Shown: piece after piece, positions 1 through 64,000 of the stretch
Layout of the letters: each line of letters begins with the position of its first letter
How positions within the stretch are numbered: the stretch's first letter is position 1
Virus record (IMG/VR): IMGVR_UViG_3300034158_000023
Span: 151,387 to 215,386 of that record
DNA: 64,000 nucleotides
Reading direction: 5' to 3' (one strand)
Notes under the pieces: generated by a model
What the model saw: the letters and a program-made list of their open reading frames with translations, nothing else
Told to the model about the DNA's origin: nothing
Databases searched by the model: none
Made by a program: the position numbers and the translations under genes

Positions 1-1
1 C

Positions 2-1069
2 GCACCGATTGAACTTAAGAAAGGTTGGTTACCTAACGTAAACCAAGACGTTATTACTTTGGTGGGTAACGTGATAGCAAACGCTATTATGTTCATCTAT
101 CCGTTTGAACACAAGTTCCCTTTCTTACTAGGTAAGTTTAACTTAGGTAAGATTGAAAAGCAGATCATCCAAAACCTTTATGATGATGTTGGAGAAGGGG
201 AGTCAGAAGAGGCTGATAAGTTCTACGTACGTGAGCTGGTTAAGTTCATCGATGCTACAGTTTCTCTAACTGGCTTTAACGACCTGTTTGTGCCTGGTGC
301 TACCGAGTATACCTTAGGACCTGCTCCAAAGGCTCTAGCACGCATGAAGGAGCTTCTAGCGGAACATAAAGATCATCTAGACGATCCTGTTGTAATTGCC
401 GACATTCAGAAGGAGATCGAAGTTCTAGATAGAGAGTACATAGCAAGCGATCCAGATGCTGGATTCTATTTTAAAGATAAATCCTTTAAAGTAGTCCGTA
501 TGAAAATGTACTACATGTACGGTATCGAGAAGAACTTTGCTAACGATGGCACTTATACGTTTATCGAGAAGCCTCTCAACGATGGATGGGATCTATCTAA
601 ATTACCGGAGATGTCTAACACAGCACGTGATGGTTCGTTTAAGCGTGGTGCTGAAACTGCATTAGCTGGTGAGAAGGTTAAGATAGCTTTCCGTGCAATG
701 ACTGGTGTAGTTGTAAACGTTGAGGACTGTGGTAGCATGGTAGGGGAACCTATTCACATGTACTCTGACAAATACCTTAACTTTGTAGGTAGCACCTTTA
801 TCATAAACGGTAAGCTAGTGAAGGTAGATGAGTCTAACGTAGAGTCTTTCAAAGATCAAACGATGTTAGTGAGATCTCCTACTACCTGTAACGTGATCGA
901 TGGTAACCTCTGCGTTGTGTGCGTTGGTGATTTCATTAGGTCTCGTGAGAACACTCTAGGAGCTAGGGTAGCTGAGATCCCATCTACGATGATGGGACTC
1001 TCCATGGGTGCTATGCATGGTAAGGCTTTGAAGACTGTGCAGATAGATATAGCTAGAGCGTTAACATAA
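2..1069 (+). CDS. Virion RNA polymerase beta' subunit, C-terminal part (phiKZ gp80-like); 5' end lies outside the window
   Basis: Frame is open from base 2. The beta' zinc site is retained: VEDCG ... RSPTTC ... NLCVVCVG, matching DCG...RS...C...CxxC of bacterial RpoC. Position upstream of the DNA polymerase exonuclease gene matches phiKZ-like synteny. Confidence 0.85.
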   Translation, partial: APIELKKGWLPNVNQDVITLVGNVIANAIMFIYPFEHKFPFLLGKFNLGKIEKQIIQNLYDDVGEGESEEADKFYVRELVKFIDATVSLTGFNDLFVPGATEYTLGPAPKALARMKELLAEHKDHLDDPVVIADIQKEIEVLDREYIASDPDAGFYFKDKSFKVVRMKMYYMYGIEKNFANDGTYTFIEKPLNDGWDLSKLPEMSNTARDGSFKRGAETALAGEKVKIAFRAMTGVVVNVEDCGSMVGEPIHMYSDKYLNFVGSTFIINGKLVKVDESNVESFKDQTMLVRSPTTCNVIDGNLCVVCVGDFIRSRENTLGARVAEIPSTMMGLSMGAMHGKALKTVQIDIARALT

Positions 1070-1100
1070 TCAGGGGAGGGGTAAAACCCTCCCTTATGCC
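1064..1100 (+). terminator. Hairpin followed by TTATGCC, downstream of the vRNAP gene
   Basis: GGGAGGG-GTAAAA-CCCTCCC (1074-1093), then TTATGCC; upstream CATAA can pair with TTATG. Confidence 0.65.
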
Positions 1101-1110
1101 CAGTTAAATG

Positions 1111-1125
1111 GAGATATATATCATC
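1111..1125 (+). promoter_or_regulatory. Putative early (vRNAP) promoter
   Basis: GAGATA-TATATCATC matches the motif repeated at five other intergenic sites and resembles the phiKZ early consensus TATATTAC. Confidence 0.55.
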
Positions 1126-1189
1126 TATTTGTAACAAGCCGACATATAATACTTAAGACAAATCTTATTTTATTACACCTATCTTATTA

Positions 1190-1328
1190 TATGTTTAAAC
1201 GCCCTTGACGTTGCTCTGCACGCCCCTGGCGTCTATGCTGTTTATATATATAAGGAAATCTAAGAAAGTATAAGAAACACGTATAAACAGCATACACAGG
1301 AGAGGGTACAAAGCCCTCTCCGTATGCC
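1190..1328 (+). other. Structured non-coding element: inverted repeat enclosing three tandem 10-mers; candidate sRNA, leader or origin
   Basis: TATGCTGTTTATA (1234-1246) and TATAAACAGCATA (1282-1294) are a perfect 13-bp inverted repeat enclosing TAAGGAAATC/TAAGAAAGTA/TAAGAAACAC. Closed by hairpin GGAGAGGG/CCCTCTCC (1299-1321). Confidence 0.45.
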
Positions 1329-1354
1329 TATATAAAACCATAAAAGGAAAACCA

Positions 1355-1804
1355 ATGAGTAAACGTAAAGCTAAAGCTAAAAGCAAACCTGAGGTAACTG
1401 ATCACTCCAGGATCTTAGAAACTATCCTAGGAGATAAACTCCACTGGTTACACAGAGGAATGGCAAAGCAAACCTTAGAAGATGCAGCAGGAGATCCTAT
1501 CTATCGATACAGCCTATACAGAGGCAACGTAGTGATAGACTTCTACCCATCTACACCAGAAGCTATCACCTTGAGAGATACTATCCCATTCGCAGCTGAT
1601 ATGGCTATCTTACTAAAGAATCAACTTTGTATCAACACAGTTGATAACTTCCGTAATACATTGCTAGACGTATGCTTACATAAAGCTAAAAGCCGTAAGT
1701 TACACATAGAAGGTTTTGTTAAACAGGTTTATTACTCCATGCAGATAAACCCTGAGCTATTTGCAACCAACGCATTTACAACTAACACATTTGAAGGTAA
1801 GTAA
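1355..1804 (+). CDS. Hypothetical protein with basic N-terminus (149 aa)
   Basis: ORF with AAAAGGA SD; stop overlaps the next start (TAATG). Confidence 0.7.
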   Translation: MSKRKAKAKSKPEVTDHSRILETILGDKLHWLHRGMAKQTLEDAAGDPIYRYSLYRGNVVIDFYPSTPEAITLRDTIPFAADMAILLKNQLCINTVDNFRNTLLDVCLHKAKSRKLHIEGFVKQVYYSMQINPELFATNAFTTNTFEGK

Positions 1805-2151
1805 TGGAAGAGTTCTATCAGTTACGTAACATCGGCGTGCATTCAGCATTAGTTTATTTACTATACGTCTACATTAGCAGTTACCATATGTTAGACGATT
1901 CACCACTAGCACCCAAGCCCCCTTTAAGTGTAGTCTTAGTTACTATTATGATGATAGTGGCTAGCAACTCTACCGTTATCTTCAGTATGTTAATCGGGGT
2001 ATTGTTTGTAGTGAGCGTAGCAGCTGGCATACGTAAAGCTAAGGTTAATAATTCCAACTTCGTCGACTTAGGTTGGATGATGACTGGTATGCTATACCTT
2101 ACGTTATTGATCAATGCTGGACTAGATGTTTTAAATAACTTACAGTCCTAA
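1804..2151 (+). CDS. Small integral membrane protein (3-4 predicted TM helices)
   Basis: Long hydrophobic runs (VHSALVYLLYVYI; LSVVLVTIMMIV..VIFSMLIGVLFVVSVAAGI; LGWMMTGMLYLTLLI); translationally coupled to the upstream gene. Confidence 0.7.
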   Translation: MEEFYQLRNIGVHSALVYLLYVYISSYHMLDDSPLAPKPPLSVVLVTIMMIVASNSTVIFSMLIGVLFVVSVAAGIRKAKVNNSNFVDLGWMMTGMLYLTLLINAGLDVLNNLQS

Positions 2152-2198
2152 TTATTATGTATACTTTGACTTACCGAGTATAACGAACGGAGCAACCC

Positions 2199-3128
2199 AT
2201 GACTAAGAAACGAACTAACCAATCTAAAGGTACCGCTATGGAACAGAAAGATACTGCACCAGTTGTTGACACTAATGTTGAAACCTCAGTAGAAGAAGGT
2301 GTTGCTACTGAACTTGATACCAGCGTAGCCCAAGAAGGCGAAGCTACAGGCGAAATCAATACACCTGTAGAATCTGATACTTTAGTTGAAGGTGAAACTG
2401 CCACTACTGACAAAGTTGCTAAGCTTGTAGGTTTGAACGCTGACCATGAGGGCGAATATGATTCATCCGTCTTGCATACTCCTAAAATTGTTAGTGAGAT
2501 CGATGCAGCTTCATTGGAGCAAGCATCTGGCGATGCTACAGATGGTATCACTGAAGGTAGTGTTGCTACTGCTACTGAAGAAACTCCCGCTAGTACAGCT
2601 GTAGGTCTAGAAGATCTAGATCCTCAACCTAAGCTAGACGAAGAAGAGCAAGAACCTGGTCACTATTATGATCCAGTTGATGACTATTCCGTCTTTGCTC
2701 GTAGCCTTCGTGAAACCCTGCGTAGCTACACAGTTACTATGGCTCCTAACTACCCAGTAACTCCATCTGAGATGTTGGCGCAACAAGCATCACTGGCACG
2801 TAGCTTAAACCGTGTGTTCAATCACCCTAACGTAGTTGAGTTCCAAGAAGCTATGGACGTATTAGTACGTTCTATGAAAGCGAACCCAGAAACGTTCTCT
2901 GTCCGTTATATCAATCGCGGTATGGATAATGTAACTCTGAGCGCTGATGCACGTAAGCAATTTGAAACTGTTATGTTCATCCTCCCGATTTCTGTATTAA
3001 GTGCGGATGGTCGTACACATTACCTCAACTACGGCAGCAAGCTAAGTAGCCTCTTCCCTGAAGACAAAACTGGCGCTGTAGGTAATCGCTTACAATCTTG
3101 GATCAAGCGTTATTTAAGTATTGAATAA
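2199..3128 (+). CDS. Hypothetical protein: acidic, T/E-rich disordered N-terminal half and helical C-terminal domain
   Basis: 309-aa ORF, GGAG SD, phage-typical codon usage, terminator downstream. Confidence 0.8.
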   Translation: MTKKRTNQSKGTAMEQKDTAPVVDTNVETSVEEGVATELDTSVAQEGEATGEINTPVESDTLVEGETATTDKVAKLVGLNADHEGEYDSSVLHTPKIVSEIDAASLEQASGDATDGITEGSVATATEETPASTAVGLEDLDPQPKLDEEEQEPGHYYDPVDDYSVFARSLRETLRSYTVTMAPNYPVTPSEMLAQQASLARSLNRVFNHPNVVEFQEAMDVLVRSMKANPETFSVRYINRGMDNVTLSADARKQFETVMFILPISVLSADGRTHYLNYGSKLSSLFPEDKTGAVGNRLQSWIKRYLSIE

Positions 3129-3142
3129 TCTTATCCATATTA

Positions 3143-3170
3143 GGGAGAGCTACGGCTCTCCCGTTATGCC
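3143..3170 (+). terminator. Hairpin followed by TTATGCC
   Basis: GGGAGAGC-TACG-GCTCTCCC, then GTTATGCC. Confidence 0.7.
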
Positions 3171-3172
3171 GT

Positions 3173-3200
3173 TTCGAAAATAACCTACGGATATATCATC
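3173..3200 (+). promoter_or_regulatory. Putative early promoter
   Basis: TTCGAAAA-N11-TATATCATC. Confidence 0.6.
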
Positions 3201-3235
3201 CACGTGTATACACCTTACAATAAAAGGAAAGTTCA

Positions 3236-4027
3236 ATGCATTTGCCAGATGAGTGTACAGAAAGTAAAAAACCTAATTACCTTGAAATAGCTAATATCCT
3301 AGCTACAGAGTTACAAGTGGAACTTAAACCGTATTACAGTAAAAATGATAAAGCGCATCAGTGGGATCATGTGCTCCAGGTGTTAGATAACGTGACTTAC
3401 ATTTTCTATCATTTAGATCGATCTCCTAAGTTGGCGCAGTGGGCTAGTGAGCTAGGTGAAGACATAGTAGTTAGTTTTACAAAAACTGCTATAGCCGCGT
3501 TGTATCACGATATGTTCTCTACGGAGAATCGTAAGGAACATCACGAGCTAGCTAAAGCATTTATCATCAAAGGTGATGATTACCTACTTGCGATAGACAA
3601 AGCAGCGCGAGTACACATAGGTCAGATCGCTTCTGAGCACCGTGCAAGCTTTAAAGATGAGTACTCTAGCATCGAGTGTGAAATCTTAGCAGCGGCTGAT
3701 AGAGGAGCTCCTGATGTAGATGCGTACATCATGCGAAGTATTCTCTATGCCCACACTAAACGTAAGTACTCTAAACTGGATAGTCTGGTGCATGGACTAA
3801 TCCACATCGGACAGAAGTTTGGTAGCAACAAGAATGCCAAAGTTCCTGACTGGTACGACGATTTCTACAAAGAACAAATTCGTCGTTCTAAAGGTATGTT
3901 TGAGTTATGTGGCAACACTCAGTTTGATGCTGAGATGGCTATAGGGTTTGTAAGAACATATTTCGATCTAGATACTAAAGTTCGTCAATGGGCAGAAGAA
4001 ATCGTGTTAGATGGTTTGCCATGGTAG
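3236..4027 (+). CDS. HD-domain metal-dependent phosphohydrolase
   Basis: H..HD..H..D pattern: AHQWDHV, AALYHDM, EHHELA, ASEHR, AAADR. Confidence 0.8.
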   Translation: MHLPDECTESKKPNYLEIANILATELQVELKPYYSKNDKAHQWDHVLQVLDNVTYIFYHLDRSPKLAQWASELGEDIVVSFTKTAIAALYHDMFSTENRKEHHELAKAFIIKGDDYLLAIDKAARVHIGQIASEHRASFKDEYSSIECEILAAADRGAPDVDAYIMRSILYAHTKRKYSKLDSLVHGLIHIGQKFGSNKNAKVPDWYDDFYKEQIRRSKGMFELCGNTQFDAEMAIGFVRTYFDLDTKVRQWAEEIVLDGLPW

Positions 4028-4063
4028 TATGTAGCGCTTAGCCGTTAATTATTGACGGCATAT

Positions 4064-4092
4064 GAGAGAGTGTCCCCACTCTCTCTTTTTTT
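4064..4092 (+). terminator. Intrinsic terminator
   Basis: GAGAGAGTG-TCCC-CACTCTCTC followed by a T7 run; preceded by CGGCATA. Confidence 0.8.
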
Positions 4093-4111
4093 ATTATAAA
4101 AGGATTTCCAC

Positions 4112-4783
4112 ATGAAACAAGATGAAGTAGGTAACCCAATAGTTAAAGCGTTGGTAGGTACTGAATATTGTACTCGCCAAATAAATATGCATGAAGTTCT
4201 AGAACTTGAAGCGTCGGCAGACACTAGTACCGTAGCTGAGGATAAGTTTGTCGAATCTATCAAAGCTATACGAGAAGAGTTAAAGTCTGCACCAAACTTA
4301 TCTTTAGATGCAGCCAAGAACTCATTACGAGAAATTATGCATAGCGTTAAGATAACTGCTTTACCAAATGTTACCCCAGTACAAAGTGTGGTATTCAGCT
4401 GTAAAGAATATGGGGAGCAAAGTTGGTCCTTAGCCGTTATTCGAGCAGTGTCAACCAATAACGAACTATTTAATTCTTTAGTAGATGATGAGTTACTAGA
4501 GCGGGTATCTAATGACCAAAGTCTGCTTTATAAACTACTGAAAATGTTAACCCTAGATAACATAGATTTAAAACATGTTGGTTTTTCAACGATTCAAATT
4601 CTTACCATAGAAGCAATCGTTAGCGCTAACTTGAACCAATATCTGCATGGGGATCGTCTCATTACAGAAAAGGTATTCACCTGTGAAATAGAACAGGTGG
4701 TACCTATAATTGGACGACCAGGCATTGATGCAATTAAAAGGCGTTTAGCATTGATCGTTAAAATATTGTCAGACTACCTGTAA
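4112..4783 (+). CDS. Hypothetical protein (223 aa)
   Basis: ORF with AAAAGGA SD; no recognised motif. Confidence 0.7.
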   Translation: MKQDEVGNPIVKALVGTEYCTRQINMHEVLELEASADTSTVAEDKFVESIKAIREELKSAPNLSLDAAKNSLREIMHSVKITALPNVTPVQSVVFSCKEYGEQSWSLAVIRAVSTNNELFNSLVDDELLERVSNDQSLLYKLLKMLTLDNIDLKHVGFSTIQILTIEAIVSANLNQYLHGDRLITEKVFTCEIEQVVPIIGRPGIDAIKRRLALIVKILSDYL

Positions 4784-4791
4784 GCACACCT

Positions 4792-4840
4792 GGCATAAAG
4801 GGAGAGTGTAAGCTCTCCCTTATTTTTTTTTGTTTTATGC
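4792..4840. terminator. Bidirectional terminator between convergent genes; near-copy of 27086-27136
   Basis: GGCATAAAGGGAGAGT-GTAA-GCTCTCCCTTA-T-run-GTTTTATGC. Confidence 0.8.
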
Positions 4841-6571
4841 TACTTCTTTCTGTGTCTCTTCTACCCCTAGGATAGAATCGTTACTAGCTCCTTGGTTTAG
4901 ATAAGCGCTGTAGATAGCAGTAAGTGCAGGGAACGCATGAATAGTTTCACAATAGTTAATGGCATTAGTTACACCACCACTTAAGTTCAATCCCACTCTA
5001 CGGCGATCTTCCTCACTCACACCTTCGATTTTAACTAACTCTAAAGTTGTAGTACCCTTAGAAGCGTTCATAACGATCTCACCCCATGGGTAAGCTGAAC
5101 GGATGTCTAAGTCAGATACATACAAACGAATCAGAGTTTGTAAATCTTCTACGTCTTCAATACACTTAAGACCATTCACTTCGACTAAGTGAGTAGCTAG
5201 TGTAATGATCCAATCTTCTGTGCCGATAACCAGATCATCTAACTCATCTGCCATCTTATCGGAAACGCAGCAAATAACCCTACCATGTTTCAAGAAGAAG
5301 AAATGTAAGTCCTCTGCTAGCTGTTTAGGTGTAGAGGAGAATAACCTGTAGGGACTAGCACCTACTAGTTCAGATAGAGAAATACTTAAGTCTTTAGTTT
5401 TCTCATCTAACAACTCCACACCGATACAGTCGAATAAGTTATAGATTAGGTATTCAATCTTATACTTCTTCTGCATGAACTCATGCCAAGCTAACTTAAC
5501 GTAACCATCAGCAAAATTAAAGTTCAGCTTACGTTTACCTAAGATCTTCTCTAGGATTGCATCTAACGCATAAGACTTCTCGTTACCTTTAGCCTTACGT
5601 AGGAATGCATATGTGCCCATAGCACAAATCCAGTAAGACTTAGAAGGTGTAATTAACGTATGCCATCTTTCATGCATAGAGAATGTCATTACGCCGCCAT
5701 CTGCTTTAATGCGGTTGGCTGGACCTTCAATGTAATTACATTCACGGAACTCTGGATCCACTCCAGGATCACTAAAGTGTATAGCTGGATCAATCCCATC
5801 ACGTTCTAAGGTTTGAATCATCTTAGGTACGTCGAAGTTCATGTTCCATGTAGCTACGAAATCAGCACCATATTCGTGTACACGTTTCAGCAACTCAATT
5901 ACTATCTGAGTGTCTGATTCTACTTCAACTATCTCTAGTTTGATACCACGAGACTTTTCATACTGACCTAAATGCTCAGAGAACGCTGCACGAATCTTTT
6001 CTTCAGCTTTAACGATACTACCCATAAACCTTTTAGAATAACAAAGGAATGCTTTATCTTTAAATGTGATAGAGCCTGAAATGATGTCACCCATTTCTTT
6101 ATGATCACGTCTACCACCTAACACGTTGGTCTCTAAGTCGAGTACCGCTATGCTATTAGGACTTACGATATCTTTCCAGGTAGTTAGATACTTAGTTTTA
6201 ACTAATGCTTCTGGAGTAATGTCAGTACCGTAGATGTACTGACTTCTACCTAACTGACGCATGTTCAGATTGCTAGTAGGTAGGTTTAAAGCTTTAGCTA
6301 TCTTCAAAGGCATAGTAGCGGTGTTGCTGCTACGCTTCTGTAGTCTGGTTAGTGACTCACTTTCTTTTTTGTCTTTATGTTTACGATAACCTTCTTTTGT
6401 AATATACCAATCGCGTTCAAAGTTAACAATCTTTCTAAGATTGGGTTCTCTAGTACCATCAGGTAAATGTTTATACTCTTTTACAAACACAGCATCATTA
6501 GAAGGATTATGTTTAGATTTAACGTAAACTATATGCTTCGCCTCTAACTTAAAATCTTTATCGGTGCTCAC
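4835..6571 (-). CDS. Split family-B DNA polymerase, N-terminal subunit (3'-5' exonuclease plus motif A; phiKZ gp82-like)
   Basis: ExoI VLDLETN, ExoII WNMNFD, ExoIII YNLFDC, and polB motif A SDLDIRSAYP near the C-terminus. No motif B or C. Start moved to GTG at 6571 (GGAGAG SD) from the track start at 6682. Confidence 0.8.
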   Translation of the reverse strand: MSTDKDFKLEAKHIVYVKSKHNPSNDAVFVKEYKHLPDGTREPNLRKIVNFERDWYITKEGYRKHKDKKESESLTRLQKRSSNTATMPLKIAKALNLPTSNLNMRQLGRSQYIYGTDITPEALVKTKYLTTWKDIVSPNSIAVLDLETNVLGGRRDHKEMGDIISGSITFKDKAFLCYSKRFMGSIVKAEEKIRAAFSEHLGQYEKSRGIKLEIVEVESDTQIVIELLKRVHEYGADFVATWNMNFDVPKMIQTLERDGIDPAIHFSDPGVDPEFRECNYIEGPANRIKADGGVMTFSMHERWHTLITPSKSYWICAMGTYAFLRKAKGNEKSYALDAILEKILGKRKLNFNFADGYVKLAWHEFMQKKYKIEYLIYNLFDCIGVELLDEKTKDLSISLSELVGASPYRLFSSTPKQLAEDLHFFFLKHGRVICCVSDKMADELDDLVIGTEDWIITLATHLVEVNGLKCIEDVEDLQTLIRLYVSDLDIRSAYPWGEIVMNASKGTTTLELVKIEGVSEEDRRRVGLNLSGGVTNAINYCETIHAFPALTAIYSAYLNQGASNDSILGVEETQKEVA

Positions 6572-6645
6572 AGTTGTTCTCTCCCTGTCGGTCCGTATAT
6601 GATGTACATACTGTGTAAAGTAAAACTTTTTTATGGAGTTATCCC

Positions 6646-7920
6646 ATGTTTCCAGAGAATGTATTTGTCGGCATAGAAGCAATGGCGTATAAAGCCAGAG
6701 AAAACTTCTACCCTCAGTTAGTTACTAAATTCCAGCACGTTTTAGACCATATAGACCTATCTATTCCTCGTCGCATACTGGATTGCAATATCCCTAAATT
6801 GGTAGGCGATGAGTTTAACATGAACGTTACCGTAACTGTAGAGAAGTCCACTCAGTATGGTGCGTACATGATTGCTCCTGATTTAAAAACAAACCACGCC
6901 TTATTATCTTCCTGGCGCAACACCTATTCAGAAGCTGGTGCATCTTTAAAGTATCTAAAGAGTTCTAAACTGAAATCTATCAATGGTTCTGTGTCTAGAG
7001 CTACTGGTAAGGTGTTTGGTGATTTCTCTAAAATACAAGCTCCTATCGTAATGTCAGAAGCTTTATTCGATGGTACGTTTACAGCCAGAGAGCTAGCTTC
7101 TATGTTCAGTCATGAGTTAGGTCACTTCTGGACTTACTTAGAATGTTTAGCCAGAACAGTAACAGCTAACTTAGCCTTAGCAGCAGTGTTACAAGAGTTG
7201 ACTGGTACGCAAGATGTTAAAATGAACTTCCAGTTAATCACAGAACTAGAAAACGTAACTGGTACGAAAATCCCTAACGCCAAGCAAGTAGCTAACTACA
7301 GATCAACTGAAAAGTTACACACCGTAGTAGTGAACGAAGTTTATAAACAAACTGTATCGTCAACTGAATATGGTAGCCTTTATGACCAAGCTGGTTGGGA
7401 ATCTCAATCGGATATGTTTGTTAATCGTCTAGGTGGTGGTAAAGACCTAACCACGGCACTGCACAAAATCCATAAGAAATATGGTGACGCTGCATACTGG
7501 GGAGCAACAGGTTGGTACATCTGGCAAATCCTGTCAGTAGCACTAACTCTGGTAGTGACATGGCCGATCTTATTAGCTGTCTTTTTCGTATTGGCGTTGT
7601 CTGGAACTCACCCAGAGACAAATGAGTATGATACGATTGCCGCTAGATGTAACAGAATCAAGTTGGATATCGTTGGTTCATTGCGCAATAAAGGGCTAGC
7701 AAAAGAAGAAGTAAAACAAACTCTGGCTGACATAGACGAGATTGAAGTAGCTTTAGAAAATGCCGTAGATAGACAACCATGGTTAACAGGTTTAATGGTG
7801 GTAGTCTGGAATCCCTTTAGAAAACAAGCCAAAGAAAAACAGATGCAACAACTTCTGGAAGAACTAGCTAACAACCCACTGTTAATAACCGCAGCTCGCT
7901 TTAAAACAGCTGATTATTAA
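6646..7920 (+). CDS. Virion head protein with HExxH zinc-metallopeptidase motif and a hydrophobic hairpin
   Basis: N-terminal GIE|A protease-type site; SHELGH motif; hydrophobic stretch WQILSVALTLVVTWPILLAVFFVLAL; first gene of the head cluster. Confidence 0.65.
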   Translation: MFPENVFVGIEAMAYKARENFYPQLVTKFQHVLDHIDLSIPRRILDCNIPKLVGDEFNMNVTVTVEKSTQYGAYMIAPDLKTNHALLSSWRNTYSEAGASLKYLKSSKLKSINGSVSRATGKVFGDFSKIQAPIVMSEALFDGTFTARELASMFSHELGHFWTYLECLARTVTANLALAAVLQELTGTQDVKMNFQLITELENVTGTKIPNAKQVANYRSTEKLHTVVVNEVYKQTVSSTEYGSLYDQAGWESQSDMFVNRLGGGKDLTTALHKIHKKYGDAAYWGATGWYIWQILSVALTLVVTWPILLAVFFVLALSGTHPETNEYDTIAARCNRIKLDIVGSLRNKGLAKEEVKQTLADIDEIEVALENAVDRQPWLTGLMVVVWNPFRKQAKEKQMQQLLEELANNPLLITAARFKTADY

Positions 7921-7931
7921 GGATCATTCCG

Positions 7932-9053
7932 ATGAGATTAAAAATTACTACTAACCGTAATCACGATACGGGGATTGAGGCGTTAGAACAAGAGCTGTCA
8001 CCTCAAGAGCAACGCGCTGATGAGTATTTGAAGTTAAATGATACCATTGGTGCCTTAAGAGCTGAACCCTCTGTAAACACACCTACGGAAGGCACAGAGA
8101 GCTTCCAGCATAAGACAGCATCTACTGAGTCTTTAGTAATTGCTGGTATCATTGCAGCGTCAGCTTTAGTGATGGCGGCTATCTACAAAATCTACAAACA
8201 CTTTGCAGATAAGCCAGCCTCAGACAACGCTATCCGTGTAGCTCAAGATCTAGAAGATCTGAAAGACTCCACAGATTTAAATGGTGGTGCTACATCCATT
8301 ACCTCAAGTGCTGCTAACAGCGGACATTTGCGTAAAGTGATGGCCTTGTATTTAGCTAGTGTTAAACTCACTACTGATAAGCAAGGTATGTTAATCGGTT
8401 TTAAACCAGTGCACGAGTTCCTTAACTCAGTACAAGTATTGGTAGCTAAACTAGGTGTACTAGCAGCCGAGAAAACTGGTACGGTTTCAGGTACTCTAAG
8501 TAAAGAAGACTTAGATACTACTAAATTTGAAACCACATACAACAACGTGATTCGTTTGTTGAATGAATTACAGTGGAAGATGCCAGAAGACTTTAAGAAG
8601 TCCTTTGCTATCTCAGAACCTAAGCTCTTTGTTTTTGGTGGAGAGTATAACTACATCAAAGGTATTGATCTAGCGTTCAGTGAACTTCAAACCCACTTAG
8701 CTAAGACTAATGATAAAGATGTGGTTACAGCGGCTGAACTGTCTAAGTTGATGTTAAGTCCATCTCTGCGTGAGACTATAGTGCAGTGTGGCAACATCTC
8801 TAAAACGTTAGAGTCAGAAGGTGAAGCTATCTCTAAAGCCGCTGAGAAAGCAGAGACCACCATCAAAGGTTTAGGTCATGACTTAGCTACTACTCAAGAT
8901 GATATCGAGTTAAAGAAATTAGCTCTGTATGTTGAGATCGTTAAAGCTACGGCTAACATCTACAAGAAACAAAATTTAATTACCATTGCCGCCGTTAAGT
9001 ACGTGGAAGAAGTAGCCAAAGTAATGAAAGCTGCATCTAACACCATCGATTAA
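7932..9053 (+). CDS. Virion head/ejection protein with cleaved propeptide
   Basis: GIE-A, GTE-S and STE-S sites (S/A/G-x-E prohead protease consensus), followed by a hydrophobic helix and a helical body. Confidence 0.65.
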   Translation: MRLKITTNRNHDTGIEALEQELSPQEQRADEYLKLNDTIGALRAEPSVNTPTEGTESFQHKTASTESLVIAGIIAASALVMAAIYKIYKHFADKPASDNAIRVAQDLEDLKDSTDLNGGATSITSSAANSGHLRKVMALYLASVKLTTDKQGMLIGFKPVHEFLNSVQVLVAKLGVLAAEKTGTVSGTLSKEDLDTTKFETTYNNVIRLLNELQWKMPEDFKKSFAISEPKLFVFGGEYNYIKGIDLAFSELQTHLAKTNDKDVVTAAELSKLMLSPSLRETIVQCGNISKTLESEGEAISKAAEKAETTIKGLGHDLATTQDDIELKKLALYVEIVKATANIYKKQNLITIAAVKYVEEVAKVMKAASNTID

Positions 9054-9064
9054 GGATTTCTACA

Positions 9065-9430
9065 ATGATCACCCAAGACCAGATTAACATGCTCGTTAGT
9101 TTTCTTCGCAACGGAGAAAAGAAGTCATCTCGTGGTAAGTTGTTAACTATTGCCATCGCGTATTCTATCCCTGTAGCGCAGACTAGCGAAGATAGTCTTA
9201 AGAGTTTCCCAGGCTATTTCACTACTGCCTGTGAAGCGTTGAGCAAAATCAATGAAGAACACATCATCCCGATTAAACAAATCACGGAAGACATCCGTAA
9301 GACGTTTTTCTATCGCATCACGGCGTTTGATCTACCTCAGGTTGAAATCCCCGCAGTGTTATCCGATTTAGATGGTGACGACATTTTTGATTTGTCGACA
9401 TTGAAGCGCAACTTAAAAGACATTTTCTAG
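9065..9430 (+). CDS. Small virion structural protein (phiKZ gp85-like position)
   Basis: 121-aa ORF with SD; synteny within the head cluster. Confidence 0.55.
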   Translation: MITQDQINMLVSFLRNGEKKSSRGKLLTIAIAYSIPVAQTSEDSLKSFPGYFTTACEALSKINEEHIIPIKQITEDIRKTFFYRITAFDLPQVEIPAVLSDLDGDDIFDLSTLKRNLKDIF

Positions 9431-9438
9431 CATAACCT

Positions 9439-9470
9439 TGATCCATGGGTAGCGCCATGGATCATTTGCC
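9439..9470 (+). other. Perfect 10-bp intergenic hairpin
   Basis: TGATCCATGG-GTAGCG-CCATGGATCA, then TTTGCC; preceded by GCATAA. Confidence 0.6.
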
Positions 9471-9484
9471 TTAAGGAATTTATT

Positions 9485-10888
9485 ATGTTCGATTATGCTG
9501 AATACGATAAAGCGCAAAAAGCCTTAACCGTTTTACGCGATATCCAAGAGAACGTTAAAGTAAACGGTGTGTCTAGAGCCGATATCACATATGCTCTAGA
9601 AGCCGCCGAGATTTTCAAACTCCCTAATCGGTACCCAGTTAACTCATTCACTGCTGAAGCTAGTAGCACTAATTTAGACGTGGCTCTAGAAAGTCTATCT
9701 GAAGGTCAACGCCTAGGTTACTCTATTTTAACTGGTGTGATCGTAGGTCTCTTAGCTAAGATCATTTCTTATTTTTTCACTGGTGGTAGTAGCGGTGGTT
9801 CTGGTAGTTCGGCTCCGTACATTGCAAAGCAGAACCACACTCTGGAACAATTCGCAAATCTTAAAAAGATTGCTGTGTTGGAAAGAGAGAGAGCTGACGA
9901 GATAGCATCTATGGGTGTTAGACGTAAAGCTATGCGTAAAGTGCTAGGAGATGTAGAGATCTCTGAGTACATGTTGCAACATCCCTATACACGGATTGCA
10001 TTTGAAACCTTGTGTTCTCATAACGCTAAGTTTAGAAAATGTACTTCGTTTTTAGGTGAGCTCCAGAAACGTGAAAACCTTCGAAGCATTTATGTCTTCA
10101 TTATGCAAGAGCTAAATGATTCTTTGTTAGAGATGATCGAAACTGCTGATGCCATTAAAGAGTGGGTGTACGCTCGTCGTCGTGGTGGCAACAGAGAAAA
10201 AGTAATCGAGCCACGTTTGCAGATCCCTGGCCCAATGTTAGATCGCTTTATTGCACGTGGTACTAAATCAGTCCATGGCTGGTTAGCAGCTAACAATATC
10301 GTTGGCCCTGGCATGATGATTGATGTTACGCCACCAGATGAGTACAAAGGGGTACCTATCCCAACGGAAGATATCCCGTTGTTCTTACTGATCGAAACAT
10401 TTAAGTTTATGAATCAGATGAGCAGTGATCCTACAGGCATCAAGTTTGCGGAACCTACTGACTATCTAGATCGTTTAATCACAGCAAAAGAAAAACTGTT
10501 GCTGCGGGTTACTAGTTCTACGGTGTTAGAAGAATGGGAACCTTTACCTAATGCTACGCCTAAAGACTACGATCCAATGGACAGAGCTACTTTACTTAAC
10601 AAACGTGTAAGTAAAGCGTACGATAAGACTGAGTGGAATACTCTTTTCTCTAAGCCTAAACCTGATGGTAAGGATGGCGATGAAGAGAGCGATTGGTTTG
10701 TAGGGGAAAGTTGGAAGTTAGTGGATATCTATTTTGACGGAGTACAGAGTCTCTATAAAGAATCTGCAATTCTGTTGAAGATGGCTAACGATATTATTTC
10801 TGGTATGCATGACGCTTTGCGCATCGTGGACAAGTATCAGAAAGAACTCAAAACTGAAACTAAAGAAACTGAACCTGCTGCTGAGTAG
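9485..10888 (+). CDS. Virion head/ejection protein with cleaved propeptide
   Basis: YPVNSFT...NLDVALE|SL propeptide signature typical of phiKZ-like head proteins, followed by hydrophobic helix GYSILTGVIVGLLAKIISYFF and a GS linker. Confidence 0.7.
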   Translation: MFDYAEYDKAQKALTVLRDIQENVKVNGVSRADITYALEAAEIFKLPNRYPVNSFTAEASSTNLDVALESLSEGQRLGYSILTGVIVGLLAKIISYFFTGGSSGGSGSSAPYIAKQNHTLEQFANLKKIAVLERERADEIASMGVRRKAMRKVLGDVEISEYMLQHPYTRIAFETLCSHNAKFRKCTSFLGELQKRENLRSIYVFIMQELNDSLLEMIETADAIKEWVYARRRGGNREKVIEPRLQIPGPMLDRFIARGTKSVHGWLAANNIVGPGMMIDVTPPDEYKGVPIPTEDIPLFLLIETFKFMNQMSSDPTGIKFAEPTDYLDRLITAKEKLLLRVTSSTVLEEWEPLPNATPKDYDPMDRATLLNKRVSKAYDKTEWNTLFSKPKPDGKDGDEESDWFVGESWKLVDIYFDGVQSLYKESAILLKMANDIISGMHDALRIVDKYQKELKTETKETEPAAE

Positions 10889-10892
10889 ACAA

Positions 10893-10927
10893 CATAGAAG
10901 AGGAGCTCCTAGGAGCTCCTCTATGCC
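10893..10927. terminator. Palindromic hairpin between convergent genes
   Basis: Perfect 24-bp palindrome AGAGGAGCTCCTAGGAGCTCCTCT (10899-10922) flanked by CATAG/CTATGCC. Confidence 0.7.
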
Positions 10928-10929
10928 GT

Positions 10930-13827
10930 TTATTCCTTGTGGGCTATGAAGTCTACCAAGATAGCTTCTTCTATGCCTAGGGATGCGTTTGACAGCACCT
11001 TAAGGTTACGTCTAACACTACAGCGAGTAGCTTCATCCACAGCAGTGAATGTAGAGATATCTCTATCTGGGCCCATAGGATCCATTTCAATACTCAACAC
11101 GTCACCCTTGATAGCCACTTTAAGCATATCTGTAATACCAGCAATACTTACCGTAGCTTCTTTCAAAGCTTCGTTAATAACTCGCTTAGTAGTTTTAGTT
11201 ATGCTTTCACGCAATAGTAGATTACCGTAGTTAAGTCTAGTCATGTAGTAAGTAACCACAAAACTTAATCTAGCAGGAATCTCCACAACCACGTTACTAC
11301 CTACAATTACTTTGTTCTGTCCTAAAGACTTCTTAGGATAGTAGTAAAGTTCAGTCTTAGCATGGAGTTGTGGTTTAATCGAGTTTAACTTACCAGATAA
11401 GAACTCTAATACAGTATCAGCAATAGTGTTTCTGTAAGCCACATCAGTTACACTGTTACTAAAGTAATAAGCTCCATCTACTAAAAACAAATCTATTTGA
11501 CGATCTGTTTTCCTAGGTTTAACTACGATAGGTAAACCACTTTCATCATAAACCACGTCAGAGGCTTTAGCTTTGTAAACTACCTGCCCGTCGTCGTCTA
11601 ATAAAGGATCACCCTTATGGATTAGCACGTTGTACTTAGCTTCTCCGTTCTCTATCCAGATTTTAGGTAACCCAGTTATTGGATCAGTTTCTAAAATGGT
11701 GTCTGGGTAAGTGTAAGGTACATCCACCCCGTATGTGGCATACTGCACGCTACTATCAACGGTTCTGCCATTACTCCACAAGTTAGTAAGAGCCTCACCA
11801 AACTTCAGCTCCACAGACTCCTGTACAATCCCCACAACTTCATCAGGCAACAAGTGTCTACCTAATCGTAAGTCGATGTCACTCTTACTTAAGCCGTAGA
11901 TAGAGTAATCAGAAACCCCATAGATCAAACTGAACTTCTCAGTTAACCCACAACCGAAGTTACGTACTTGGTCAGAGAACATACTGAAGTTATTCAACAT
12001 TATTAAATCTCTACTATCGATATCTAAAGTAGTTTTAATAGTGAATTCCCAAATAGCGTTACCTTCCTCAGTAACTGCTTTAAGTACCCCATTTAAAAAC
12101 GCTGGGTTGTTTTCTTTATCTGGAATGAAACTTAATTGACAGAACAGTTTCTCCATAGGCAAGTCTTGGTAGTTATCACCAGACAGAACCTCGATCGTCA
12201 ATACCCAGTTGTCGCCTTTTCTAACAAACGAAAGTTTATTAGTGGCTACGTTAAGTTGAGTAGTGTCGTTCTCTAAGATAAACTGTCTGCTAGTTACGTT
12301 AGCATTACCTAAGTAATAAGCACGGCAATCGAAAGAGTTACCAGTTGCATCCAGTACATAGTGGAATGGCGAATACATAAACTCAGTAGAGTTCACAGCA
12401 GTAGCCAAAGCATCATTAGACAACCCTAGATAGAAAGGGTGTTCCAAGTTTGACACCACAGTTACAATACCGTTCTCACTTTTATAGAGAGTATCGGGAG
12501 TTACAGTTAAACGTAATCCGTTGTCTCTAGTGTTAGATGAGGTAGCCAGATCATCCATGTTGGTTTGTAACGTACCAATCATACAAGCTGCCCCTGAAGT
12601 AAACTCAGAGTTAGCAACCGCAGGTAGATGTCGAGTAGCTTGATAAACACGACGCATCAAGTTGTCGATACTAAGAATGATAGTAAACCCATCAATTTCA
12701 AAGTTAGTACGTAGCTGCGCTTCAGTGATTGGGTTAGTAGTGCGGTTAGCATTCTCAATAGAACGTTTACGCGCTTCCTCAAAGGTTAGTCCACTACGAC
12801 CACCGTTAACCTTACCGTCACCAGCAATACCCATCACACTCCAAGATTCCAAAGGAGTATAATAAATAGAATCAGTGATGTCAGTAAACCCTTTACCATA
12901 CTCTAGCGAGAACGCATTAGATACGTACTCACCCATATCTAAATTAACTGGGCCTTTAGAGGTGTAGATAATGATCTTAATCTGAGGAGGCAACTTACCT
13001 TCACTGAAATAGATTCTAGGGATAGTTACCCGTAAAGAATTACCAGAGTAACGTAATAAAGCAGTATTGACCCGCTTGTCGTAAATTAACTCACTGTGAG
13101 TAGTTACGAACGGTGTCTCTACTCCAGATGCACTAATACCAATCACTTCACAGTGGTAGAAGTTATCAGAAAGAGCATACGCTTTATTAAAACCTACAGA
13201 TGGGTTTAGAGTATCGAAAAACTCTTTTCTATCTAACTGCACTAGCTGGATTGGTAAGTTGATCATCTCAACTTCACTTAACACACCTTGTTTCCATTCC
13301 ACGATGTTTGTTTCTAGTGGACGGATTACGCTTTGTACAGTACTGTCGTAAACTACTTGAATGCCACCGTGAGACATTACCCGGATCTCAATTGGGTAGA
13401 GAGTCATAAACGGGATACCAGTTACGGTAATTTTAGTGTACTTAGGAATAATTAATTTACGTACTCCAGTATCACCTACCTTAACTGCTTTAGCGTAGAT
13501 CTCATCCTTACTAAAGTAAACGTTAAAGTTACCGACAGCATAAGTGCAGAACAGGTTAAGGTAATCCACATCAGCCATATGGCGATACAGATCTTCCCAT
13601 GACTCTACAGTAGACTTCTCTACCTTAGTCAATGCAGTCTCCATGCGAATCAAAGCAGCAGCCGCTAATTCACTACCCATCTCTAACGTAAACACAAATG
13701 GGTTAGTAGCATCAACTAAGTCAGTAGCTCCTGCCATAATGGATTCTAAACGCTCAAACTGGTAACGCTGAAATGTTGCTGGGGAATAACCAGTCTTTAG
13801 TAGCGTATCAATAATTCCAGTCATCAT
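10930..13827 (-). CDS. Large virion structural protein, probably baseplate (phiKZ gp87-like)
   Basis: 965 aa, beta-rich; NPFVFTLE, YSPFHYVLD and C-terminal pattern resemble this conserved phiKZ-like family; GGAGG SD; synteny. Confidence 0.65.
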   Translation of the reverse strand: MMTGIIDTLLKTGYSPATFQRYQFERLESIMAGATDLVDATNPFVFTLEMGSELAAAALIRMETALTKVEKSTVESWEDLYRHMADVDYLNLFCTYAVGNFNVYFSKDEIYAKAVKVGDTGVRKLIIPKYTKITVTGIPFMTLYPIEIRVMSHGGIQVVYDSTVQSVIRPLETNIVEWKQGVLSEVEMINLPIQLVQLDRKEFFDTLNPSVGFNKAYALSDNFYHCEVIGISASGVETPFVTTHSELIYDKRVNTALLRYSGNSLRVTIPRIYFSEGKLPPQIKIIIYTSKGPVNLDMGEYVSNAFSLEYGKGFTDITDSIYYTPLESWSVMGIAGDGKVNGGRSGLTFEEARKRSIENANRTTNPITEAQLRTNFEIDGFTIILSIDNLMRRVYQATRHLPAVANSEFTSGAACMIGTLQTNMDDLATSSNTRDNGLRLTVTPDTLYKSENGIVTVVSNLEHPFYLGLSNDALATAVNSTEFMYSPFHYVLDATGNSFDCRAYYLGNANVTSRQFILENDTTQLNVATNKLSFVRKGDNWVLTIEVLSGDNYQDLPMEKLFCQLSFIPDKENNPAFLNGVLKAVTEEGNAIWEFTIKTTLDIDSRDLIMLNNFSMFSDQVRNFGCGLTEKFSLIYGVSDYSIYGLSKSDIDLRLGRHLLPDEVVGIVQESVELKFGEALTNLWSNGRTVDSSVQYATYGVDVPYTYPDTILETDPITGLPKIWIENGEAKYNVLIHKGDPLLDDDGQVVYKAKASDVVYDESGLPIVVKPRKTDRQIDLFLVDGAYYFSNSVTDVAYRNTIADTVLEFLSGKLNSIKPQLHAKTELYYYPKKSLGQNKVIVGSNVVVEIPARLSFVVTYYMTRLNYGNLLLRESITKTTKRVINEALKEATVSIAGITDMLKVAIKGDVLSIEMDPMGPDRDISTFTAVDEATRCSVRRNLKVLSNASLGIEEAILVDFIAHKE

Positions 13828-14914
13828 TACCTCCTAACAATTTTAGATAGTTCTCAATAGAACAATACCAGAAAAGTTCCCCAGTATCTTCATGGATTAA
13901 TGGAGTGCCTAAATAGTTAGCACCTTTTAATAAGTTTCTAGGTATTTTAACCCATGTTTCACTTTGCTCACCTACAGTAGTCAGACTGCCATTGGAGTTC
14001 ATATCTACGATTAGTAAGGCTGGGTTGAATCTAGCCACCAAACGGTTGAACTCTCTGAAGTTGATTGGATCATTGTACTCAGCTACGTTACATTTAAAAG
14101 TAACTGGTAATTGTTCCTGTGATCTTTGCATGGTGTCACCACCAGTAAAGTTAAACAAAGAACCGATTGGGAACGTCGTAGGGAATCCACCCATACCAGT
14201 TACAGCTGAGTGTTGAATGTACTGACGACCTGGATCTAAAATAAAATGGTAGATACGGGTTTTAGAATCAATGGCGATATTAATCTGATTGATTAGATAT
14301 GGTTCCATGTTTTCAAACCGTACCCCGTACATGTAGTACAACCACGTTAAGATAAGTAAAGCTATCGGACTACCTTGAGTGTTTCTAAACGACGCGGTTA
14401 AATCAAACTCACCGTTGTGTTTAGCAATACCAGTCAACATACTCCAAGACTCACGCATCACCCCTTCCTTACTACTGTAAGTTTCTGGGTTGATATCAGG
14501 CCATCCAGATAAGCTCACTAAGTTGTTAGTCAACACAGCCATGAATGGATTGAGTTCATCTATCAATGGAGATGTTATGCCCCTATCGTTAGACATTGGA
14601 TCTAATAATGTGCGAATGGCTCTCTGAATAGTAGGTGGTTCATCTTGCTGCGTAGCTAATGGCATTAGTACCCGTTGCTTCGCAAGGTTATCGTATGACA
14701 AATTTAAATCCGGTCTGGTAAAGAAGATAATACCAGTGTTATCTTGTGTTGATGCCACTGGGTTACCGAGCCCACGATGGTTGATGCCCCGCATCATGTT
14801 CAGATATGCATCATTAAGCTGCCCTATACCACTCTTACGTGATATCAGGTCAAGGAGTTCTTCCATATTTTGAAAATAGGGAGACTCAGCAGATGACGTA
14901 CTTTTTTCGGCCAT
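13808..14914 (-). CDS. Virion structural protein, tail/baseplate (phiKZ gp88-like)
   Basis: GINHRG...DNTGIIFFTRPDLNLS motif of this family; synteny. Confidence 0.65.
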   Translation of the reverse strand: MAEKSTSSAESPYFQNMEELLDLISRKSGIGQLNDAYLNMMRGINHRGLGNPVASTQDNTGIIFFTRPDLNLSYDNLAKQRVLMPLATQQDEPPTIQRAIRTLLDPMSNDRGITSPLIDELNPFMAVLTNNLVSLSGWPDINPETYSSKEGVMRESWSMLTGIAKHNGEFDLTASFRNTQGSPIALLILTWLYYMYGVRFENMEPYLINQINIAIDSKTRIYHFILDPGRQYIQHSAVTGMGGFPTTFPIGSLFNFTGGDTMQRSQEQLPVTFKCNVAEYNDPINFREFNRLVARFNPALLIVDMNSNGSLTTVGEQSETWVKIPRNLLKGANYLGTPLIHEDTGELFWYCSIENYLKLLGGNDDWNY

Positions 14915-14941
14915 TTTTAACTCCTACTAAAGGAAAATAAC

Positions 14942-16048
14942 ATGTTTGAAGATAAAATTGTAGATAGTGTTACAAAGTTTGCGGGCAACATCCCGGATCT
15001 CTTTAAAGGAGTGACAAGTGACTCGTACGTAGACTACACTAAGAACCTACGCATCGAACCAATCGTTCTCGTAGACACCACCATTCAGAACCAAGAAGTA
15101 GCTTCTAATTTATTGTCAGTGCTAACTAACGTGTTCTCTGGTTATGTGCTACAAGCGTTTACTGTTAGCGCCACTATCGGTAATATTCAAGTTGCTCGGC
15201 ATTTAGACAAACTGAATCCTAATCGTAGTATTGGCGATTCATTGGTTGGCACTTTTGCTGATGCGGTTAGTACAGAATCGCATATGTTCCGTCTGCCAAA
15301 CTACAAACAACCAAATAAAGCATATCATCATGGCTTAGAAGCTTCTTATGCCGATGATAAAGCTAACGTCACAAAACATGTGACAAAAGATGCAATCGGT
15401 ATGTTGAATGACATCCCTTCATTAGCTGTTGGTAAGATGTTAGAGGTTACCTTAGTTAAAGATGGTGAGTCTATCAACTTCCCAATTTCGATTCGTTTAG
15501 CTCCTGTTGGTGTAAGTCCTAGTATCTTCCGTACTGTGTTTGGTATCGGCGGTAATAAGAACAAACCAATGGAACGCTGGCACAGATGGCGTAGCGGTGA
15601 GTTAACTTTCATTGGCGATATGATTTGGTGTAATGATTTAATCGACCAACATCGTGAAGCGTTACGTCAAGATCGTTCTGGCTTCTATAAGCAAGTTTTA
15701 GATAGCCGACGTAAAAACCGTATTTCTGCGATCTTCTCTGGTCAACCTAGCGTAGCTTCAGCTTCCAACGTAGCATGTATCACATCTGCTACTGCTTTGG
15801 AAATCGAACAAGAGTTAGGCGGTCCGTTAAAGTCTCCTAAAGTGCGTGAAGGTTTGTTCAAAGTCGGTTCTCTCATGCTGCTAGCTGTGTTAGACCCTGA
15901 GTGGGAAACCGCAACTATTTATCACCGCGGGATACCTTTACCTACAGAAGTGTCTTTCCGTGACTTAAAGCCACTGTCCAAAGGTAGTGGTCCAGACATC
16001 GCTGAGATTTTAAAAGCGTACACTGCGGCTAAAGCCCCAACATTCTAA
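14942..16048 (+). CDS. Inner-body/head protein (phiKZ gp89-like)
   Basis: SYVDYTKNLRIEPIVLVD motif; STE/GLE cleavage-type sites; divergent from the gp88-like gene as in phiKZ. Confidence 0.7.
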   Translation: MFEDKIVDSVTKFAGNIPDLFKGVTSDSYVDYTKNLRIEPIVLVDTTIQNQEVASNLLSVLTNVFSGYVLQAFTVSATIGNIQVARHLDKLNPNRSIGDSLVGTFADAVSTESHMFRLPNYKQPNKAYHHGLEASYADDKANVTKHVTKDAIGMLNDIPSLAVGKMLEVTLVKDGESINFPISIRLAPVGVSPSIFRTVFGIGGNKNKPMERWHRWRSGELTFIGDMIWCNDLIDQHREALRQDRSGFYKQVLDSRRKNRISAIFSGQPSVASASNVACITSATALEIEQELGGPLKSPKVREGLFKVGSLMLLAVLDPEWETATIYHRGIPLPTEVSFRDLKPLSKGSGPDIAEILKAYTAAKAPTF

Positions 16049-16058
16049 GAGGTTACTC

Positions 16059-16958
16059 ATGGGTATTGAAACATTCGTAAAAAGTCTTCTGCCTAGTATT
16101 GATAAAAGTACTATTCTAGAAGACGCAGCGACCACAGTAGAAGAACTTAAGGAGTGTACTCTGCCTCCGTACATTGCTACGATTGATGCTAAGTTGTTCA
16201 CTGGAGATTATCGTTTCCAGTCTGATTGGATGTTCCGTCGCAACCGTGATTTCAAGTCACGCTTCCGTGGTACTAACGGTAGTTTGATTGAAGTGATTGC
16301 TCTGACACTAGGTACCGTTTTAAAGCGCACTGAGTTCATCCAGGACGCTTTAGAGAAAGACTTAGTACATGACCTAGCCCGCGATGGCATTAGTTACCCT
16401 AAGGCCACTCTGGTGCAGTTATTGGAACTTGCTTCATTCTACTCTCGTTATGCACGTCGTTTTCTTTTGATGTGTTATGCTTGTGAGATCCCTGAGTTTA
16501 ACAAAGAGATATCTAAAGAGAGACCTTTCTCTAAGATTGAAGTTAAACAAATGGAAGAACAGTTCGGTGCTTTTATATCTGTAACTGAAATCTTCTCTCG
16601 CAACGAACGTGATTTTAATGCAGCCTTAACTAGCATTCCTGATATGTTAGTGGATTTAGCAGATGCTCAAGTTACTCATGCGGTAGCTGGCACTGGTAAT
16701 CTGAATCCAATGGCGTTAGGCTTTATTAGCCATGTGTGGAACCCCATTTATCACATCCGTATGGCTGTGGCTAACTGGCAGAACACTCGTTGTTTAGCGG
16801 CTAAAGAAGAAGCGACTGCTCTAGAGTATCGCTTAGCTCAAATGCGTTTAGCTTTAGAAGGCGAACAGAATGCCGCTTTAGAAAAGCGCATCGAATACAC
16901 TGAGCGCCGTTTAATGAACTTAAACGTGGAAATCGCTAAACTTGAAAAGGTGAAGTGA
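16059..16958 (+). CDS. Head protein (phiKZ gp90-like) with C-terminal coiled coil
   Basis: WNPIYHIRM...AAKEEATALEYRL pattern; synteny. Confidence 0.65.
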   Translation: MGIETFVKSLLPSIDKSTILEDAATTVEELKECTLPPYIATIDAKLFTGDYRFQSDWMFRRNRDFKSRFRGTNGSLIEVIALTLGTVLKRTEFIQDALEKDLVHDLARDGISYPKATLVQLLELASFYSRYARRFLLMCYACEIPEFNKEISKERPFSKIEVKQMEEQFGAFISVTEIFSRNERDFNAALTSIPDMLVDLADAQVTHAVAGTGNLNPMALGFISHVWNPIYHIRMAVANWQNTRCLAAKEEATALEYRLAQMRLALEGEQNAALEKRIEYTERRLMNLNVEIAKLEKVK

Positions 16959-16959
16959 T

Positions 16960-17469
16960 ATGAAACCGAGCAGTTATCAATCGTATCCAAGTTCTTTCCG
17001 TTCCCCAGTGTATTCCACTGAACGTATGACCATTACAGCTGACGAACAAATTAAACATTTGTATGCGCAGTATAAGTCACACTTAGTGTCAGTGGACACC
17101 TGGGAATTCCATGCTGAGTTGATTGCTAATGTCCGCCGTTTGTTCGGTGACTTCTTAGCATGGCTAGACGCACAAGACCATAATGTGTACATCTCTAAAA
17201 CCGCTTATAATTTGATAGTTGATACTATTCAATTTATAAAGGGTAAGCGGAGACCTATCGCATTACGTTCCGCTATGGGTCTAATCCAAATGGAAAGAGA
17301 CTCTGGTGAGTTTCAAAACTTGAGCGCTGAACGTAGAAACACTAAACTTCGTGAGTTAGTTGACTTCGACGGACGTGACTTCATTTACCTATGGTTGAAG
17401 CAACCAAATGGGTTAGATGACATGTTATGTACAACGCATTTTATTTTTGGCAAAGAAGTGCAGCAATAG
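16960..17469 (+). CDS. Conserved hypothetical/virion protein (phiKZ gp91-like position)
   Basis: 169-aa ORF coupled to the upstream stop; synteny. Confidence 0.6.
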   Translation: MKPSSYQSYPSSFRSPVYSTERMTITADEQIKHLYAQYKSHLVSVDTWEFHAELIANVRRLFGDFLAWLDAQDHNVYISKTAYNLIVDTIQFIKGKRRPIALRSAMGLIQMERDSGEFQNLSAERRNTKLRELVDFDGRDFIYLWLKQPNGLDDMLCTTHFIFGKEVQQ

Positions 17470-17491
17470 CACTTATTTTTAGGAGCTCTAT

Positions 17492-18898
17492 ATGAGACGT
17501 TTACCCCTCCGTGCAAAAGCAGGGTTAGAATCGGGCGACGGCGAGTTAGACTTGACATCTACAGACCCTGTAGACATGTCGGAGTTTGAATCTGAAGCTA
17601 GCGCTGTAGCCGAACACACCCGTGAGGTAACTGATGCCAATGAAGCAGTGATGGGCTTAGAAGCCATTGCTATGGGCATTCAGTCTACTCTGAAAGGCCG
17701 TGGTTTAGATCGTAATGCCGCTATGTTTGCTCACATCGCTACTGCTGCATATTGCGACCGTCTGCGTGTGAACAACCCATTGCCTTCTTTGGAAAACTTT
17801 GGTGCTACTACTTCACAGCTCACGATGACTCGTGCTGGCCTAGAAGATGTTAAGCAAAAGATCAAAGATGCTTGGAAATGGATCATTGATCTGTTACAGT
17901 CCGGCATCCGTAAAGTAAATGAGTATTATCAGCGTGTTTGGGCTCAAGCTCCACGTTTGATTACTAAAGCGCAAGCTATCTCTAAACAGGTGTCTGAACT
18001 GAAAACAGGTAAGTCTAAAGATGGTAAAAACATCGACGTAGACAAATCTTCTTTCACTACTGTACACGTAGCCAAAGCCGTAGATGGTGCTGGCCTTGTA
18101 GGTGGCATGAAGCAGTTAGAAAGCATCAGTGGTGATATCTTTGTTGATTACGTCAAGAAAGTTACTGACTGGGGCGATCAAGTCGTAACCAGTACTACTG
18201 ACATCGATTATGCTGATGACAACCGTTTCACTGAAACTGTCAATAAGCTGATGGAGCACAAGCTAGAAACTGATAAGTTAGTAGCTGCTGCAACTGTTGC
18301 TTCTCAAGCTGGTCCTAATGCAGGCGGTAAAGAAACTCCTGAAATTATGGGCGGCAAGAAAATCTTCGTTAAAATCGGTGCCGATGTATCTGCTGAGAAA
18401 GCTCCTGGTACTGAAGACGACCAAACTGGTACTGCTCCAGGCGCAGAAAAAACAGCTGGCGCTACTGTAGTCCTAGCCGATTGGCGTGGTTTCGTAAACC
18501 CATTATCTGATACACGTGTGTATTTAGGTTCTGCTTATGAAACTGAACCAGAGCTAAGCGACAAATCAGTTGCAACCTTTGAAGCTCAACAAATTGGTAG
18601 TATCGCAGCTTCTGCTGAAGCATTGTGTACTATTATTATGAACTACAAAGCAGGTAATAAGCGCGCCAATGATTTACGTCAAAAGGCCATTACCGCAGCT
18701 AAGCGTGCTCAAACTAACGCCGTCAAAGCTGACGACCTTAGCAAAGACAACGCGACAGTGGCTGGTCAGTTGAATAAAGTTGTTGCTGCTGTAAACACTT
18801 TGTTAACTCAGCCAAACCAAGAGTTCAGTGCGCACATGTTACGTGTCACTAACGTATGTCTGCAATTGTGTGAAAAGTCTTTAGCTAATTACAAATAA
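17492..18898 (+). CDS. phiKZ-like internal head protein (gp93-97 paralog family)
   Basis: Acidic propeptide with GLE sites, PSLENF and GLE|DVKQKIKDAWKWIIDLL amphipathic signature. Confidence 0.8.
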   Translation: MRRLPLRAKAGLESGDGELDLTSTDPVDMSEFESEASAVAEHTREVTDANEAVMGLEAIAMGIQSTLKGRGLDRNAAMFAHIATAAYCDRLRVNNPLPSLENFGATTSQLTMTRAGLEDVKQKIKDAWKWIIDLLQSGIRKVNEYYQRVWAQAPRLITKAQAISKQVSELKTGKSKDGKNIDVDKSSFTTVHVAKAVDGAGLVGGMKQLESISGDIFVDYVKKVTDWGDQVVTSTTDIDYADDNRFTETVNKLMEHKLETDKLVAAATVASQAGPNAGGKETPEIMGGKKIFVKIGADVSAEKAPGTEDDQTGTAPGAEKTAGATVVLADWRGFVNPLSDTRVYLGSAYETEPELSDKSVATFEAQQIGSIAASAEALCTIIMNYKAGNKRANDLRQKAITAAKRAQTNAVKADDLSKDNATVAGQLNKVVAAVNTLLTQPNQEFSAHMLRVTNVCLQLCEKSLANYK

Positions 18899-18984
18899 GT
18901 AATAGTTTGAGTCTTGGCACGTTAAACCCTGTTATGAGGAACATTATCAGTTCCTCACTAATTCTTTTTTGAAGGATACAATGT

Positions 18985-20337
18985 ATGAAATTACGTATTA
19001 ATGGCGCAAGCGGTTTTTCAGCTGGTTTAGAAGATGCAGAAGTTGAAGCTGGTATGTCAGAAGGCGAAGCTGCGATTGCTGCTGCTGAAACTGCTACTGA
19101 CGTAGCTGAAATCGAAAGCGACCTTACCAACGCCACTCGTCTTGAAGATCAAGCCGAAGGTATGGAAGACGCTGCTGAAGTTATCGACGGCATCGAACGC
19201 GCTACTCCAGGTGAAGTTCAACTTGCAGACGTGGCTTCTAGCCTAGCAACTGCTGGTACTGACGCTGAAGTTGAAATCTTCGAAGATGCTCCAGAAGGCG
19301 AAGCAGTATCTGTGGAATCTTTCACTAATCGTAAGATTGGTACTGAAGGTCTGAAAGAAATGGCTCAGAAGTTCTGGGCTGAAGTTAAGCGCCTTGTTGC
19401 CAAAGCTTGGGAAGCTATTCTCAAATTCTGGCGTAAAGTGACTGACCAAGTTCCAGGTGTTGTTAAAGCTGCTCGTTCTCTGCGTACTCGCGCTGAAGAT
19501 GCCGCTGGTAAATCACTTAAGTCTGAAGACAAGAAACTCAAAGCTGGCTCTGCTGGTTTAGCGTTAGTCTTAGGCGACAGTTACCCAACTTCTGCTGGCG
19601 ATGTTACTAAAGCCGTTGAAAACATGACTGCTGTAGCTAAAATCGTTTTAGATGCTGATGCTAAATCAGTACACGAAGGCGGCGAAGCTTTACAATCTGC
19701 TATCAACGATTTCGATGTTGAGAAAGCAGAAGAGTCACTGAAGAAAGTAACTGACAAAGTTAAAGCTGGCGGTTTCGGTCAATCTGGCGCATGTAAAACT
19801 GCAATCGGTTCAGACAGCCGTTACGGTAACGGTTTAACTGCAACTAAGTCTGTTGATCTTCCAGGCGGCGTGATCCTTGTTGCTTCTAAAGCACCAAATG
19901 AATCTAACGGTGGTCTGTTAGGTTGGGCTGCTGCGTTACGTTCACAATCAGTTGCCGTTGTACACCACAACGACAAAGACAAAAAGTCTATCACTGAGAA
20001 AGACGTAACTACCTTGTCTCTGCAAGAGATCAAGAAAGTTGCTGATCAAGCCGAAGATCTTGCACTGGTTGTTAAAGGTTTCCAAGAGAAGCATTTACGT
20101 AAACTGGAACAAGCATCTAACAAGATGAAAGGCGCTGGTGACAAAGTTGCGAAACAAGTCACTGAAGAAACTCCAGCTCTTGCTCAAAAGCAATATCAAG
20201 CCGCTCTGCGTTTCGTTACTGCATACGCTGCATGGTCTGCTTCTCCATTCAACCGTATCGCACAGATGTCTCTGACAACTGCTCGCGCTGCTATTGAAGT
20301 GGGTAACAAGTCTGTTGGTAAATACTCAGCTGCTTAA
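18985..20337 (+). CDS. phiKZ-like internal head protein (gp93-97 paralog family), probably abundant
   Basis: Ala/Glu-rich propeptide, SVE|SF and GTE|GLKEMAQKFWAEVKRLVAKAW; strongly biased codons; paralog of 17492-18898. Confidence 0.8.
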   Translation: MKLRINGASGFSAGLEDAEVEAGMSEGEAAIAAAETATDVAEIESDLTNATRLEDQAEGMEDAAEVIDGIERATPGEVQLADVASSLATAGTDAEVEIFEDAPEGEAVSVESFTNRKIGTEGLKEMAQKFWAEVKRLVAKAWEAILKFWRKVTDQVPGVVKAARSLRTRAEDAAGKSLKSEDKKLKAGSAGLALVLGDSYPTSAGDVTKAVENMTAVAKIVLDADAKSVHEGGEALQSAINDFDVEKAEESLKKVTDKVKAGGFGQSGACKTAIGSDSRYGNGLTATKSVDLPGGVILVASKAPNESNGGLLGWAAALRSQSVAVVHHNDKDKKSITEKDVTTLSLQEIKKVADQAEDLALVVKGFQEKHLRKLEQASNKMKGAGDKVAKQVTEETPALAQKQYQAALRFVTAYAAWSASPFNRIAQMSLTTARAAIEVGNKSVGKYSAA

Positions 20338-20360
20338 TCGCACTCGGGTATTGAAATGAG

Positions 20361-20390
20361 GAAGGGGGCTTCGGCTCCCTTCTTTTGCCG
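20361..20390 (+). terminator. Intrinsic terminator
   Basis: GAAGGGGGC-TTCG-GCTCCCTTC, then TTTTGCC. Confidence 0.75.
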
Positions 20391-20442
20391 TCAGTTATAA
20401 ATTACCACAGAGCCTAATGGTGTAGGCAACTGAGGAGGCACT

Positions 20443-20724
20443 ATGCGCCAAATATACACCACTGATAAAATCCTAAAGTTATTTAAATGGTTAAATAGTC
20501 TACCTAAAGAAAGATTACCATTTGTACCAGTGACAGATAATGAGTTGGAAGAACTACTTGTTCTAGGTACCAACTTCGATGTATTGGAACCAATTCCTGA
20601 CACTTTTGCAGACGTACGCGTTAACATGCATGGGTTTACACTAAGGTGCCGACATGGAAGGCTATCTATTTTTACCTGTAAAGATGACGTATTAAAACTG
20701 TATGTATTGAAGGGGGCTAAGTGA
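20443..20724 (+). CDS. Hypothetical protein (93 aa)
   Basis: GAGGAGG SD; stop overlaps the next start. Confidence 0.65.
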   Translation: MRQIYTTDKILKLFKWLNSLPKERLPFVPVTDNELEELLVLGTNFDVLEPIPDTFADVRVNMHGFTLRCRHGRLSIFTCKDDVLKLYVLKGAK

Positions 20725-21194
20725 TGTTGATATGGACTACAAGTGGGATGATGGAACATGACCATAATGCAGATGGGGTATTGTACCTTAACTGCTATAG
20801 CCAAGCCTCCACTCAGTTAGGTAGGGATCTATCTAACTTTGCTAGTTTAGGGTTTACTATTCCAGGCGTGGGAAGGTTTGCATCTATGGAAGGACTTTGG
20901 CATTGGGTAGCAACTGGTAAGAAGTATCCTGAGTTCATGAGCATGAACGGATACAAAGCTAAGATGGCTAGTCGTAGCTACAAGAAAGTACATAACCCTA
21001 ACTTTGAGCAGGATATCTGTGCTGGAGTAGAAGCTAAACTAACTCAGAACCCAACTCTACTTCAAGCTTTGATTGCTAATAAATTACCGTTAGCACATTT
21101 TCGTTTTAACCATCAGCAATTAATGGACATCCCTCCTGATCAAATGTTCTGGTTAGAGGCTATCGACAATGTTAGACGATGTTATGATTTCTAA
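20721..21194 (+). CDS. NADAR-superfamily / T4 gp30.3-like protein
   Basis: LGRDLSNFA...F..MEGLW...G and terminal AKLTQNP..L..L follow the NADAR/gp30.3 pattern (LSNF...F.s.Eg; K..QN). Confidence 0.55.
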   Translation: MMLIWTTSGMMEHDHNADGVLYLNCYSQASTQLGRDLSNFASLGFTIPGVGRFASMEGLWHWVATGKKYPEFMSMNGYKAKMASRSYKKVHNPNFEQDICAGVEAKLTQNPTLLQALIANKLPLAHFRFNHQQLMDIPPDQMFWLEAIDNVRRCYDF

Positions 21195-21216
21195 TACCTG
21201 ATTCAAAGGAGTTCCC

Positions 21217-22767
21217 ATGCCCGCATTAGCACTACCCGTGGTTGAGACGTACAACGCCATAGAAAGACCTGTAGCCGTAGATATCGCTAAACGCCTAGCA
21301 AGTATATCAGGGTTAGATGTACCGATCATTATAAGCTTCCCAGGAGCTAATGACGCCATGCCTCTTTTCGATAGCCGCTTACAGCAAGATAAGAATGCTG
21401 ATAGTGCTGTCTATAAGAACCGCAGTAAGTTTTCTATTACAGTAACTGAAAGTTATTTGGAAGGTACGGAACTCAACACTATCGTTAGATCACGTGATGC
21501 TCCAGTTTTATTTGCCGATGAAGCACTGGGTGTAGAAATGTATCCAGTGTACAGTGCTACTGAAGTAAGAATGTCATTTACCTATCGTGCTCAGGATAGA
21601 CGTGAAGCTGAAATCTTTAGAGACCAATACCGAATCAAACTAGCTGAAGGTGTGCGTGAGTTAGTAATGTCTGCTGCGTATGAAATACCTGTACCTAAAG
21701 AGTATCTAATGATACTCAAGCAGATACACACTCTACGTGAAAAGCAAGGAGGGTACGGGGAGACTTGGGCTAAGTGGATGAACACTAACTTAAGTCCTAA
21801 AGCTACGGTTTTAACCACCATGGCTGGTACTGAACCTTTGTTAGTTTTTAAAGAAAGACAAGAAGGGATTTTAGGTTACTGGGATTTTGATTTACCTCCA
21901 GAACATTCGAAGGGTGAAACTGGCAGTACTTACGAATTAACCATGGATTTCATTTACACTTATGAAAAGCCTATCAACTTTGTTTTACGTTATCCTCTGG
22001 TGGTACATAACCAGATGTTGCCTAAGCGATTTGTGCCTGCAAGAAACTTAAAGTATTATTCTCGCATGGAAGGTACTAAAAGTGAAACTAATGCAGCGTA
22101 TGACATGTTCCGTAAACTGTCAGGGTATTATTACAACACCTTAGATGGAATCTCTCAGCCTTTTGCAGACGAGTTCTCACCTAGAACAGTAATGCCTAAT
22201 ATGTTTAACGCTCTCACACAGCTTATACGCGTTGATTTACAAAACCCTAGGCAAGTTATCAACCTGAAGGAATTCTATCCTTACAGAGCTTCCCAAGGCG
22301 TTCTAGACGCACTAACTCTGTTCCAGTCGACAGTGGCTGTACCTTACATGTCTCCTTTTACGTTATGTCTATTTGAAAACGGTGTTAGGGTACATGAATC
22401 TAAGGTTGTAATGGATGCTGAGTTTAATGTTAGCACTAACTACGACATGGACATTCGCAAGACTTACCATTTAGGTATCTACTTGCTAATCAATCCAGCG
22501 TTGTTACAACCAGCAGCAGAATCTACCCTACTGAACAATCCAACTATTTGTTTAAACTATGCTGATACCCTAAGATGCCTATCAGATGAACCTAACTATG
22601 AAATAGAAGTATTAGCTGACCGATTAGTGAATCGTAACAGTTGGTGGTATTTTGTACGTACACTTAGAAGTGTGCATTCGGTTTATCGAAATAAGATTTG
22701 GCAATCTTGGAATTTAGTTGCTAGTTGTACAGTAGTCACTGAGGTAAAAACAAATGCCACCATTTGA
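21217..22767 (+). CDS. Virion structural protein (phiKZ gp98/99-like region)
   Basis: 516 aa; N-terminus MP..LP..ETYNAIERP typical of this conserved family; synteny. Confidence 0.6.
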   Translation: MPALALPVVETYNAIERPVAVDIAKRLASISGLDVPIIISFPGANDAMPLFDSRLQQDKNADSAVYKNRSKFSITVTESYLEGTELNTIVRSRDAPVLFADEALGVEMYPVYSATEVRMSFTYRAQDRREAEIFRDQYRIKLAEGVRELVMSAAYEIPVPKEYLMILKQIHTLREKQGGYGETWAKWMNTNLSPKATVLTTMAGTEPLLVFKERQEGILGYWDFDLPPEHSKGETGSTYELTMDFIYTYEKPINFVLRYPLVVHNQMLPKRFVPARNLKYYSRMEGTKSETNAAYDMFRKLSGYYYNTLDGISQPFADEFSPRTVMPNMFNALTQLIRVDLQNPRQVINLKEFYPYRASQGVLDALTLFQSTVAVPYMSPFTLCLFENGVRVHESKVVMDAEFNVSTNYDMDIRKTYHLGIYLLINPALLQPAAESTLLNNPTICLNYADTLRCLSDEPNYEIEVLADRLVNRNSWWYFVRTLRSVHSVYRNKIWQSWNLVASCTVVTEVKTNATI

Positions 22768-24115
22768 ATTAGATAATGAAAGCGGGGTTGTTGATAACAA
22801 AAACCCTAATGATGCACCAGCTCCTTATCAGACGACGGCAGTAGATAACGCCTATAGTCCAGTGCGTAGTTTATTAACCCACGTAGAAGGTGCTAAGTGG
22901 GTACTGGACGATTACTTTAGCCAATACTTAGGTATGGATCAAGCAGTCGATCAACAGAACGTTAACTCAGTTGCAGTTTACCAGCAGTACTTGCGCATTA
23001 AAGAATTTGAAATGCGGGTTAGCTCACCGCTAGACATTTCATCTGATACTAGTAGCCGTGAATTCCAATTAGTTGGTTCAGCCACTATGTACCCAGGTTT
23101 CATCCCCAACAAAGGCGATATGTTTGTTGCCATGATTGGAGATGGTCGTAAAATGTTGTTTACTCTAACCGACATAGAAAAGAAAACTATGTTGTTAGAT
23201 GCGGTGTATGAAGTCAGTTACGAGAGTGTGGATTATCTAAGTCCAGACTTAGAACAAAACTTGCTGTCCAAAGTAGTTAAGACAGTAACTTTTGTAAAAG
23301 AGTTTATGGCGTTAGGTAATACCCCATTCCTAGTGGATAGTGAATACTCTACTCTAAAAGAGTTAAGAGAATGGATCCATAAATTACCATTGGAATATGT
23401 AAGAGAGTTCTTCGATGAAGAGTTCTCTACCTTCTTGATCCCAGGACAAGATAAACCAATGTACGATCCATTTATTGTGAAGTTTGCTAAAGCTACGATG
23501 TCTACTCATCAAGAACCTTTATGGGCTCGTGTGAGAGAACACAACTGCGATAACGGTAGAGACAGTGGATATACAACTATCCTAGACACTCTGTTGGAAA
23601 CCAACGAACGTGGTTTAGATTTTGTGCAGCAGTTCTTTGCGGTGTTCTTTGTTCGCGGGCAACATCGAAACACTACGTTTGGAACAGTGACGTATTCTGG
23701 TATAGATAACGTCTACTATCCTAAAGGTAATGATTCACTTGGTTACCTTAATGAGAACGTGCCATTTAAACCTTCCCCACCGCGTGAGTTTAATCGCCCG
23801 ATAGATTTAAGTATTGTTATCTCTGATACCACTCTGGAAGGGCTAACAGCACCAGACATGATTTCTGTAGACTCTATACGTCCTGTGACTGTAGATAACT
23901 ATTACATACTTTCCAAAGCGTTCTATGAGAGTGATCAGGCTAACATGTCAGCATTAGAATTGTTGTTGCATGCTACGTATTACTCAAAACCTTTATGCCA
24001 CTTCACGCTGTTGAATTTATGTAAGAAGTCGGTGTACTGGGGAGTGTTAGAACGATTCTATTACTTACCACTGTTGCAGTTCTTATTGGTGGTTTCTAAG
24101 AAGGATGTAAACTAA
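22754..24115 (+). CDS. Virion structural protein (phiKZ gp101-like)
   Basis: LLTHVEGAKWVLDDYFSQ...YQQYLRI..FEMRV motif; synteny. Confidence 0.6.
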   Translation: MPPFELDNESGVVDNKNPNDAPAPYQTTAVDNAYSPVRSLLTHVEGAKWVLDDYFSQYLGMDQAVDQQNVNSVAVYQQYLRIKEFEMRVSSPLDISSDTSSREFQLVGSATMYPGFIPNKGDMFVAMIGDGRKMLFTLTDIEKKTMLLDAVYEVSYESVDYLSPDLEQNLLSKVVKTVTFVKEFMALGNTPFLVDSEYSTLKELREWIHKLPLEYVREFFDEEFSTFLIPGQDKPMYDPFIVKFAKATMSTHQEPLWARVREHNCDNGRDSGYTTILDTLLETNERGLDFVQQFFAVFFVRGQHRNTTFGTVTYSGIDNVYYPKGNDSLGYLNENVPFKPSPPREFNRPIDLSIVISDTTLEGLTAPDMISVDSIRPVTVDNYYILSKAFYESDQANMSALELLLHATYYSKPLCHFTLLNLCKKSVYWGVLERFYYLPLLQFLLVVSKKDVN

Positions 24116-24703
24116 ATGGAATACAAATGCGAACAAGATACTCCAGCGTGGAAACTATTCCATACTGAATTTCTAGTTAGTATCCCTGCGGCTCACGTAC
24201 GATCAGCCCATGATCAAAAAGTGTTTGGCTTTGTTAGTACCGGAGATTCTGAGTACGATAAACAGTTAGCTCATGCACACACGAAAGTGTACCGGAAGAT
24301 CCCCGAGTTAGCTGAACTGTTAGATGCTGGAGTAAACCCTAACATTCTTAACCCAGATAACCAGATCCCTCGGATGACTGAGTTGATCAAAGCGCATATC
24401 CAAGAGATTGATAACTTACAAAGTGGTCGATACTCCAGGGTGCGTCCGGAGGATGAATTAGATCCTGAGGTATTGGAAGAACTCCAGTTATTGGAAAAGT
24501 TCTCTGCGTGGATGAATAAAGTCCCACGGGATGAAAAGCCTATCGACAACTCGCCAAAAGGTTACGCAGCTTATTTGCAGCGCTTCAAGCTTATGTCTAT
24601 GGGTGGCTTAGAAGGTGCTCCACCATCTGTCCCTATTAAACCGTTCACAAACGCTGACAGCGGGTTTACTAAGAAAGGACTAAGGAGAATACCTAGATGG
24701 TAG
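24116..24703 (+). CDS. Conserved hypothetical protein (195 aa)
   Basis: ORF coupled to both neighbours; synteny with the phiKZ-like core. Confidence 0.65.
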   Translation: MEYKCEQDTPAWKLFHTEFLVSIPAAHVRSAHDQKVFGFVSTGDSEYDKQLAHAHTKVYRKIPELAELLDAGVNPNILNPDNQIPRMTELIKAHIQEIDNLQSGRYSRVRPEDELDPEVLEELQLLEKFSAWMNKVPRDEKPIDNSPKGYAAYLQRFKLMSMGGLEGAPPSVPIKPFTNADSGFTKKGLRRIPRW

Positions 24704-26016
24704 TAAAAAGCCTCACAACGCATGCTGAGGTAGTTAAATCTATCCAGGCCGATACCTACCCAACTTACTTTGAATACAAGTGTCAGTTCACAGTCAATGG
24801 TTTAGTGATCGACACTTTAAAAACTGTGGAGATAGATATAGCCGAAGACTATGCGAATGGTTATGGGGCTGCTATCATAATCTCTGTGGCCATGATTTTA
24901 GATGACTACATGCAGAAGGTTTATCCTAATCGGAATGCGTTAACCTGTACTCTGGTTAAAAAGGCGGTTACAACTGGAGTTACAGCTGTAACTCCTTTGA
25001 TGTCTACTACGGTAGAGTATTCCGTGGTGCCATTAGACAACGTTGACATGGCTGCATCTGCTAAAGTTAACTTTGATGGTAAGTTAGGGATAGGAACATT
25101 TAAGTTCCAGTTGATCCCATTACCTTTAGAGAAACTTAGACTAGAAACTGTCAGTGGGGTATATCCGGAAGCCGCAGCGATTGATGTACTTAAAGTGTTA
25201 CTAGGTAATGCTACCCGTAAACGAGCTACAAACAGTTCTAACGCGTTTACTGGGTTTGCCGCTACCGAGCCACCTAAAGAGATCAAAGTAAAGCCACAGC
25301 TGATAATTAAGCCCACTAACGTGCTTGATCTACCTACGTACTTACAGAAACATTGTGGTGGTATCTACAACCATGGTATTGGTTGTTATTTCTACAATAC
25401 TTTCTGGTATATATACCCACTGTACGATTGCACTAGATACGATAGAGCAAAACGCACTTTGGATATTGCAGTACTGCCCCAACAACAAACTATCGGCATA
25501 GATAAAACTTATGCTTACGTTAACAACCGAGCATTTATTTTAATCACTGCTGAGTTCCAAGAAACAGATAACCGAGATGTAAAAATGTTAAACAAGGGTA
25601 ATGGCGTTAGGTTCTCTAATGCTACTATCATGTTTGATGAGTTTACTACTCGTGGTGGAAACAAAGCTACTACTGATATCACTAAGAACGTTTCACAGTT
25701 TGTTTTAAGTGAACGTGAAACAGGTGACCAGTATGCTCCATTCAGTGATAATGAGATTACTGATAACGTAGCGCAGGAACTGTCTAAGCTAAGTGCTAGA
25801 ATGGGGACGGAAGTAACTATGCGATGGAAGTATGCTAACCCTGATATCCTATATCCTGGGATGCCAGTCAAAGTACACTTCCCCGTAGAAGGTGGGGTTA
25901 AAGAAAGGTTAGGGGTATTGTTAGCTATACAAACATATGGCCGTACTTTACAACCAGAAATGACTGCAATGAAAGTAGGTATGGAAGTTGCATTAAAGTT
26001 ATTCTTAGCTGACTAA
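24697..26016 (+). CDS. Conserved phiKZ-like protein (gp104-like position)
   Basis: 439 aa; YLQKHCGGIYNHGIGCY motif; terminator downstream. Confidence 0.6.
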   Translation: MVVKSLTTHAEVVKSIQADTYPTYFEYKCQFTVNGLVIDTLKTVEIDIAEDYANGYGAAIIISVAMILDDYMQKVYPNRNALTCTLVKKAVTTGVTAVTPLMSTTVEYSVVPLDNVDMAASAKVNFDGKLGIGTFKFQLIPLPLEKLRLETVSGVYPEAAAIDVLKVLLGNATRKRATNSSNAFTGFAATEPPKEIKVKPQLIIKPTNVLDLPTYLQKHCGGIYNHGIGCYFYNTFWYIYPLYDCTRYDRAKRTLDIAVLPQQQTIGIDKTYAYVNNRAFILITAEFQETDNRDVKMLNKGNGVRFSNATIMFDEFTTRGGNKATTDITKNVSQFVLSERETGDQYAPFSDNEITDNVAQELSKLSARMGTEVTMRWKYANPDILYPGMPVKVHFPVEGGVKERLGVLLAIQTYGRTLQPEMTAMKVGMEVALKLFLAD

Positions 26017-26053
26017 CATAAACTGGGAGGACTGCTAGTCCTCCCATTATGCC
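26017..26053 (+). terminator. Hairpin followed by TTATGCC
   Basis: CATAA-ACTGGGAGG-ACTGCTAGT-CCTCCCA-TTATGCC. Confidence 0.65.
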
Positions 26054-26057
26054 GTGA

Positions 26058-26085
26058 CTGGAAAACTTTCTAAATATATATTGTT
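26058..26085 (+). promoter_or_regulatory. Putative early promoter
   Basis: CTGGAAAA-N11-TATATTG. Confidence 0.55.
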
Positions 26086-26087
26086 TT

Positions 26088-26124
26088 AGTAGTAAGAAAG
26101 CATAAAGCTTTCTATTCATAAAAC
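26088..26124 (+). repeat. 37-nt leader repeat with hairpin, copy 1
   Basis: AGTAGTAAGAAAGCATAAAGCTTTCTATTCATAAAAC, identical to 63062-63098; contains hairpin AGAAAGC-ATAAA-GCTTTCT. Confidence 0.9.
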
Positions 26125-26140
26125 AATAAAGGGTATTACC

Positions 26141-26230
26141 ATGAACAAATTCGAAAAGTTTGTTGAGCGCAACCAAGAAGTTCTACTGTTAATCTCTGCC
26201 GTGATTGGGTTGATGTACAAATATATTTAG
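26141..26230 (+). CDS. 29-aa small peptide with hydrophobic C-terminal half (absent from the ORF track)
   Basis: MNKFEKFVERNQEVLLLISAVIGLMYKYI; AAAGGG SD; directly behind the early promoter and 37-nt leader. Confidence 0.6.
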   Translation: MNKFEKFVERNQEVLLLISAVIGLMYKYI

Positions 26231-26301
26231 TTTAATTATATGGGAGGTAGTGCACTTAAGTGCGCACCTCCTAAACCTATATTTTTTGCCGGAGGTGTAA
26301 A

Positions 26302-26556
26302 ATGAGTAAACGTAAAGTTGAATTAAACTTCGATACTGAAGCAGGTATTCCAGATGCTGTTGCTACTGTACGCCCTATCAACGGACAAACAGAAACCGCA
26401 GTAAGAGTGTATGTCGTAGGTGAAGGTGAAGACCTAGCCGTAGAAGAATTAATAGAGGAAGTTAGACAGCAGTTATCCGCTGATGGCGTATACGTCATGA
26501 CCTCCCTTAAAATTCCAACTACTGAGACACACGCATGGAAATCTATTACCCATTAA
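26302..26556 (+). CDS. Hypothetical protein (84 aa)
   Basis: Strong GGAGGT SD 5 nt before the ATG. Confidence 0.7.
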   Translation: MSKRKVELNFDTEAGIPDAVATVRPINGQTETAVRVYVVGEGEDLAVEELIEEVRQQLSADGVYVMTSLKIPTTETHAWKSITH

Positions 26557-26780
26557 TCGCTAGACTTAAGATGACTATGCTAATCGTTGGGTTAGTATGG
26601 TCATTGGCTTATGCCGCTGTAGCGGTAGAGAAGAAAAATAAAATGATGGTCATAGAGGATGTCGTGGTAGAAGCATCATATGAAAACCATCTGTATAATA
26701 AAAGGATTTCCAATGATTCACAGCATAAATCTGACATGTACAAGAAGCAAAGAAGCAAGCCAGTATTCCATGTACATTGA
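26535..26780 (+). CDS. Hypothetical small protein; start uncertain
   Basis: ORF fills the gap between neighbours; alternative starts at MTMLIVG (signal-peptide-like) or MMVIED. Confidence 0.35.
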   Translation: MEIYYPLIARLKMTMLIVGLVWSLAYAAVAVEKKNKMMVIEDVVVEASYENHLYNKRISNDSQHKSDMYKKQRSKPVFHVH

Positions 26781-27084
26781 GTTGCCACCACTCCCTAAGC
26801 AGATCTATGATCGATCTACAAAGATGTGTATGGTAACTGTAAACGACGTTACATTCCCTTTCTCTGTCACACTACCACTAGAGAAAGATTATCTAAATCC
26901 AGAACTTGAAGCAATGCCTAAAGTTGATCTGTGGAACTTCCAATCTAAACTTAGAGAACTCAAAATACTTGCTGATGATGAATTTCTCTGCACCGTGCAA
27001 ACTGGCCTTAAGTTTAAGGAAAGGCACAAGGGTGCTAACGTTAGACCGGATGAAGCAGCTGCCATTAAATACGAATGGAACTAA
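26770..27084 (+). CDS. Hypothetical protein; track start 26680, likely start MYIELPP at 26770
   Basis: Open frame ending just before the bidirectional terminator; start uncertain. Confidence 0.5.
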   Translation: MYIELPPLPKQIYDRSTKMCMVTVNDVTFPFSVTLPLEKDYLNPELEAMPKVDLWNFQSKLRELKILADDEFLCTVQTGLKFKERHKGANVRPDEAAAIKYEWN

Positions 27085-27085
27085 A

Positions 27086-27136
27086 CGGCATAAAGAGAGA
27101 GCTTAGTGCTCTCTCTTATTTTTTTGTTTTATGCCG
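27086..27136. terminator. Bidirectional terminator; near-copy of 4792-4840
   Basis: CGGCATAAAGAGAGAGC-TTAGT-GCTCTCTCTTA-T-run-GTTTTATGCCG. Confidence 0.8.
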
Positions 27137-28676
27137 CCATATCAAACCAGCTGTCATCACGATCGTCGTTTACGCTACGACCACCTGGCTTCTTAAGGGA
27201 TAGATCTTCTCCTTTAAGATCATCTCGACAGCCCCCTGCATCAAAGAACGGCAGAACACAATAGAGATCTTTCTCTGGTGTCTGTGGCCCACTCTTACGA
27301 TGCTTACCACGCTGTAGTGTAAGGTAACTTCGCCCATTAACTTTAACGATGTGGATAAGTATCTCAATGTCAACTTCTTGGTCGATCGTCTTACAGCTAT
27401 CGTAATACCCTTTGTTGACGATTTCTTTTACAAAGTCGTCAGTACCATTACGCAACAGATATTTCGCCTCTGTTGAAATCTGATGCGGTGTAATGAAGGC
27501 TATCTTACGTGGGTTAGTAAAGTTACGTACACGACGGAACAAATCACGAGTATCTGAACCAGTTGGGCCTTGAGTACAACCTACCTTACTAAACATGTTC
27601 AGGTAGTCAACTGTGAGTAGATGGATTTCATAACCTTCTGACTCATAGAACATAATCAAGTTAAACAGTTTCTGATAGGTGAACTCAGACGGGTTAACAC
27701 GCAACATCTTAAACGCGTAACCATTGATACTAGTTTCTTCGTAAATGTACTTAGCGGCCTCCTCAGGAGTAACTGCGGTACAATCTGCCACCTCTCCTGT
27801 TCGGTTTTCTTTTAGGCTAGAATACGTTAACAGAATGTTATCTGTTAGTTGGTTCTCTGACGAGATGTGTAAGATAAGTGGTTTCTTATCTGGGTCTAAC
27901 ATATACGGTTTATTGTAAAGAGCTACCTGCTTAGTTAAGTTCAGAGTAAAACCAGTTTTATAGTTATGTTGTAGTGCACCAACAACCATAAAGTCACCAC
28001 GACGAATACCAGCATGTGATCCCAACATACGGTTCACAGCTTGATACCCAAACTGGAGCATACCTTCTAAACTCGTTTCATCTTGTGCTTCTTTAAAGAG
28101 GCCAGCTATTTCTTCCACATTAGAAAAGTCAACCTCGCCTAATACACCAGCCATACCCTTAGCACCTTGGGCATTACTTTCAACAGTGTACTTCTCAAGA
28201 TTACTTTGCATCTCAGTAGCAAAGTTGGTTACATCGATTTGTTCTGTGGTGTATAAAGCACGTTGTACGCATGATCTAATGTAGGCTTGGAAATCTCGCT
28301 GTTTAATAAAGTTCTGTATGAGCTTTGAGTACTCAAGGATCTTTTTCTTAGTTAGTTCAGGAGAGATTTCATCACCAAGTGCATCTGTAATTGCTGTATA
28401 GATATGAGTATCACTCATGCAGTTGATTTTAATTCTTTGCAATAGTGCTTGTTTATCTAATGGTTCCCCTTTGTCTAAGTCGCACATATGCAATACTGTA
28501 TGACGTAGGCCGTACAGTATTTCCTTATTGTCATCTGTCTCTAAAGTAGCCGCAGGCATTTCCATGGCCTCGACGATTTCTTTTATATGAGCTGAGCTAT
28601 CGCCTGATTTACCTAGGGCCATGTTCTCCCAATATAGTAAAGTGATGGCATGCACTAATAATAATCTCGGTTCCAT
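27129..28676 (-). CDS. dnaB: DnaB-like replicative helicase (phiKZ gp118-like)
   Basis: GIRRGDFMVVGALQHNYKTGF (Walker A variant), ISSEN, LLTVDYL (Walker B), TPHQIS, QRGKHR motifs. Confidence 0.9.
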   Translation of the reverse strand: MEPRLLLVHAITLLYWENMALGKSGDSSAHIKEIVEAMEMPAATLETDDNKEILYGLRHTVLHMCDLDKGEPLDKQALLQRIKINCMSDTHIYTAITDALGDEISPELTKKKILEYSKLIQNFIKQRDFQAYIRSCVQRALYTTEQIDVTNFATEMQSNLEKYTVESNAQGAKGMAGVLGEVDFSNVEEIAGLFKEAQDETSLEGMLQFGYQAVNRMLGSHAGIRRGDFMVVGALQHNYKTGFTLNLTKQVALYNKPYMLDPDKKPLILHISSENQLTDNILLTYSSLKENRTGEVADCTAVTPEEAAKYIYEETSINGYAFKMLRVNPSEFTYQKLFNLIMFYESEGYEIHLLTVDYLNMFSKVGCTQGPTGSDTRDLFRRVRNFTNPRKIAFITPHQISTEAKYLLRNGTDDFVKEIVNKGYYDSCKTIDQEVDIEILIHIVKVNGRSYLTLQRGKHRKSGPQTPEKDLYCVLPFFDAGGCRDDLKGEDLSLKKPGGRSVNDDRDDSWFDMAA

Positions 28677-28708
28677 ATATTTTTTTACCTAATTAAAAGG
28701 GAGTCATC

Positions 28709-29230
28709 ATGATCAATAAGAGTCATTACGTGACTATTGTACCCAAATGGTTAGCTGACCAGTTAGCGTTAGTTGGTGAAGATTTGAAGATAGTTGAAGA
28801 CTTTCAAAAACTATCCGCTATAATATCAGCAAGTGAAATAAGTTATTACTTTTTATCTATTCAAAAGCTCCGTGAATACCTTCCTGATGCGTTTGATGAT
28901 ATGCGATTGTTATCAGAAAAAAGTAATAATTTGCAATGGGTGTCTGAAAACGGTGATGTTATAGCTAAGGCAAAGTTAGAATTCGATAAAGCTTTTTATA
29001 AGGCCAAAGGAAATTTAACTAAAGATGATGTAGATCTTATAGTGAGACGCACGTCTTATAAACCTAAAGCTATTGCTGATGATACTCTAGCATTAGTTGG
29101 ATTTGATTGCGAAACCGAATACCCCTATTCGAAGTTCTTACGTGATTGTTGCGCTGAATTAAATAAACAAATATTATTTGACCAGTATAGCAACATGGAA
29201 GTGTTTCGACAATACACAAGACATGCTTAA
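28709..29230 (+). CDS. Conserved hypothetical protein upstream of the major capsid gene
   Basis: 173-aa ORF, GGGAG SD. Confidence 0.65.
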   Translation: MINKSHYVTIVPKWLADQLALVGEDLKIVEDFQKLSAIISASEISYYFLSIQKLREYLPDAFDDMRLLSEKSNNLQWVSENGDVIAKAKLEFDKAFYKAKGNLTKDDVDLIVRRTSYKPKAIADDTLALVGFDCETEYPYSKFLRDCCAELNKQILFDQYSNMEVFRQYTRHA

Positions 29231-29274
29231 TAATAGTGTGTAATTTAATTCTGACGACTCCATCGGTCGTATAG

Positions 29275-29300
29275 TATGCAGTAGTGGCCTCGGCCGTTAT
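29275..29300 (+). promoter_or_regulatory. Candidate late promoter (TATG) with 5' leader hairpin for the capsid gene
   Basis: TATG at 29275-29278 (phiKZ late consensus TATG) followed by GTAGTGGC-CTCG-GCCGTTAT stem-loop; a 4-nt motif alone is weak evidence. Confidence 0.35.
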
Positions 29301-29335
29301 TATATTCCTTAAGATTAACCTTCCAGAGGTACGTT

Positions 29336-31501
29336 ATGTCCCATTTTACACGAGTAGATCAAAGTTCAGGTCTTGGTGCTCTGTACGCAACCATTAATGC
29401 AACTCTTTCTAAACAAGCTGCGGTTGTTGCAAACGACGTTACTGCTAGAGCTGTAGCTGGTTTAGAGTCTGCTGCTATTGGCGCTCACCGCGACACTCAC
29501 AAAAACATTGAGAACATGCTGTCACAGTGTGTTACTAGCGTTCCAAGCGTCGCTGCCCCAACTTGCCACGGCTTAGAAGCTGCTGCAATCCTTGTAGCTG
29601 CATCAAGCAATCCATCTGTTTATCACGACGCCGTACGTGGTGCACAAAACATCCACGCTAAACTGCGTGAGTTCGGTCCTTTAGGTAGCGGTAACGCAGG
29701 TGCTTTAAGCTACTCTACTGGTACTGAGTCATTTGATACTCAAGAACTAGCCAAGCACACTGTACAGTCAATCACTTACACGATTGATGCCGTTCGTCAA
29801 GATGCATTAGGTGAATTGTTCTTCCCAACAATCGTAGCAACTCCAGACCAAGCTTTCTATAAAGCTTCTGTAGTTCGTCCTACGATCTTCCGCGGTATTA
29901 CTCACAGTCGTGATGGTAATCCGACCAAGTGGGAAAAGTACAACCTGTTAGACGCGTATCGTGATGCTTCTTTACTGAAGAACGATTCAACTCGTCTGAT
30001 TCCATATGCTTCATCTGAAGCAGTTGACAACTTAGCGCCTGTTTCTGAAATCGCTACAGTTAACGTTAAAGTCGGCGACTGGACTGTTCCATCACGTCCT
30101 CTGAAAATGGGTAAGAAGATTAACCTTATCGGTATCTCCATGCACCCAGATTTAGTAGCTAACGGTGTTTGTGATCAAACTGACCACATTGACCGCGCTG
30201 CACGTGTTGAAGCGTTGTATGTTAAAGTTACCAAAACTGGTAACGCTGCGCCAGCTGAGATCATCAAGTTCAACGTTTTAGGCATGCCATCAAGCAACTT
30301 CTACAAGACGCAAGAAGGTAAAGGCTACGACGCAATGCTCAAGATGACTCTGCGTTCATTGCGCCTTGACAAAAACACCAAGTCTATCTCTGGTGCAGTT
30401 CCAGCTATGTTAGCTGATTTCGTAGCAGCCAACTTAGCAGTTGACTTAGAAACTGTTGTTGACGGTGAATTGAACTTCGAACAAGGTACTGCAAACGTTC
30501 GCGGTAGCCACCTGACTCCACGTGCAATTTACGACGTGTCTTCTGATCTGGCTACTCAGTTAACTACGCATGCTTCTTTGGAAAATTTAGTATTCGAACC
30601 AGTTTACTGGGACATCGATGCTCACCTGACTAACACCAACCGTCGTACTCGCGGTACCATGTTAGACAATGACGTCTTCGAAGAAATTTACACCATCGGT
30701 TTGTTAGCTCCTATCAGCGTACAGAAGCCAGTGCACCTTACTGACAAATCTGCTGTCACTGAAGTTGAAACAGATACTCTGGTTAAAGCTACTCACGTGA
30801 TCATCAGTAACAGCGCTGTAACAACTCTGCTGAACTACTGTGAACATTTGAAATCTTTCTACCACAAAAATATCAATCACCTGCGTGCTGCATCTATCGA
30901 CGGTGAAGGTATTGAAGGTATCGGTCGTTTATTGGTAACTCCATTCTACGCCGAAGCTGAAATCGACTTAGTTGAAGTAATCAACTCATTGACTTCAACT
31001 GATAAGATGAGCGACTTACGTGGTTACTTCACTGGTTTCATCACTGAACTCGGTTACCGTATGGCTCAACGTTCTGGTTACTTGCCTGTGTTACGTCAGT
31101 ACACTAACAACCCAGAAGCTACGCCTACACTACTGATCGGTACTGACCAAGTGTTGCCACAGTTCATGATGATCAATGGCGATCCACGTGCTGTCGGTCC
31201 TACTCTGAAGCATGAGATCGCATCAAGCCCAGATGACCGTATGGTTGGTGAAATCATCCTTAGCTTCGGCAAGGTAGATGACAAGAACTTCTGTCCTCTG
31301 AACTCTGGTAACATGATCTGGATTCCAGAGTGGATTTCTACAATCCCAGTAAACCGCGGTGGCGCTACTGTGAATGAAACTTGCGTACAACCACGTTTCC
31401 GTCACGTGATCAACTTACCAATCTTCGCACGTATCAAAGTTACTAACCTTGATAAGTACTTAGGTACTAAGATGAACATCGCTTACAAAGAAGTCGTTTA
31501 A
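29336..31501 (+). CDS. Major capsid protein (phiKZ gp120-like)
   Basis: 721 aa, N-terminal propeptide with GLE/GTE|SF sites, RQDALGELFFPTIV and NTNRRTRG motifs, strong codon bias, adjacent to DnaB as in phiKZ. Confidence 0.9.
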   Translation: MSHFTRVDQSSGLGALYATINATLSKQAAVVANDVTARAVAGLESAAIGAHRDTHKNIENMLSQCVTSVPSVAAPTCHGLEAAAILVAASSNPSVYHDAVRGAQNIHAKLREFGPLGSGNAGALSYSTGTESFDTQELAKHTVQSITYTIDAVRQDALGELFFPTIVATPDQAFYKASVVRPTIFRGITHSRDGNPTKWEKYNLLDAYRDASLLKNDSTRLIPYASSEAVDNLAPVSEIATVNVKVGDWTVPSRPLKMGKKINLIGISMHPDLVANGVCDQTDHIDRAARVEALYVKVTKTGNAAPAEIIKFNVLGMPSSNFYKTQEGKGYDAMLKMTLRSLRLDKNTKSISGAVPAMLADFVAANLAVDLETVVDGELNFEQGTANVRGSHLTPRAIYDVSSDLATQLTTHASLENLVFEPVYWDIDAHLTNTNRRTRGTMLDNDVFEEIYTIGLLAPISVQKPVHLTDKSAVTEVETDTLVKATHVIISNSAVTTLLNYCEHLKSFYHKNINHLRAASIDGEGIEGIGRLLVTPFYAEAEIDLVEVINSLTSTDKMSDLRGYFTGFITELGYRMAQRSGYLPVLRQYTNNPEATPTLLIGTDQVLPQFMMINGDPRAVGPTLKHEIASSPDDRMVGEIILSFGKVDDKNFCPLNSGNMIWIPEWISTIPVNRGGATVNETCVQPRFRHVINLPIFARIKVTNLDKYLGTKMNIAYKEVV

Positions 31502-31520
31502 CGATTACTTAGTATGACTT

Positions 31521-31550
31521 AAAAGAGAGGGGCTTCGGCTCCTCTCTTTT
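31521..31550 (+). terminator. Intrinsic terminator
   Basis: AAAAGAGAGGGGC-TTCG-GCTCCTCTCTTTT. Confidence 0.8.
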
Positions 31551-31552
31551 GT

Positions 31553-31580
31553 CCCGAACTTATCGTAGACATATATTATC
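31553..31580 (+). promoter_or_regulatory. Putative early promoter for the nvRNAP-containing operon
   Basis: CCCGAACT-N11-TATATTATC. Confidence 0.55.
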
Positions 31581-31631
31581 CTACTGCACAACAATCAAAA
31601 ATGGAATTATAATAAGCAGGATGGTCTAAGC

Positions 31632-32630
31632 ATGACAGACACATCAACTCCGATTACTATTCAGCCACCTAAATTAAACAAGGAGATAGCTCTACCTGAA
31701 GTGCCTGGATTCCAGATGAACATTTCAATATGGAATCTTACCAGTATTTCCATCTATGTTAAAGATGCGAATAACAGTGTTTATGAAATATTGTCCCAAC
31801 AAGAGCCCGGAGGTCTCTTAGCGGTATACTACAATGTAAGAACTAAAGTTTCTGTTAAAAAATATCGGATACAACCATTGTGTAGGGAATGGGGTAACCG
31901 AGTACTTCTGGAAAGTGAGTTTAGTAATGATGATAGGGCATTTTATATCCCAGAGTTAAATTTAGTAATGGGAACTAAAGAAAGTGTGGAGCGTACTCCA
32001 CACCCGTTATGCTGTATCAACCACTCTACAAGACATAAAGTTTTGAGTGACACAGTTGTTTGTGAGTACACGTTGGTAGATAATGATGGAGTGCTCCCAC
32101 AAATCTGGTTGATGGATTGTGGCGAGATACGTACATTAACAGCTATCAAAGATGAGACCAGACTTCCTGGTATCTATGTATCCAGTAACAACATCGTTAC
32201 AGAGGGTGAGTTATTAAATAAAGCAAGCAGAGTGTTCCACCCCATGAACCAAGTTTTAGAAGCCATGACTGAAAGGAAATCTAGCGGATTGTTAGCTTAT
32301 GTATTCCCGAATAGGTTAGATGCAATGACACACGGAGAGCCACATAAAGTGGCGGAACGTATGCACGCAGAACAGATGGCTACCTTAAAACGAGACAAAG
32401 AACTACAAGCACTAGAGTTAGATGACCTTAAACGGAACCATGAACTCAAGCTGATAGAGTTAGATCAAAAGCAGAAAGAGGTAGAGCACATAAGTAAACT
32501 CCAAAGTCTCCACACTAAGGATTATTATGATGCTAAATCTTACGTACGTAAAGATTCCATCGAATGGTGGAAGATTGTGCCTGCGGCAATCTCTTCAGTA
32601 GTTCTAGTAGCAACGGTTTTTAAAGCATGA
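31632..32630 (+). CDS. Conserved protein with C-terminal coiled coil and terminal hydrophobic anchor (phiKZ gp122-like position)
   Basis: Coiled coil (KRDKELQALE...KQKEVE), KDYYDAKSYVRKDS motif, terminal WWKIVPAAISSVVLVATVFKA. Confidence 0.65.
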   Translation: MTDTSTPITIQPPKLNKEIALPEVPGFQMNISIWNLTSISIYVKDANNSVYEILSQQEPGGLLAVYYNVRTKVSVKKYRIQPLCREWGNRVLLESEFSNDDRAFYIPELNLVMGTKESVERTPHPLCCINHSTRHKVLSDTVVCEYTLVDNDGVLPQIWLMDCGEIRTLTAIKDETRLPGIYVSSNNIVTEGELLNKASRVFHPMNQVLEAMTERKSSGLLAYVFPNRLDAMTHGEPHKVAERMHAEQMATLKRDKELQALELDDLKRNHELKLIELDQKQKEVEHISKLQSLHTKDYYDAKSYVRKDSIEWWKIVPAAISSVVLVATVFKA

Positions 32631-32637
32631 GGGTAAA

Positions 32638-34248
32638 ATGAGCGATCATTTGTTTGAAGCGGCTAAAAGGAACATACCTAACATTAACAAACGTTTTATC
32701 GAGGGGGTGCCAGTACAGGAATTAGCTCATGCAAAAGAACACATAGATCGATACTTCAAGATTGCTTCTCAGAACTTTCCACCAGGTGTAGAGTATTTGC
32801 GAGTAGAACGTTGTACTCCACAAGAAGCGCATGAAGCCTTAACGGGGAAAAAGCGGGGCTCTCAAAAGCCTACGGCCAATAGACCTAACTACGATTTAGC
32901 TAGAACAGATATGTTCATGTTAAAAGTATTTCTACGGTTTAATGGTGAAGACATCCCTCCTAAGTTTTTAGGTGTGCCGTTTGCAGAGCAAGCAGGTACT
33001 ATCCATTTACGTGGGCCTTTAAACACCATCTCACCAGTGTTGGCAGATCCTATCTTATCTGTATCCAAGGACAGTATCTTTATTCCTTTCCTACGAGATA
33101 GAGTCACGTTTTATCGCCACACTTACTACTACCGTAAAAATGGACTTACGGTTAATAAGTACATAGTCTGGTCTCCAATTCACAGCTATGCACCTAAAGC
33201 TACCGCTACAAACAGTATAAAAACAACAGTACCGCACTACCTATTTTGTAAACTCGGTCTACATGAGGCGTTTCGCCTTTATGCTGGCGCAGAGATTGCT
33301 GTAGGGTATGATGAGATAAATACTGATACCTACCCAGCTTCACAGGGATGGGATATCTATGAATCCAATGGACAACCTTTGAAAAGGAGATCTGTAGCTA
33401 CGGCAAAATCGTTAGTACGTTTAGCGATGCGTAGCGAAGTGAGTAACAACTTAACACAAAGTATGTTGGCAGCATTTTTCTATTTAGTAGATGCGTTCCC
33501 AGAACGAGTACTACCTAAATACTGTCACGACCCAGCGTTATGGAAAGTTCTTATGGGGTTATTGTTAGAGTATTCTGATAGGAATGAGGGACGATTGATT
33601 TCTGATATCGAAACTCATTTAGCTTCACTTGACCAATACGTAGACACAATAGTAAAAGACGACTTATCGAAAGTTAATATATTCGTTAATGACATCTATG
33701 AGTTATTTGTCTATATGACTAAAAACATTTCCGCTCATTTGATTGGAGCCACACCAAACGACCTGTTCGAAAAGAAACTGATGGTAAACCGATATGTTCT
33801 CCTAGATTACATTAAGGCTATCTTTAACTTCAGTTATAAACTAAACAGTGGTAGTGGGAAACGTGATTTGTCATTAAAGGTTATTAACCAAGCAGCTGGG
33901 AAGTTCTTAAATCCCAACATCATTTACAATTTACCGAAGTCTCATGGTGAAGTGAATATTGTAAGCTCGCCTGGTGACTGCTATTTGTTCAAACATACCT
34001 GTAGATACATTTTACAAGTGGATGCAACATCTCGCAGAGGTAGTGGTAAAAGAAGAGCAGAAGATAGTTCAAGGTCGCTACATGTGTCCTTAGCCTATGT
34101 CGCTAGTGCTCGTAACTTACCTAAACCTGAACCAACTGGTCAAACGCAAGCAAATCCGTGGGTGGAGTTCACTCATGATTTACATATCAGAGCTAACCCT
34201 AAAACTCTGGCGCTAAGAACAGCTACACAGAAATTGATTGCTAGATAA
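32638..34248 (+). CDS. Non-virion RNA polymerase beta subunit, N-terminal part (phiKZ gp123-like)
   Basis: 536 aa; YLRVERCTPQE, ISPVLADP, TTVPHYLF and SLHVS patterns of this family; two genes downstream of the capsid gene as in phiKZ. Confidence 0.8.
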   Translation: MSDHLFEAAKRNIPNINKRFIEGVPVQELAHAKEHIDRYFKIASQNFPPGVEYLRVERCTPQEAHEALTGKKRGSQKPTANRPNYDLARTDMFMLKVFLRFNGEDIPPKFLGVPFAEQAGTIHLRGPLNTISPVLADPILSVSKDSIFIPFLRDRVTFYRHTYYYRKNGLTVNKYIVWSPIHSYAPKATATNSIKTTVPHYLFCKLGLHEAFRLYAGAEIAVGYDEINTDTYPASQGWDIYESNGQPLKRRSVATAKSLVRLAMRSEVSNNLTQSMLAAFFYLVDAFPERVLPKYCHDPALWKVLMGLLLEYSDRNEGRLISDIETHLASLDQYVDTIVKDDLSKVNIFVNDIYELFVYMTKNISAHLIGATPNDLFEKKLMVNRYVLLDYIKAIFNFSYKLNSGSGKRDLSLKVINQAAGKFLNPNIIYNLPKSHGEVNIVSSPGDCYLFKHTCRYILQVDATSRRGSGKRRAEDSSRSLHVSLAYVASARNLPKPEPTGQTQANPWVEFTHDLHIRANPKTLALRTATQKLIAR

Positions 34249-34269
34249 ATAATAAAAGGTAAAAGTACG

Positions 34270-36060
34270 ATGAACAACACCGTGAATGAAACACTTTTGA
34301 TGGAAATGATTTGGCGTGAGTTAGAAAGCTTACGTCGGGTTAGAGCCGTTAACGAATATAATTCGTTCTTAGCGTCTCAGCAGTATCGTGGTCCTATGGT
34401 TGATAAGTTGTTTAATAACACCTGTGAGTATTTGTTAGCCATGGCTTCAGTAGAAGGTGTCCCACCTGATGCAGTTATGGAGCAAGCAGTGCGTGACTCT
34501 ATACAAGCGCATGTTGCTCACTTCATTGAAAAACAACCGCAGCTTATTAACACATTTAGCCCTACTGAGATAGCAGGGTTAAAGAACTACGCTATGCGTA
34601 AAGTAATGATGGATGATTTAATCGGTTCTGTTATGGAAATCGAAATCCAAAACGCTCCTGCTCCTGGGGAACGTGACTTGGGTAGTAAACGCCGTCGTCG
34701 CCAACGCGCAGGGTCTTCTGACCAACCAGCTACAACAAACGCCCCAGAAGATAGAAACGATTCTGGTCCCAGACGTCGCAAAGGTAGTAGAACAGAGTTA
34801 GAACGTGCTCCTACTCCACCACCTAAGCGCGCTAGTATCCGGGAATCCATCACCCCCACGGGAGCTAAGCCGATGCCTGCCAAAGCACAACCACAAAAAG
34901 TAGTAGAGGCACCTGTAGAAAACATCATGAAAACGGGCGTTATTATCAAGCGCTTAGAAGGACAAGAAATGGACTACCACAAACACCAGTCAGTAAAGAT
35001 CTTTGATACATCTAAACCTGCGCCAGACCGCCCTAAGAACTTTGAAGCTCAAGTTCGTATGGCTCCTTTGGTGCGTCCGGTGTTAGCTGAAACCTTCGAT
35101 GAACCTGATACGATCGAAGTGTTGGATGCTGGCTCATCGGAAACTGAGTATGAAGCGATCCCGTTACTGAAGAATCAATCTCCAATGATCTTTAGTGTTA
35201 CAGCGGCATGTGTAGCAGCTCGTAGTGAGATCCGTAACTCTGAGTTTAACGTGCCTGGTCGTCAGACTGGTATTGTGGAATTTGAAGTTCTTACTCCAGT
35301 GCAATACTTCGAAGATCCTACCAGTGCTAACATTGCAATGAATGAACATTATCTGTTCCCATTGCTTAACTACAAAGACCAAAACGAATTTGGTATTGTG
35401 GAATGGCATGCGCGTTTAGAACATGCTGTGGAAATGTCTGACTGTGCTATGGCTACTGCACTGTTAACTCAGTTAGACCGTTTAGCTACTGTAGAGTTTA
35501 ACAACTTCCTCAAGTACACCTTAGGGTTACAATCATCGATTGATAGTTTCATTGAAGACTTCCATGACTTCTATGCAGCTGTATCGAAATCTATGACTGT
35601 GCCAGTATTAGATGCATTGTTAGGTGAAGCGGTAGAAGGTGTACGTAACAATGATGTAGCTGGTGCTATGTTAGTGAAACGTATTGCTGATGTCCGTATA
35701 TTACCACAATCGCTTTTATCTTCAGGTGTAACTGATACACAAGGCGTGACGCTATGTATCGTGCAACCAGTTAGTGTAATGACGTTAGGTGCTAACTCTT
35801 CTGAGTTGCAGTTCGCTACAACGTCTAGTGATTACAACAGCATTACTGCTAAGTATGTAAAAGATGAGCCACATGTCATCTCTGGCCTCCTGCGTATGTT
35901 TACTGCTGCATTACTAAGTCGTAAAGAAAGTAGTGTGTACCTATGTACCAACGACAATGACATTTTCCATATCCGTGATATGACGCGTATTGAAGATGGC
36001 ACACCTGTGTTGCATTTAGGTATTAAGTATCTTACTAACCCATTTACTTTGGGTCTGTAA
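34270..36060 (+). CDS. Conserved hypothetical protein with central basic/Pro-rich disordered linker
   Basis: 596 aa; KRRRRQR, RRRKG and PTPPPKR segment; co-operonic with the nvRNAP subunit. Confidence 0.7.
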   Translation: MNNTVNETLLMEMIWRELESLRRVRAVNEYNSFLASQQYRGPMVDKLFNNTCEYLLAMASVEGVPPDAVMEQAVRDSIQAHVAHFIEKQPQLINTFSPTEIAGLKNYAMRKVMMDDLIGSVMEIEIQNAPAPGERDLGSKRRRRQRAGSSDQPATTNAPEDRNDSGPRRRKGSRTELERAPTPPPKRASIRESITPTGAKPMPAKAQPQKVVEAPVENIMKTGVIIKRLEGQEMDYHKHQSVKIFDTSKPAPDRPKNFEAQVRMAPLVRPVLAETFDEPDTIEVLDAGSSETEYEAIPLLKNQSPMIFSVTAACVAARSEIRNSEFNVPGRQTGIVEFEVLTPVQYFEDPTSANIAMNEHYLFPLLNYKDQNEFGIVEWHARLEHAVEMSDCAMATALLTQLDRLATVEFNNFLKYTLGLQSSIDSFIEDFHDFYAAVSKSMTVPVLDALLGEAVEGVRNNDVAGAMLVKRIADVRILPQSLLSSGVTDTQGVTLCIVQPVSVMTLGANSSELQFATTSSDYNSITAKYVKDEPHVISGLLRMFTAALLSRKESSVYLCTNDNDIFHIRDMTRIEDGTPVLHLGIKYLTNPFTLGL

Positions 36061-36074
36061 GGTAGTTAGGAATT

Positions 36075-36098
36075 AGAGGGCTTCGGCCCTCTTTTTTT
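36075..36098 (+). terminator. Intrinsic terminator
   Basis: AGAGGGC-TTCG-GCCCTCT followed by a T run. Confidence 0.85.
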
Positions 36099-36134
36099 GC
36101 TGTATCGTATGGTGCAATTTAAGCAGGATGAGAT

Positions 36135-36710
36135 ATGGCTAAGTTAATACGCAGAACTGTTAGCGTAGAAGCAGAAGATGTTTCTGGAGCAACAGTAAAA
36201 GAAAAAGAACACGTATGGTTATTACGTGGGGTAGACATAGAACAAATTAAAAAGTTAGCCACATCTAGTGAACTTCAAGAACAGTGGAGTTTCATGGGAC
36301 CTAATGCTAACCTACGAGTACGAGCGATAGATAACACTACGTTTATACAAACAGGTAAGTCTTGGGTAGATGGAGTAGACGGCAAAGATGAAACACAGCT
36401 AGAAACTAATCTAGCCATGTTTAAAGTCTTTAAGTCGTTAGCTACGTCAGGTATGGTTAAACGTCGTTACATAGTGCCGTATCGTGGACATACCTTAGAA
36501 GTGGATATCTTCTTTGAAGGTCATGTACCTGATGGTAGACCAGCTGAGTGGTGCAAGGTGGATCTAGAAGTTAAAGATCTTTCTTTACCTGTACCTGATT
36601 TGCCATTTACTGCTGAGGAGATTATCAAGGATATCCCTCACAACCGTCCAGCAGAGTTACAGCAGATAGTTCCGCAGATCTATAGTACTTACTTCAGCGT
36701 TAAGAAATAA
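36135..36710 (+). CDS. CYTH-domain (triphosphate tunnel metalloenzyme) protein
   Basis: EKEHVW (ExExK-like), LRVR, KRRY, LEVDIF and VDLEV motifs in CYTH order. Confidence 0.65.
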   Translation: MAKLIRRTVSVEAEDVSGATVKEKEHVWLLRGVDIEQIKKLATSSELQEQWSFMGPNANLRVRAIDNTTFIQTGKSWVDGVDGKDETQLETNLAMFKVFKSLATSGMVKRRYIVPYRGHTLEVDIFFEGHVPDGRPAEWCKVDLEVKDLSLPVPDLPFTAEEIIKDIPHNRPAELQQIVPQIYSTYFSVKK

Positions 36711-36746
36711 ATGCGTAGGAAGCTCCTAGGAGCTTCCTGTATGCCG
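36711..36746 (+). terminator. Hairpin followed by TATGCC
   Basis: AGGAAGCTC-CTAG-GAGCTTCCT, then GTATGCC; same AGCTCCTAGGAGCT core as 10904-10917. Confidence 0.65.
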
Positions 36747-36747
36747 T

Positions 36748-36775
36748 CTTGAAACAAGACTAGATATATATTACC
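36748..36775 (+). promoter_or_regulatory. Putative early promoter
   Basis: CTTGAAAC-N11-TATATTACC, containing the phiKZ early consensus TATATTAC. Confidence 0.65.
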
Positions 36776-36811
36776 TTTGGGTACACACCTAATTATAAAA
36801 GGATTACTGAA

Positions 36812-37633
36812 ATGAGAGCCGATGTTCCAATGTTAGTAGCTGCAATTAAGGCAAAGCAGCTAACGATAGAAACTGCTAAGAAATTTTTAACCTTCCCGTT
36901 ATTTGTTATTCCAGTTGCACAGTTAAACGTAGATACGGAAACTGAGGGAGTTATATTACCGTACACTGGAGATGACCCGTGGACTAAGTTTGCACATGGG
37001 GAGAACGCTATGGACGGAGACATAGAAAATGTAGAACACCCTTTAGAAGAATACGCCATTCTAACTCGTTTCGATGCAGAGGCCCCAACTCTTGCATTTA
37101 CTGCAATTCAAGTCTTTAGTGCTCAACGTTATACTAGCACTGCCATGCTTTACTATGAAGACATTAAAGTGTTGAAAGTTGTAACGGTAGAGATGATAGA
37201 TGGTAAACCCGCAGATGGCAATAAAGAAGTTACTCTTCATTATGCCTCGTCGTATATGCTAAAGATGTGGTTAGATTACACTAGGTCTATCCGACTTACT
37301 CCAGTACTTAAAGGTGTGAAAGAAGTACCAGTAGGTAAGAAAGCTGGAGATAACTTGAAGTTAAAATCTGCACCTCATGCTTCTATCATTTTTCTAGATA
37401 GGCTACCTACTCGTAGCGAGTCAGTTAAAGATGTAGAACGTTTGTGTACCGAGTCTACTACCAAACGTGGACATCAACGCATCGCTTATCGTAAAACGTT
37501 AACAGCTGATCGTTATCGTAACCACCCTAAGTACATGGTTAAAGATGGAGTCAGGGTTAGAACTACGTGGGTAGGAGAAAGAACTTCTTCTGACCTGGAA
37601 GGTAATACATATACCGTAATGGAGTTAAAATGA
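36812..37633 (+). CDS. Hypothetical protein with C-terminal RGHxR...WVG basic motif
   Basis: 273 aa; TKRGHQRIAYRK...VRTTWVG; AAAAGGA SD. Confidence 0.7.
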   Translation: MRADVPMLVAAIKAKQLTIETAKKFLTFPLFVIPVAQLNVDTETEGVILPYTGDDPWTKFAHGENAMDGDIENVEHPLEEYAILTRFDAEAPTLAFTAIQVFSAQRYTSTAMLYYEDIKVLKVVTVEMIDGKPADGNKEVTLHYASSYMLKMWLDYTRSIRLTPVLKGVKEVPVGKKAGDNLKLKSAPHASIIFLDRLPTRSESVKDVERLCTESTTKRGHQRIAYRKTLTADRYRNHPKYMVKDGVRVRTTWVGERTSSDLEGNTYTVMELK

Positions 37634-38070
37634 ATCCTAAAATAGAATATGCCAGTGTTTTATGGAACACGTTAGATCCTAACGTGCCAGTAGAAGTAGC
37701 CAAACTAAAGTTAGAACAGGCTTTAGGTATGGGGTTTGTAATTACTGGGGTACGGGTTGATCCTAGCACTAAAAGCAACGCAGGGATTGCTATCTATAAT
37801 AATTTAATTCAAACTGCTGTGCAATTACAAAGAACCATGGGGGTTATAGATTACGGACCATTAGGGTTTCTACAATACATCGACGAATACTACGCCAAAG
37901 TTAACCCAATCTATCAACACTTTGATCCTAAATATAGGCCTGGGGAAATACCACTAAATTGGATGCCATTCAAGGATTTAGATGTAAACGAGTTTACATT
38001 AGGGGTAGTTACTGATATTTACAATCACGTATTCAACCACGACTATATCCAGGTATTGCAATTAAAATAA
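37630..38070 (+). CDS. Hypothetical protein; paralog of 38081-38515
   Basis: GGAG SD; N-terminal Y..VLW..LD..V..E.A...L..A...GF shared with the next gene. Confidence 0.65.
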   Translation: MNPKIEYASVLWNTLDPNVPVEVAKLKLEQALGMGFVITGVRVDPSTKSNAGIAIYNNLIQTAVQLQRTMGVIDYGPLGFLQYIDEYYAKVNPIYQHFDPKYRPGEIPLNWMPFKDLDVNEFTLGVVTDIYNHVFNHDYIQVLQLK

Positions 38071-38080
38071 AGGGAGTGAC

Positions 38081-38515
38081 ATGGAAAACCATATATTTTA
38101 TCTAGCAGTATTGTGGTCTAACCTAGATAAAAAAGTAAGTCGCGAATACGCCATTCATGAATTGAATAAGGCTAAAAATGCTGGATTCATTTCAGTTAAA
38201 GTACAAGTCAAAACAAAGCGAGCAAAAAACCTTACTAATTATAAGGAAGTGGTTGAGGTAATAAAGATTCTAAATGGTCCACTATTGGATCCACGTCAAC
38301 CGAAAGGTCTTACAAAGACAATGGTTATGGCGCATTATGACAAAATGGAGAAGATTGGGAAATCAACGATTGTGAAGAAACCTAGAAATCTATGGTTAGA
38401 CATAATTGGTTTACCTCTTACAAATTACACAATTAACCTAATTTCAGTTTTATCCTATTTTGGAATGTTTAACGACACCACCGATGAGTATATTGAACTG
38501 GAATTACGTATGTAG
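38081..38515 (+). CDS. Hypothetical basic protein; paralog of 37630-38070
   Basis: GGGAG SD; shared N-terminal motif. Confidence 0.65.
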   Translation: MENHIFYLAVLWSNLDKKVSREYAIHELNKAKNAGFISVKVQVKTKRAKNLTNYKEVVEVIKILNGPLLDPRQPKGLTKTMVMAHYDKMEKIGKSTIVKKPRNLWLDIIGLPLTNYTINLISVLSYFGMFNDTTDEYIELELRM

Positions 38516-38525
38516 TTAGTAAGAC

Positions 38526-38561
38526 AGCAAAAATAGGAGCTTTCGCTCCTATTTTTTTTGC
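38526..38561. terminator. Bidirectional terminator
   Basis: AGCAAAAATAGGAGC-TTTC-GCTCCTATTTTTTTTGCT between convergent genes. Confidence 0.85.
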
Positions 38562-38565
38562 TTAG

Positions 38566-41460
38566 TTAAACTGGTTCCGCTGGTACATCACCCTCGCCTT
38601 CAGCTGGTGCAGCAGGTTCTGCTTCAGCATCAGGAGCATCAGGAGTTTCAGGCTCAGCTTCCGCATCTGCGTCTACTTGAGGAATGTCTTCACCTATGTC
38701 TAAATCGAAATCTAGTTCATCGGCTGCGTCAGCTCCTCCACCTAAATCACCACCATCGCCTAAGTCATCCCCTCCTAAATCACCACCATCACCGCCATAT
38801 CCACCATCCATGTCTGCACCTTCTGGTACTACATAGCGTTTCATGATAGCTTCTAACAAACTACCTACAGTTGAAGCCATAGAGTCTAAGTGCAACTCAC
38901 TAGCTTCCAACACGTTCAACATCTTAACGTCATCACCATCACCAGCTACCAAAGCTTTTAACTCAGGCATGATGTTGTTCTGTGACAGATACTGACGTAA
39001 GAAGAACCCCTTAATCATGGTAATAATTAAAGGAGCACTTTCTCTGCCTGCATCACCGTACTTGTAAGCCAACAGTTCTTCACTCACGTAAGCAGGTAAT
39101 GTAGCATCTACCGCTTGACCGAATTGACTGTAAGCTTCCATCTGGTTAGCGATCTTAGTAGAGTCAGGAGGAGGTAGAGTAATCGATAACGTTTCTAAGA
39201 AACCGTCGATGATACTTAACTCGTTCATGGCTTTATCTACGCCATCAGTAGCAGTAAGTTGTTCTTCTTCGCGTTTAGCATTGAAGTCTAACTTAACATC
39301 CAACAACGAATATGGATCATCGCTAGCTGGAGGTTCATCTCCCATAGGAGCTGGTGCTATTGGTTCTACCGCAGGTGCTGGAACTGTACCTGGAGGAGCG
39401 TTAGGATCTACTACAGCAGGAGCAGGAGTTTCAGGGTTATCATCTAAACCACTTAACAAATCATCTGTGTCAGACAGAGATGCACTAGTAGCTGTAATAG
39501 CTTCTTCACCTTCTCTGAACTCACGAATGATTCGAATCATACCAGCCATCAGAGTACCTGAGTTAACTGTGTACTTATGTACGTGGTCTTTGATATGTCC
39601 ACTAGTAACTTCTTGTTGCATCGCGATACGTTTAGTGAACAGTAAGTTACTGTTTAGCTGTTGTACTGCGAACTCAATCGTAGCTGTAGAGTCGATCAAG
39701 TCAGGAGTTACCCCTAACGCCATACCGTGACGTTTAGCCATGTCCTCATCTAACGCCATGTCTATTGGTTGACGGTTTAAACTAACGTCATCAATAGCAA
39801 TGTTGGTTTCAGGGAACATAGGGTTACCCACTACGTTTACACTGGTGTTAGCGTTACGAATACCGTTTACTACGTCCAGTGGTCTACCACCATCGAAAGG
39901 TAATGCACCATTGTTTACACGTTGGTACTCACCCAAAACTAAGTTAACAGTTTTCTCTGGCTCGTTGTCGTCTTCGTCTAGGGTAATGGTGATGTTACGA
40001 CGAGGTACCGAGTTACTCATCTGACCCATTACGTTAGCGTATGTTAACATCGAACGAATACTAGCTAAGAACTTCGACTTCTCTAACAAACCAATACCGA
40101 TACCTAAGTTGTTATAGTCGTAAGCAAAATAGGTAACTAGTTCAGCAGGGATGTAAAGAATCTGAGTACGTTGTCCAGCACACAGACGCGCAAACATGAT
40201 GCGATAGATTTCTTCAGGACGTTGTAGCTCAACAGCATCGCCATAGACACCATTGCGTAAACGTTCTAACAAGTCCATCTCTAACATCTTAGCGTAAGAC
40301 TGACTCAATGCATCTAACGTACGATCATCGCCAGCTTGTTGGTAGATGCCCTCTTGTAAGAATCGGCTACGTTTTAACATAGCTGATGTAGCATCATCTG
40401 GTTTTTCACCAGCTTTGTTTTGTAACTGCTGATAATAATTACTATCAGTTGCGTTACTTAAAGGATACCCTAAATCATCCAGTAGCATGTAATAGCCTAG
40501 ATGGTCTTCAGGAGCACTTGGACTATGCGCTGGGATCATTGCATCAGATGGAGAGATAATCACCATAGGGTGACCTATAGGAGCTCTAGAGGCCTTACTA
40601 GAAGGCATAATGCGCATCATCTCTTTATTAGTGAGTGCTCTGTTACGATGTAAGGAGATTTCTAAATTACCAGTATCGTATAGAGACTCTAGTCCACTTC
40701 CAGCTAGACGACTTCTTAAGGCTATTTTACGTTTCTGTTCAAAGATCAACGGAATCTTCAATGCATCTAAGTTATCTGTCACGTGAACAAATGGGTCAAA
40801 TTCACTTTGAGCGGCATTAACTCTGAAGTCGTTTTTAAGCATAGATTCTATGCCACTTGACGGAACTTTGTCTACTTTTGGATCTATCCCAGGACCTAGG
40901 ATACCTTTAGACTTAGTTATAAACTTATCATCTAAGATAGCTTTAATGCTCTCAGTAGAGATAGCGCTCTTACCGTTAATCATGTCATCCACACTAGACT
41001 CTGGAATAACTACCATTGGATAGCTACCAGTTTTGAATAGTGCGTTTTCGATGGCCTTTGGTAATTTCTTTTTGATTAGATATTCATCTTCGAAATACAC
41101 TTTTAAATAATCTAAAAGTTTGCCACCTAAGTCAGGAGAGATCTTATTATAATCATAACTCCAAGTCAGCTCACCATTACGCATGTCGTTAGGACTCATA
41201 ATGGAACTAACTACAACCAACATAGTTAACTCAGTATCCGGTAGAGTAGCTAATATGTTTTCACTGTCGTTAATAGAACCAGTGATAGTACTAGATAAAG
41301 CACCTAATGAATGAGCAGCAGGACTTACGCCATCTGTCCCTTGTGTTCTTGTGTAACGACCTTCATTAGGGTCTGCCATCAGTTTAGAGATTAACGCTGT
41401 TGTTTCTGTAGTTTGTCTGAACTTAGGCAAACGTTTTGCTCGATTCTCTGCCATTATCAT
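38566..41460 (-). CDS. Portal protein (phiKZ gp129-like)
   Basis: ~964 aa; LATLPDTEL...SSIMSPNDM and YIPAELVTYFAYDYN..G.G motifs, STE/GIE/GLE propeptide sites, acidic C-terminal tail. Start moved to ATG 41460 (AGGAG SD). Confidence 0.7.
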   Translation of the reverse strand: MIMAENRAKRLPKFRQTTETTALISKLMADPNEGRYTRTQGTDGVSPAAHSLGALSSTITGSINDSENILATLPDTELTMLVVVSSIMSPNDMRNGELTWSYDYNKISPDLGGKLLDYLKVYFEDEYLIKKKLPKAIENALFKTGSYPMVVIPESSVDDMINGKSAISTESIKAILDDKFITKSKGILGPGIDPKVDKVPSSGIESMLKNDFRVNAAQSEFDPFVHVTDNLDALKIPLIFEQKRKIALRSRLAGSGLESLYDTGNLEISLHRNRALTNKEMMRIMPSSKASRAPIGHPMVIISPSDAMIPAHSPSAPEDHLGYYMLLDDLGYPLSNATDSNYYQQLQNKAGEKPDDATSAMLKRSRFLQEGIYQQAGDDRTLDALSQSYAKMLEMDLLERLRNGVYGDAVELQRPEEIYRIMFARLCAGQRTQILYIPAELVTYFAYDYNNLGIGIGLLEKSKFLASIRSMLTYANVMGQMSNSVPRRNITITLDEDDNEPEKTVNLVLGEYQRVNNGALPFDGGRPLDVVNGIRNANTSVNVVGNPMFPETNIAIDDVSLNRQPIDMALDEDMAKRHGMALGVTPDLIDSTATIEFAVQQLNSNLLFTKRIAMQQEVTSGHIKDHVHKYTVNSGTLMAGMIRIIREFREGEEAITATSASLSDTDDLLSGLDDNPETPAPAVVDPNAPPGTVPAPAVEPIAPAPMGDEPPASDDPYSLLDVKLDFNAKREEEQLTATDGVDKAMNELSIIDGFLETLSITLPPPDSTKIANQMEAYSQFGQAVDATLPAYVSEELLAYKYGDAGRESAPLIITMIKGFFLRQYLSQNNIMPELKALVAGDGDDVKMLNVLEASELHLDSMASTVGSLLEAIMKRYVVPEGADMDGGYGGDGGDLGGDDLGDGGDLGGGADAADELDFDLDIGEDIPQVDADAEAEPETPDAPDAEAEPAAPAEGEGDVPAEPV

Positions 41461-41482
41461 TTTACTCCTGTTTGGAGGACAT

Positions 41483-43705
41483 ATGTCCAATCTTAAGTAT
41501 CAGTTATATTTAGCAAGTGTTATGACTTTAGCTAAAAGTTTAATAATAAAACATAATGCCACAGCATTAGCTATGAATGCCTCACTTAAGGAAACTTCTG
41601 CGGTAACTGGAATAGTGGTTGATAACGAACGCCCAGAGACTTGGAAATATTACCTGAATATGGCTGGTATATATCATGAGACCGATGAGTTAATTATGAT
41701 CACCTCTTTAGATACAATGGAAATAATTCCGTTTACTAAAGAGAAGATGATGCAGCATCGTGGTACTGCTCGTGAGTATGCTTTTGGTAGCAAGTATTAT
41801 TTAGAGTTAGTAACTCAGTACCCTCAAATGGAAACTTTAATACGAGGCGTAATAAATCCTGTCGACATTACAACAGCATTATCTGCCCCAGACTATACCA
41901 TTCTGCATTATGATGTTAAGCAAGTAGAGAGCCAAGAGTTAGACTTAATGGCTAACTTACAAAAGTGGTTATTTGCCGCACAAGATCGGTGGTTAGTTAA
42001 AGACTACCAATACACCGATAACCTATACCATTTAGCGGTTTTAGGTAAGTTGTATTCGTTTATCCCGGTTATGATTAACGTGATACGTACTGAGTCCTTA
42101 CGTACCTATCAAGCACACACTTATTTCGTCTATAACTACTTAGACAGTAATGGGTATCTAGGGAAGTTTAAGAAAGAACTTAACTTAGAACAAGCTATGT
42201 GGTTATATCGTAACTTAGCTTGGGTTAATGCTAACGCAGGTAAGCAGGTTACGTTTGATGCGCTCTTAGATGCTATCATGACTAAACGTCAATTACCTTT
42301 AGGTAGTTATGACGTCAGACAGAACGATTCTCTAATGCCATTAGAGTTAAACCCATTCGGTGAAGCTATCCGTACTGAGTTGAACTTGTACGAAAACAAC
42401 GTAGATCGTAAAACTATTCGTAAGCTAGATTACATCTTTGAGAAAGAGTTATCAGTTGCTAAAGATAATGACTTAGTGTTGACCAGAGACTTAGCTGAAG
42501 CTAAAACTAGTTTAGCTATGACTAATCTTTCTAGACTACCTACTAAAGTGTACGAGTCAGATGTAATTGATACTACTAACTCTGAACCTTACAAGTTAGA
42601 TCAGGTGATGTTCAATCACTGGATACATTTGTCGTATGTCGGTAAGTACACATCTGTTATTAATGTGAAAAACCCGTACACTACTGAATTAATGACCATG
42701 ACTGTAAAGGATGCATTGTTAGTATGGTTGTATGTGTCGAACAAAACAATGGGGGTTACCTTAACAGAGATTCCTAGACTTAAAGCTAGAAGTGTGTTGC
42801 GCCAACCGTTACCTAGATATGCAGACCTACGACCTTTAGCGGATCCTAAATACGTAACTGATGCACAGATAGATAAGATCTTAGATAACCTAATCTCTAT
42901 AGGGTTAATCATCTCTACTGAAAGCTTTAATGAACAGATGACTCTAGTGCATGCTAACATGTTAGAACACAGACTTATGTGGGCTACCATAGATGAGCTA
43001 AGAGCTAGATATGAGATGGAAGGGTTGTTACTGCGGGTATATCAAACCGTGGCTTATGATTTTTATCCTACTGGTACTTTATACGCCGATTACTTTAGAA
43101 CTAAAGGATGGGATATAGAGCAGTTAGTGGAAACAGATTGTGAGATCCTGATGGTAGATCTATGGAACTTAGCTTTAGGTTATGATGTCTCACAAAAGGT
43201 AGCTCTCAAAGACGTACAGAAAGCTATGCTGACCATCATGAAGCAGTTAGGTACCTATGACACTCAGTATATCCAAACGATCAACGAGAACGCTTCCTAT
43301 GCGTTAGACGTACAACCTGTTCGGATAGCAACACCAAAAACTAAACTCTTTTCTAAATTAGGTAGTATCAAATACGGCATAGACCATGTTAAGTTCCAAG
43401 CTTGGTATACTGACTTCTGGGATCTTAAGAAGCATACCGTTTTAGATGCAATTAAAACGCTTGCTATCCCATTGGTTAAATTTGACGTAGAGGTACCTAA
43501 CGTGGTTAGTTCAGGTGTAACTGCACATATGACTATCCCGATATCTTTATCGAGGATTATGTTTAAGTGGCCTAATACTGGTGATGCTGGTGACCTAGTG
43601 TGGGATAATGATTTAGGTGCGTTAGTCATAGAACCGTATGAAGGTAAAGACTTAGCAGTAGTAATTGACCAAACCGATTTAGATGGTCTCCATTACGAGG
43701 AATAA
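41483..43705 (+). CDS. Virion structural protein, probably baseplate/tail (conserved phiKZ-like family)
   Basis: 740 aa; PETWKYYLNMAGIYH..D....I.SLDT.E.I.F motif; GGAGG SD; divergent from the portal gene. Confidence 0.7.
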   Translation: MSNLKYQLYLASVMTLAKSLIIKHNATALAMNASLKETSAVTGIVVDNERPETWKYYLNMAGIYHETDELIMITSLDTMEIIPFTKEKMMQHRGTAREYAFGSKYYLELVTQYPQMETLIRGVINPVDITTALSAPDYTILHYDVKQVESQELDLMANLQKWLFAAQDRWLVKDYQYTDNLYHLAVLGKLYSFIPVMINVIRTESLRTYQAHTYFVYNYLDSNGYLGKFKKELNLEQAMWLYRNLAWVNANAGKQVTFDALLDAIMTKRQLPLGSYDVRQNDSLMPLELNPFGEAIRTELNLYENNVDRKTIRKLDYIFEKELSVAKDNDLVLTRDLAEAKTSLAMTNLSRLPTKVYESDVIDTTNSEPYKLDQVMFNHWIHLSYVGKYTSVINVKNPYTTELMTMTVKDALLVWLYVSNKTMGVTLTEIPRLKARSVLRQPLPRYADLRPLADPKYVTDAQIDKILDNLISIGLIISTESFNEQMTLVHANMLEHRLMWATIDELRARYEMEGLLLRVYQTVAYDFYPTGTLYADYFRTKGWDIEQLVETDCEILMVDLWNLALGYDVSQKVALKDVQKAMLTIMKQLGTYDTQYIQTINENASYALDVQPVRIATPKTKLFSKLGSIKYGIDHVKFQAWYTDFWDLKKHTVLDAIKTLAIPLVKFDVEVPNVVSSGVTAHMTIPISLSRIMFKWPNTGDAGDLVWDNDLGALVIEPYEGKDLAVVIDQTDLDGLHYEE

Positions 43706-44490
43706 TGATGTACAAATATAACCTACCTTCTAAAACTATCATCTACCAACACATCTCTGCTAGTATGAAGAGACCTGTGACTGCTGATGATATTACGATT
43801 GTGTCTGTCTCTCCGTCTACAAACCCTAAAGGTAATACAGAGATTAGACTTAAAGCAGTAGAAGGCGGCATCTTCAGTGGTGACCGTTTATACTACTACA
43901 CCCGTGTAGATATCAATCAGATTGTTAACGCGTTATCGTTGTCTGTGCCTTACGATGAATACGTGAACAGTTATGAGGTCTTATCAGCGCTGAATGCCAA
44001 GTATGGGTTTGCTTTAGTATTCAATGAGATTGTAAAGGAAGATTACGACAACCGTAAGCGTACCTATTACGAACTTACTTTAGATCCTTCTAGCTATGTA
44101 TGGACAGGTGTATTAAAGGTATTTAAAGATCCTGCTCCTAACTCACTGGAAAGGTTGCTAGTGCAGGATAGCGTAACTGCACCTTTGGTAACTGGTTATC
44201 GAAGAGGGAAACTAACAGGAGAATTACTGTATAAACCTTATGAGTTTAACGGTATTCGAGATAGATTAGAAAAGCTAGTTCCAGGTGGTGCACAGGAACA
44301 CGTCATTCTAGATATTTTGAAAACTGTGATAGCTGACCCATGGGAGTTTAAACCAGGGGTGCCTAGTGAGTGGAACATTGCAGGATGTACTGTGGAACAT
44401 ATCAGACAAGGTGTGTATCGCATAGTGCGAATCCATTTAACTAGCTCTTGTCTATTTATAGACGGGTTTATAGAACTGAAATACGTATAA
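43705..44490 (+). CDS. Tail/baseplate-associated structural protein
   Basis: N-terminal Ig-like unit (NTEIRL.A...F.G....YY.RVDI) also seen in 61007-61510. Confidence 0.55.
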   Translation: MMYKYNLPSKTIIYQHISASMKRPVTADDITIVSVSPSTNPKGNTEIRLKAVEGGIFSGDRLYYYTRVDINQIVNALSLSVPYDEYVNSYEVLSALNAKYGFALVFNEIVKEDYDNRKRTYYELTLDPSSYVWTGVLKVFKDPAPNSLERLLVQDSVTAPLVTGYRRGKLTGELLYKPYEFNGIRDRLEKLVPGGAQEHVILDILKTVIADPWEFKPGVPSEWNIAGCTVEHIRQGVYRIVRIHLTSSCLFIDGFIELKYV

Positions 44491-44491
44491 C

Positions 44492-44520
44492 TAAGGTAGG
44501 GGTTCGCCCCTACCTTATGC
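44492..44520. terminator. Hairpin between convergent genes
   Basis: TAAGGTAGGGG-TTCG-CCCCTACCTTA, then TGC. Confidence 0.75.
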
Positions 44521-44549
44521 TGGCATTGTATGAGTTTTTAGGGACTAGG

Positions 44550-45014
44550 TTAACGTTGGCCTAGGAAATCCCACAATCTAACACCCCAGTATATAGGGTA
44601 CTTGATAGGCCCAGTACCACTAACGGTCATGGCGTTGAAAAAGATTTTATCTATCTCGGCATTAGAGATTTTGATGCGTACTCCGTCTTTGATTATCTCT
44701 TTGTGTTTACACAAGTAGTCATGGACTATCGCAGCGTTTCCGTATATGCCCCATGGTGGTATTAGCCCCCAGAATATACGAGGTACAGTTGCGCCATCAG
44801 ATAAGAACCCTTTTGGTACATATACAAAAGAGCACTTAGTAGCTTCATCTAAATAAAAATAGAAGGGTAGGTCTACACACCACAAATCCTTTTTATTTTT
44901 TTGACTAGCTGCTGCATCGTAACTTACTGAAACTCTGCCATCAAACTGGGTAAATTTATTTGGTTGCTCTAGTCCTAGAGTTGCCATCGTTTTTAACAAA
45001 GCGTGCCGATTCAT
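44550..45014 (-). CDS. DUF1353-family protein
   Basis: VPKGFLSDGATVPRIFW..IPP.G.Y..AAIVHDYL signature. Confidence 0.8.
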   Translation of the reverse strand: MNRHALLKTMATLGLEQPNKFTQFDGRVSVSYDAAASQKNKKDLWCVDLPFYFYLDEATKCSFVYVPKGFLSDGATVPRIFWGLIPPWGIYGNAAIVHDYLCKHKEIIKDGVRIKISNAEIDKIFFNAMTVSGTGPIKYPIYWGVRLWDFLGQR

Positions 45015-45042
45015 ATGGTACCTTTATAGAAGTGAGTATAAA

Positions 45043-47853
45043 ATGGATAAGACTGAAATGTTGAGTTTTCTGGATTCAGACGCTGTCTATTCAGAAATAA
45101 AAGTACCAGAAGCGATTGTAGATCTGGAAGTGCGCAATGGTAACTTAATCGCTCATAAAGCCAATGACGTAGAGTTCGATGTGGGATCGTGGTTTGGTAT
45201 GTCTGGTGTGCAAATCAAATCCATGACTCTTACACAAAATGATGAGTTATTAACTGTCTTAAGTGATAACACTGAGATATTAACTCCTAGAACTAAGTGG
45301 GACGTATCTATACCTTCAAGACTAAAAGGTAAAGGACAGTTACAGCCACCAGTTGCGTTTCCTCATCTCTTTAACGATACCCCCACAGATTTCTACGACG
45401 AAGACAATGATCTATTATACATGTTTGGCAAAGCGCCCAAGTATGTATCTTTGACCACTTTACGTATGGTTACCGTAACTGGTGTAACGGTTACAGCCTC
45501 TAACCAGTGGAGTACGGCTTACCCCATCTATAGTATCTTCAACCGTAAAGTAGAATTTGTTAGTGATGGTTTATTAGGATCAGGCGCATTAACAGTTACG
45601 TTTGAATTTCCTCTGGATAAACCAGCAGAGATCAAGGGTTACTTGTATCAGAACTTACGAGCTGACTATACCACGCATAGCTACATCATTGAATATTTAC
45701 CACCCGGTGGTACAGTGTGGCAGCCATTAGACACTAGATCTCCTGGTATGGCACTGAACACTGTAATTTATGCTGAGTCAGTAATCGCTAAATCTATTCG
45801 TTGGAGATCATTATCCTTCGGTAGTGCTCCAGGTATAGGTAGACTTGACTGGTTAGTAGGAAAGGCAGGTAACTCCGCTTCTGCTTTACCTGTTAACTTC
45901 CCTGCTGGTTACTTTAATGTGACGGAAGATGAGGACACTATCTATGTGGAACCAAACCGTTTAACTCCGTCTGACAATAATGATATCACATTCAACTTGC
46001 TTAACTATCACCATCTGTTACATGTTCCAGCAGGTGGACAACGTACCTTATTTAAGGCTAACGTGATAAACGTAGTGCCTTGGAACGTGGTCAGAGCAGA
46101 TAGTAGTATTGCCGCAGATGAACTACCTTCGATTAAGTTGAAACGTGGTAGATGGTATTACAGATACGCCTTAGCCTTAGTTAACGCAGCTAAGTTTAGA
46201 GTTTACCTGAGCATCAATGGTACACTTTATCCTTTATCTGATATCATGTCAGGGGTAACGCAAGTTACCGGGTCTAGAGCGGTAGTCGTGCAAGACGAAG
46301 GGGTGTTGGAAATCTATGAAGATACTACTACTTTCTTAGTGGTAGAGACAGAAGGTACTGGTGGTCTCTCTAAGGTTGGCGTAGGAAGTCCTAGTGCTTC
46401 TCTAGAGTTATGGTGGGTAGATAATAACTTATCTGCTGTAATTGCTCCTGTGTTGCCAACAGCAGGACTAATAGCAGCCCCATTTAAACACTTAGAGGGA
46501 ACTTTAGGTGGCGGTACTGGTAGTGCACTATTCACCAACTCGTTGGCTAACGAAACTCGCTGGGCTAGTGTGTCTAACTATTTGATCATGAGTGCTGCTA
46601 CGCATTTCCGTATCTGGAGATGTAGTCTAGCTGCTGGCAGTCCTATGAATGCCAAACTCAAGATAACTAAGTTAGATCGTGGTGCATACGTAATGGAGAA
46701 CGCCCATAAAGTACTTACTAAGGTAGGTAGCAATGAATGGGAGGTTATGACCTATACTTTACCGCCTGGCGTTTACCGTTTTGATTACATTGCAGAACGT
46801 AAGGATAGTGCGTGGTTCATAGAACAAATGCCTAAACCTGCCGAGTGGGAGTTTGGTCAGATTGCGATACGTGTAACGTTACCAATGACTTCTGCTGTTG
46901 AAGCAGGTCAAACCGTAACTAACAGTAGTGAGGTTAATGGTAGTACTAAAGGGTTCAATGCATTTACTGCTGTACCTACAGGTAATGGTTGGTTAAGTGG
47001 TGGCACCACTACGTTCGGTGATGCTGTAGCCAGAGCTAACGTTCCAATGACAGCCACACCGCAAAACGGACAAACCGTAACATGGAGTTCAGACTACGGT
47101 GCAGCGTATAGCGGTCTAGAAGCATTAGGCGTTGGTATCTCGTCTAATGGTTGGGTTGTTCCAGCGGCACCTACACCAGCTGCTCCGCAGTGGCTACAGT
47201 TGGAGTTTGATACACCTGTTGCGTTTGATTCATACTCCATAACAAACCGTAACTATAGCTTAGCAGTCTCTCCTAGAAGTTGGACTGTGCAAGTCTCAGA
47301 CAACGGAGTTGATTGGACCCCTGTGTCTACTGTAGTCGATGACATGCGCAACAATCAAGCGGAACTTAGGGTGTTCAGGTTGGATACTCCTGTCACTGCT
47401 AAATTTGTGCGGTTGTCTATAACTAAACATCACGTATTCGCTGACGTTCCTTATCTCTGCGCAGTTGGTCAGTTTTTAATAGGGACAATGACATCTAAAA
47501 GTGAATGGTTAAACGTGGCATTTGACACTCCACAACGGGTAGCTAAATACCAATTAACTAACCGTTTGGCAGCCAATAATAATACAACCCATTCACCTAA
47601 GAGTTGGCAGTTGCTAGGGCGTCTAGCTGGTGCTGAATGGGAAGTCTTGCATACGGTAGTAGACGACACTAGGAACAGCTATGGGATAACTCGAGAGTTC
47701 TTTTTAGACACTCCAGCTATCTGCGATGAGGTTCGTTTAAACATCACTGCTAAAAATAATGGTACTGGTGCTGAAGCAACCACGCCGTATGTTATCGTAC
47801 AACATTTCCAATTATCAAACGTTGTTAACACACTTAATTCCGATTGGTTATAA
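45043..47853 (+). CDS. Tail fibre/receptor-binding protein with several F5/8 type C (discoidin/CBM32-like) domains
   Basis: N-terminal beta-hairpin shaft repeats; at least three discoidin-like units (e.g. WLQLEFDTP...SPRSWTVQVSDNGVDW...FVRLSIT); a C1q/TNF-like unit. Confidence 0.7.
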   Translation: MDKTEMLSFLDSDAVYSEIKVPEAIVDLEVRNGNLIAHKANDVEFDVGSWFGMSGVQIKSMTLTQNDELLTVLSDNTEILTPRTKWDVSIPSRLKGKGQLQPPVAFPHLFNDTPTDFYDEDNDLLYMFGKAPKYVSLTTLRMVTVTGVTVTASNQWSTAYPIYSIFNRKVEFVSDGLLGSGALTVTFEFPLDKPAEIKGYLYQNLRADYTTHSYIIEYLPPGGTVWQPLDTRSPGMALNTVIYAESVIAKSIRWRSLSFGSAPGIGRLDWLVGKAGNSASALPVNFPAGYFNVTEDEDTIYVEPNRLTPSDNNDITFNLLNYHHLLHVPAGGQRTLFKANVINVVPWNVVRADSSIAADELPSIKLKRGRWYYRYALALVNAAKFRVYLSINGTLYPLSDIMSGVTQVTGSRAVVVQDEGVLEIYEDTTTFLVVETEGTGGLSKVGVGSPSASLELWWVDNNLSAVIAPVLPTAGLIAAPFKHLEGTLGGGTGSALFTNSLANETRWASVSNYLIMSAATHFRIWRCSLAAGSPMNAKLKITKLDRGAYVMENAHKVLTKVGSNEWEVMTYTLPPGVYRFDYIAERKDSAWFIEQMPKPAEWEFGQIAIRVTLPMTSAVEAGQTVTNSSEVNGSTKGFNAFTAVPTGNGWLSGGTTTFGDAVARANVPMTATPQNGQTVTWSSDYGAAYSGLEALGVGISSNGWVVPAAPTPAAPQWLQLEFDTPVAFDSYSITNRNYSLAVSPRSWTVQVSDNGVDWTPVSTVVDDMRNNQAELRVFRLDTPVTAKFVRLSITKHHVFADVPYLCAVGQFLIGTMTSKSEWLNVAFDTPQRVAKYQLTNRLAANNNTTHSPKSWQLLGRLAGAEWEVLHTVVDDTRNSYGITREFFLDTPAICDEVRLNITAKNNGTGAEATTPYVIVQHFQLSNVVNTLNSDWL

Positions 47854-47863
47854 GGGGGCAGTT

Positions 47864-49876
47864 ATGAGACTACCGACGTTTCAAGTAGTCGATGGGATAG
47901 TTGATCCAATTTCAACCCACGGCGATAGTATTAGATTAGTGGGAGCTGGGCGCGCCCAGCCTATCCCAGGCAAAACGTTGTTAGGTAAGGATGCCATTGG
48001 TTATTTAGCAGACTGCATTTACAGGACAGAAGATGCAGCCCTTAATTTAATTCCGCTTTCCTGGACTTTACAGATTTACGCACACCTAACCAATAACATC
48101 ACTATACTAGCGTCTCACGACGCTCAGGTAGCTGCTGGCGGTTGGGTGTTGACGATGGGATCTAGTAGTATAAACTTTTACCGTAACTGGTTTACTGGCT
48201 CTGGGTATTATTTAGATTTAATTTTCTCTTTGGATTTCCCAGAAGGGTTAAATAAAAATGAACCTAAACACTACGCGTTAGTAAAAGATGCCAACCGTGT
48301 AAGTGTGTACGTTAACTATAAGTTAGCCAGAACTTTTAATTTTCCAACTAACGTAGGATCCCCAGGGTTTTCTATGTTTGGTATTACTGGAGGGAAAGAC
48401 ACTTACAATAGTGCTAGTTCGCTATACTGTAACTTCATCAGACTAGACCATAACTACGTTACACCTGTAGATGAGTTCACTAGATTTGATGCTGCTATTC
48501 CTAGAGAGGTCGCGTTATCTTTCTTTGATACAGAGGCGGTCTCACCACAAGCATTTGACAAAGTACATTTAAAAGGGGTGCGTAACTTCTCTCCTCCATT
48601 AAAGGAAAGTGACTTTGCTGGTGCTGTAGGTATCATACCACCATTAACCGCAGACGTAGGTGCAGTGTACGCAGTAGCGGCCAGTGATGTTTATTCTGGT
48701 ACTTACCCTGCATGGAAAGCTTTCCCTGGGATTAACCATGTGCCTACATCATCGGCTTTATGGGCAAGTAGTACGGCAGCTGGTGATAAATGGCTATCCA
48801 TTCGTAGAGTGGATAATCAACCGTTCCTGGTCAACGCCTTCAGAGTAACTGATGGTACTATTGATGGATACCGTGGTCTCGATTACACGTTACAAGGTAA
48901 AATGCAAGAGGACGCTCAGTGGACAGATCTGTATTCAGTTACTGATGTGCCTAATACTCCTGATCTTTCGCATTACTTTACCAACATAGGTAATCACAAT
49001 TACTCTAATTACCGACTGTTATTTACCAAGTATGCTCTTGTAAATAAACGTATGGCGGTTTCATTATTCCAGTTATACTTCGTGGAGAGTGTGCCAGGCA
49101 GTAAGTCATTCGAACTGTCTAACAACTCAAAAGAAGTTACGTTAGTAGGACAATCTACTGAAACTGGTAATTACATTAAATCATTTACGTTTAGTGGTGA
49201 AGGTTACCCTCGTACGTTTAATGTGGTTTTAAATGATAACAGTGTACTGAACGCTGGGCAACAAGAGGTAATCGACTTAGGGTTAAGTTTCCCATGGGGC
49301 AACACAGGTGGGTATCTAGCTAAAGATGGTCAAGGTAATTACTACACTAAACCAATGGCATTCGAAGGCTTTACGGTAGTGAATAATAATGGGGAAATTA
49401 CCCTTACTTATCCTGCGGCGTCTTTATCTAAATACAGCATCGACGGTTTGGATGAGTATGCCATTAAAGCATCGCCAGCTACTGAGTTTATGAAAGTTCT
49501 TGCTAGCGTATGGACGTTAGTACCTTTAGAAACCAAACGACTCGACTCCACTGAGGAGATATCTGTTACACGACGTCGTATAAAAGCTGGTAGGTATTTG
49601 GTACGCGGGTTTGTAACTCTAACCGCCCCAGCTGGAGCAGCTTGTATTTTGACTACAGCCGCCGGAGCTACGCTATTACAAAGCCTAGGTGGGTACTCAG
49701 GCAAGTCAGATTTTAGCACCATCCAAATACCTATGGTTGGGACCATCAACCTCACTGAAGATACTGATGTGGAGTTAAAGGTGTATGCGGTTGTAGCCAC
49801 TAGAAATACAATATCAATGGCATCTAAGGTACTCATCAAAAGTGAGCATACCAAATTAAACTTCTTTAAGGTGTAA
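47864..49876 (+). CDS. Tail-associated protein: LamG/ConA-like, discoidin and C-terminal C1q/TNF-like domains
   Basis: WTLQIY...HYALVKDANRVSVYVN (LamG); AWKAF...KWLSI...YTLQG...WTDL...YRL (discoidin). Start moved to ATG 47864 (GGGGG SD). Confidence 0.65.
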   Translation: MRLPTFQVVDGIVDPISTHGDSIRLVGAGRAQPIPGKTLLGKDAIGYLADCIYRTEDAALNLIPLSWTLQIYAHLTNNITILASHDAQVAAGGWVLTMGSSSINFYRNWFTGSGYYLDLIFSLDFPEGLNKNEPKHYALVKDANRVSVYVNYKLARTFNFPTNVGSPGFSMFGITGGKDTYNSASSLYCNFIRLDHNYVTPVDEFTRFDAAIPREVALSFFDTEAVSPQAFDKVHLKGVRNFSPPLKESDFAGAVGIIPPLTADVGAVYAVAASDVYSGTYPAWKAFPGINHVPTSSALWASSTAAGDKWLSIRRVDNQPFLVNAFRVTDGTIDGYRGLDYTLQGKMQEDAQWTDLYSVTDVPNTPDLSHYFTNIGNHNYSNYRLLFTKYALVNKRMAVSLFQLYFVESVPGSKSFELSNNSKEVTLVGQSTETGNYIKSFTFSGEGYPRTFNVVLNDNSVLNAGQQEVIDLGLSFPWGNTGGYLAKDGQGNYYTKPMAFEGFTVVNNNGEITLTYPAASLSKYSIDGLDEYAIKASPATEFMKVLASVWTLVPLETKRLDSTEEISVTRRRIKAGRYLVRGFVTLTAPAGAACILTTAAGATLLQSLGGYSGKSDFSTIQIPMVGTINLTEDTDVELKVYAVVATRNTISMASKVLIKSEHTKLNFFKV

Positions 49877-49877
49877 T

Positions 49878-52418
49878 ATGAACATTGAGAAAAACACTTT
49901 TTACGATGTTAGGAAAATACCTGGAGATAAGTTAGGACTTAGAACTATCTCCGATGTAACAGTGGCTGAAGGTGGTGACGTTGAACTAACTTTTAGTGAC
50001 ACGGCAAAAAAGGAATTACCTGCACCTGCACCGCTGCCAGTTAAGGACATCGTCAGTGCAGCTATCGTCGGTGACGACTTAGTTGTTAATTTTAATAACG
50101 GTACATCACAGAACATAGGTAGGGTAAATCCTACCTTTACTAAAGAACCTCCGGCGTTTACTGGTACGGGACTACTAGCAGATGATACTACTGGCGCGTT
50201 TAAGAAACTTGCTGGAGTTGGACCTTTCTTAAACATAACAGAAACTGTGAACGAATTTAAGTTAACTATTGACTTATCTGAAGCAGTGGTGCCTCCCCCA
50301 CCTCCAGCTGGTACATTCGTTTACGACCAGGTGCTTTCTACTACGTGGAAGAGCACAACTCCGTTTTCAGATACTGCGGTGGGTGCAATGTATTACTTAC
50401 CAGGCACTAACACCGCTGCCTGGAACAGTTACGATGTGTCTGGTTTAAATGAACCATCGCCATACCCAGTTACGTTCAATGCAGATAAGAGTTTTGTCTT
50501 ACCTGCTGGGCATTACTATGTTGAGTTTTACACTCAGTATACGGTAGATGGCGTGGCTGAGTTACAGTTATTTGATGTTACAAATAATGCCGTTGTGTTA
50601 AACGGGTTAGGGGTAGAGAGTGTTTCAACTGGTGATTACAGTGTGCACCAAGGTACCGCTTTACGTGGAGAGTTCGTGTTAACTGCACCAACTACTCTAT
50701 TGTTTCGTGGTAAAGCAGGTAAATACATTTATCTAGGGTACACTATTAACCGCGAGGGTATTGACCACCACATTGTCTGTTCCATGATGATGTGGAAAAT
50801 TAGTGATACTGCCCTTAATCTAAATAGAAATACACCGCAGTTAGACAACAGTTGGAAACAGTTAACAGCTGTGTATAATCCAGCTTCTGCGATCTCAACA
50901 GTTGCTGGTACCTTTAGTGTCACGTATACTTGCGGTACTATCAATCTTTATGTTAACACGGTTAAGGTGCCCAATGGCGGTAACTACATTATCCCAGACA
51001 CAGCTAGAAAGTTTGTATTTTTATCTGACGATGGGTTAATCAAAACTGAGTTGGGTAGCCCTATTGACATTAGTAGTGGTACTAGACCTTTCGGTAAACA
51101 TAGTACGTTGGCTAGCAATGGTCGCGTGTATGTGCCAGCTTATAACGCTGCGCAACACGTACAGATTATCCCAATGCCTATAGGTGGTTGGGTTAGACCT
51201 GCTGTAACTGGAGGGTATGATTATTTCCCTAGACCTATAGCTATCCATGATCCACACATAACCGTAACTGCTCCAGTGCCAGTAACTGGGCATGCCACGG
51301 CATTGTCATTGTTTAAGAACTCCAAGGCCACTGGACAGTCCAACGAGTATTACTCTGTGGCTACTGCAACTCCAGAGATTAAAGTCGAGTTACGTTTACC
51401 GATAACGCTTAAAGCATTGCGATTAAGTCGTGGTACTTATGGACTAATTACGGAAGCTAACTTATATTCAGTTGAAGGAGGCACTAGAACCTTACTAGCC
51501 CCACTGGTGTTGTCTGGTAACGACATGGTGGCTGAAGGACTTACAGGTGCAGCAGCTAAGGAATACGTAGTGGTTATCGTTACTGCTGCTGGTAGCGCTG
51601 GCGCTGTACAGTTTGGATGTAATGGCATTCAGTTAATCGTAGCGGAAGAAATTGACACAGCTAAATATGAAGGTGTGGTTGAACTAATCCCAGGAGCTCC
51701 TCACAGTACGGTAACTGCTAAATATGAGATTGCTCAGGGTTCTCCTCTAACTGATGAGATCATGTTTATCCCTGTGTCTAACTTTGATACCCGTGGTGGT
51801 TTTGAGTTCTATGATCCTGTAGCTAACCGCTGGAGAAAAGACACTTTTGGACTTACCATAAACGCAGCTTATATATTCAGTTGCGCTATTTGCTCTCCGT
51901 TAAACGATAACATCTTTATCTTCACTCGTACGCCTGAAGCTGATTTCTATATTTACAATCCTGTAAAGAAAGTGATCAAAACCTTACCATTTATGGCAAC
52001 TGGGGTTGATTGCGTAGTGAACGGTTTAGACGGTAAGATCTATGGTGCTATAGGTAACTCTAATCAGTTAACTGTGGTAGAGCCATTGAAGCAACACGTG
52101 TGGAGTGTGGGTACAGATACTGCCTATGCGCCTACAGCTGAAATCACTCAGATGTTATTTGGTAATGATGGTAAGCTGCGTATCTTCCCTTATAACGGGC
52201 CAGTGTACACTATTGACTTTACAACTATGACCTGCACAGCTGAAGGTACTACCATCTGGTGGTATGTCAACGTTAGAATGTTAAACGGTGAGTACTTCGC
52301 TTTCATCGCAAGACGTTTAACTGGTAGCGTTGCTACTATTTCTAACTACTACTACAAACGATTCACTGGGAGTTTCACTCCTGACCGTAAGCTCCAGTTA
52401 GGACATTATGTAAACTAA
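49878..52418 (+). CDS. Tail fibre/receptor-binding protein: shaft repeats, C1q/TNF-like domain, discoidin-like domain, C-terminal beta-propeller blades
   Basis: IVSAAIVGDDLVVNFNNG repeat; FVLPAGHYYVEF; blades such as GLDGKIYG and FGNDGKLRIF. Confidence 0.65.
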   Translation: MNIEKNTFYDVRKIPGDKLGLRTISDVTVAEGGDVELTFSDTAKKELPAPAPLPVKDIVSAAIVGDDLVVNFNNGTSQNIGRVNPTFTKEPPAFTGTGLLADDTTGAFKKLAGVGPFLNITETVNEFKLTIDLSEAVVPPPPPAGTFVYDQVLSTTWKSTTPFSDTAVGAMYYLPGTNTAAWNSYDVSGLNEPSPYPVTFNADKSFVLPAGHYYVEFYTQYTVDGVAELQLFDVTNNAVVLNGLGVESVSTGDYSVHQGTALRGEFVLTAPTTLLFRGKAGKYIYLGYTINREGIDHHIVCSMMMWKISDTALNLNRNTPQLDNSWKQLTAVYNPASAISTVAGTFSVTYTCGTINLYVNTVKVPNGGNYIIPDTARKFVFLSDDGLIKTELGSPIDISSGTRPFGKHSTLASNGRVYVPAYNAAQHVQIIPMPIGGWVRPAVTGGYDYFPRPIAIHDPHITVTAPVPVTGHATALSLFKNSKATGQSNEYYSVATATPEIKVELRLPITLKALRLSRGTYGLITEANLYSVEGGTRTLLAPLVLSGNDMVAEGLTGAAAKEYVVVIVTAAGSAGAVQFGCNGIQLIVAEEIDTAKYEGVVELIPGAPHSTVTAKYEIAQGSPLTDEIMFIPVSNFDTRGGFEFYDPVANRWRKDTFGLTINAAYIFSCAICSPLNDNIFIFTRTPEADFYIYNPVKKVIKTLPFMATGVDCVVNGLDGKIYGAIGNSNQLTVVEPLKQHVWSVGTDTAYAPTAEITQMLFGNDGKLRIFPYNGPVYTIDFTTMTCTAEGTTIWWYVNVRMLNGEYFAFIARRLTGSVATISNYYYKRFTGSFTPDRKLQLGHYVN

Positions 52419-52474
52419 CATTGTAAGATGGTCTCGGCCATCTTATGATTAGACTATTAGTCTTACTTACAATG
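52419..52474 (+). other. Multi-hairpin intergenic leader before the long tail fibre gene
   Basis: Outer inverted repeat CATTGTAAG/CTTACAATG; inner hairpins TAAGATGGT-CTCG-GCCATCTTA and AGACT-ATT-AGTCT. Confidence 0.55.
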
Positions 52475-52484
52475 GGATAGATTT

Positions 52485-55400
52485 ATGAATAACCAAAAAT
52501 TAACAGGGGTCTTGGATCAACTAGTAAAGCGGATACTAACTCAAGTCAGTGGTAAGACAGTACAGTCTATGGTTGTAGACCAAGTCACTGGTGAATTCAC
52601 CATCTACTACACTGATGGATCTGAGCAAAACCTGGGTCGTATCTTTGGCGACGCAGGTGCCCCTGGTGCGGGTATCTTAGACGTGCAGTTATATCCCGAT
52701 CCGGAATCTCCAGCAGACGTGTATCTGCAAACTACTTTAACAAACGGGGTTATCTTACGTACTCGTGATTCTTTAAAAGGTTGGGATGGTAAAGGTTTAG
52801 ATAGTGCATATATCTCTAACAACCATATCCACTTTGTTTTAGATGATGGTTTAGGTACTGAGCTGATACCTATCCCAGTAAACGGTTTAATGGCCATCAG
52901 TATTACTGGCGCTAACATTGTAGCTGGTGAATTAGTCTTCAATCTGTCAGATGGCAACACCCTGACTGCTGGTATTGCAGAAGACTTAGCTGGTCGTGGT
53001 ATTACTAGCGCAGCAATCACTAACTCCAACTTAATCCTTAAATACAGCGATGCTCCTGACGTCCCAGTAGACCTAGGTCGTGTGGTAGGTGACTCAGTTG
53101 TAGGCACTGAAGTTAGAGAGGGGAATTTATTCTTCCAGTTAGCTAGTGGTACTGAGCTAGATGCTGGTAGTGCTGCTGCCCTAGCTGGTGTCGGTGTGGC
53201 TGAAGTTAAGTTAGAAGATGGTAAACTTAAGATTAAGTATTCTAACTCTCCTACTTTTGTGGACTTGGGTGGGGTAGATGGTGTTGCTAGTCTGCGAGTA
53301 GTAGATGGTAAGTTAGTGTATGCTAAATCCTCTGCGCCTACTCTGGATATTGAGATAGCGACCTTTAGTTCTATCTTAGGTATGGAAGTGGTGGGTAATG
53401 AGTTATTTGCTCTCACTAACCAACCTGCTCCAGCTGATCGTATCAACTTAGGACCTGTAGCTAACTTAAAAGGTGACCCTGGTGTAGGTATCTCCACTGC
53501 GGTTATTGCTAACAACGTTCTAACCTTAACCTTAACCAACAATGCAGAGATTGATTTACCTGTAGGCGGGTTAGCACCAGTCGTAATCACAGGCGCTCGT
53601 TATGATAGCGTAGCCGATGAAATCTTTTTCATCTTAGGTGATGGTTCTGAAATACCTTCTGGTATTAAAGAAGATATGCGTGGTGAAGGTTTAAACCGAG
53701 TAGAGATGTCAGCTACTGGTGTATTAACCGTGTACTATGACCGAGCTCCTACAGTCGGTGTAGAGTTAGCTACTATTAAGTATCTAACTGAGTTCTATGT
53801 TGAAAACGGTAAGATTTGGGCTAAGTATAACACTGCTCCAACTACCCCTGTAGAACTAGGTACCATCTTAGGTGTGTCTGAGATAGTTTCAGAAGCTGGG
53901 GTGATTAAGGTTAAGTACACCGATGGCACTGAGTCCACCTTAGGTGAGTTAAAAGGTATTAAGTCAGTTACTGTTGACAATGCTTACAACTTAGTTATTA
54001 CTTATAGTGATAACAGTACCCACAATGCTGGTTTAGTACGTGGTAGCCCAGGTGCGGATGGTGCCTCAATCATTGGTGCTGTAATCGATGGTTCTGGTGA
54101 TTTGATTTTATCCACTAGTAAAGGGGAAACGATTAACGCTGGTCAAGCACGTATTGACATCGATAACATCATCGGTTCAGTAAAACGCTTTGTGGCTACT
54201 GCTGCACAAGCGGTATACAACGTTGCCCATAGCGGTGAAGCTGCTGTGTTCGTAGACGGCGTATTAGCCCCTGCCTCTAGACTGGATTTATCAGCTGGCG
54301 ATTCCATTAAGTTCAATCCAGCATTTACTGGTGGAGAACAAGTAGTAGTAATGGCGTTTGCTCCAACTGGTTCGGTGATTACTGGTAAAGGCGTTAAGGC
54401 GGTAGCTGAGATCAGCCCAGGTGTGTTTGAAATGGAGTTAGAGAATGGTGTTAAATACACTATCAACACTGTAACTCCGATAGACCCAGATGCACTACCT
54501 CCAAGAATCACAGGGATTGTTATCAACCAGTCTTCTCATTTGATTTTTACTTTCTCAGATGAGACTACCATTGATGCAGGCTTTACAGCCAATGCCAACA
54601 GCATTACTACTGCTAAGGTAAATCCTAGCGGTGATTTGATTCTGACGCTGACAGACTTAACTACGATTAACTGTGGTTCGGTTATGTCTAACTTGGCAAT
54701 CTCTAATGCTGTCATTGATGCCAACGGTCACCTAATCATTACCATGAACTCTGGTGGTGTATTTGATACTGGTGTAACTGGTGCTTATGTAGTAAGTGCT
54801 GCTATTGATGCTAACGATGGTCATCTGCGTTTGACTTTGAACACAGGTACCATAGTTGATGCAGGCGCTGTAGTTAATCCACTGTTAGGTACGTTCATTG
54901 ACGTAATTGCGTTTGAAGGACAAACTGAGTTTAGTGCTATGCACGCTGGACACCGGGTGTTATTCTTTGCCAACGGTATCTTACTCAACGAGTCACGTTT
55001 AAACTTAACTGACCCAACTAAGGTTATTACCTTAACTCCTCGTAAAGATCAAGACGTTATTCGTATTGTGTTGATGTCTACAGGTGGGGTGTTTGTTAAA
55101 GGTTTAGAGTCAGAAGCTCTAGCCCAAGACAATACCTATTACGGTAAAGTTGGTGGCGTGGTAGGTTTCCATCCTGTCGGAGCACTGAAGGTTGCTACAC
55201 CGTTAGATTTTGTTGCTAACCCAGGACAGACGGTGTTTAACAACATTCCTCATACTGGCATGGTTGAGATCTTTAAGAACGGACAACTAGTTACTACTGG
55301 ATTCCAGACTCCACCAGAGAAGGTTATCTTTAACGTACCTTTAGTCGGTGGTGAGCTGATTCGTATTAACTCACTGTCAGCACCTAAGCAATTAGGAGCT

Positions 55401-55871
55401 TTTGTTAAGTCCAATTACTGCCGTATAGCTAACTCCACGTATGAGAACGGTGGTTCCTTTACTGGTAAGACATGGTTAGGTAGACAGCTCAACGTCTTAG
55501 AAGATAATGCGCTTGGAGCTATGTTGAATAAAAACAACATAATCCTGCCTACTGGTACTTACTACATCCGAGGTTGGGTGGCAAACTTTGGTATCCAGGC
55601 AAACGCTATCAAACTGTACTCTAACAACGAGCGTAGGGATTTGTTAGTATCGTCAGTGCAGTATTCTGAGGGGATGTCTAAGACCTTTATTGAAGGTTAC
55701 TTCACTCTAGGTACTCAGTCGTCTATTGCCTTACAACAGTATGGTCTGAAGGCAGTACCAACGTTTGGTCTAGGTAAGTGTGGTGATGGTTCGTCCGCAG
55801 CTTCTGCTACGCAGCAAGCTATGGGTATCCCAATGACACATTGTGAACTTAACCTTTGGAAAGTAGATTAA
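52485..55871 (+). CDS. Long tail fibre protein with many beta-hairpin shaft repeats
   Basis: 1128 aa; many ~30-aa repeats (GxxIxxxxxxxGxLxxxYSDGxxxxLG); three small F.A..GQT.F...V..NG units; C-terminal C1q/TNF-like domain (IILPTGTYYIRG). Confidence 0.75.
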   Translation: MNNQKLTGVLDQLVKRILTQVSGKTVQSMVVDQVTGEFTIYYTDGSEQNLGRIFGDAGAPGAGILDVQLYPDPESPADVYLQTTLTNGVILRTRDSLKGWDGKGLDSAYISNNHIHFVLDDGLGTELIPIPVNGLMAISITGANIVAGELVFNLSDGNTLTAGIAEDLAGRGITSAAITNSNLILKYSDAPDVPVDLGRVVGDSVVGTEVREGNLFFQLASGTELDAGSAAALAGVGVAEVKLEDGKLKIKYSNSPTFVDLGGVDGVASLRVVDGKLVYAKSSAPTLDIEIATFSSILGMEVVGNELFALTNQPAPADRINLGPVANLKGDPGVGISTAVIANNVLTLTLTNNAEIDLPVGGLAPVVITGARYDSVADEIFFILGDGSEIPSGIKEDMRGEGLNRVEMSATGVLTVYYDRAPTVGVELATIKYLTEFYVENGKIWAKYNTAPTTPVELGTILGVSEIVSEAGVIKVKYTDGTESTLGELKGIKSVTVDNAYNLVITYSDNSTHNAGLVRGSPGADGASIIGAVIDGSGDLILSTSKGETINAGQARIDIDNIIGSVKRFVATAAQAVYNVAHSGEAAVFVDGVLAPASRLDLSAGDSIKFNPAFTGGEQVVVMAFAPTGSVITGKGVKAVAEISPGVFEMELENGVKYTINTVTPIDPDALPPRITGIVINQSSHLIFTFSDETTIDAGFTANANSITTAKVNPSGDLILTLTDLTTINCGSVMSNLAISNAVIDANGHLIITMNSGGVFDTGVTGAYVVSAAIDANDGHLRLTLNTGTIVDAGAVVNPLLGTFIDVIAFEGQTEFSAMHAGHRVLFFANGILLNESRLNLTDPTKVITLTPRKDQDVIRIVLMSTGGVFVKGLESEALAQDNTYYGKVGGVVGFHPVGALKVATPLDFVANPGQTVFNNIPHTGMVEIFKNGQLVTTGFQTPPEKVIFNVPLVGGELIRINSLSAPKQLGAFVKSNYCRIANSTYENGGSFTGKTWLGRQLNVLEDNALGAMLNKNNIILPTGTYYIRGWVANFGIQANAIKLYSNNERRDLLVSSVQYSEGMSKTFIEGYFTLGTQSSIALQQYGLKAVPTFGLGKCGDGSSAASATQQAMGIPMTHCELNLWKVD

Positions 55872-55908
55872 CCCGATGGGGGTTCGCCCCCATCTATTAG
55901 GAGCTGTT

Positions 55909-56157
55909 ATGATACCAGAACAAGAACGCCAGCGCAGAGAGGCAGCTTTACTTAATATAGAAAAGAGCGCAGAAGTCCTCAACAAGTTTACCCAAGGGAA
56001 TGTCGATACGATTATCCCAACTGAAAACGGTAACTTACCTCCACTCAGTAAACTGGTTGCTGATATGAGTGGTCATGAAACTGAAATGACTGACTTTTTC
56101 CAACAGATCACTAACCGAATGAATGCGTTGGTGCCAGATGAGGATGTTACTCCATGA
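55909..56157 (+). CDS. Small protein resembling a stand-alone tailspike N-terminal anchor domain
   Basis: 82 aa from ATG 55909 (AGGAG SD); DTIIPTENGNLPPLSKLV resembles the D..V.T..G..PSL.K motif of tailspike N-termini. Confidence 0.5.
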   Translation: MIPEQERQRREAALLNIEKSAEVLNKFTQGNVDTIIPTENGNLPPLSKLVADMSGHETEMTDFFQQITNRMNALVPDEDVTP

Positions 56158-58178
56158 TTAGTCAAGACGTTAAAAATGCCCTCTTGCAATCCATCGACCA
56201 CTTAGTTGCGCGTATCATGGCGCAAGCTGGTATGAAAGAAAACGAGGTGGCTCAGTTAATCACTGCGTTATTTGCTGATGCGATGGAAGCCATTGATCCT
56301 ACCATTGATGATAAGATCATTAGTCCTAAAACCGCTGCGCTAGTAGCTAGCGGTATTCTGAATGCTAACATAGGTTCAGCACCAGATGATCTCAATTCGA
56401 TTGAAAAGATTGGTAACTACATCCCACAGTTGGCACAGTCTCTAGCTGACCAGTTAGATCAATTAGCCACTGCCCTTAGAGAAGACATCGCTGAGGCAGC
56501 CGCAGCTACTGGAGAGTTATCAGCTCTGTTAGCCAAACACGGCATACTGGGTGCGCTTAATTTAAGAGTACCTAGTCCAGCAGTAGATGCAATCGTTAGT
56601 AATACCCGTGCTGATTTGTTAGCCTTAGCTGTAGGTCCATACACTGGTTTTGTAAAAGCTAGTCAGATTGGGTTACCTAATTTAGCTGGCATGTGTGGCG
56701 GCTTACGTTACGACGAAGAAGTTCTTTTAAAAATAGAACATATGCGTTTCGATGGGGTAACCTATCAAACCAGAACGGCGTATACATCTAGAGGAGTTTA
56801 CACCACTAATTGGAACTCCCATATGGTGGACACCAATAGTCTATGGGCTGGTTGGCAACGACCTCCTGAAGAACAACTCTTACTTACTCGTCATGATAAC
56901 ATCGCAGATATCAACGATACTGCGCAGTATGATTTCATTAGTCAGTTAGAGATGGCGTCGTTACCTCTGGATTTATCTGGCCCATATTTAGAATGGTTAG
57001 GTATGTACAGCGTGCATACTGACTGGATGATTGGAAGACATGCTACCAATGGGCTGATCTTCTGGGTAACTTCTAAAGATGCTGACATAGGTCGTCCGGC
57101 AGAATGGTACATCCTGTCAAATGCGGTACACTCAGCTGGTTACAGTGGTGATACTCGCGTGGAGTGGGAAGCCAGAGGCGCGATAGTGGTAGCTTCAGGT
57201 ACGTGGTTGGATTTTGGTGCTCCTAATACAGATCCAGCGAACATAACTTGGCAAGTAGAAACCTTAGCTGGTCAAGGCATGTTCTATCGTCACACGATGC
57301 CACATGGTGAACCGTTAGGCCCTAACCCATCCAATTACAATGGCGTAGTAATGAACACTGACTTCAGTGTTTCCATTAGAGACCCTTATGCATTTGGTGT
57401 ATCAGGTGTGTATAAGCATGAATTAGTTATGCGTATCACTTGTGCCGATACTGGTACTGGTCGTCGCCACAGTCGTTTACTGCGGTTAGTTAAAACTTTA
57501 GATAGCCGTATTCCACAGTTACCTGAGTTAGGTACAACTGTAGGTACTGCTCAGATCAACCACGACTTATCTGTTTCAGCTGCTAATGACTTAATCAAAG
57601 CTAATCCCAAACTGCAATTAGGTGCACGTGTTGTAAAAGAGATTGGTAGAAAAAGTCCGCTAGTTGGCGTGTTACCTGAAGTAGATCGTTTAGATCCTAC
57701 TATGAAATCGTTTAGTTTCCCTGAACGTTGTGTGTCTAATGTAGAATTAGGAGTTATCCTAATACCAGATGATGAAAGTTCTGTGTATGAGTTCTCCGCA
57801 TTGTTCACAGTAGGGATTGAATTAACTTATGGCGGGGTAACTAGAGTATTCGAGTTTATCGATGACTATAATTTATCTGAGCGGGTTAATGGCGTATTGA
57901 CGGGTACTGAATTTGACGGGGTTACGTATCTCGTAAATGAAGAAGGTATGCAGTGGATCTCTATTGCCTGTGGTAAAACCGCAGATGCTCCTGTATCCAT
58001 GTTAGAGACCTTATTCCCCGGTGCTAGTAACTATGTACCAGCTACTGATGCATCTGGCGGTACAAGCTGGTTTGCGCACACTGGTGCGTTGGTGATTAAG
58101 CTTACTGCTACACCTAAAGATCCACTTAATGTCGAAGACCACTTAGAGTTATCTACGGCAGTCTATTTAACTGTTTAA
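56154..58178 (+). CDS. Tail fibre/spike protein
   Basis: IGSAPDDLNSIEKI (APxxLDTLxEI-type fibre motif); position in the fibre cluster. Confidence 0.6.
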   Translation: MISQDVKNALLQSIDHLVARIMAQAGMKENEVAQLITALFADAMEAIDPTIDDKIISPKTAALVASGILNANIGSAPDDLNSIEKIGNYIPQLAQSLADQLDQLATALREDIAEAAAATGELSALLAKHGILGALNLRVPSPAVDAIVSNTRADLLALAVGPYTGFVKASQIGLPNLAGMCGGLRYDEEVLLKIEHMRFDGVTYQTRTAYTSRGVYTTNWNSHMVDTNSLWAGWQRPPEEQLLLTRHDNIADINDTAQYDFISQLEMASLPLDLSGPYLEWLGMYSVHTDWMIGRHATNGLIFWVTSKDADIGRPAEWYILSNAVHSAGYSGDTRVEWEARGAIVVASGTWLDFGAPNTDPANITWQVETLAGQGMFYRHTMPHGEPLGPNPSNYNGVVMNTDFSVSIRDPYAFGVSGVYKHELVMRITCADTGTGRRHSRLLRLVKTLDSRIPQLPELGTTVGTAQINHDLSVSAANDLIKANPKLQLGARVVKEIGRKSPLVGVLPEVDRLDPTMKSFSFPERCVSNVELGVILIPDDESSVYEFSALFTVGIELTYGGVTRVFEFIDDYNLSERVNGVLTGTEFDGVTYLVNEEGMQWISIACGKTADAPVSMLETLFPGASNYVPATDASGGTSWFAHTGALVIKLTATPKDPLNVEDHLELSTAVYLTV

Positions 58179-58222
58179 ATCCATTAGGGGTAGGCAACTG
58201 CCCCTAGTATAGGTGAGGCATT

Positions 58223-60037
58223 ATGCAAAGAACTATGTTAAATCAACAGATGTCGATAGCTATGGCTGGGTTCTTAGAACGTATCCATGGTAGTATCGAT
58301 ATCCCTATTACAATCATCCGTGATTTCCAGTCACCAGAGTACGCAAAGTTACTATCTAACGATGTTGCTGTTGTGAATACTCTAGTCCCTGGTATTTATG
58401 CTGGCCACCTCACTGATACAGCTTTAGGTGTTGCTACTAGCGATACTCTAGGTTTGCTGCAAATCAATGTAGTGGATAAAACTGGCATTAAAGTAGTCAC
58501 TCGTGAATGGAATCATACCTACTCACAAGTCATGATAGGTGATGGAGAGATAACCAATCCTCCATGGATTAAAGTAGTAACTACTGCTGCTTTAAATGCT
58601 GTACCTTTAGCGACATCCAACCCTAACCTGATTGAACCTATCCCTTCTGCGATTGGCCACACTAAAATGGTTAAAGGGGTAACTTACTTCACGGCGACTG
58701 TAGCTGAGTTGGGTATCCCTGAGGAGATAGTTGCTAATCAAACATTAGTGGCGTTGACATCAGTGTTCGTTCTTACAGTACCTGAACGTAAATACTTTTA
58801 TGAAGCCAGAGTAGGTAACGACGTATATGTTTCTACTGTTACCCCTGCAACTAGTTTAGTACATAACTGGAAAGCAGCTGGAGGCACTGATCAAACGGCC
58901 GTAGAAGAGCTTATACGGGGTTTAATTGCTACGTCTATACAAGCAGTAGACAAAACCAATAACACCTCTCTAATGTCTCCTAAAGCGTTCTCAGTAGCAT
59001 TTGATGCAGCATTGGCAGACTGGATAGGTGCAGCTCCTGAAGCATTAGATACAATCGAAGAGATTGCAGCAGCATTTCAGAACAACCCAGACATCTTAAA
59101 CGTGATGATGGGTTTGATCAATGGGTTACGCACTGATGTAGACCAGTTAAAGCTAGATGTGATTGAGTTAGCAGAATCCAGTGGCGGTGCCATTCAGTTG
59201 GTAGATTGGGATAGTGCTCCTTGGACCACACTGCGTAACTGGATGTCTGGTGCTAACATGGCAACGATGCCTGTTGGTAGTTACATCGGGCAACAAGCTG
59301 GTTACCTATCAGGGTTAATGGAAAGTACTTTTGATTTACCAGTACATCGTCTTAACCCATTCGGCATTTTGCGGGTAGATATAATTCGAGCCCCTGATGT
59401 TATTAACTACACCCCACCAGGTGGTACTTGGTTTGAGTTTACGTTTTTCAATGCTGGTTTGACTTTCCGTCGCACTTGTAATTCTAGTTTACCAAACCCA
59501 TATCAAAGCCCATGGGTAATGGTTCAATCTAGTGACGTTTCAGTTACTCAGAACTTCGATGCTGCTAAAATGATTGCTCAACAATTATTGGGTAATGACT
59601 TTGGTATCTTTAATCGCTGGGCAGAAGAAGTTACCATAACTGATACAGTGCCTGATGATGGTTCTGCTAAAGTAGCATTTATGAATTTCTCTAATAGTGG
59701 TTGGAAACTGGGGATTTATTCAGACGACACTGGGGATGAGACCATCTACGACGACGGTCAAGTATTCGTTATGCCTAAAATGGATGATAACTCTGCGGTT
59801 TTGGGTTGGCATTTCAAGGTAGTGACAACCTCTGGTGAGTTAGAAACCAATTATTACGGTACAGTTGCCACCGCAGGTAAGGATTGGACTCAAGGTACAG
59901 ATTTTGTATTAGCGGTTGCTGCAAGTAATGCCAACCTTACTCCTAAGTGGGAAGGCGTGGTGTCATTCCGTGATCCTAATGGTAAAGTCTACGCTAATAC
60001 GTTGAAGCTTAACCCAACCTTTACAATAGTACAGTAG
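58223..60037 (+). CDS. Tail fibre/spike protein
   Basis: IGAAPEALDTIEEIAAAFQNNPD, a tail-fibre motif, preceded by MSPKAF as in 56154-58178 (ISPKTA). Confidence 0.65.
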   Translation: MQRTMLNQQMSIAMAGFLERIHGSIDIPITIIRDFQSPEYAKLLSNDVAVVNTLVPGIYAGHLTDTALGVATSDTLGLLQINVVDKTGIKVVTREWNHTYSQVMIGDGEITNPPWIKVVTTAALNAVPLATSNPNLIEPIPSAIGHTKMVKGVTYFTATVAELGIPEEIVANQTLVALTSVFVLTVPERKYFYEARVGNDVYVSTVTPATSLVHNWKAAGGTDQTAVEELIRGLIATSIQAVDKTNNTSLMSPKAFSVAFDAALADWIGAAPEALDTIEEIAAAFQNNPDILNVMMGLINGLRTDVDQLKLDVIELAESSGGAIQLVDWDSAPWTTLRNWMSGANMATMPVGSYIGQQAGYLSGLMESTFDLPVHRLNPFGILRVDIIRAPDVINYTPPGGTWFEFTFFNAGLTFRRTCNSSLPNPYQSPWVMVQSSDVSVTQNFDAAKMIAQQLLGNDFGIFNRWAEEVTITDTVPDDGSAKVAFMNFSNSGWKLGIYSDDTGDETIYDDGQVFVMPKMDDNSAVLGWHFKVVTTSGELETNYYGTVATAGKDWTQGTDFVLAVAASNANLTPKWEGVVSFRDPNGKVYANTLKLNPTFTIVQ

Positions 60038-60046
60038 GAGTAATGC

Positions 60047-60967
60047 ATGGGTTCTTCTAAACAAGCTTTAGATATTTTACGACGTCTAAATAAAGAACAG
60101 GCGTTCATTTTAGCTAAAAAATATGGTGGATCCTCTGGGGGCGGAGGTGGAGGTGAACCTGCGTCTGGGTTTAGTATTAAATTTTTAGATTTAACTGTCG
60201 CTGGTCAAAACCTGTTTAACAACGCAAACATTAAAGCCATTGAACCTGGCTTGTATGCAGTTGAATTAGTGGAAGCTGACTTAGTTAATTTCGACGGTGC
60301 TCTTAGTAACATTAGTGTATTGCCGATCTTAGCCTCAGTCCATGTAGCTGACGATGATTTACACTTAGGTGAGCGGTTAGTAGTATGGACAGTTAGTGAT
60401 GGCGTTAATACCATTCGACGTTTGTATAGCACATTTAACTCTACTGGGGTAAACGTTAAGTTAATCAGCGATACACAATTGGCTAGCGCTACTGATGCTA
60501 CTTATCTGGACTTAGAGAACAGTATCAATCGCGTAGGGTACAAAGTGGGTGAGGTTGTTACTGCATTTACTGGTAAGATAGTAAAAGGCGGTCCTATTAC
60601 TACTGGTTCACTTGAGTCTAGAATTAAGGTACAGTTTACACCAGCAGGAGAAATCCTATCGGTGTCTCCTAATCCTGTAATTCAAGCCAAACTGAATGAG
60701 ATAGCTAACTACTGGTTACCTTACGGTGGCGTGGCAAGTGAGTACTCATTCAAGTACGTTTTAGGTAGTGGTAGTTTAGATGCAGTAAACACCACAATGA
60801 CTGTTGCTTATGTGGAGATGGGTGTAGCTGCATTTAGTGTTGCTGCTAAAGCTACTGATGGTAATTCAGTATCTTCTACACTTACTGTTTACGTTAAGCA
60901 TAACCCAACTGGTACCGAGAAAATGATTTCCTTTACGCTACAAGCCAATGGTAATTATTTTAACTAA
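60047..60967 (+). CDS. Tail-associated protein with Gly linker
   Basis: 306 aa; N-terminal helix, GGSSGGGGGG linker, beta-rich body; cluster context. Confidence 0.5.
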   Translation: MGSSKQALDILRRLNKEQAFILAKKYGGSSGGGGGGEPASGFSIKFLDLTVAGQNLFNNANIKAIEPGLYAVELVEADLVNFDGALSNISVLPILASVHVADDDLHLGERLVVWTVSDGVNTIRRLYSTFNSTGVNVKLISDTQLASATDATYLDLENSINRVGYKVGEVVTAFTGKIVKGGPITTGSLESRIKVQFTPAGEILSVSPNPVIQAKLNEIANYWLPYGGVASEYSFKYVLGSGSLDAVNTTMTVAYVEMGVAAFSVAAKATDGNSVSSTLTVYVKHNPTGTEKMISFTLQANGNYFN

Positions 60968-61006
60968 ATGACCTAGGGGGTTAGACACCCCCTTTAGGAA
61001 TTCCCT

Positions 61007-61510
61007 ATGAGTACACGGATAGATCTTAATAAACCTTCCTCAGAGATAGCTTTGTTGTTGGTAAATAAAAACAATGGAACTGATCTTACGTACACAGTTG
61101 TGGGTATAACTGGTGCGATAGCAATCGACACATCTACTACTGGGAAGAACACCGCTGCAACAGTTCATGCTTTACCTGACCAAGCTTACTACGGTAACGT
61201 ACCCTTAGAGTACGATCGTTTAGACATAACTGAGATCATCGGAAATGAAATCAATTATGTTAATGGTCCCGTATTTACAATAGATGAAGTCATTGCTGCT
61301 ATCAATATTACTTATGGCTTAGGCTTAGTATCTTCAGAGATAGAGCAAATAGATTTCAGCGCTAATGGCACAGCTATTATTAAAATAGCCGATAGCCTAG
61401 TCTACATAGACAACAAACAATTTACTATACGTGATGAGTTCGACCACTCAGTTGAACAATTCTGGCATTTAACTAACGTAGTACTACCGCCCATTATGTC
61501 TTTTAACTAA
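61007..61510 (+). CDS. Tail/baseplate-associated small protein
   Basis: NTAATV.A......YG...L.Y.RLDI unit shared with 43705-44490. Confidence 0.55.
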   Translation: MSTRIDLNKPSSEIALLLVNKNNGTDLTYTVVGITGAIAIDTSTTGKNTAATVHALPDQAYYGNVPLEYDRLDITEIIGNEINYVNGPVFTIDEVIAAINITYGLGLVSSEIEQIDFSANGTAIIKIADSLVYIDNKQFTIRDEFDHSVEQFWHLTNVVLPPIMSFN

Positions 61511-61551
61511 TCATATGGACTTAGTACAGTTAAAACTTTTTAGGGGCTATT

Positions 61552-62403
61552 ATGCTTTCGATTACTCGCACGTGTTATGGTGGCGAACTACAGACTGCGA
61601 TGCTTCAGGGCATCCCGTACTTGTACGAAACCAACAGTACCATCAATGAAGCGTTAAACATTCAGCCGGGTGTAGTACCTTCCCCTGGTGTGTATGCACA
61701 CATGAAATATTTTGTTATTGGTGTGGGTGGCCACACGCTCGGTGCATCGGCTGGCGGTAGAGCTAAAATAGTAGAAGAGGAATTCGAACCTACATCTGCC
61801 TGTTTGTATGCGATTCGCCCTTTCGTGTTGCGATTAGAATCCAATGACTTGACAGCAGAGCAACGCTTAAAGTTTGGTCTTCGCCGTAAAGAACAACATG
61901 GTGGTAAAAACTACTTTGCTTACTACGGTAAAGTTATTGACCAAGCTAATACAACAACTAAGAAAATGTTGTATAAGAAACGTAATGGCGTTGAGTCATA
62001 CATTCCGTTCTCTCCTACCAACGATAACATCAAACCTACTCCTCCTGTCATTGTGCCTAACCAGGTAGTGCCTACGTTGAGTGATGCGGATAAAATTATC
62101 GTATCTAGTTTAACTACTATTCCTTTCACGGAATGGGACGTAAATGAATACGTTAGTGCTATTCGTATTATCGATGGCGATGAAGACTTAGCGGTTATCT
62201 CTGAAGTCGGTTTAGTAGCTGCGTTCCCACGCAACATTACAGCTGAAGGTGCAGGCGGCGCTACATTCCAGTTTACTGAAATGATGGGTTCACTGCTGAT
62301 TCAGTATGTTACTTTGTTCATTGACTTCAACTCTGCAAACATGGGTACTCAGTTTAGTATCGATGCTGGTGTAGCTGAACCGTTAGTCACGAAGACTAAC
62401 TAG
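61552..62403 (+). CDS. Virion structural protein (phiKZ gp139-like)
   Basis: ITRTCYG..LQT....GIPY....NSTINE, LRKEQHGGKNYFAYYGK motifs; directly before RuvC as in phiKZ. Confidence 0.65.
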   Translation: MLSITRTCYGGELQTAMLQGIPYLYETNSTINEALNIQPGVVPSPGVYAHMKYFVIGVGGHTLGASAGGRAKIVEEEFEPTSACLYAIRPFVLRLESNDLTAEQRLKFGLRRKEQHGGKNYFAYYGKVIDQANTTTKKMLYKKRNGVESYIPFSPTNDNIKPTPPVIVPNQVVPTLSDADKIIVSSLTTIPFTEWDVNEYVSAIRIIDGDEDLAVISEVGLVAAFPRNITAEGAGGATFQFTEMMGSLLIQYVTLFIDFNSANMGTQFSIDAGVAEPLVTKTN

Positions 62404-62404
62404 T

Positions 62405-62989
62405 ATGTGGGAGCTATCTAACCCACCTATTGATATACGCGTAAGGTTACTAGCGATCGACCCAGGTTCTACTACGTTAGGGTTTGCTTTAATGTTGATA
62501 GATCCGGTGCTGAAACAAATAACTGTGGGTGATGCATTCACTCTAAACGTGGGGCGTGGAGTTAACACACACTCCTTACGATTTGAGCAGTATGGGGCTA
62601 AAGCTGAAAGGTTACATCAGATCTACATGAATATGGGTTCTGTACTGTATCAACTACAACCTCATTTGTTTATAGCAGAGTCTCCATTTGTCGGAAGATT
62701 CGCAGCAGCATTTGAAGCATTGGTGGAAGTTAGAGATGCTCTTAAAGCAGCTCTGTGGGCTCATGATCCTACTATGATCTATGAGTCTGTAGATCCACTG
62801 ACGGCAAAAAAAGCAGTTGGAGCTGCTGTCTATAAGGGTTCTAAAGAAAACGTCAGGGATAGCGTTATAGCTCTACCTGATTTAATCTGGGCACCTAACG
62901 TACTGAAGTATGAATTAGATGAGCACTCTATAGACGCGGTTGCTGTTGGTTACTGTCGAGCCATAGGTTTCTTACGTGATGGTTATTAG
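62405..62989 (+). CDS. ruvC: RuvC-like Holliday junction resolvase
   Basis: LLAIDPGSTTLG, FIAESPF, AKKAVG and HSIDAVAVG catalytic D/E/D motifs. Confidence 0.85.
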   Translation: MWELSNPPIDIRVRLLAIDPGSTTLGFALMLIDPVLKQITVGDAFTLNVGRGVNTHSLRFEQYGAKAERLHQIYMNMGSVLYQLQPHLFIAESPFVGRFAAAFEALVEVRDALKAALWAHDPTMIYESVDPLTAKKAVGAAVYKGSKENVRDSVIALPDLIWAPNVLKYELDEHSIDAVAVGYCRAIGFLRDGY

Positions 62990-63013
62990 GAGGCTTCGGC
63001 CTCCTTTTTATGC
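62988..63013 (+). terminator. Intrinsic terminator with TATGCC tail
   Basis: AGGAGGC-TTCG-GCCTCCT, then TTTTATGCC. Confidence 0.8.
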
Positions 63014-63031
63014 CCCTATTGTAAAGAATGG

Positions 63032-63059
63032 CTGGAAAAGATTGTAGATATATATCCTC
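63032..63059 (+). promoter_or_regulatory. Putative early promoter
   Basis: CTGGAAAA-N11-TATATCCTC. Confidence 0.6.
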
Positions 63060-63061
63060 AA

Positions 63062-63098
63062 AGTAGTAAGAAAGCATAAAGCTTTCTATTCATAAAAC
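63062..63098 (+). repeat. 37-nt leader repeat with hairpin, copy 2
   Basis: Identical to 26088-26124. Confidence 0.9.
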
Positions 63099-63116
63099 TA
63101 TAAAAGGATACACGAC

Positions 63117-63557
63117 ATGAACAAAACTTATATTGATACATTAAAAAGCATTATGGCTGCACATGCTGCTAATAAGGAGAAAGAAATAGAAAGTGCTTTC
63201 CCATCCGATTTGGACGCAATGTATGTACGTCGCGAAGCCATGCTGGATACGATTAATCTTCGTTGCAAAGACTGGGAATCAGATAAACTAGAAATTGAGG
63301 CTAAAGATTATTCTTACGCCTTTGGACTATTTGTAAAACACTTAAACGGTGCCGTATGCAAATACCAAGCTGCATTAATAGCTTTCTTAGATTTACACGA
63401 AGCTGCACTAACGGCAGAGGTGAAAGATAGTATTACAGTACCAGAGGACATACTTAAGTTCTTAGAGTTTGCTAGGCACATATTGGAAGCATCCCAAATA
63501 AAACCCCTAATCCAACACGGTATAGACTTTGGTAAATTAAGTCAAGCCGACGAATAA
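63117..63557 (+). CDS. Hypothetical helical protein; paralog of 63582-63977
   Basis: AAAAGGA SD; full-length similarity to the next ORF. Confidence 0.7.
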   Translation: MNKTYIDTLKSIMAAHAANKEKEIESAFPSDLDAMYVRREAMLDTINLRCKDWESDKLEIEAKDYSYAFGLFVKHLNGAVCKYQAALIAFLDLHEAALTAEVKDSITVPEDILKFLEFARHILEASQIKPLIQHGIDFGKLSQADE

Positions 63558-63581
63558 AATTCAGTAACTGGAGTACCTAGC

Positions 63582-63977
63582 ATGAACAATCAATACAGCG
63601 TTACATTTAAAGCCGTCCAAGAAAAGCATGCAGCAGTAATGGCAAAACTAAATGACCATGAATACGTCGCTTGTCTAGAGGCTATGCACGAAGTTAAAGG
63701 TGCAATGATCAATGCACTTAATGAACGTTGCGTGTACTGGGAAAATGAACAAACAGTGTACTTTGATAATGGTGTTCAAGTAACCAAACCAAAGGAATAC
63801 TTAAAGGCATTGCATACCTTCATTAACGACGTTAATGCAATCGTAGCAAAATACAATCGTGACGTGCAACGTTTCATCGATGAGTTTGAAAACAATATGT
63901 CGGCTGAAGACAAATTGTTCTTTGTGGTACCACAGGATATCGTGGACTTTTTGACGGTTTGTAAAACTTACGTCTAA
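63582..63977 (+). CDS. Hypothetical helical protein; paralog of 63117-63557
   Basis: GGAG SD; shared AM...N.RC..WE and VP.DI..FL motifs. Confidence 0.7.
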   Translation: MNNQYSVTFKAVQEKHAAVMAKLNDHEYVACLEAMHEVKGAMINALNERCVYWENEQTVYFDNGVQVTKPKEYLKALHTFINDVNAIVAKYNRDVQRFIDEFENNMSAEDKLFFVVPQDIVDFLTVCKTYV

Positions 63978-64000
63978 GCCCTTCGGGGCTTTTTTTTTTT
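63976..64000 (+). terminator. Intrinsic terminator
   Basis: AAGCCC-TTCG-GGGCTT followed by a T run to the window end. Confidence 0.8.

What the first reader, a model, noticed from the sequence alone, without database searches (positions are those of the whole stretch)
1064..63013. Family of intergenic hairpins followed by TATG(CC) instead of, or in addition to, a U-tract
Seen: at least nine intergenic stem-loops have TATG, usually TATGCC, within a few nt of the 3' arm (1094, 1322, 3163, 10922, 26048, 36740, 44516, 52444, 63009). Variants TTTGCC/TTTTGCC follow the stems at 9465 and 20383. Many also have (G)CATA upstream, which could form a basal stem, and several lack any U-tract, so they are poor classical intrinsic terminators. 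Established: TATG is the phiKZ late-promoter consensus, and N4 vRNAP uses hairpin promoters. Inference: these may be a phage-RNAP-specific terminator class, processing sites with an extended basal stem, or dual terminator/promoter elements.
Basis: partly seen in the sequence, partly recalled or inferred. Interest (0 to 1): 0.6.

Follow-up and report, generated by a model that had tools for sequence, protein, structure and literature searches.

The report
phiKZ-type hairpin-TATGCCGT transcription terminators
The hairpins followed by TATGCC are real and far from chance, but they are this giant phage's version of the conserved stem-loop + TTAT(G)YYGT transcription terminator already mapped by RNA 3'-end sequencing in its relatives phiKZ and 201phi2-1, not promoters.

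Summary
The window is the last 64 kb of a 215-kb uncultivated phiKZ-like jumbo phage. It shares 59 large ORFs with phiKZ, including the nvRNAP beta-like subunit.

**Observation: confirmed and extended.**
- All 11 listed hairpins fold.
- The motif is longer than reported: T(A/T)TGC(C/T)GT(C/T)T, starting 0-3 nt after a GC-rich stem.
- Across the genome, 24 of 60 intergenic hairpins carry TATGCY against about 1.6 expected. Only 1 of 48 coding-region hairpins does.

**Position points to terminators.**
- The elements lie 4-23 nt after stop codons.
- They favour the sense strand.
- They occupy both strands of convergent gene gaps and are absent from divergent gaps.

**Already published in relatives.** The same layout was reported for 61 ONT-cappable-seq-mapped phiKZ terminators (hairpin + TTATKYYGT). 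My mapping of those published 3' ends puts the commonest end right before the final GT.

**Relatives agree.** A covariance model built only from this phage finds:
- 46 copies in Xanthomonas phage Xoo-sp14 and 43 in Erwinia phage Ea35-70;
- a published phiKZ terminator;
- none in SPN3US or EL, and one marginal match in AR9.

**Promoter readings.**
- The dual terminator/late-promoter reading is not supported.
- The N4-like hairpin-promoter reading is not supported.

**Still unexplained.** Why the tail carries TATG, the 4-mer that the phiKZ nvRNAP pocket binds at late promoters.

**Verdict:** new member of a known kind.

The parts
1064..1101 (+). Terminator after ORF 2-1069. AACATAA, hairpin 1074-1093 (GGGAGGG/CCCTCCC), then TTATGCCC.
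   Evidence: -17.9 kcal/mol, basal CAUA/UAUG stem; CM E=1.5e-8.
1288..1328 (+). Hairpin 1299-1321 flanked by GCATAC and GTATGCC, with TATGCTGT on the minus strand at 1288-1295. It closes a repeated ~150-nt intergenic module rather than a protein gene.
   Evidence: (-24.1 kcal/mol, z -7.3).
3135..3172 (+). Terminator after ORF 2199-3128. CCATATTA, hairpin 3143-3162, then GTTATGCCGT. An early-like promoter follows at 3190.
   Evidence: E=1.5e-10.
4052..4097 (.). Hairpin 4064-4085. The plus strand has a plain T7 tract. The minus strand has ATATGCCGT (4055-4063).
   Evidence: minus strand E=1.5e-9.
4787..4832 (.). Bidirectional terminator in a convergent gap. Hairpin 4798-4821, ATTTTTTTTTG on plus, TATGCCAGG on minus (4789-4797).
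   Evidence: minus E=2.3e-11.
9431..9472 (+). Terminator after ORF 9065-9430. GCATAACC, hairpin 9439-9464, then TTTGCCTT (T-run variant).
10886..10932 (.). Bidirectional terminator in a convergent gap. Fully palindromic hairpin 10899-10922 (GAGGAGCTCCTAGGAGCTCCTC). TATGCCGT on plus (10922-10929), TCTATGTTGT on minus.
   Evidence: E=5.7e-12 plus, 7.2e-9 minus. The same palindrome is reused at three other convergent gaps of the genome.
20350..20394 (+). Terminator after ORF 18985-20337. Hairpin 20358-20385, then TTTTGCCGT (T-run variant).
   Evidence: not in the training set, E=1.5e-5.
26013..26058 (+). Terminator after ORF 24697-26016. AACATAAAC, hairpin 26024-26046, then TTATGCCGT. An early-like promoter follows at 26076.
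   Evidence: E=2.1e-9.
27082..27127 (.). Bidirectional terminator between ORF 26680-27084 (+) and the helicase gene 27129-28676 (-). Hairpin 27093-27117, ATTTTTTTG on plus, TATGCCGT on minus (27085-27092).
   Evidence: minus E=9.6e-14. Conserved in relatives L009 and L010.
31514..31558 (+). Major-capsid-gene terminator. Hairpin 31521-31550, then (T)TTTGTCCCG.
   Evidence: untrained, E=1e-3. The orthologous site in L011 reads hairpin + TTTTATGCCC, so the two tail types interchange.
36062..36106 (+). Terminator after ORF 34270-36060. Hairpin 36075-36092, then TTTTTTGCTGT.
   Evidence: untrained, E=1.3e-5.
36706..36750 (+). Terminator after ORF 36135-36710. Hairpin 36717-36738, then GTATGCCGTCTT. 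There is no upstream CATA partner.
   Evidence: E=6.2e-11. The L010 orthologue has a different stem but keeps TTATGCCC.
38520..38564 (.). Bidirectional T-run terminator in a convergent gap. Hairpin 38529-38556, TTTGCTTAG on plus, TTTGCTGTCT on minus.
   Evidence: minus, untrained, E=2.2e-6.
44482..44526 (+). Terminator in a convergent gap. Hairpin 44492-44517, with TATGCTGG overlapping its 3' end.
   Evidence: E=1.1e-5.
52420..52452 (+). Weaker member after ORF 49878-52418. The hairpin ends in TTATGAT and lacks the GCC tail.
   Evidence: -13.9 kcal/mol. The CM did not recover it at E<0.1.
62975..63019 (+). Terminator after ORF 62405-62989. Hairpin 62988-63005, then TTTTATGCCCC. An early-like promoter follows at 63050.
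   Evidence: E=1.4e-5.
32638..34248 (+). Context gene: homologue of phiKZ gp123, the nvRNAP beta-like subunit whose lobe pocket binds non-template TATG at late promoters.
   Evidence: tblastn, 28% identity, E=2e-62; 8 of 14 named pocket residues are identical (S144, F151, H185, K190, H331, S334, Y406, Q466). Residue list from PMC12809450.

Best explanation
These are the phage's transcription terminators, of the type conserved in phiKZ-like (Chimalliviridae) jumbo phages.

Anatomy:
- A GC-rich RNA hairpin forms 4-23 nt after the stop codon. Here its 5' arm is purine-rich.
- It is followed within 0-3 nt by U(A/U)UGC(C/U)GU instead of a long U-tract.
- An upstream (G)CAUA often mirrors the tail. 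This lengthens the stem and gives a weaker copy of the motif on the other strand.
- At convergent gene pairs, both strands carry the full motif.

Inferred working:
- By analogy with the mapped phiKZ ends, I expect the RNA to end about 6-8 nt after the stem, at ...UAUGCC, just before the conserved G.
- I infer that the short U-A-U plus a pyrimidine/G step pauses the phage multisubunit RNAP while the hairpin, and where present the basal stem, strips the transcript.
- The T-run variants (TTTTTTGCYGT) are the same device with a more classical tail.

Shown versus inferred:
- Shown here: the anatomy, the enrichment, the strand and gene-end logic, the conservation in relatives, and sequence-plus-structure identity with published phiKZ terminators.
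- Inferred: that RNA ends form here in this phage, where exactly, and by what pausing mechanism.
For: Identity of the phage:
- It shares 59 ORFs of at least 200 aa with phiKZ, in synteny (helicase, gp119, capsid, gp123).

Enrichment and motif:
- Extended consensus with G (36/57), T (35/57), Y (48/57) and T (38/57) after T[AT]TGYY.

Position and strand logic:
- Motif occupancy is 23/42 on the sense side and 11/42 on the antisense side of tandem gaps (p=0.014).
- It is 23/32 on convergent sides, against 11/42 antisense (p=1.4e-4).
- No divergent gap carries it.
- The sense 5' arm has a purine fraction of 0.80, and 37 of 42 arms exceed 0.6. This points to a strand-specific, RNA-level element.

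Relatives:
- Contigs at 88%, 62% and 37% capsid identity keep the tail while the stems change wholesale.
- The capsid-gene terminator switches between TTTTGYCCC and TTTTATGCCC.

Published data:
- phiKZ consensus BCCYCCCCHWWDGGGRRGGBYTTATKYYGT at 61 mapped terminators, with bidirectional ones at convergent genes.
- My own scan of phiKZ finds the same CATAA-hairpin-TTATGYYGT layout.
- The published 3' ends fall most often at ...TTATKYY|GT: 8 of 19, range -3 to +4.

Covariance model R1, built from 18 elements of this phage:
- It hits the relatives and phiKZ, including published terminator T046.
- It gives 46 matches in Xoo-sp14 and 43 in Ea35-70. It gives 0 in SPN3US, 0 in EL and 1 weak match in AR9.

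Unbiased 4-mer counts on hairpin flanks:
- TATG is 46 against 6.6 expected here and 87 against 11.4 in phiKZ.
- It is 14 against 0.6 in 42 kb of Xoo-sp14, a 58% GC genome.
Against: - There is no transcript data for this phage. All public runs holding it are Logan contigs, the 'RNA' ones are probably DNA, and they show no ends.
- ONT 3' ends in phiKZ cannot separate true termination from processing or exonuclease trimming back to a stable hairpin.
- A UAUGCCGU hybrid is much stronger than a U-tract, so the textbook release mechanism does not obviously apply.
- Thirteen of 42 tandem hairpins fit neither tail class under my strict rules. Some of these are artefacts of stem extension.
- My gene calls come from a greedy longest-ORF script, so the 'intergenic' labels near gene starts are approximate. 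Stop codons are exact.
Confidence: 0.8

Rival explanations
1. Dual element: the hairpin terminates the upstream transcript, and the adjacent TATG (G = +1) is a late promoter where the nvRNAP re-initiates for the next gene.
For: - TATG with G at +1 is the phiKZ late-promoter core, and it is necessary in vitro (PMC4666361).
- It is bound by the gp123 pocket (PMC12809450).
- The window encodes a gp123 homologue with 8 of 14 pocket residues identical.
- In phiKZ, late TSSs P049 and P075 lie 5-10 nt after a terminator hairpin.
Against: - The motif is as frequent on convergent sides (23/32), where no gene follows, as on tandem sense sides.
- It is absent from the 14 divergent gaps, where promoters are needed.
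- None of the 25 phiKZ late TSSs I read starts at the hairpin-adjacent TATG. P049 and P075 use a second TATG.
- p119L has no hairpin.
- Most tandem sites here are followed 18-36 nt later by a separate early-like promoter, TATATAT(T/C)A(C/T)C.
Confidence: 0.08
2. RNA processing or stability elements. An endonuclease cuts at or near UAUGCCGU, or exonucleases trim back to the hairpin. The extended stem protects the mRNA 3' end, and RNAP does not actually stop there.
For: - Seven of 9 listed sites fold with a basal CAUA/UAUG stem.
- The tail is a sequence-specific, non-U-rich motif.
- Mapped 3' ends in phiKZ cannot tell termination from trimming.
Against: - 201phi2-1 terminators of this family stopped expression of a downstream reporter in a terminator trap, and those with elongated stems were the strongest.
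- Half of the tandem sites lack the basal partner.
- T-run variants replace TATG at orthologous sites, as expected of terminator tails.
Confidence: 0.1
3. N4-like DNA hairpin promoters, or a cruciform or protein-binding palindrome acting on DNA (half-sites ACGGCATA ... TATGCCGT).
For: - The inverted repeat includes flanks that mirror each other.
- The palindromic hairpin GAGGAGCTCCTAGGAGCTCCTC is reused at four sites.
Against: - The elements sit at gene 3' ends, not 5' ends.
- The distance between the mirrored flanks varies with stem and loop length (about 20-30 bp), which does not suit a dimeric dsDNA binder.
- There is a strong purine/pyrimidine strand bias tied to gene direction.
- Stems change freely between relatives while pairing is kept.
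- The phage carries phiKZ-type multisubunit RNAP genes.
Confidence: 0.02

Closest known systems
Conserved intrinsic terminator motif of Pseudomonas phage phiKZ (Putzeys et al. 2024, microLife, PMC10914365): 5'-BCCYCCCCHWWDGGGRRGGBYTTATKYYGT-3', 61 sites mapped by ONT-cappable-seq
   Same: - GC-rich stem-loop followed directly by TTAT-K-YY-GT.
- Located at gene ends.
- A mirrored (A)CAGCATAA lies upstream.
- Bidirectional copies occur between convergent genes.
- Often followed by an early-type TATATTAC promoter, for example after the capsid gene in both phages.
   Different: - Here the sense 5' arm is purine-rich (GGGAGAG...CTCTCCC). In phiKZ it is C-rich.
- The tail here is GCCGT rather than G(T/C)(C/T)GT.
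- A larger share of sites have a plain T-run before GCYGT.
- Capsid identity to phiKZ-like phages is at most 34%.
Terminator motifs A and B of Pseudomonas phage 201phi2-1 (PMC11512511)
   Same: - Motif A resembles the phiKZ motif.
- Co-occurrence of motifs A and B lengthens the stem, as the CATA/TATG basal stem does here.
- There are 15 bidirectional terminators.
- The terminators work in vivo in a terminator trap.
   Different: I could not read the motif logos or tables (no supplement is held), so the match is by the authors' description only.
Canonical bacterial intrinsic (Rho-independent) terminator
   Same: - A stable GC-rich hairpin shortly after the stop codon.
- RNA ends expected 6-8 nt after the stem.
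- Bidirectional use at convergent genes.
- The T-run subclass is nearly canonical.
   Different: - The TATGCC subclass has no U-tract and is missed by a hairpin + T-run scan.
- A specific GC-containing tail is conserved instead.
phiKZ late promoter (TATG, G = +1), read by the gp123 beta-lobe pocket (PMC4666361, PMC12809450)
   Same: - The same four bases on the non-template strand.
- The polymerase subunit that reads them is encoded in the window (32638-34248).
   Different: - Late promoters need no hairpin (p119L).
- They show no conservation after TATG.
- The elements here have a conserved CCGT tail, sit at gene ends and occur in convergent gaps.
N4 virion RNAP hairpin promoters; T7 RNAP class II (sequence-specific) pause/termination signal. 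Both recalled from my own knowledge.
   Same: - N4: a DNA hairpin acts as a polymerase signal.
- T7 class II: a short specific sequence rather than a U-tract contributes to stopping a phage RNAP.
   Different: - N4 hairpins lie upstream of early genes and serve a single-subunit RNAP.
- T7 class II signals need no hairpin.
- Neither was tested here beyond position and gene content.

Membership tests
phiKZ-type conserved terminator (hairpin + TTATKYYGT) | Stable GC-rich stem-loop | tested here: met
   all 11 listed sites fold at -12.9 to -24.1 kcal/mol, with z-scores of -2.6 to -7.3; 60 intergenic perfect-stem hairpins genome-wide.
phiKZ-type conserved terminator (hairpin + TTATKYYGT) | TTAT-K-YY-GT directly after the 3' arm | tested here: met
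   57 flanks fit T[AT]TG[CT][CT] at -5..+6 nt from the stem end (mostly 0-3). The unforced following positions read G, T, Y, T. TATGCCGT occurs 8 times against 1.44 in shuffles.
phiKZ-type conserved terminator (hairpin + TTATKYYGT) | Lies at gene 3' ends in the direction of transcription, and is bidirectional between convergent genes | tested here: met
   4-23 nt after stops; sense 23/42 against antisense 11/42; convergent sides 23/32; none in divergent gaps.
phiKZ-type conserved terminator (hairpin + TTATKYYGT) | Host genome is a phiKZ-lineage phage with its own multisubunit RNAPs | tested here: met
   phiKZ-type capsid; 59 shared ORFs including homologues of gp123, gp80 and gp178.
phiKZ-type conserved terminator (hairpin + TTATKYYGT) | Sequence-plus-structure model cross-detects published members | tested here: met
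   model R1, built from this phage, hits phiKZ 101332-101376 (published T046, TTS 101370). It gives 46 matches in Xoo-sp14 and 43 in Ea35-70. Because phiKZ has C-rich 5' arms, only about 17 phiKZ sites score E<0.01.
phiKZ-type conserved terminator (hairpin + TTATKYYGT) | RNA 3' ends map to the element | not testable with these tools
   only assembled contigs of metagenomes are held, with no raw RNA reads.
phiKZ late promoter (TATG) | TATG on the non-template strand | tested here: met
phiKZ late promoter (TATG) | Placed upstream of a late gene, so that a gene follows in that direction | tested here: not met
   23 of 32 convergent-gap sides carry the motif pointing into the 3' end of an opposing gene. 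None of the 14 divergent gaps has it.
phiKZ late promoter (TATG) | Primary transcripts start at the G | not testable with these tools
   There is no RNA data for this phage. In phiKZ, 0 of 25 late TSSs read start at a hairpin-adjacent TATG.
Canonical intrinsic terminator | U-tract of at least 5 U in the 8 nt after the stem | tested here: not met
   the sense-strand elements at 1074, 1299, 3143 and 10899 are not called. The T-run subclass (4064, 4798, 9439) is called.
N4-type hairpin promoter | Hairpin upstream of early genes, used by a single-subunit virion RNAP | tested here: not met
   the elements follow stop codons; the RNAP genes are phiKZ-type and multisubunit. No search for an N4-like vRNAP gene was run.

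The most novel reading that the evidence does not exclude
The TATG in the terminator tail may be no accident of a weak U-tract.

Proposed mechanism:
- The elongating nvRNAP would read it on the non-template strand with the same gp123 beta-lobe pocket that recognises TATG at late promoters.
- That capture would hold the enzyme for a few nucleotides, giving ends at ...UAUGYY|G in phiKZ.
- The hairpin could then release the transcript without a U-rich hybrid.
- A promoter element would thus double as a sequence-specific pause and termination signal for a sigma-embedded viral RNAP.

What it would explain:
- TATG after hairpins survives in genomes from 37% to 58% GC.
- Lineages such as SPN3US keep only TTAT(T).
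Probability: 0.15. Interest if true: 0.7.

Novelty: new member of a known kind. Interest (0 to 1): 0.33.

Why it matters
For annotation:
- These elements mark transcript ends in an uncultivated giant phage.
- Standard hairpin + U-tract predictors miss the TATGCC subclass.
- The covariance model built here finds more than 40 copies per genome in Xanthomonas and Erwinia jumbo phages.

For mechanism:
- The published motif was described in Pseudomonas phages only.
- Here it holds in a clade with at most 34% capsid identity and in a 58% GC genome, but not in SPN3US, EL or AR9.
- That pattern argues that a phage-encoded reader, not base composition, maintains it.
- It also gives a natural comparison set for asking how these unusual RNA polymerases terminate, which has not been studied biochemically.

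Tried and rejected
- **Transcript evidence.** One search for sequencing runs and one laying of reads returned only Logan contigs. The runs labelled RNA-Seq are marked probably DNA. No ends, strand or level can be read from them. I sent window:25900-31900, which is 6,001 bases, one over the operators' 6,000 advice. The call ran.
- **Close relatives.** Neither megablast nor single-protein pattern search found any. I therefore used one costly word search with the capsid protein, which gave the contigs used.
- **Rfam.** No family matches in the window.
- **ATG of TATGCCG as a start codon of small ORFs.** Rejected. The frames run 2-41 codons, apart from one copy that lies inside a long ORF, and have no common length or sequence beyond Met-Pro/Leu.
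- **Simple AT-rich chance.** Rejected.
- **TATGCC as a 6-mer.** It is not enriched by itself. The signal lies in its placement and its longer form.
- **gp123 pocket conservation.** Only suggestive. Eight of 14 residues are identical against 28% overall identity (p=0.02). Only 4 of 14 stay invariant once Xoo-sp14 is added.
- **Papers not held.** Ceyssens et al. 2014 is not held. The PMC copies of the two ONT papers hold no supplements. I used the bioRxiv supplement and read only part of its TSS and TTS tables.

Full report
**What the window is.** The window is bases 151,387-215,386 of a 215,386-bp virus record with direct terminal repeats and 41.5% GC.
- Its 721-aa capsid protein belongs to the phiKZ capsid family. 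It is at most 34% identical to any deposited phage, with Xanthomonas phage Xoo-sp14 the closest.
- A tblastn of all phiKZ ORFs of at least 200 aa finds 59 homologues in the genome, in conserved order. These include the helicase / gp119 / capsid / gp123 block that lies in this window.
- It is therefore a distant, uncultivated member of the phiKZ-like jumbo phages, which transcribe their genes with their own two multisubunit RNA polymerases.

- All 11 sites fold into stable hairpins.
- The 6-mer TATGCC is not over-represented in the window: 32 copies against 25.8 in shuffles.
- The 8-mer TATGCCGT is over-represented: 8 against 1.44, reached by none of 100 shuffles.
- Genome-wide, 17 of 25 TATGCCGT copies are intergenic against 0.2 expected.
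- Placement is the real signal. Of 60 intergenic perfect-stem GC-rich hairpins, 24 have TATGC[CT] within 0-4 nt of the stem on at least one side, against about 1.6 expected. Only 1 of 48 hairpins inside ORFs does.
- Anchoring all flanks on the G gives the consensus T(A/T)TGC(C/T)GT(C/T)T.

**Where the elements sit.** I used a simple longest-ORF gene map, in which stops are exact and starts approximate.
- The hairpins begin 4-23 nt after stop codons.
- In head-to-tail gene pairs the motif is on the sense side of 23 of 42 hairpins and on the antisense side of 11 of 42.
- In convergent gaps it is on 23 of 32 sides. That is as frequent as the sense side and far above the antisense rate (p=1.4e-4).
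- None of the 14 divergent gaps has a GC hairpin with the motif.
- The sense-strand 5' arm is purine-rich (mean 0.80). Thirty-seven of 42 arms exceed 0.6 and none falls below 0.4. The element is therefore strand-specific and follows the direction of transcription.
- A fully palindromic hairpin, GAGGAGCTCCTAGGAGCTCCTC, is reused at four convergent gaps, including window 10899-10922. It gives the same RNA hairpin in both directions.

All of this is the behaviour of terminators, not promoters.

**Relatives.** A word search with the capsid protein found metagenomic relatives at 88%, 62% and 37% capsid identity. Their contigs are syntenic with the window.
- At orthologous gene ends the stems differ wholesale, while a hairpin and the tail are kept. 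For example, window 36717 reads AGGAAGCTC...GAGCTTCCT + GTATGCCGT, and L010 reads GGGGGAGC...GCTCCCTC + TTATGCCC.
- The capsid-gene terminator reads TTTTGTCCCG here and TTTTATGCCC in the 37% relative. The TATG tail and the T-run tail are therefore interchangeable versions of one device.

**It is a known motif.**
- The ONT-cappable-seq study of phiKZ reports that most of its predicted intrinsic terminators (61 sites) share a stem-loop followed by TTAT. The consensus is BCCYCCCCHWWDGGGRRGGBYTTATKYYGT, and bidirectional pairs occur between convergent genes (PMC10914365).
- The 201phi2-1 study finds a motif that strongly resembles it at 59 sites. A second motif co-occurs with it and elongates the stem. 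Eight terminators were validated in a reporter trap in the host, and the elongated ones were strongest (PMC11512511).
- My own scan of the phiKZ genome shows the same layout as here, for example aacagcataa-GCCCTCTCC...GGAGAGGGC-ATTATGTCGT.
- The phiKZ capsid gene ends in such a terminator followed by a TATATTAC promoter, exactly as in this window.

**Where the phiKZ 3' ends fall.** I placed the published 3'-end coordinates on the phiKZ sequence, using Table S4 of the bioRxiv supplement.
- The commonest end is two bases past the K of TTATK, that is ...UUAUGYY just before the conserved GT (8 of 19, range -3 to +4).
- This is 6-8 nt after the stem.
- By analogy, I predict ends at ...UAUGCC in this phage.

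**Breadth of the family.** I built a covariance model (R1) from 18 elements of this phage only.
- In the window it recovers 17 sites at E<1e-3, all at gene ends. Four of them are untrained T-run variants.
- It finds sites in the metagenomic relatives and in phiKZ, including published terminator T046.
- It gives 46 and 43 matches in the complete genomes of Xoo-sp14 (58% GC) and Erwinia phage Ea35-70.
- It gives none in Salmonella phage SPN3US or Pseudomonas phage EL, and one marginal match in Bacillus phage AR9.
- An unbiased count of 4-mers next to hairpins agrees. TATG is 7-fold enriched here and in phiKZ, and more than 20-fold enriched in Xoo-sp14. SPN3US shows only T-rich TTAT/TATT, and EL shows GTAT/TTAT.
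- TTAT after the hairpin is therefore general in these phages. The G and the CCGT tail are lineage-specific.

**Promoter readings.** TATG with G as +1 is indeed the phiKZ late-promoter core. A recent structure shows it bound as non-template single strand in a pocket of gp123. Several findings nevertheless argue against a promoter role here.
- The model late promoter p119L has no hairpin.
- Of the 25 phiKZ TSSs labelled late in the part of Table S3 that I read, none starts at the G of a hairpin-adjacent TTATG.
- P049 and P075 start at a second TATG 5-10 nt further on. P054 and P016 start 20-30 nt further on.
- In this genome most tandem terminators are followed 18-36 nt later (mostly 22-25) by a separate promoter-like box, (A/G)TATATAT(T/C)A(C/T)C, which resembles the phiKZ early promoter.
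- Conserved hairpin-free TATG boxes upstream of the capsid gene (29269-29283) and of ORF 36135 (36105-36114) are better late-promoter candidates.
- The ATG inside the motif does not open a conserved small ORF.

**What remains open.** The TATGCC subclass has no U-tract, and a classical scan misses it. How a hybrid containing GCCG is released is unknown.
- The window's gp123 homologue (32638-34248) keeps 8 of the 14 residues named as contacting TATG, against 28% identity overall (p=0.02). Only 4 remain invariant when Xoo-sp14 is added.
- This allows, but does not show, that the polymerase reads the terminator's TATG with its promoter pocket.
- The position of the phiKZ ends, a pyrimidine followed by G, also fits the general pause preference of multisubunit RNAPs. 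That point rests on my own knowledge and was not tested.
- No RNA data exist for this phage.

**Verdict.** They are not promoters. The element is a new member of an already described kind. The added value is its reach into a distant clade and into high-GC phages, its absence from other phiKZ-like lineages, and a searchable model.

Noticed in passing
window 1116-1125, 3190-3200, 26076-26085, 31571-31580, 36766-36775, 63050-59; about 24 intergenic copies genome-wide, all but one on the + strand: A promoter-like box, (A/G)TATATAT(T/C)A(C/T)C followed by nnnGT(A/G). It resembles the phiKZ early promoter TATATTAC. In nine or more gaps it lies 18-36 nt (mostly 22-25) downstream of the terminator's T(A/T)TG. 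The near-constant spacing is unexplained.
   Followed up: partly
window 3219-3228, 4095-4104, 26697-26706, 36794-36803, 63099-63108, and many gaps elsewhere in the genome: A strongly conserved (A/T)ATAAAAGGA sits 7-10 nt before start codons. It could be an extended ribosome-binding site. In several gaps TTTACC precedes it, which recalls the phiKZ middle-promoter motif AAanTTACc.
   Followed up: no
window 1154-1354; genome 17440-17640, 83880-84080, 125960-126140: A four-copy intergenic module of about 150 nt. It contains TTTACACAGAGTATCTAT, then TATGCTGTTTATATATAAAGAGAGAT, and in three of the four copies (not 125960-126140) ends in a hairpin with a GTTAT or GTATGC tail (full TATGC in two). It may be a small transcription unit or a non-coding RNA.
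   Followed up: partly
window 26057-26130 and 63030-63105; genome 112620-112700: A three-copy module of about 75 nt holding a promoter and 5' leader (CTGGAAAAnnTTnTAnATATATAT...TAGTAGTAAGAAAGCATAAAGCTTTCTA), with its own small hairpin. A wastewater contig matches only this stretch of the region laid (record 26).
   Followed up: no
window 31984-32015, inside ORF 31632-32630: An intragenic hairpin, GTGTGGAGcgtaCTCCACAC, followed by CCGTTATGCTGT. It is the only coding-region candidate of the family in the window (CM E=0.01). It may be an internal attenuator or chance.
   Followed up: no
window 29269-29283 and 36105-36114: Hairpin-free TATG boxes (GTATAGTATGCAGTA upstream of the capsid gene, TCGTATGGTG upstream of ORF 36135). 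They are conserved in the 88% and 62% relatives, and the capsid-gene box is also partly conserved in the 37% relative. These are candidate late promoters of the phiKZ TATG type.
   Followed up: partly
window 10900-10921; genome 30145, 111319 and 124820; variant at window 36717: One perfectly palindromic hairpin, GAGGAGCTCCTAGGAGCTCCTC (loop CTAG included), is reused at four convergent gene gaps.
   Followed up: yes
whole record: Near-identical DNA turns up in metagenomes of peat, biofilm, animal gut, food, wastewater, freshwater and groundwater, from 14 studies. It also appears in one run labelled with a single organism (coded 'organism A'), which might point to the host.
   Followed up: no
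phiKZ, SPN3US and EL genomes (loci L014-L027, L034-L056): The hairpin arms are C-rich on the 5' side in phiKZ but purine-rich here, in Xoo-sp14 and in Ea35-70. SPN3US and EL keep TTAT after hairpins but not TATG or CCGT.
   Followed up: partly

What the first reader, a model, noticed from the sequence alone, without database searches (positions are those of the whole stretch)
26058..26149. Identical 37-nt hairpin leader cassette behind early promoters at two loci 37 kb apart
Seen: AGTAGTAAGAAAGCATAAAGCTTTCTATTCATAAAAC occurs exactly at 26088-26124 and 63062-63098. Each copy follows CTGGAAAA-N11-TATAT and precedes ATAAA(A/G)GG..ATGAACAAA, yet the downstream genes are unrelated (a 29-aa peptide versus a 146-aa helical protein). 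The repeat folds as AGAAAGC-ATAAA-GCTTTCT. A partial third copy (CTATATAAAACCATAAAAGGAAA) precedes the 1355 gene. Established analogy: promoter-stem-loop cassettes (PeSLs) of T4-like phages drive expression and recombinational shuffling of accessory genes. Inference: this is a portable promoter-leader-RBS module for accessory genes in a nucleus-forming phage, or a 5'-UTR signal for mRNA handling or export.
Basis: partly seen in the sequence, partly recalled or inferred. Interest (0 to 1): 0.65.

Follow-up and report, generated by a model that had tools for sequence, protein, structure and literature searches.

The report
Early promoter cassette with conserved leader hairpin
A 74-base switch-on module (phage early promoter, a hairpin predicted at the very start of the RNA, and a ribosome-binding site) occurs three times in this nucleus-forming jumbo phage and in its relatives, with an almost invariant hairpin, and the genes placed directly behind it differ from one relative to the next.

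Summary
The repeat is real. The genome (215 kb, circular, chimallin-encoding) holds three copies, not two; the third lies outside the window.

The promoter and ribosome-binding parts are generic: about 17-19 promoters of one class (TCGAAA/TGGAAA-like, ~12 nt, TATATATTAyC, 6 nt, purine), matching published virion-RNA-polymerase early promoters. The cassette differs only by a leader about 22 nt longer. It carries a 7-bp hairpin that starts at predicted +5.

A 26-nt core is identical in nine copies from three lineages (A, B, C). A and B are only about 69% identical at third codon positions. A fourth lineage keeps both arms but changes the loop and the arm spacing.

Gene content differs directly behind the cassette, cassette copies are mosaics, and relatives' assemblies break there.

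Other early leaders, including chimallin's here and in phiKZ-type phages, are predicted to begin with hairpins of unrelated sequence.

Best reading: a portable early-expression module whose hairpin acts in the RNA, by 5'-end protection or recognition. No start site was measured and no covariation was seen. It is analogous to T4 PeSLs, not a member. New variant of a known kind; interest 0.6.

The parts
26025..26055 (+). Terminator of the upstream 439-aa gene: a GC stem-loop (26025-26045) followed by TATGCCGT (26048-26055).
   Evidence: About 18 intergenic copies of 'GC hairpin + TATGCCGT' in the genome. It matches the published phiKZ terminator motif ending in TTATKYYGT (PMC10914365).
26057..26130 (+). 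Cassette copy 2, the unit shared by all copies.
   Evidence: Contigs from the copy-1 and copy-3 loci of relatives X5 and X2 align to exactly 26057-26130. Alignment A2.
26057..26065 (+). Upstream promoter element ACTGGAAAA (ACTCGAAAA in lineages B, C and D).
   Evidence: Same position and type as the TCGAAA, TCCAAA or TGCAAA element of the other class promoters.
26077..26084 (+). -10-like octamer TATATTGT, within ATATATAT.
   Evidence: Class consensus TATATATTAyC. Compare the AR9 early consensus AAATATATATTAT-(6N)-G (PMC5312081).
26091..26091 (+). Predicted transcription start (A), 6 nt after the octamer. Not measured.
   Evidence: A purine sits at this position in 17 of 17 class promoters. The rule comes from AR9, phiKZ and phiR1-37.
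26089..26114 (+). Core of 26 nt, GTAGTAAGAAAGCATAAAGCTTTCTA, identical in 9 of 10 aligned copies.
   Evidence: No variant in the relatives X5 and X2.
26095..26113 (+). Leader hairpin AGAAAGC / ATAAA / GCTTTCT, predicted +5 to +23.
   Evidence: Folds at -8 to -10 kcal/mol. All 7 pairs are invariant, so there is no covariation.
26125..26143 (+). Shine-Dalgarno block AATAAAGGG, spacer and ATG.
   Evidence: Generic ATAAAAGG block of the genome.
26141..26230 (+). 29-aa peptide gene with a hydrophobic C-terminal half, conserved in lineages A to D.
62988..63005 (+). Terminator stem-loop after the RuvC-like gene.
63031..63104 (+). Cassette copy 3: GCTGGAAAA 63031-63039; octamer 63051-63058; predicted +1 at 63065; core 63063-63088; hairpin 63069-63087.
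63117..63977 (+). Genes driven by copy 3: a 146-aa ORFan (63117-63557) and its 131-aa tandem paralogue (63582-63977).
   Evidence: 30% identity, E 8e-18. No Pfam or PHROG family. A divergent paralogue in L028 and a remnant in L027.

Best explanation
The element is an early-gene expression cassette of a chimallin-encoding jumbo phage.

Parts, in order:
1. A promoter of the class read by the virion RNA polymerase: ACT(G/C)GAAAA, about 12 nt, then ATATATAT.
2. A predicted start 6 nt after the -10 octamer.
3. A leader that begins 5'-AGUA followed by a 7-bp stem-loop.
4. An AU-rich spacer.
5. The genome's standard Shine-Dalgarno block.

Proposed mechanism. The hairpin acts in the RNA. As a structure at the 5' end it protects or marks the transcript, either by blocking 5'-end-dependent decay or by being bound by a factor. 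The ORF placed behind it would then get strong or lasting early expression. The 74-nt unit is shared by three loci, so it also supplies homology for recombination. The slot behind it gains, loses and swaps accessory genes.

Shown here: the anatomy, the copy number, the conservation, the mosaicism and the gene turnover.

Inferred: the timing class, the start site, the RNA-level action and the stabilising effect.
For: Promoter class:
- About 17-19 sites share the architecture.
- One drives chimallin, a known early gene (PMC12908238). Another precedes an ORF holding an RNAP beta-like domain.
- The motif and the purine at N6+1 match the published early promoters of AR9, phiKZ and phiR1-37 (PMC7598289).
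- There is no consistent sigma70 match.

Leader:
- The distance from the -10 element to the SD is 43-45 nt in the cassette, against 19-26 nt in most generic members.

Constraint:
- The core is identical in 9 of 10 aligned copies, from lineages A, B and C. A and B are only 68-70% identical at third codon positions. Flanking segments average 46-60% identity.
- The chance that 26 neutral sites stay identical in one A-B pair is about 0.69^26, or 6e-5.

RNA rather than duplex DNA:
- Lineage D keeps both arms but changes the arm spacing from 7 to 6 nt. A hairpin tolerates this more easily than a dimer operator would.
- Unrelated hairpins start at predicted +1 in other early leaders (p4117, p126071, p82447).
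- The p4117 closing pair changes from G-C to G.U in L022.
- Chimallin leaders of phiKZ, HPP-Temi and pEa_SNUABM_54 also start with stable hairpins of unrelated sequence.

Portability:
- Three unrelated genes, or none, lie between the cassette and the conserved peptide gene at copy 2.
- At copy 3 there is paralogue turnover and two different deletions.
- Mosaic copies exist.
- Five contig ends of relatives fall inside or immediately after the cassette (L017, L018, L026, L029, L032). Contig lengths of 64,185 and 36,667 bp are close to the inter-cassette distances of 64.8 and 37.0 kb.
Against: - No transcription start, timing or half-life was measured. The putative RNA libraries behaved like DNA.
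- There is no compensatory change in the stem. The invariant loop and arms fit sequence-specific recognition, and a perfect palindrome could equally be a DNA site.
- The hairpin starts at predicted +5. Four unpaired nucleotides are, from my memory of the E. coli literature, near the limit for 5'-end protection.
- Enrichment of 5' structure among early leaders holds only against composition-matched shuffles (P 0.002-0.009). It fails against random genome 30-mers (P 0.3-0.8).
- Deletion breakpoints lie in the promoter spacer or at the RBS, not in the 37-nt repeat.
- The invariance could be helped by gene conversion between copies.
Confidence: 0.55

Rival explanations
1. The inverted repeat is a duplex-DNA operator. 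A dimeric phage protein binds AGAAAGC-N5-GCTTTCT at +5 to +23 and shuts off, or activates, just these three early promoters.
For: It is a perfect 7+7 palindrome. Arms and loop are invariant, with no covariation. Its position just downstream of the predicted start would suit a roadblock.
Against: Lineage D changes the arm spacing by 1 bp and loses the inner pair yet keeps the arms. Other early leaders, including chimallin leaders in distant phages, carry hairpins of unrelated sequence at the same place. That would need a separate protein for each.
Confidence: 0.17
2. The hairpin has no function of its own. The repeat is kept identical by gene conversion among three paralogous promoter regions and is only a recombination substrate.
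For: Copies are mosaics. The variant after the hairpin groups by genome rather than by position: TTCAT occurs in our copies 2 and 3 only.
Against: Conversion would homogenise the flanks as well, yet the discriminator, the segment after the hairpin and the SD-ATG spacer vary while the core does not. The arms persist in lineage D, whose flanking 439-aa protein is only 67% identical to ours.
Confidence: 0.1
3. The hairpin is a conditional attenuator or a processing site. It yields a short 5' RNA, like the 5'UTR-derived RNAs reported in phiKZ.
For: phiKZ has 17 candidate 5'UTR-derived short RNAs made by premature termination (PMC10914365).
Against: The stem is AT-rich and has no U-tract. This genome's terminators are GC hairpins followed by TTATGCCGT or a T-run. 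There is no Rfam match.
Confidence: 0.08

Closest known systems
Early (virion RNA polymerase) promoters of RNAP-encoding jumbo phages (phiKZ, AR9, phiR1-37)
   Same: A conserved AT-rich element of about 10 nt near -10, and a purine start 6 nt downstream. It lies in front of early genes such as chimallin, and there are about 17-19 copies per genome.
   Different: The cassette adds a near-invariant hairpin leader repeated at three loci. I found no description of such a leader element in the papers read. The AR9 paper mentions an unexplained motif in early 5' UTRs.
PeSLs, the promoter-early stem-loop cassettes of T4-type phages (PMC2839356, PMC4122927)
   Same: Short repeated regulatory modules in front of ORFans. 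Insertions, deletions and replacements between close relatives occur at them. Homology between copies allows recombination.
   Different: PeSLs have a sigma70 promoter and a GC-rich terminator stem-loop, and occur in many copies inside hyperplastic regions. Here the promoter is phage-type, the stem-loop is transcribed, AT-rich and downstream of the promoter, and there are three distant copies. The ordinary intergenic layout of this genome (terminator followed by early promoter) resembles a PeSL more than the cassette hairpin does.
5'-terminal stabilising stem-loops of bacterial and phage mRNAs (for example the ompA leader).
   Same: A stable hairpin within the first few nucleotides of the transcript, well upstream of the SD and not occluding it.
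   Different: Such stabilisers need structure only. Here the sequence, loop included, is almost invariant. The start site and any effect on half-life are untested.
Hairpin promoters of phage N4 virion RNA polymerase (PMC4496689 was listed but not read). This comparison rests on my own knowledge.
   Same: An early promoter used by an injected polymerase, associated with a short inverted repeat.
   Different: The N4 hairpin lies upstream of the start and is part of promoter recognition by a single-subunit enzyme. Here the repeat lies downstream of the predicted start, and most promoters of the class lack it.

Membership tests
Jumbo-phage vRNAP early promoter class | Conserved AT-rich element of about 10 nt, over-represented upstream of operons. 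| tested here: met
   TATATATTAyC-type element at about 17-19 sites. The k-mers are enriched 10-14 fold in upstream regions.
Jumbo-phage vRNAP early promoter class | Transcription start 6 nt downstream of the element, usually G or A. | tested here: inconclusive
   A purine sits at N6+1 in 17 of 17 sites, but no 5' ends were measured.
Jumbo-phage vRNAP early promoter class | The phage encodes multisubunit RNAPs, and the element precedes known early genes. | tested here: met
   PF00562 and PF00623 hits. A class promoter lies in front of chimallin.
PeSL (T4-type) | Strong sigma70-like early promoter with an AT-rich upstream region. | tested here: not met
   Only a 9/12 match at copy 2, no better than the shuffles, and none at copy 3.
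PeSL (T4-type) | The stem-loop is a GC-rich terminator or attenuator for upstream transcription. | tested here: not met
   The cassette hairpin is AT-rich, has no U-tract and lies after the promoter. Separate terminators exist upstream of copies 2 and 3 but not copy 1.
PeSL (T4-type) | Many copies clustered in hyperplastic regions. | tested here: not met
   Three copies, at genome 112.6, 177.4 and 214.4 kb.
PeSL (T4-type) | Insertions, deletions and replacements between close relatives at the cassettes; recombinant cassettes. | tested here: met
PeSL (T4-type) | Mini-circles formed by recombination between cassettes. | not testable with these tools
   Needs inverse PCR on infected cells.
5'-terminal mRNA stabiliser stem-loop | The hairpin begins within a few nucleotides of the 5' end. 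| tested here: inconclusive
   Predicted +5 for the cassette and +1 for p4117, p126071 and p82447. The start is not mapped.
5'-terminal mRNA stabiliser stem-loop | Pairing, not sequence, is what matters (compensatory changes tolerated). | tested here: inconclusive
   No variation in any pair. Lineage D loses one pair.
Intrinsic terminator or attenuator | GC-rich stem followed by a U-tract or the phage's TTATGCCGT tail. | tested here: not met
Any Rfam family | Score at or above the family's gathering threshold. | tested here: not met
   The best hit scores 18.5 bits against a threshold of 80.

The most novel reading that the evidence does not exclude
The near-invariant 5' hairpin is a cis-acting tag read by a phage factor. 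It would direct a subset of virion-polymerase transcripts, and the analogous hairpins would direct chimallin mRNA, for export from the early infection vesicle or for protected, privileged translation. That would make it the first mRNA address signal described in a phage.
Probability: 0.15. Interest if true: 0.85.

Novelty: new variant of a known kind. Interest (0 to 1): 0.6.

Why it matters
Early transcripts of nucleus-forming phages are made inside a closed vesicle and must reach the ribosomes. How this happens is an open question (PMC12908238).

This cassette offers a short, near-invariant element at the predicted 5' end of the RNA, repeated at three loci. Analogous hairpins are predicted on chimallin leaders in several chimalliviruses. 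Together these give a concrete element to mutate and to use as bait.

The cassette also marks where this phage group swaps accessory early genes. That is where host-takeover and anti-defence genes are usually sought. It would also serve as a compact early-expression part for engineering such phages.

Tried and rejected
- Exact and relaxed pattern scans of IMG/VR and of JGI metagenomes found no relative. The hits L004-L014 and L037-L039 were chance matches. L013 and L014 lack the head protein.
- GenBank phages hold no cassette match.
- The search for related loci with three proteins found nothing.
- Whole records behind the Logan and NCBI loci could not be searched.
- Pfam, PHROGs and the Atlas gave nothing for the cassette-driven ORFans.
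- Rfam gave nothing.
- Runs labelled RNA were reported as 'probably DNA' and showed no molecule starts.
- The supplementary start-site tables for phiKZ are not held. The phiKZ gp054 start is therefore predicted here, not read from data.
It was redone from coordinates.
- A sigma70 reading of the promoter was rejected.
- The 'partial third copy' at the 1355 gene was rejected.
- I first took the hairpin + TATGCCGT element for part of the promoter or a phiKZ-like late TATG promoter. It is better explained as the known phiKZ-type terminator.

Full report
**1. Observation**

The 37-nt string is present exactly at 26088-26124 and 63062-63098. No shuffle of the window gives a match. Both copies sit between CTGGAAAA-N11-TATAT and an ATAAA(A/G)GG..ATGAAC start.

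The window is the last 64 kb of a 215,386-bp viral record. Its ends overlap by 127 nt, so it is a circular assembly. The whole genome holds exactly three copies of the module, all on the + strand. The third is at genome 112628-112712, outside the window.

The "partial third copy" before the 1355 gene shares only ATAAAAGGA with the cassette. That block occurs 53 times in the genome, 43 of them intergenic by my rough gene calls. It is not a copy.

**2. What phage this is**

- The window encodes a phiKZ-type major head protein and a DnaB-like helicase.
- The genome has split RNA polymerase beta- and beta'-like pieces.
- It has a chimallin gene at genome 126143-127972 (PF25677 at 108 bits; phrog_4795).

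So it is a chimallin-encoding, and therefore presumably nucleus-forming, jumbo phage. Sequenced isolates are only distant relatives.

**3. The promoter and the ribosome site are generic**

I made rough gene calls and surveyed the upstream regions. One promoter class has about 17-19 members. Its layout is:

- often a GC hairpin plus TATGCCGT;
- a TCGAAA, TCCAAA, TGCAAA or TGGAAA element;
- about 12 nt;
- (G)TATATATTAyC;
- 6 nt, then a purine;
- a short leader;
- (A/T)ATAAAAGGA, 5-8 nt, then ATG.

Reviews state that every RNAP-encoding jumbo phage has an AT-rich motif of about 10 nt near -10 in front of its early operons (PMC7598289). AR9 early promoters read AAATATATATTAT-(6N)-G. In phiKZ and phiR1-37 the start also lies 6 nt after the element (PMC5312081).

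Members of the class here drive chimallin, a known early gene (PMC12908238), and an ORF containing an RNAP beta-like domain. A sigma70 scan finds only a 9/12 match at copy 2, no better than the shuffles, and nothing at copy 3.

I therefore take the class to be the early, virion-polymerase promoters. This rests on analogy; nothing was measured.

The hairpin + TATGCCGT element matches the conserved phiKZ terminator motif ending in TTATKYYGT (PMC10914365).

**4. What is special about the cassette**

In most generic members the -10 element lies 19-26 nt from the AAAAGG of the ribosome site. In the cassette the distance is 43-45 nt. The extra sequence is the hairpin.

By the 6-nt rule the start is the A at 26091 (63065 in copy 3). 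The transcript would begin AGUA, followed by the 7-bp stem AGAAAGC/GCUUUCU with loop AUAAA, at +5 to +23.

**5. Relatives**

IMG/VR, JGI metagenomes and GenBank phages hold no copy. Public runs from 13 studies in varied habitats do hold near relatives.

I used homologues of the RuvC-like gene (upstream of copy 3) and of the 439-aa gene (upstream of copy 2) to fetch contigs. They fall into these lineages:

| Lineage | Loci |
|---|---|
| A | ours, L024, L027, L028 |
| B | L017, L025; L018, L026, L029 |
| C | L019, L030 |
| D | L031 |
| E | L032 |
| more distant | L020-L023 |

Lineages A and B are 86% identical in these genes and only 68-70% identical at third codon positions.

**6. Conservation**

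Ten cassette copies were aligned (A2). The -10 block is invariant. The 26-nt core GTAGTAAGAAAGCATAAAGCTTTCTA is identical in the nine copies from lineages A, B and C.

Neighbouring segments are far more variable:

| Segment | Mean pairwise identity |
|---|---|
| Promoter spacer | 71% |
| Discriminator | 60% |
| Segment after the hairpin | 59% |
| SD-ATG spacer | 46% |

For one A-B pair, 26 neutral sites would stay identical with a probability of about 0.69^26, or 6e-5. Two further relatives, X5 and X2, show variants at 26066 and 26125 but none inside 26088-26124.

Lineage D's flanking 439-aa protein is 67% identical to ours. It keeps GTAGTAAGAAAG and CTTTCTA, but the middle reads ATAATA. The result is a 6-bp stem with a 6-nt loop.

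No pair shows a compensatory change. Pairing as such is therefore not demonstrated for this hairpin.

**7. Other 5' hairpins**

With the same start rule, three other early leaders begin with a hairpin at +1:

- p4117: GATATAG/ACTTAA/CTATATC.
- p126071, the chimallin leader: 8 bp.
- p82447: 5 bp.

The p4117 hairpin keeps its sequence in the distant lineages L020 and L022, while its flanks differ. Its closing pair changes to G.U in L022 and is lost in L020.

Statistically, early leaders are more structured at the 5' end than composition-matched shuffles (P 0.002-0.009). They are not more structured than random genome 30-mers, because leaders are AT-rich. This support is modest.

A broader sample helps. 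A TATATTAC-like element, then 6 nt, then a purine was found upstream of chimallin in six of eight phages.

- **Strong hairpin at +1:** this phage, phiKZ (11-bp stem, record position ~45582), HPP-Temi and pEa_SNUABM_54. The z-scores run from -2.5 to -3.4. The sequences are unrelated across the three independent lineages; phiKZ and HPP-Temi are related to each other and their leaders share parts.
- **Weaker hairpins:** RP31 and Noxifer.
- **By eye only:** Xoo-sp14 shows a similar layout, with a poorer -10 match.
- **None found:** LucasX.

The phiKZ gp054 gene has a mapped primary start linked to the early motif (PMC8244752). I could not read its coordinate.

**8. Gene turnover at the cassettes**

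Copy 2:

- In our genome and in lineage C, the cassette is fused directly to a conserved 29-31-aa peptide gene.
- Lineage A2 (L024) has a 143-aa gene in between.
- Lineage B has a 46-aa ORF plus more sequence in between.
- Lineage D has a 112-aa gene in between.
- None of these inserted genes is similar to another.

Copy 3:

- Our genome has two paralogues (30% identity).
- L028 has a divergent paralogue.
- L027 keeps only CTGGAAAAGAG, joined to the 3' remnant of a paralogue.
- L019 keeps CTGGAAAAGTTTCT, joined to other sequence.
- L020-L023 have no cassette.

Mosaics:

- L024 copy 2 and L025 copy 2 combine the copy-2 promoter half with a leader that matches their lineage's copy 1 up to the ATG.
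- Our copies 2 and 3 alone share TTCAT after the hairpin.

Assemblies of relatives:

- They end inside or immediately after cassettes (L017, L018, L026, L029, L032).
- Two contigs of 64,185 and 36,667 bp are close to the inter-cassette distances of 64.8 and 37.0 kb.

The deletion breakpoints lie in the promoter spacer or at the ribosome site, not in the 37-nt repeat.

**9. Mechanism**

I favour an RNA-level role for the hairpin at the 5' end of an early transcript, either protection from 5'-end-dependent decay or recognition by a factor. The cassette as a whole would then be a portable early-expression module (confidence 0.55). The near-invariant loop and arms point to recognition of sequence, not only of shape.

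Rivals:

| Rival | Confidence |
|---|---|
| Duplex-DNA operator | 0.17 |
| Repeat maintained only by gene conversion | 0.10 |
| Attenuator or short-RNA source | 0.08 |

**10. Comparison with known systems**

The promoter belongs, by sequence criteria, to the jumbo-phage early promoter class.

The cassette works like a T4 PeSL in heading ORFans and marking sites of gene exchange. It fails three of the PeSL's defining features: a sigma70 promoter, a terminator stem-loop, and many clustered copies (PMC2839356 and PMC4122927). It is an analogue, not a member.

I did not find a description of conserved 5'-terminal hairpins on early jumbo-phage leaders in the papers read. The literature search was limited.

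**11. Verdict**

This is a real, conserved, three-copy element and a new variant of known kinds. Interest 0.6.

Noticed in passing
G000:C1:126071-126145 (locus L033:72-146); also L042:3560-3651 (phiKZ), L043, L044, L040, L047: The chimallin early leader is predicted to begin with a hairpin at +1 in this phage, phiKZ, HPP-Temi and pEa_SNUABM_54. RP31 and Noxifer show weaker versions. The sequences are unrelated across the independent lineages, which points to structure-level conservation.
   Followed up: partly
window 26025-26055, 62988-63015 and about 16 other intergenic sites in the genome: A GC hairpin followed by (T)TATGCCGT, on both strands at gene ends and often preceded by GCATA. It matches the conserved phiKZ terminator motif ending in TTATKYYGT.
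   Followed up: partly
window 26141-26230: A 29-aa peptide gene with a charged N-terminal half and a hydrophobic C-terminal half. It is conserved at 29-31 aa in lineages A to D, so it is a real small gene of unknown function.
   Followed up: partly
G000:C1:4117-4178 (L034); L027:11209, L020:13724, L022:13996: A second leader hairpin, GATATAG-ACTTAA-CTATAT, is identical, loop included, in lineages with saturated synonymous divergence. It sits in front of a 290-aa ORFan.
   Followed up: partly
G000:C1:17541-17610 and 83981-84060 (outside the window): Another two-copy repeat: TATATAAAGAGAGAT.., then GGGAGGGGATAAACCCTCCC, then GTTAT, upstream of two genes.
   Followed up: no
window 63117-63977: A tandem pair of diverged paralogues (30% identity). 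The family varies in copy number among close relatives, and L027 holds a 3' remnant.
   Followed up: partly
window 63874-64000: The last 127 nt repeat genome positions 1-127. This is the assembly overlap of a circular contig, not a biological terminal repeat.
   Followed up: yes
window 24000-30000: Near relatives (30-63% of 31-mers shared) occur in 13 studies from peat, biofilm, gut, food, wastewater, freshwater and groundwater. One run is filed under an organism name and may hint at the host.
   Followed up: no
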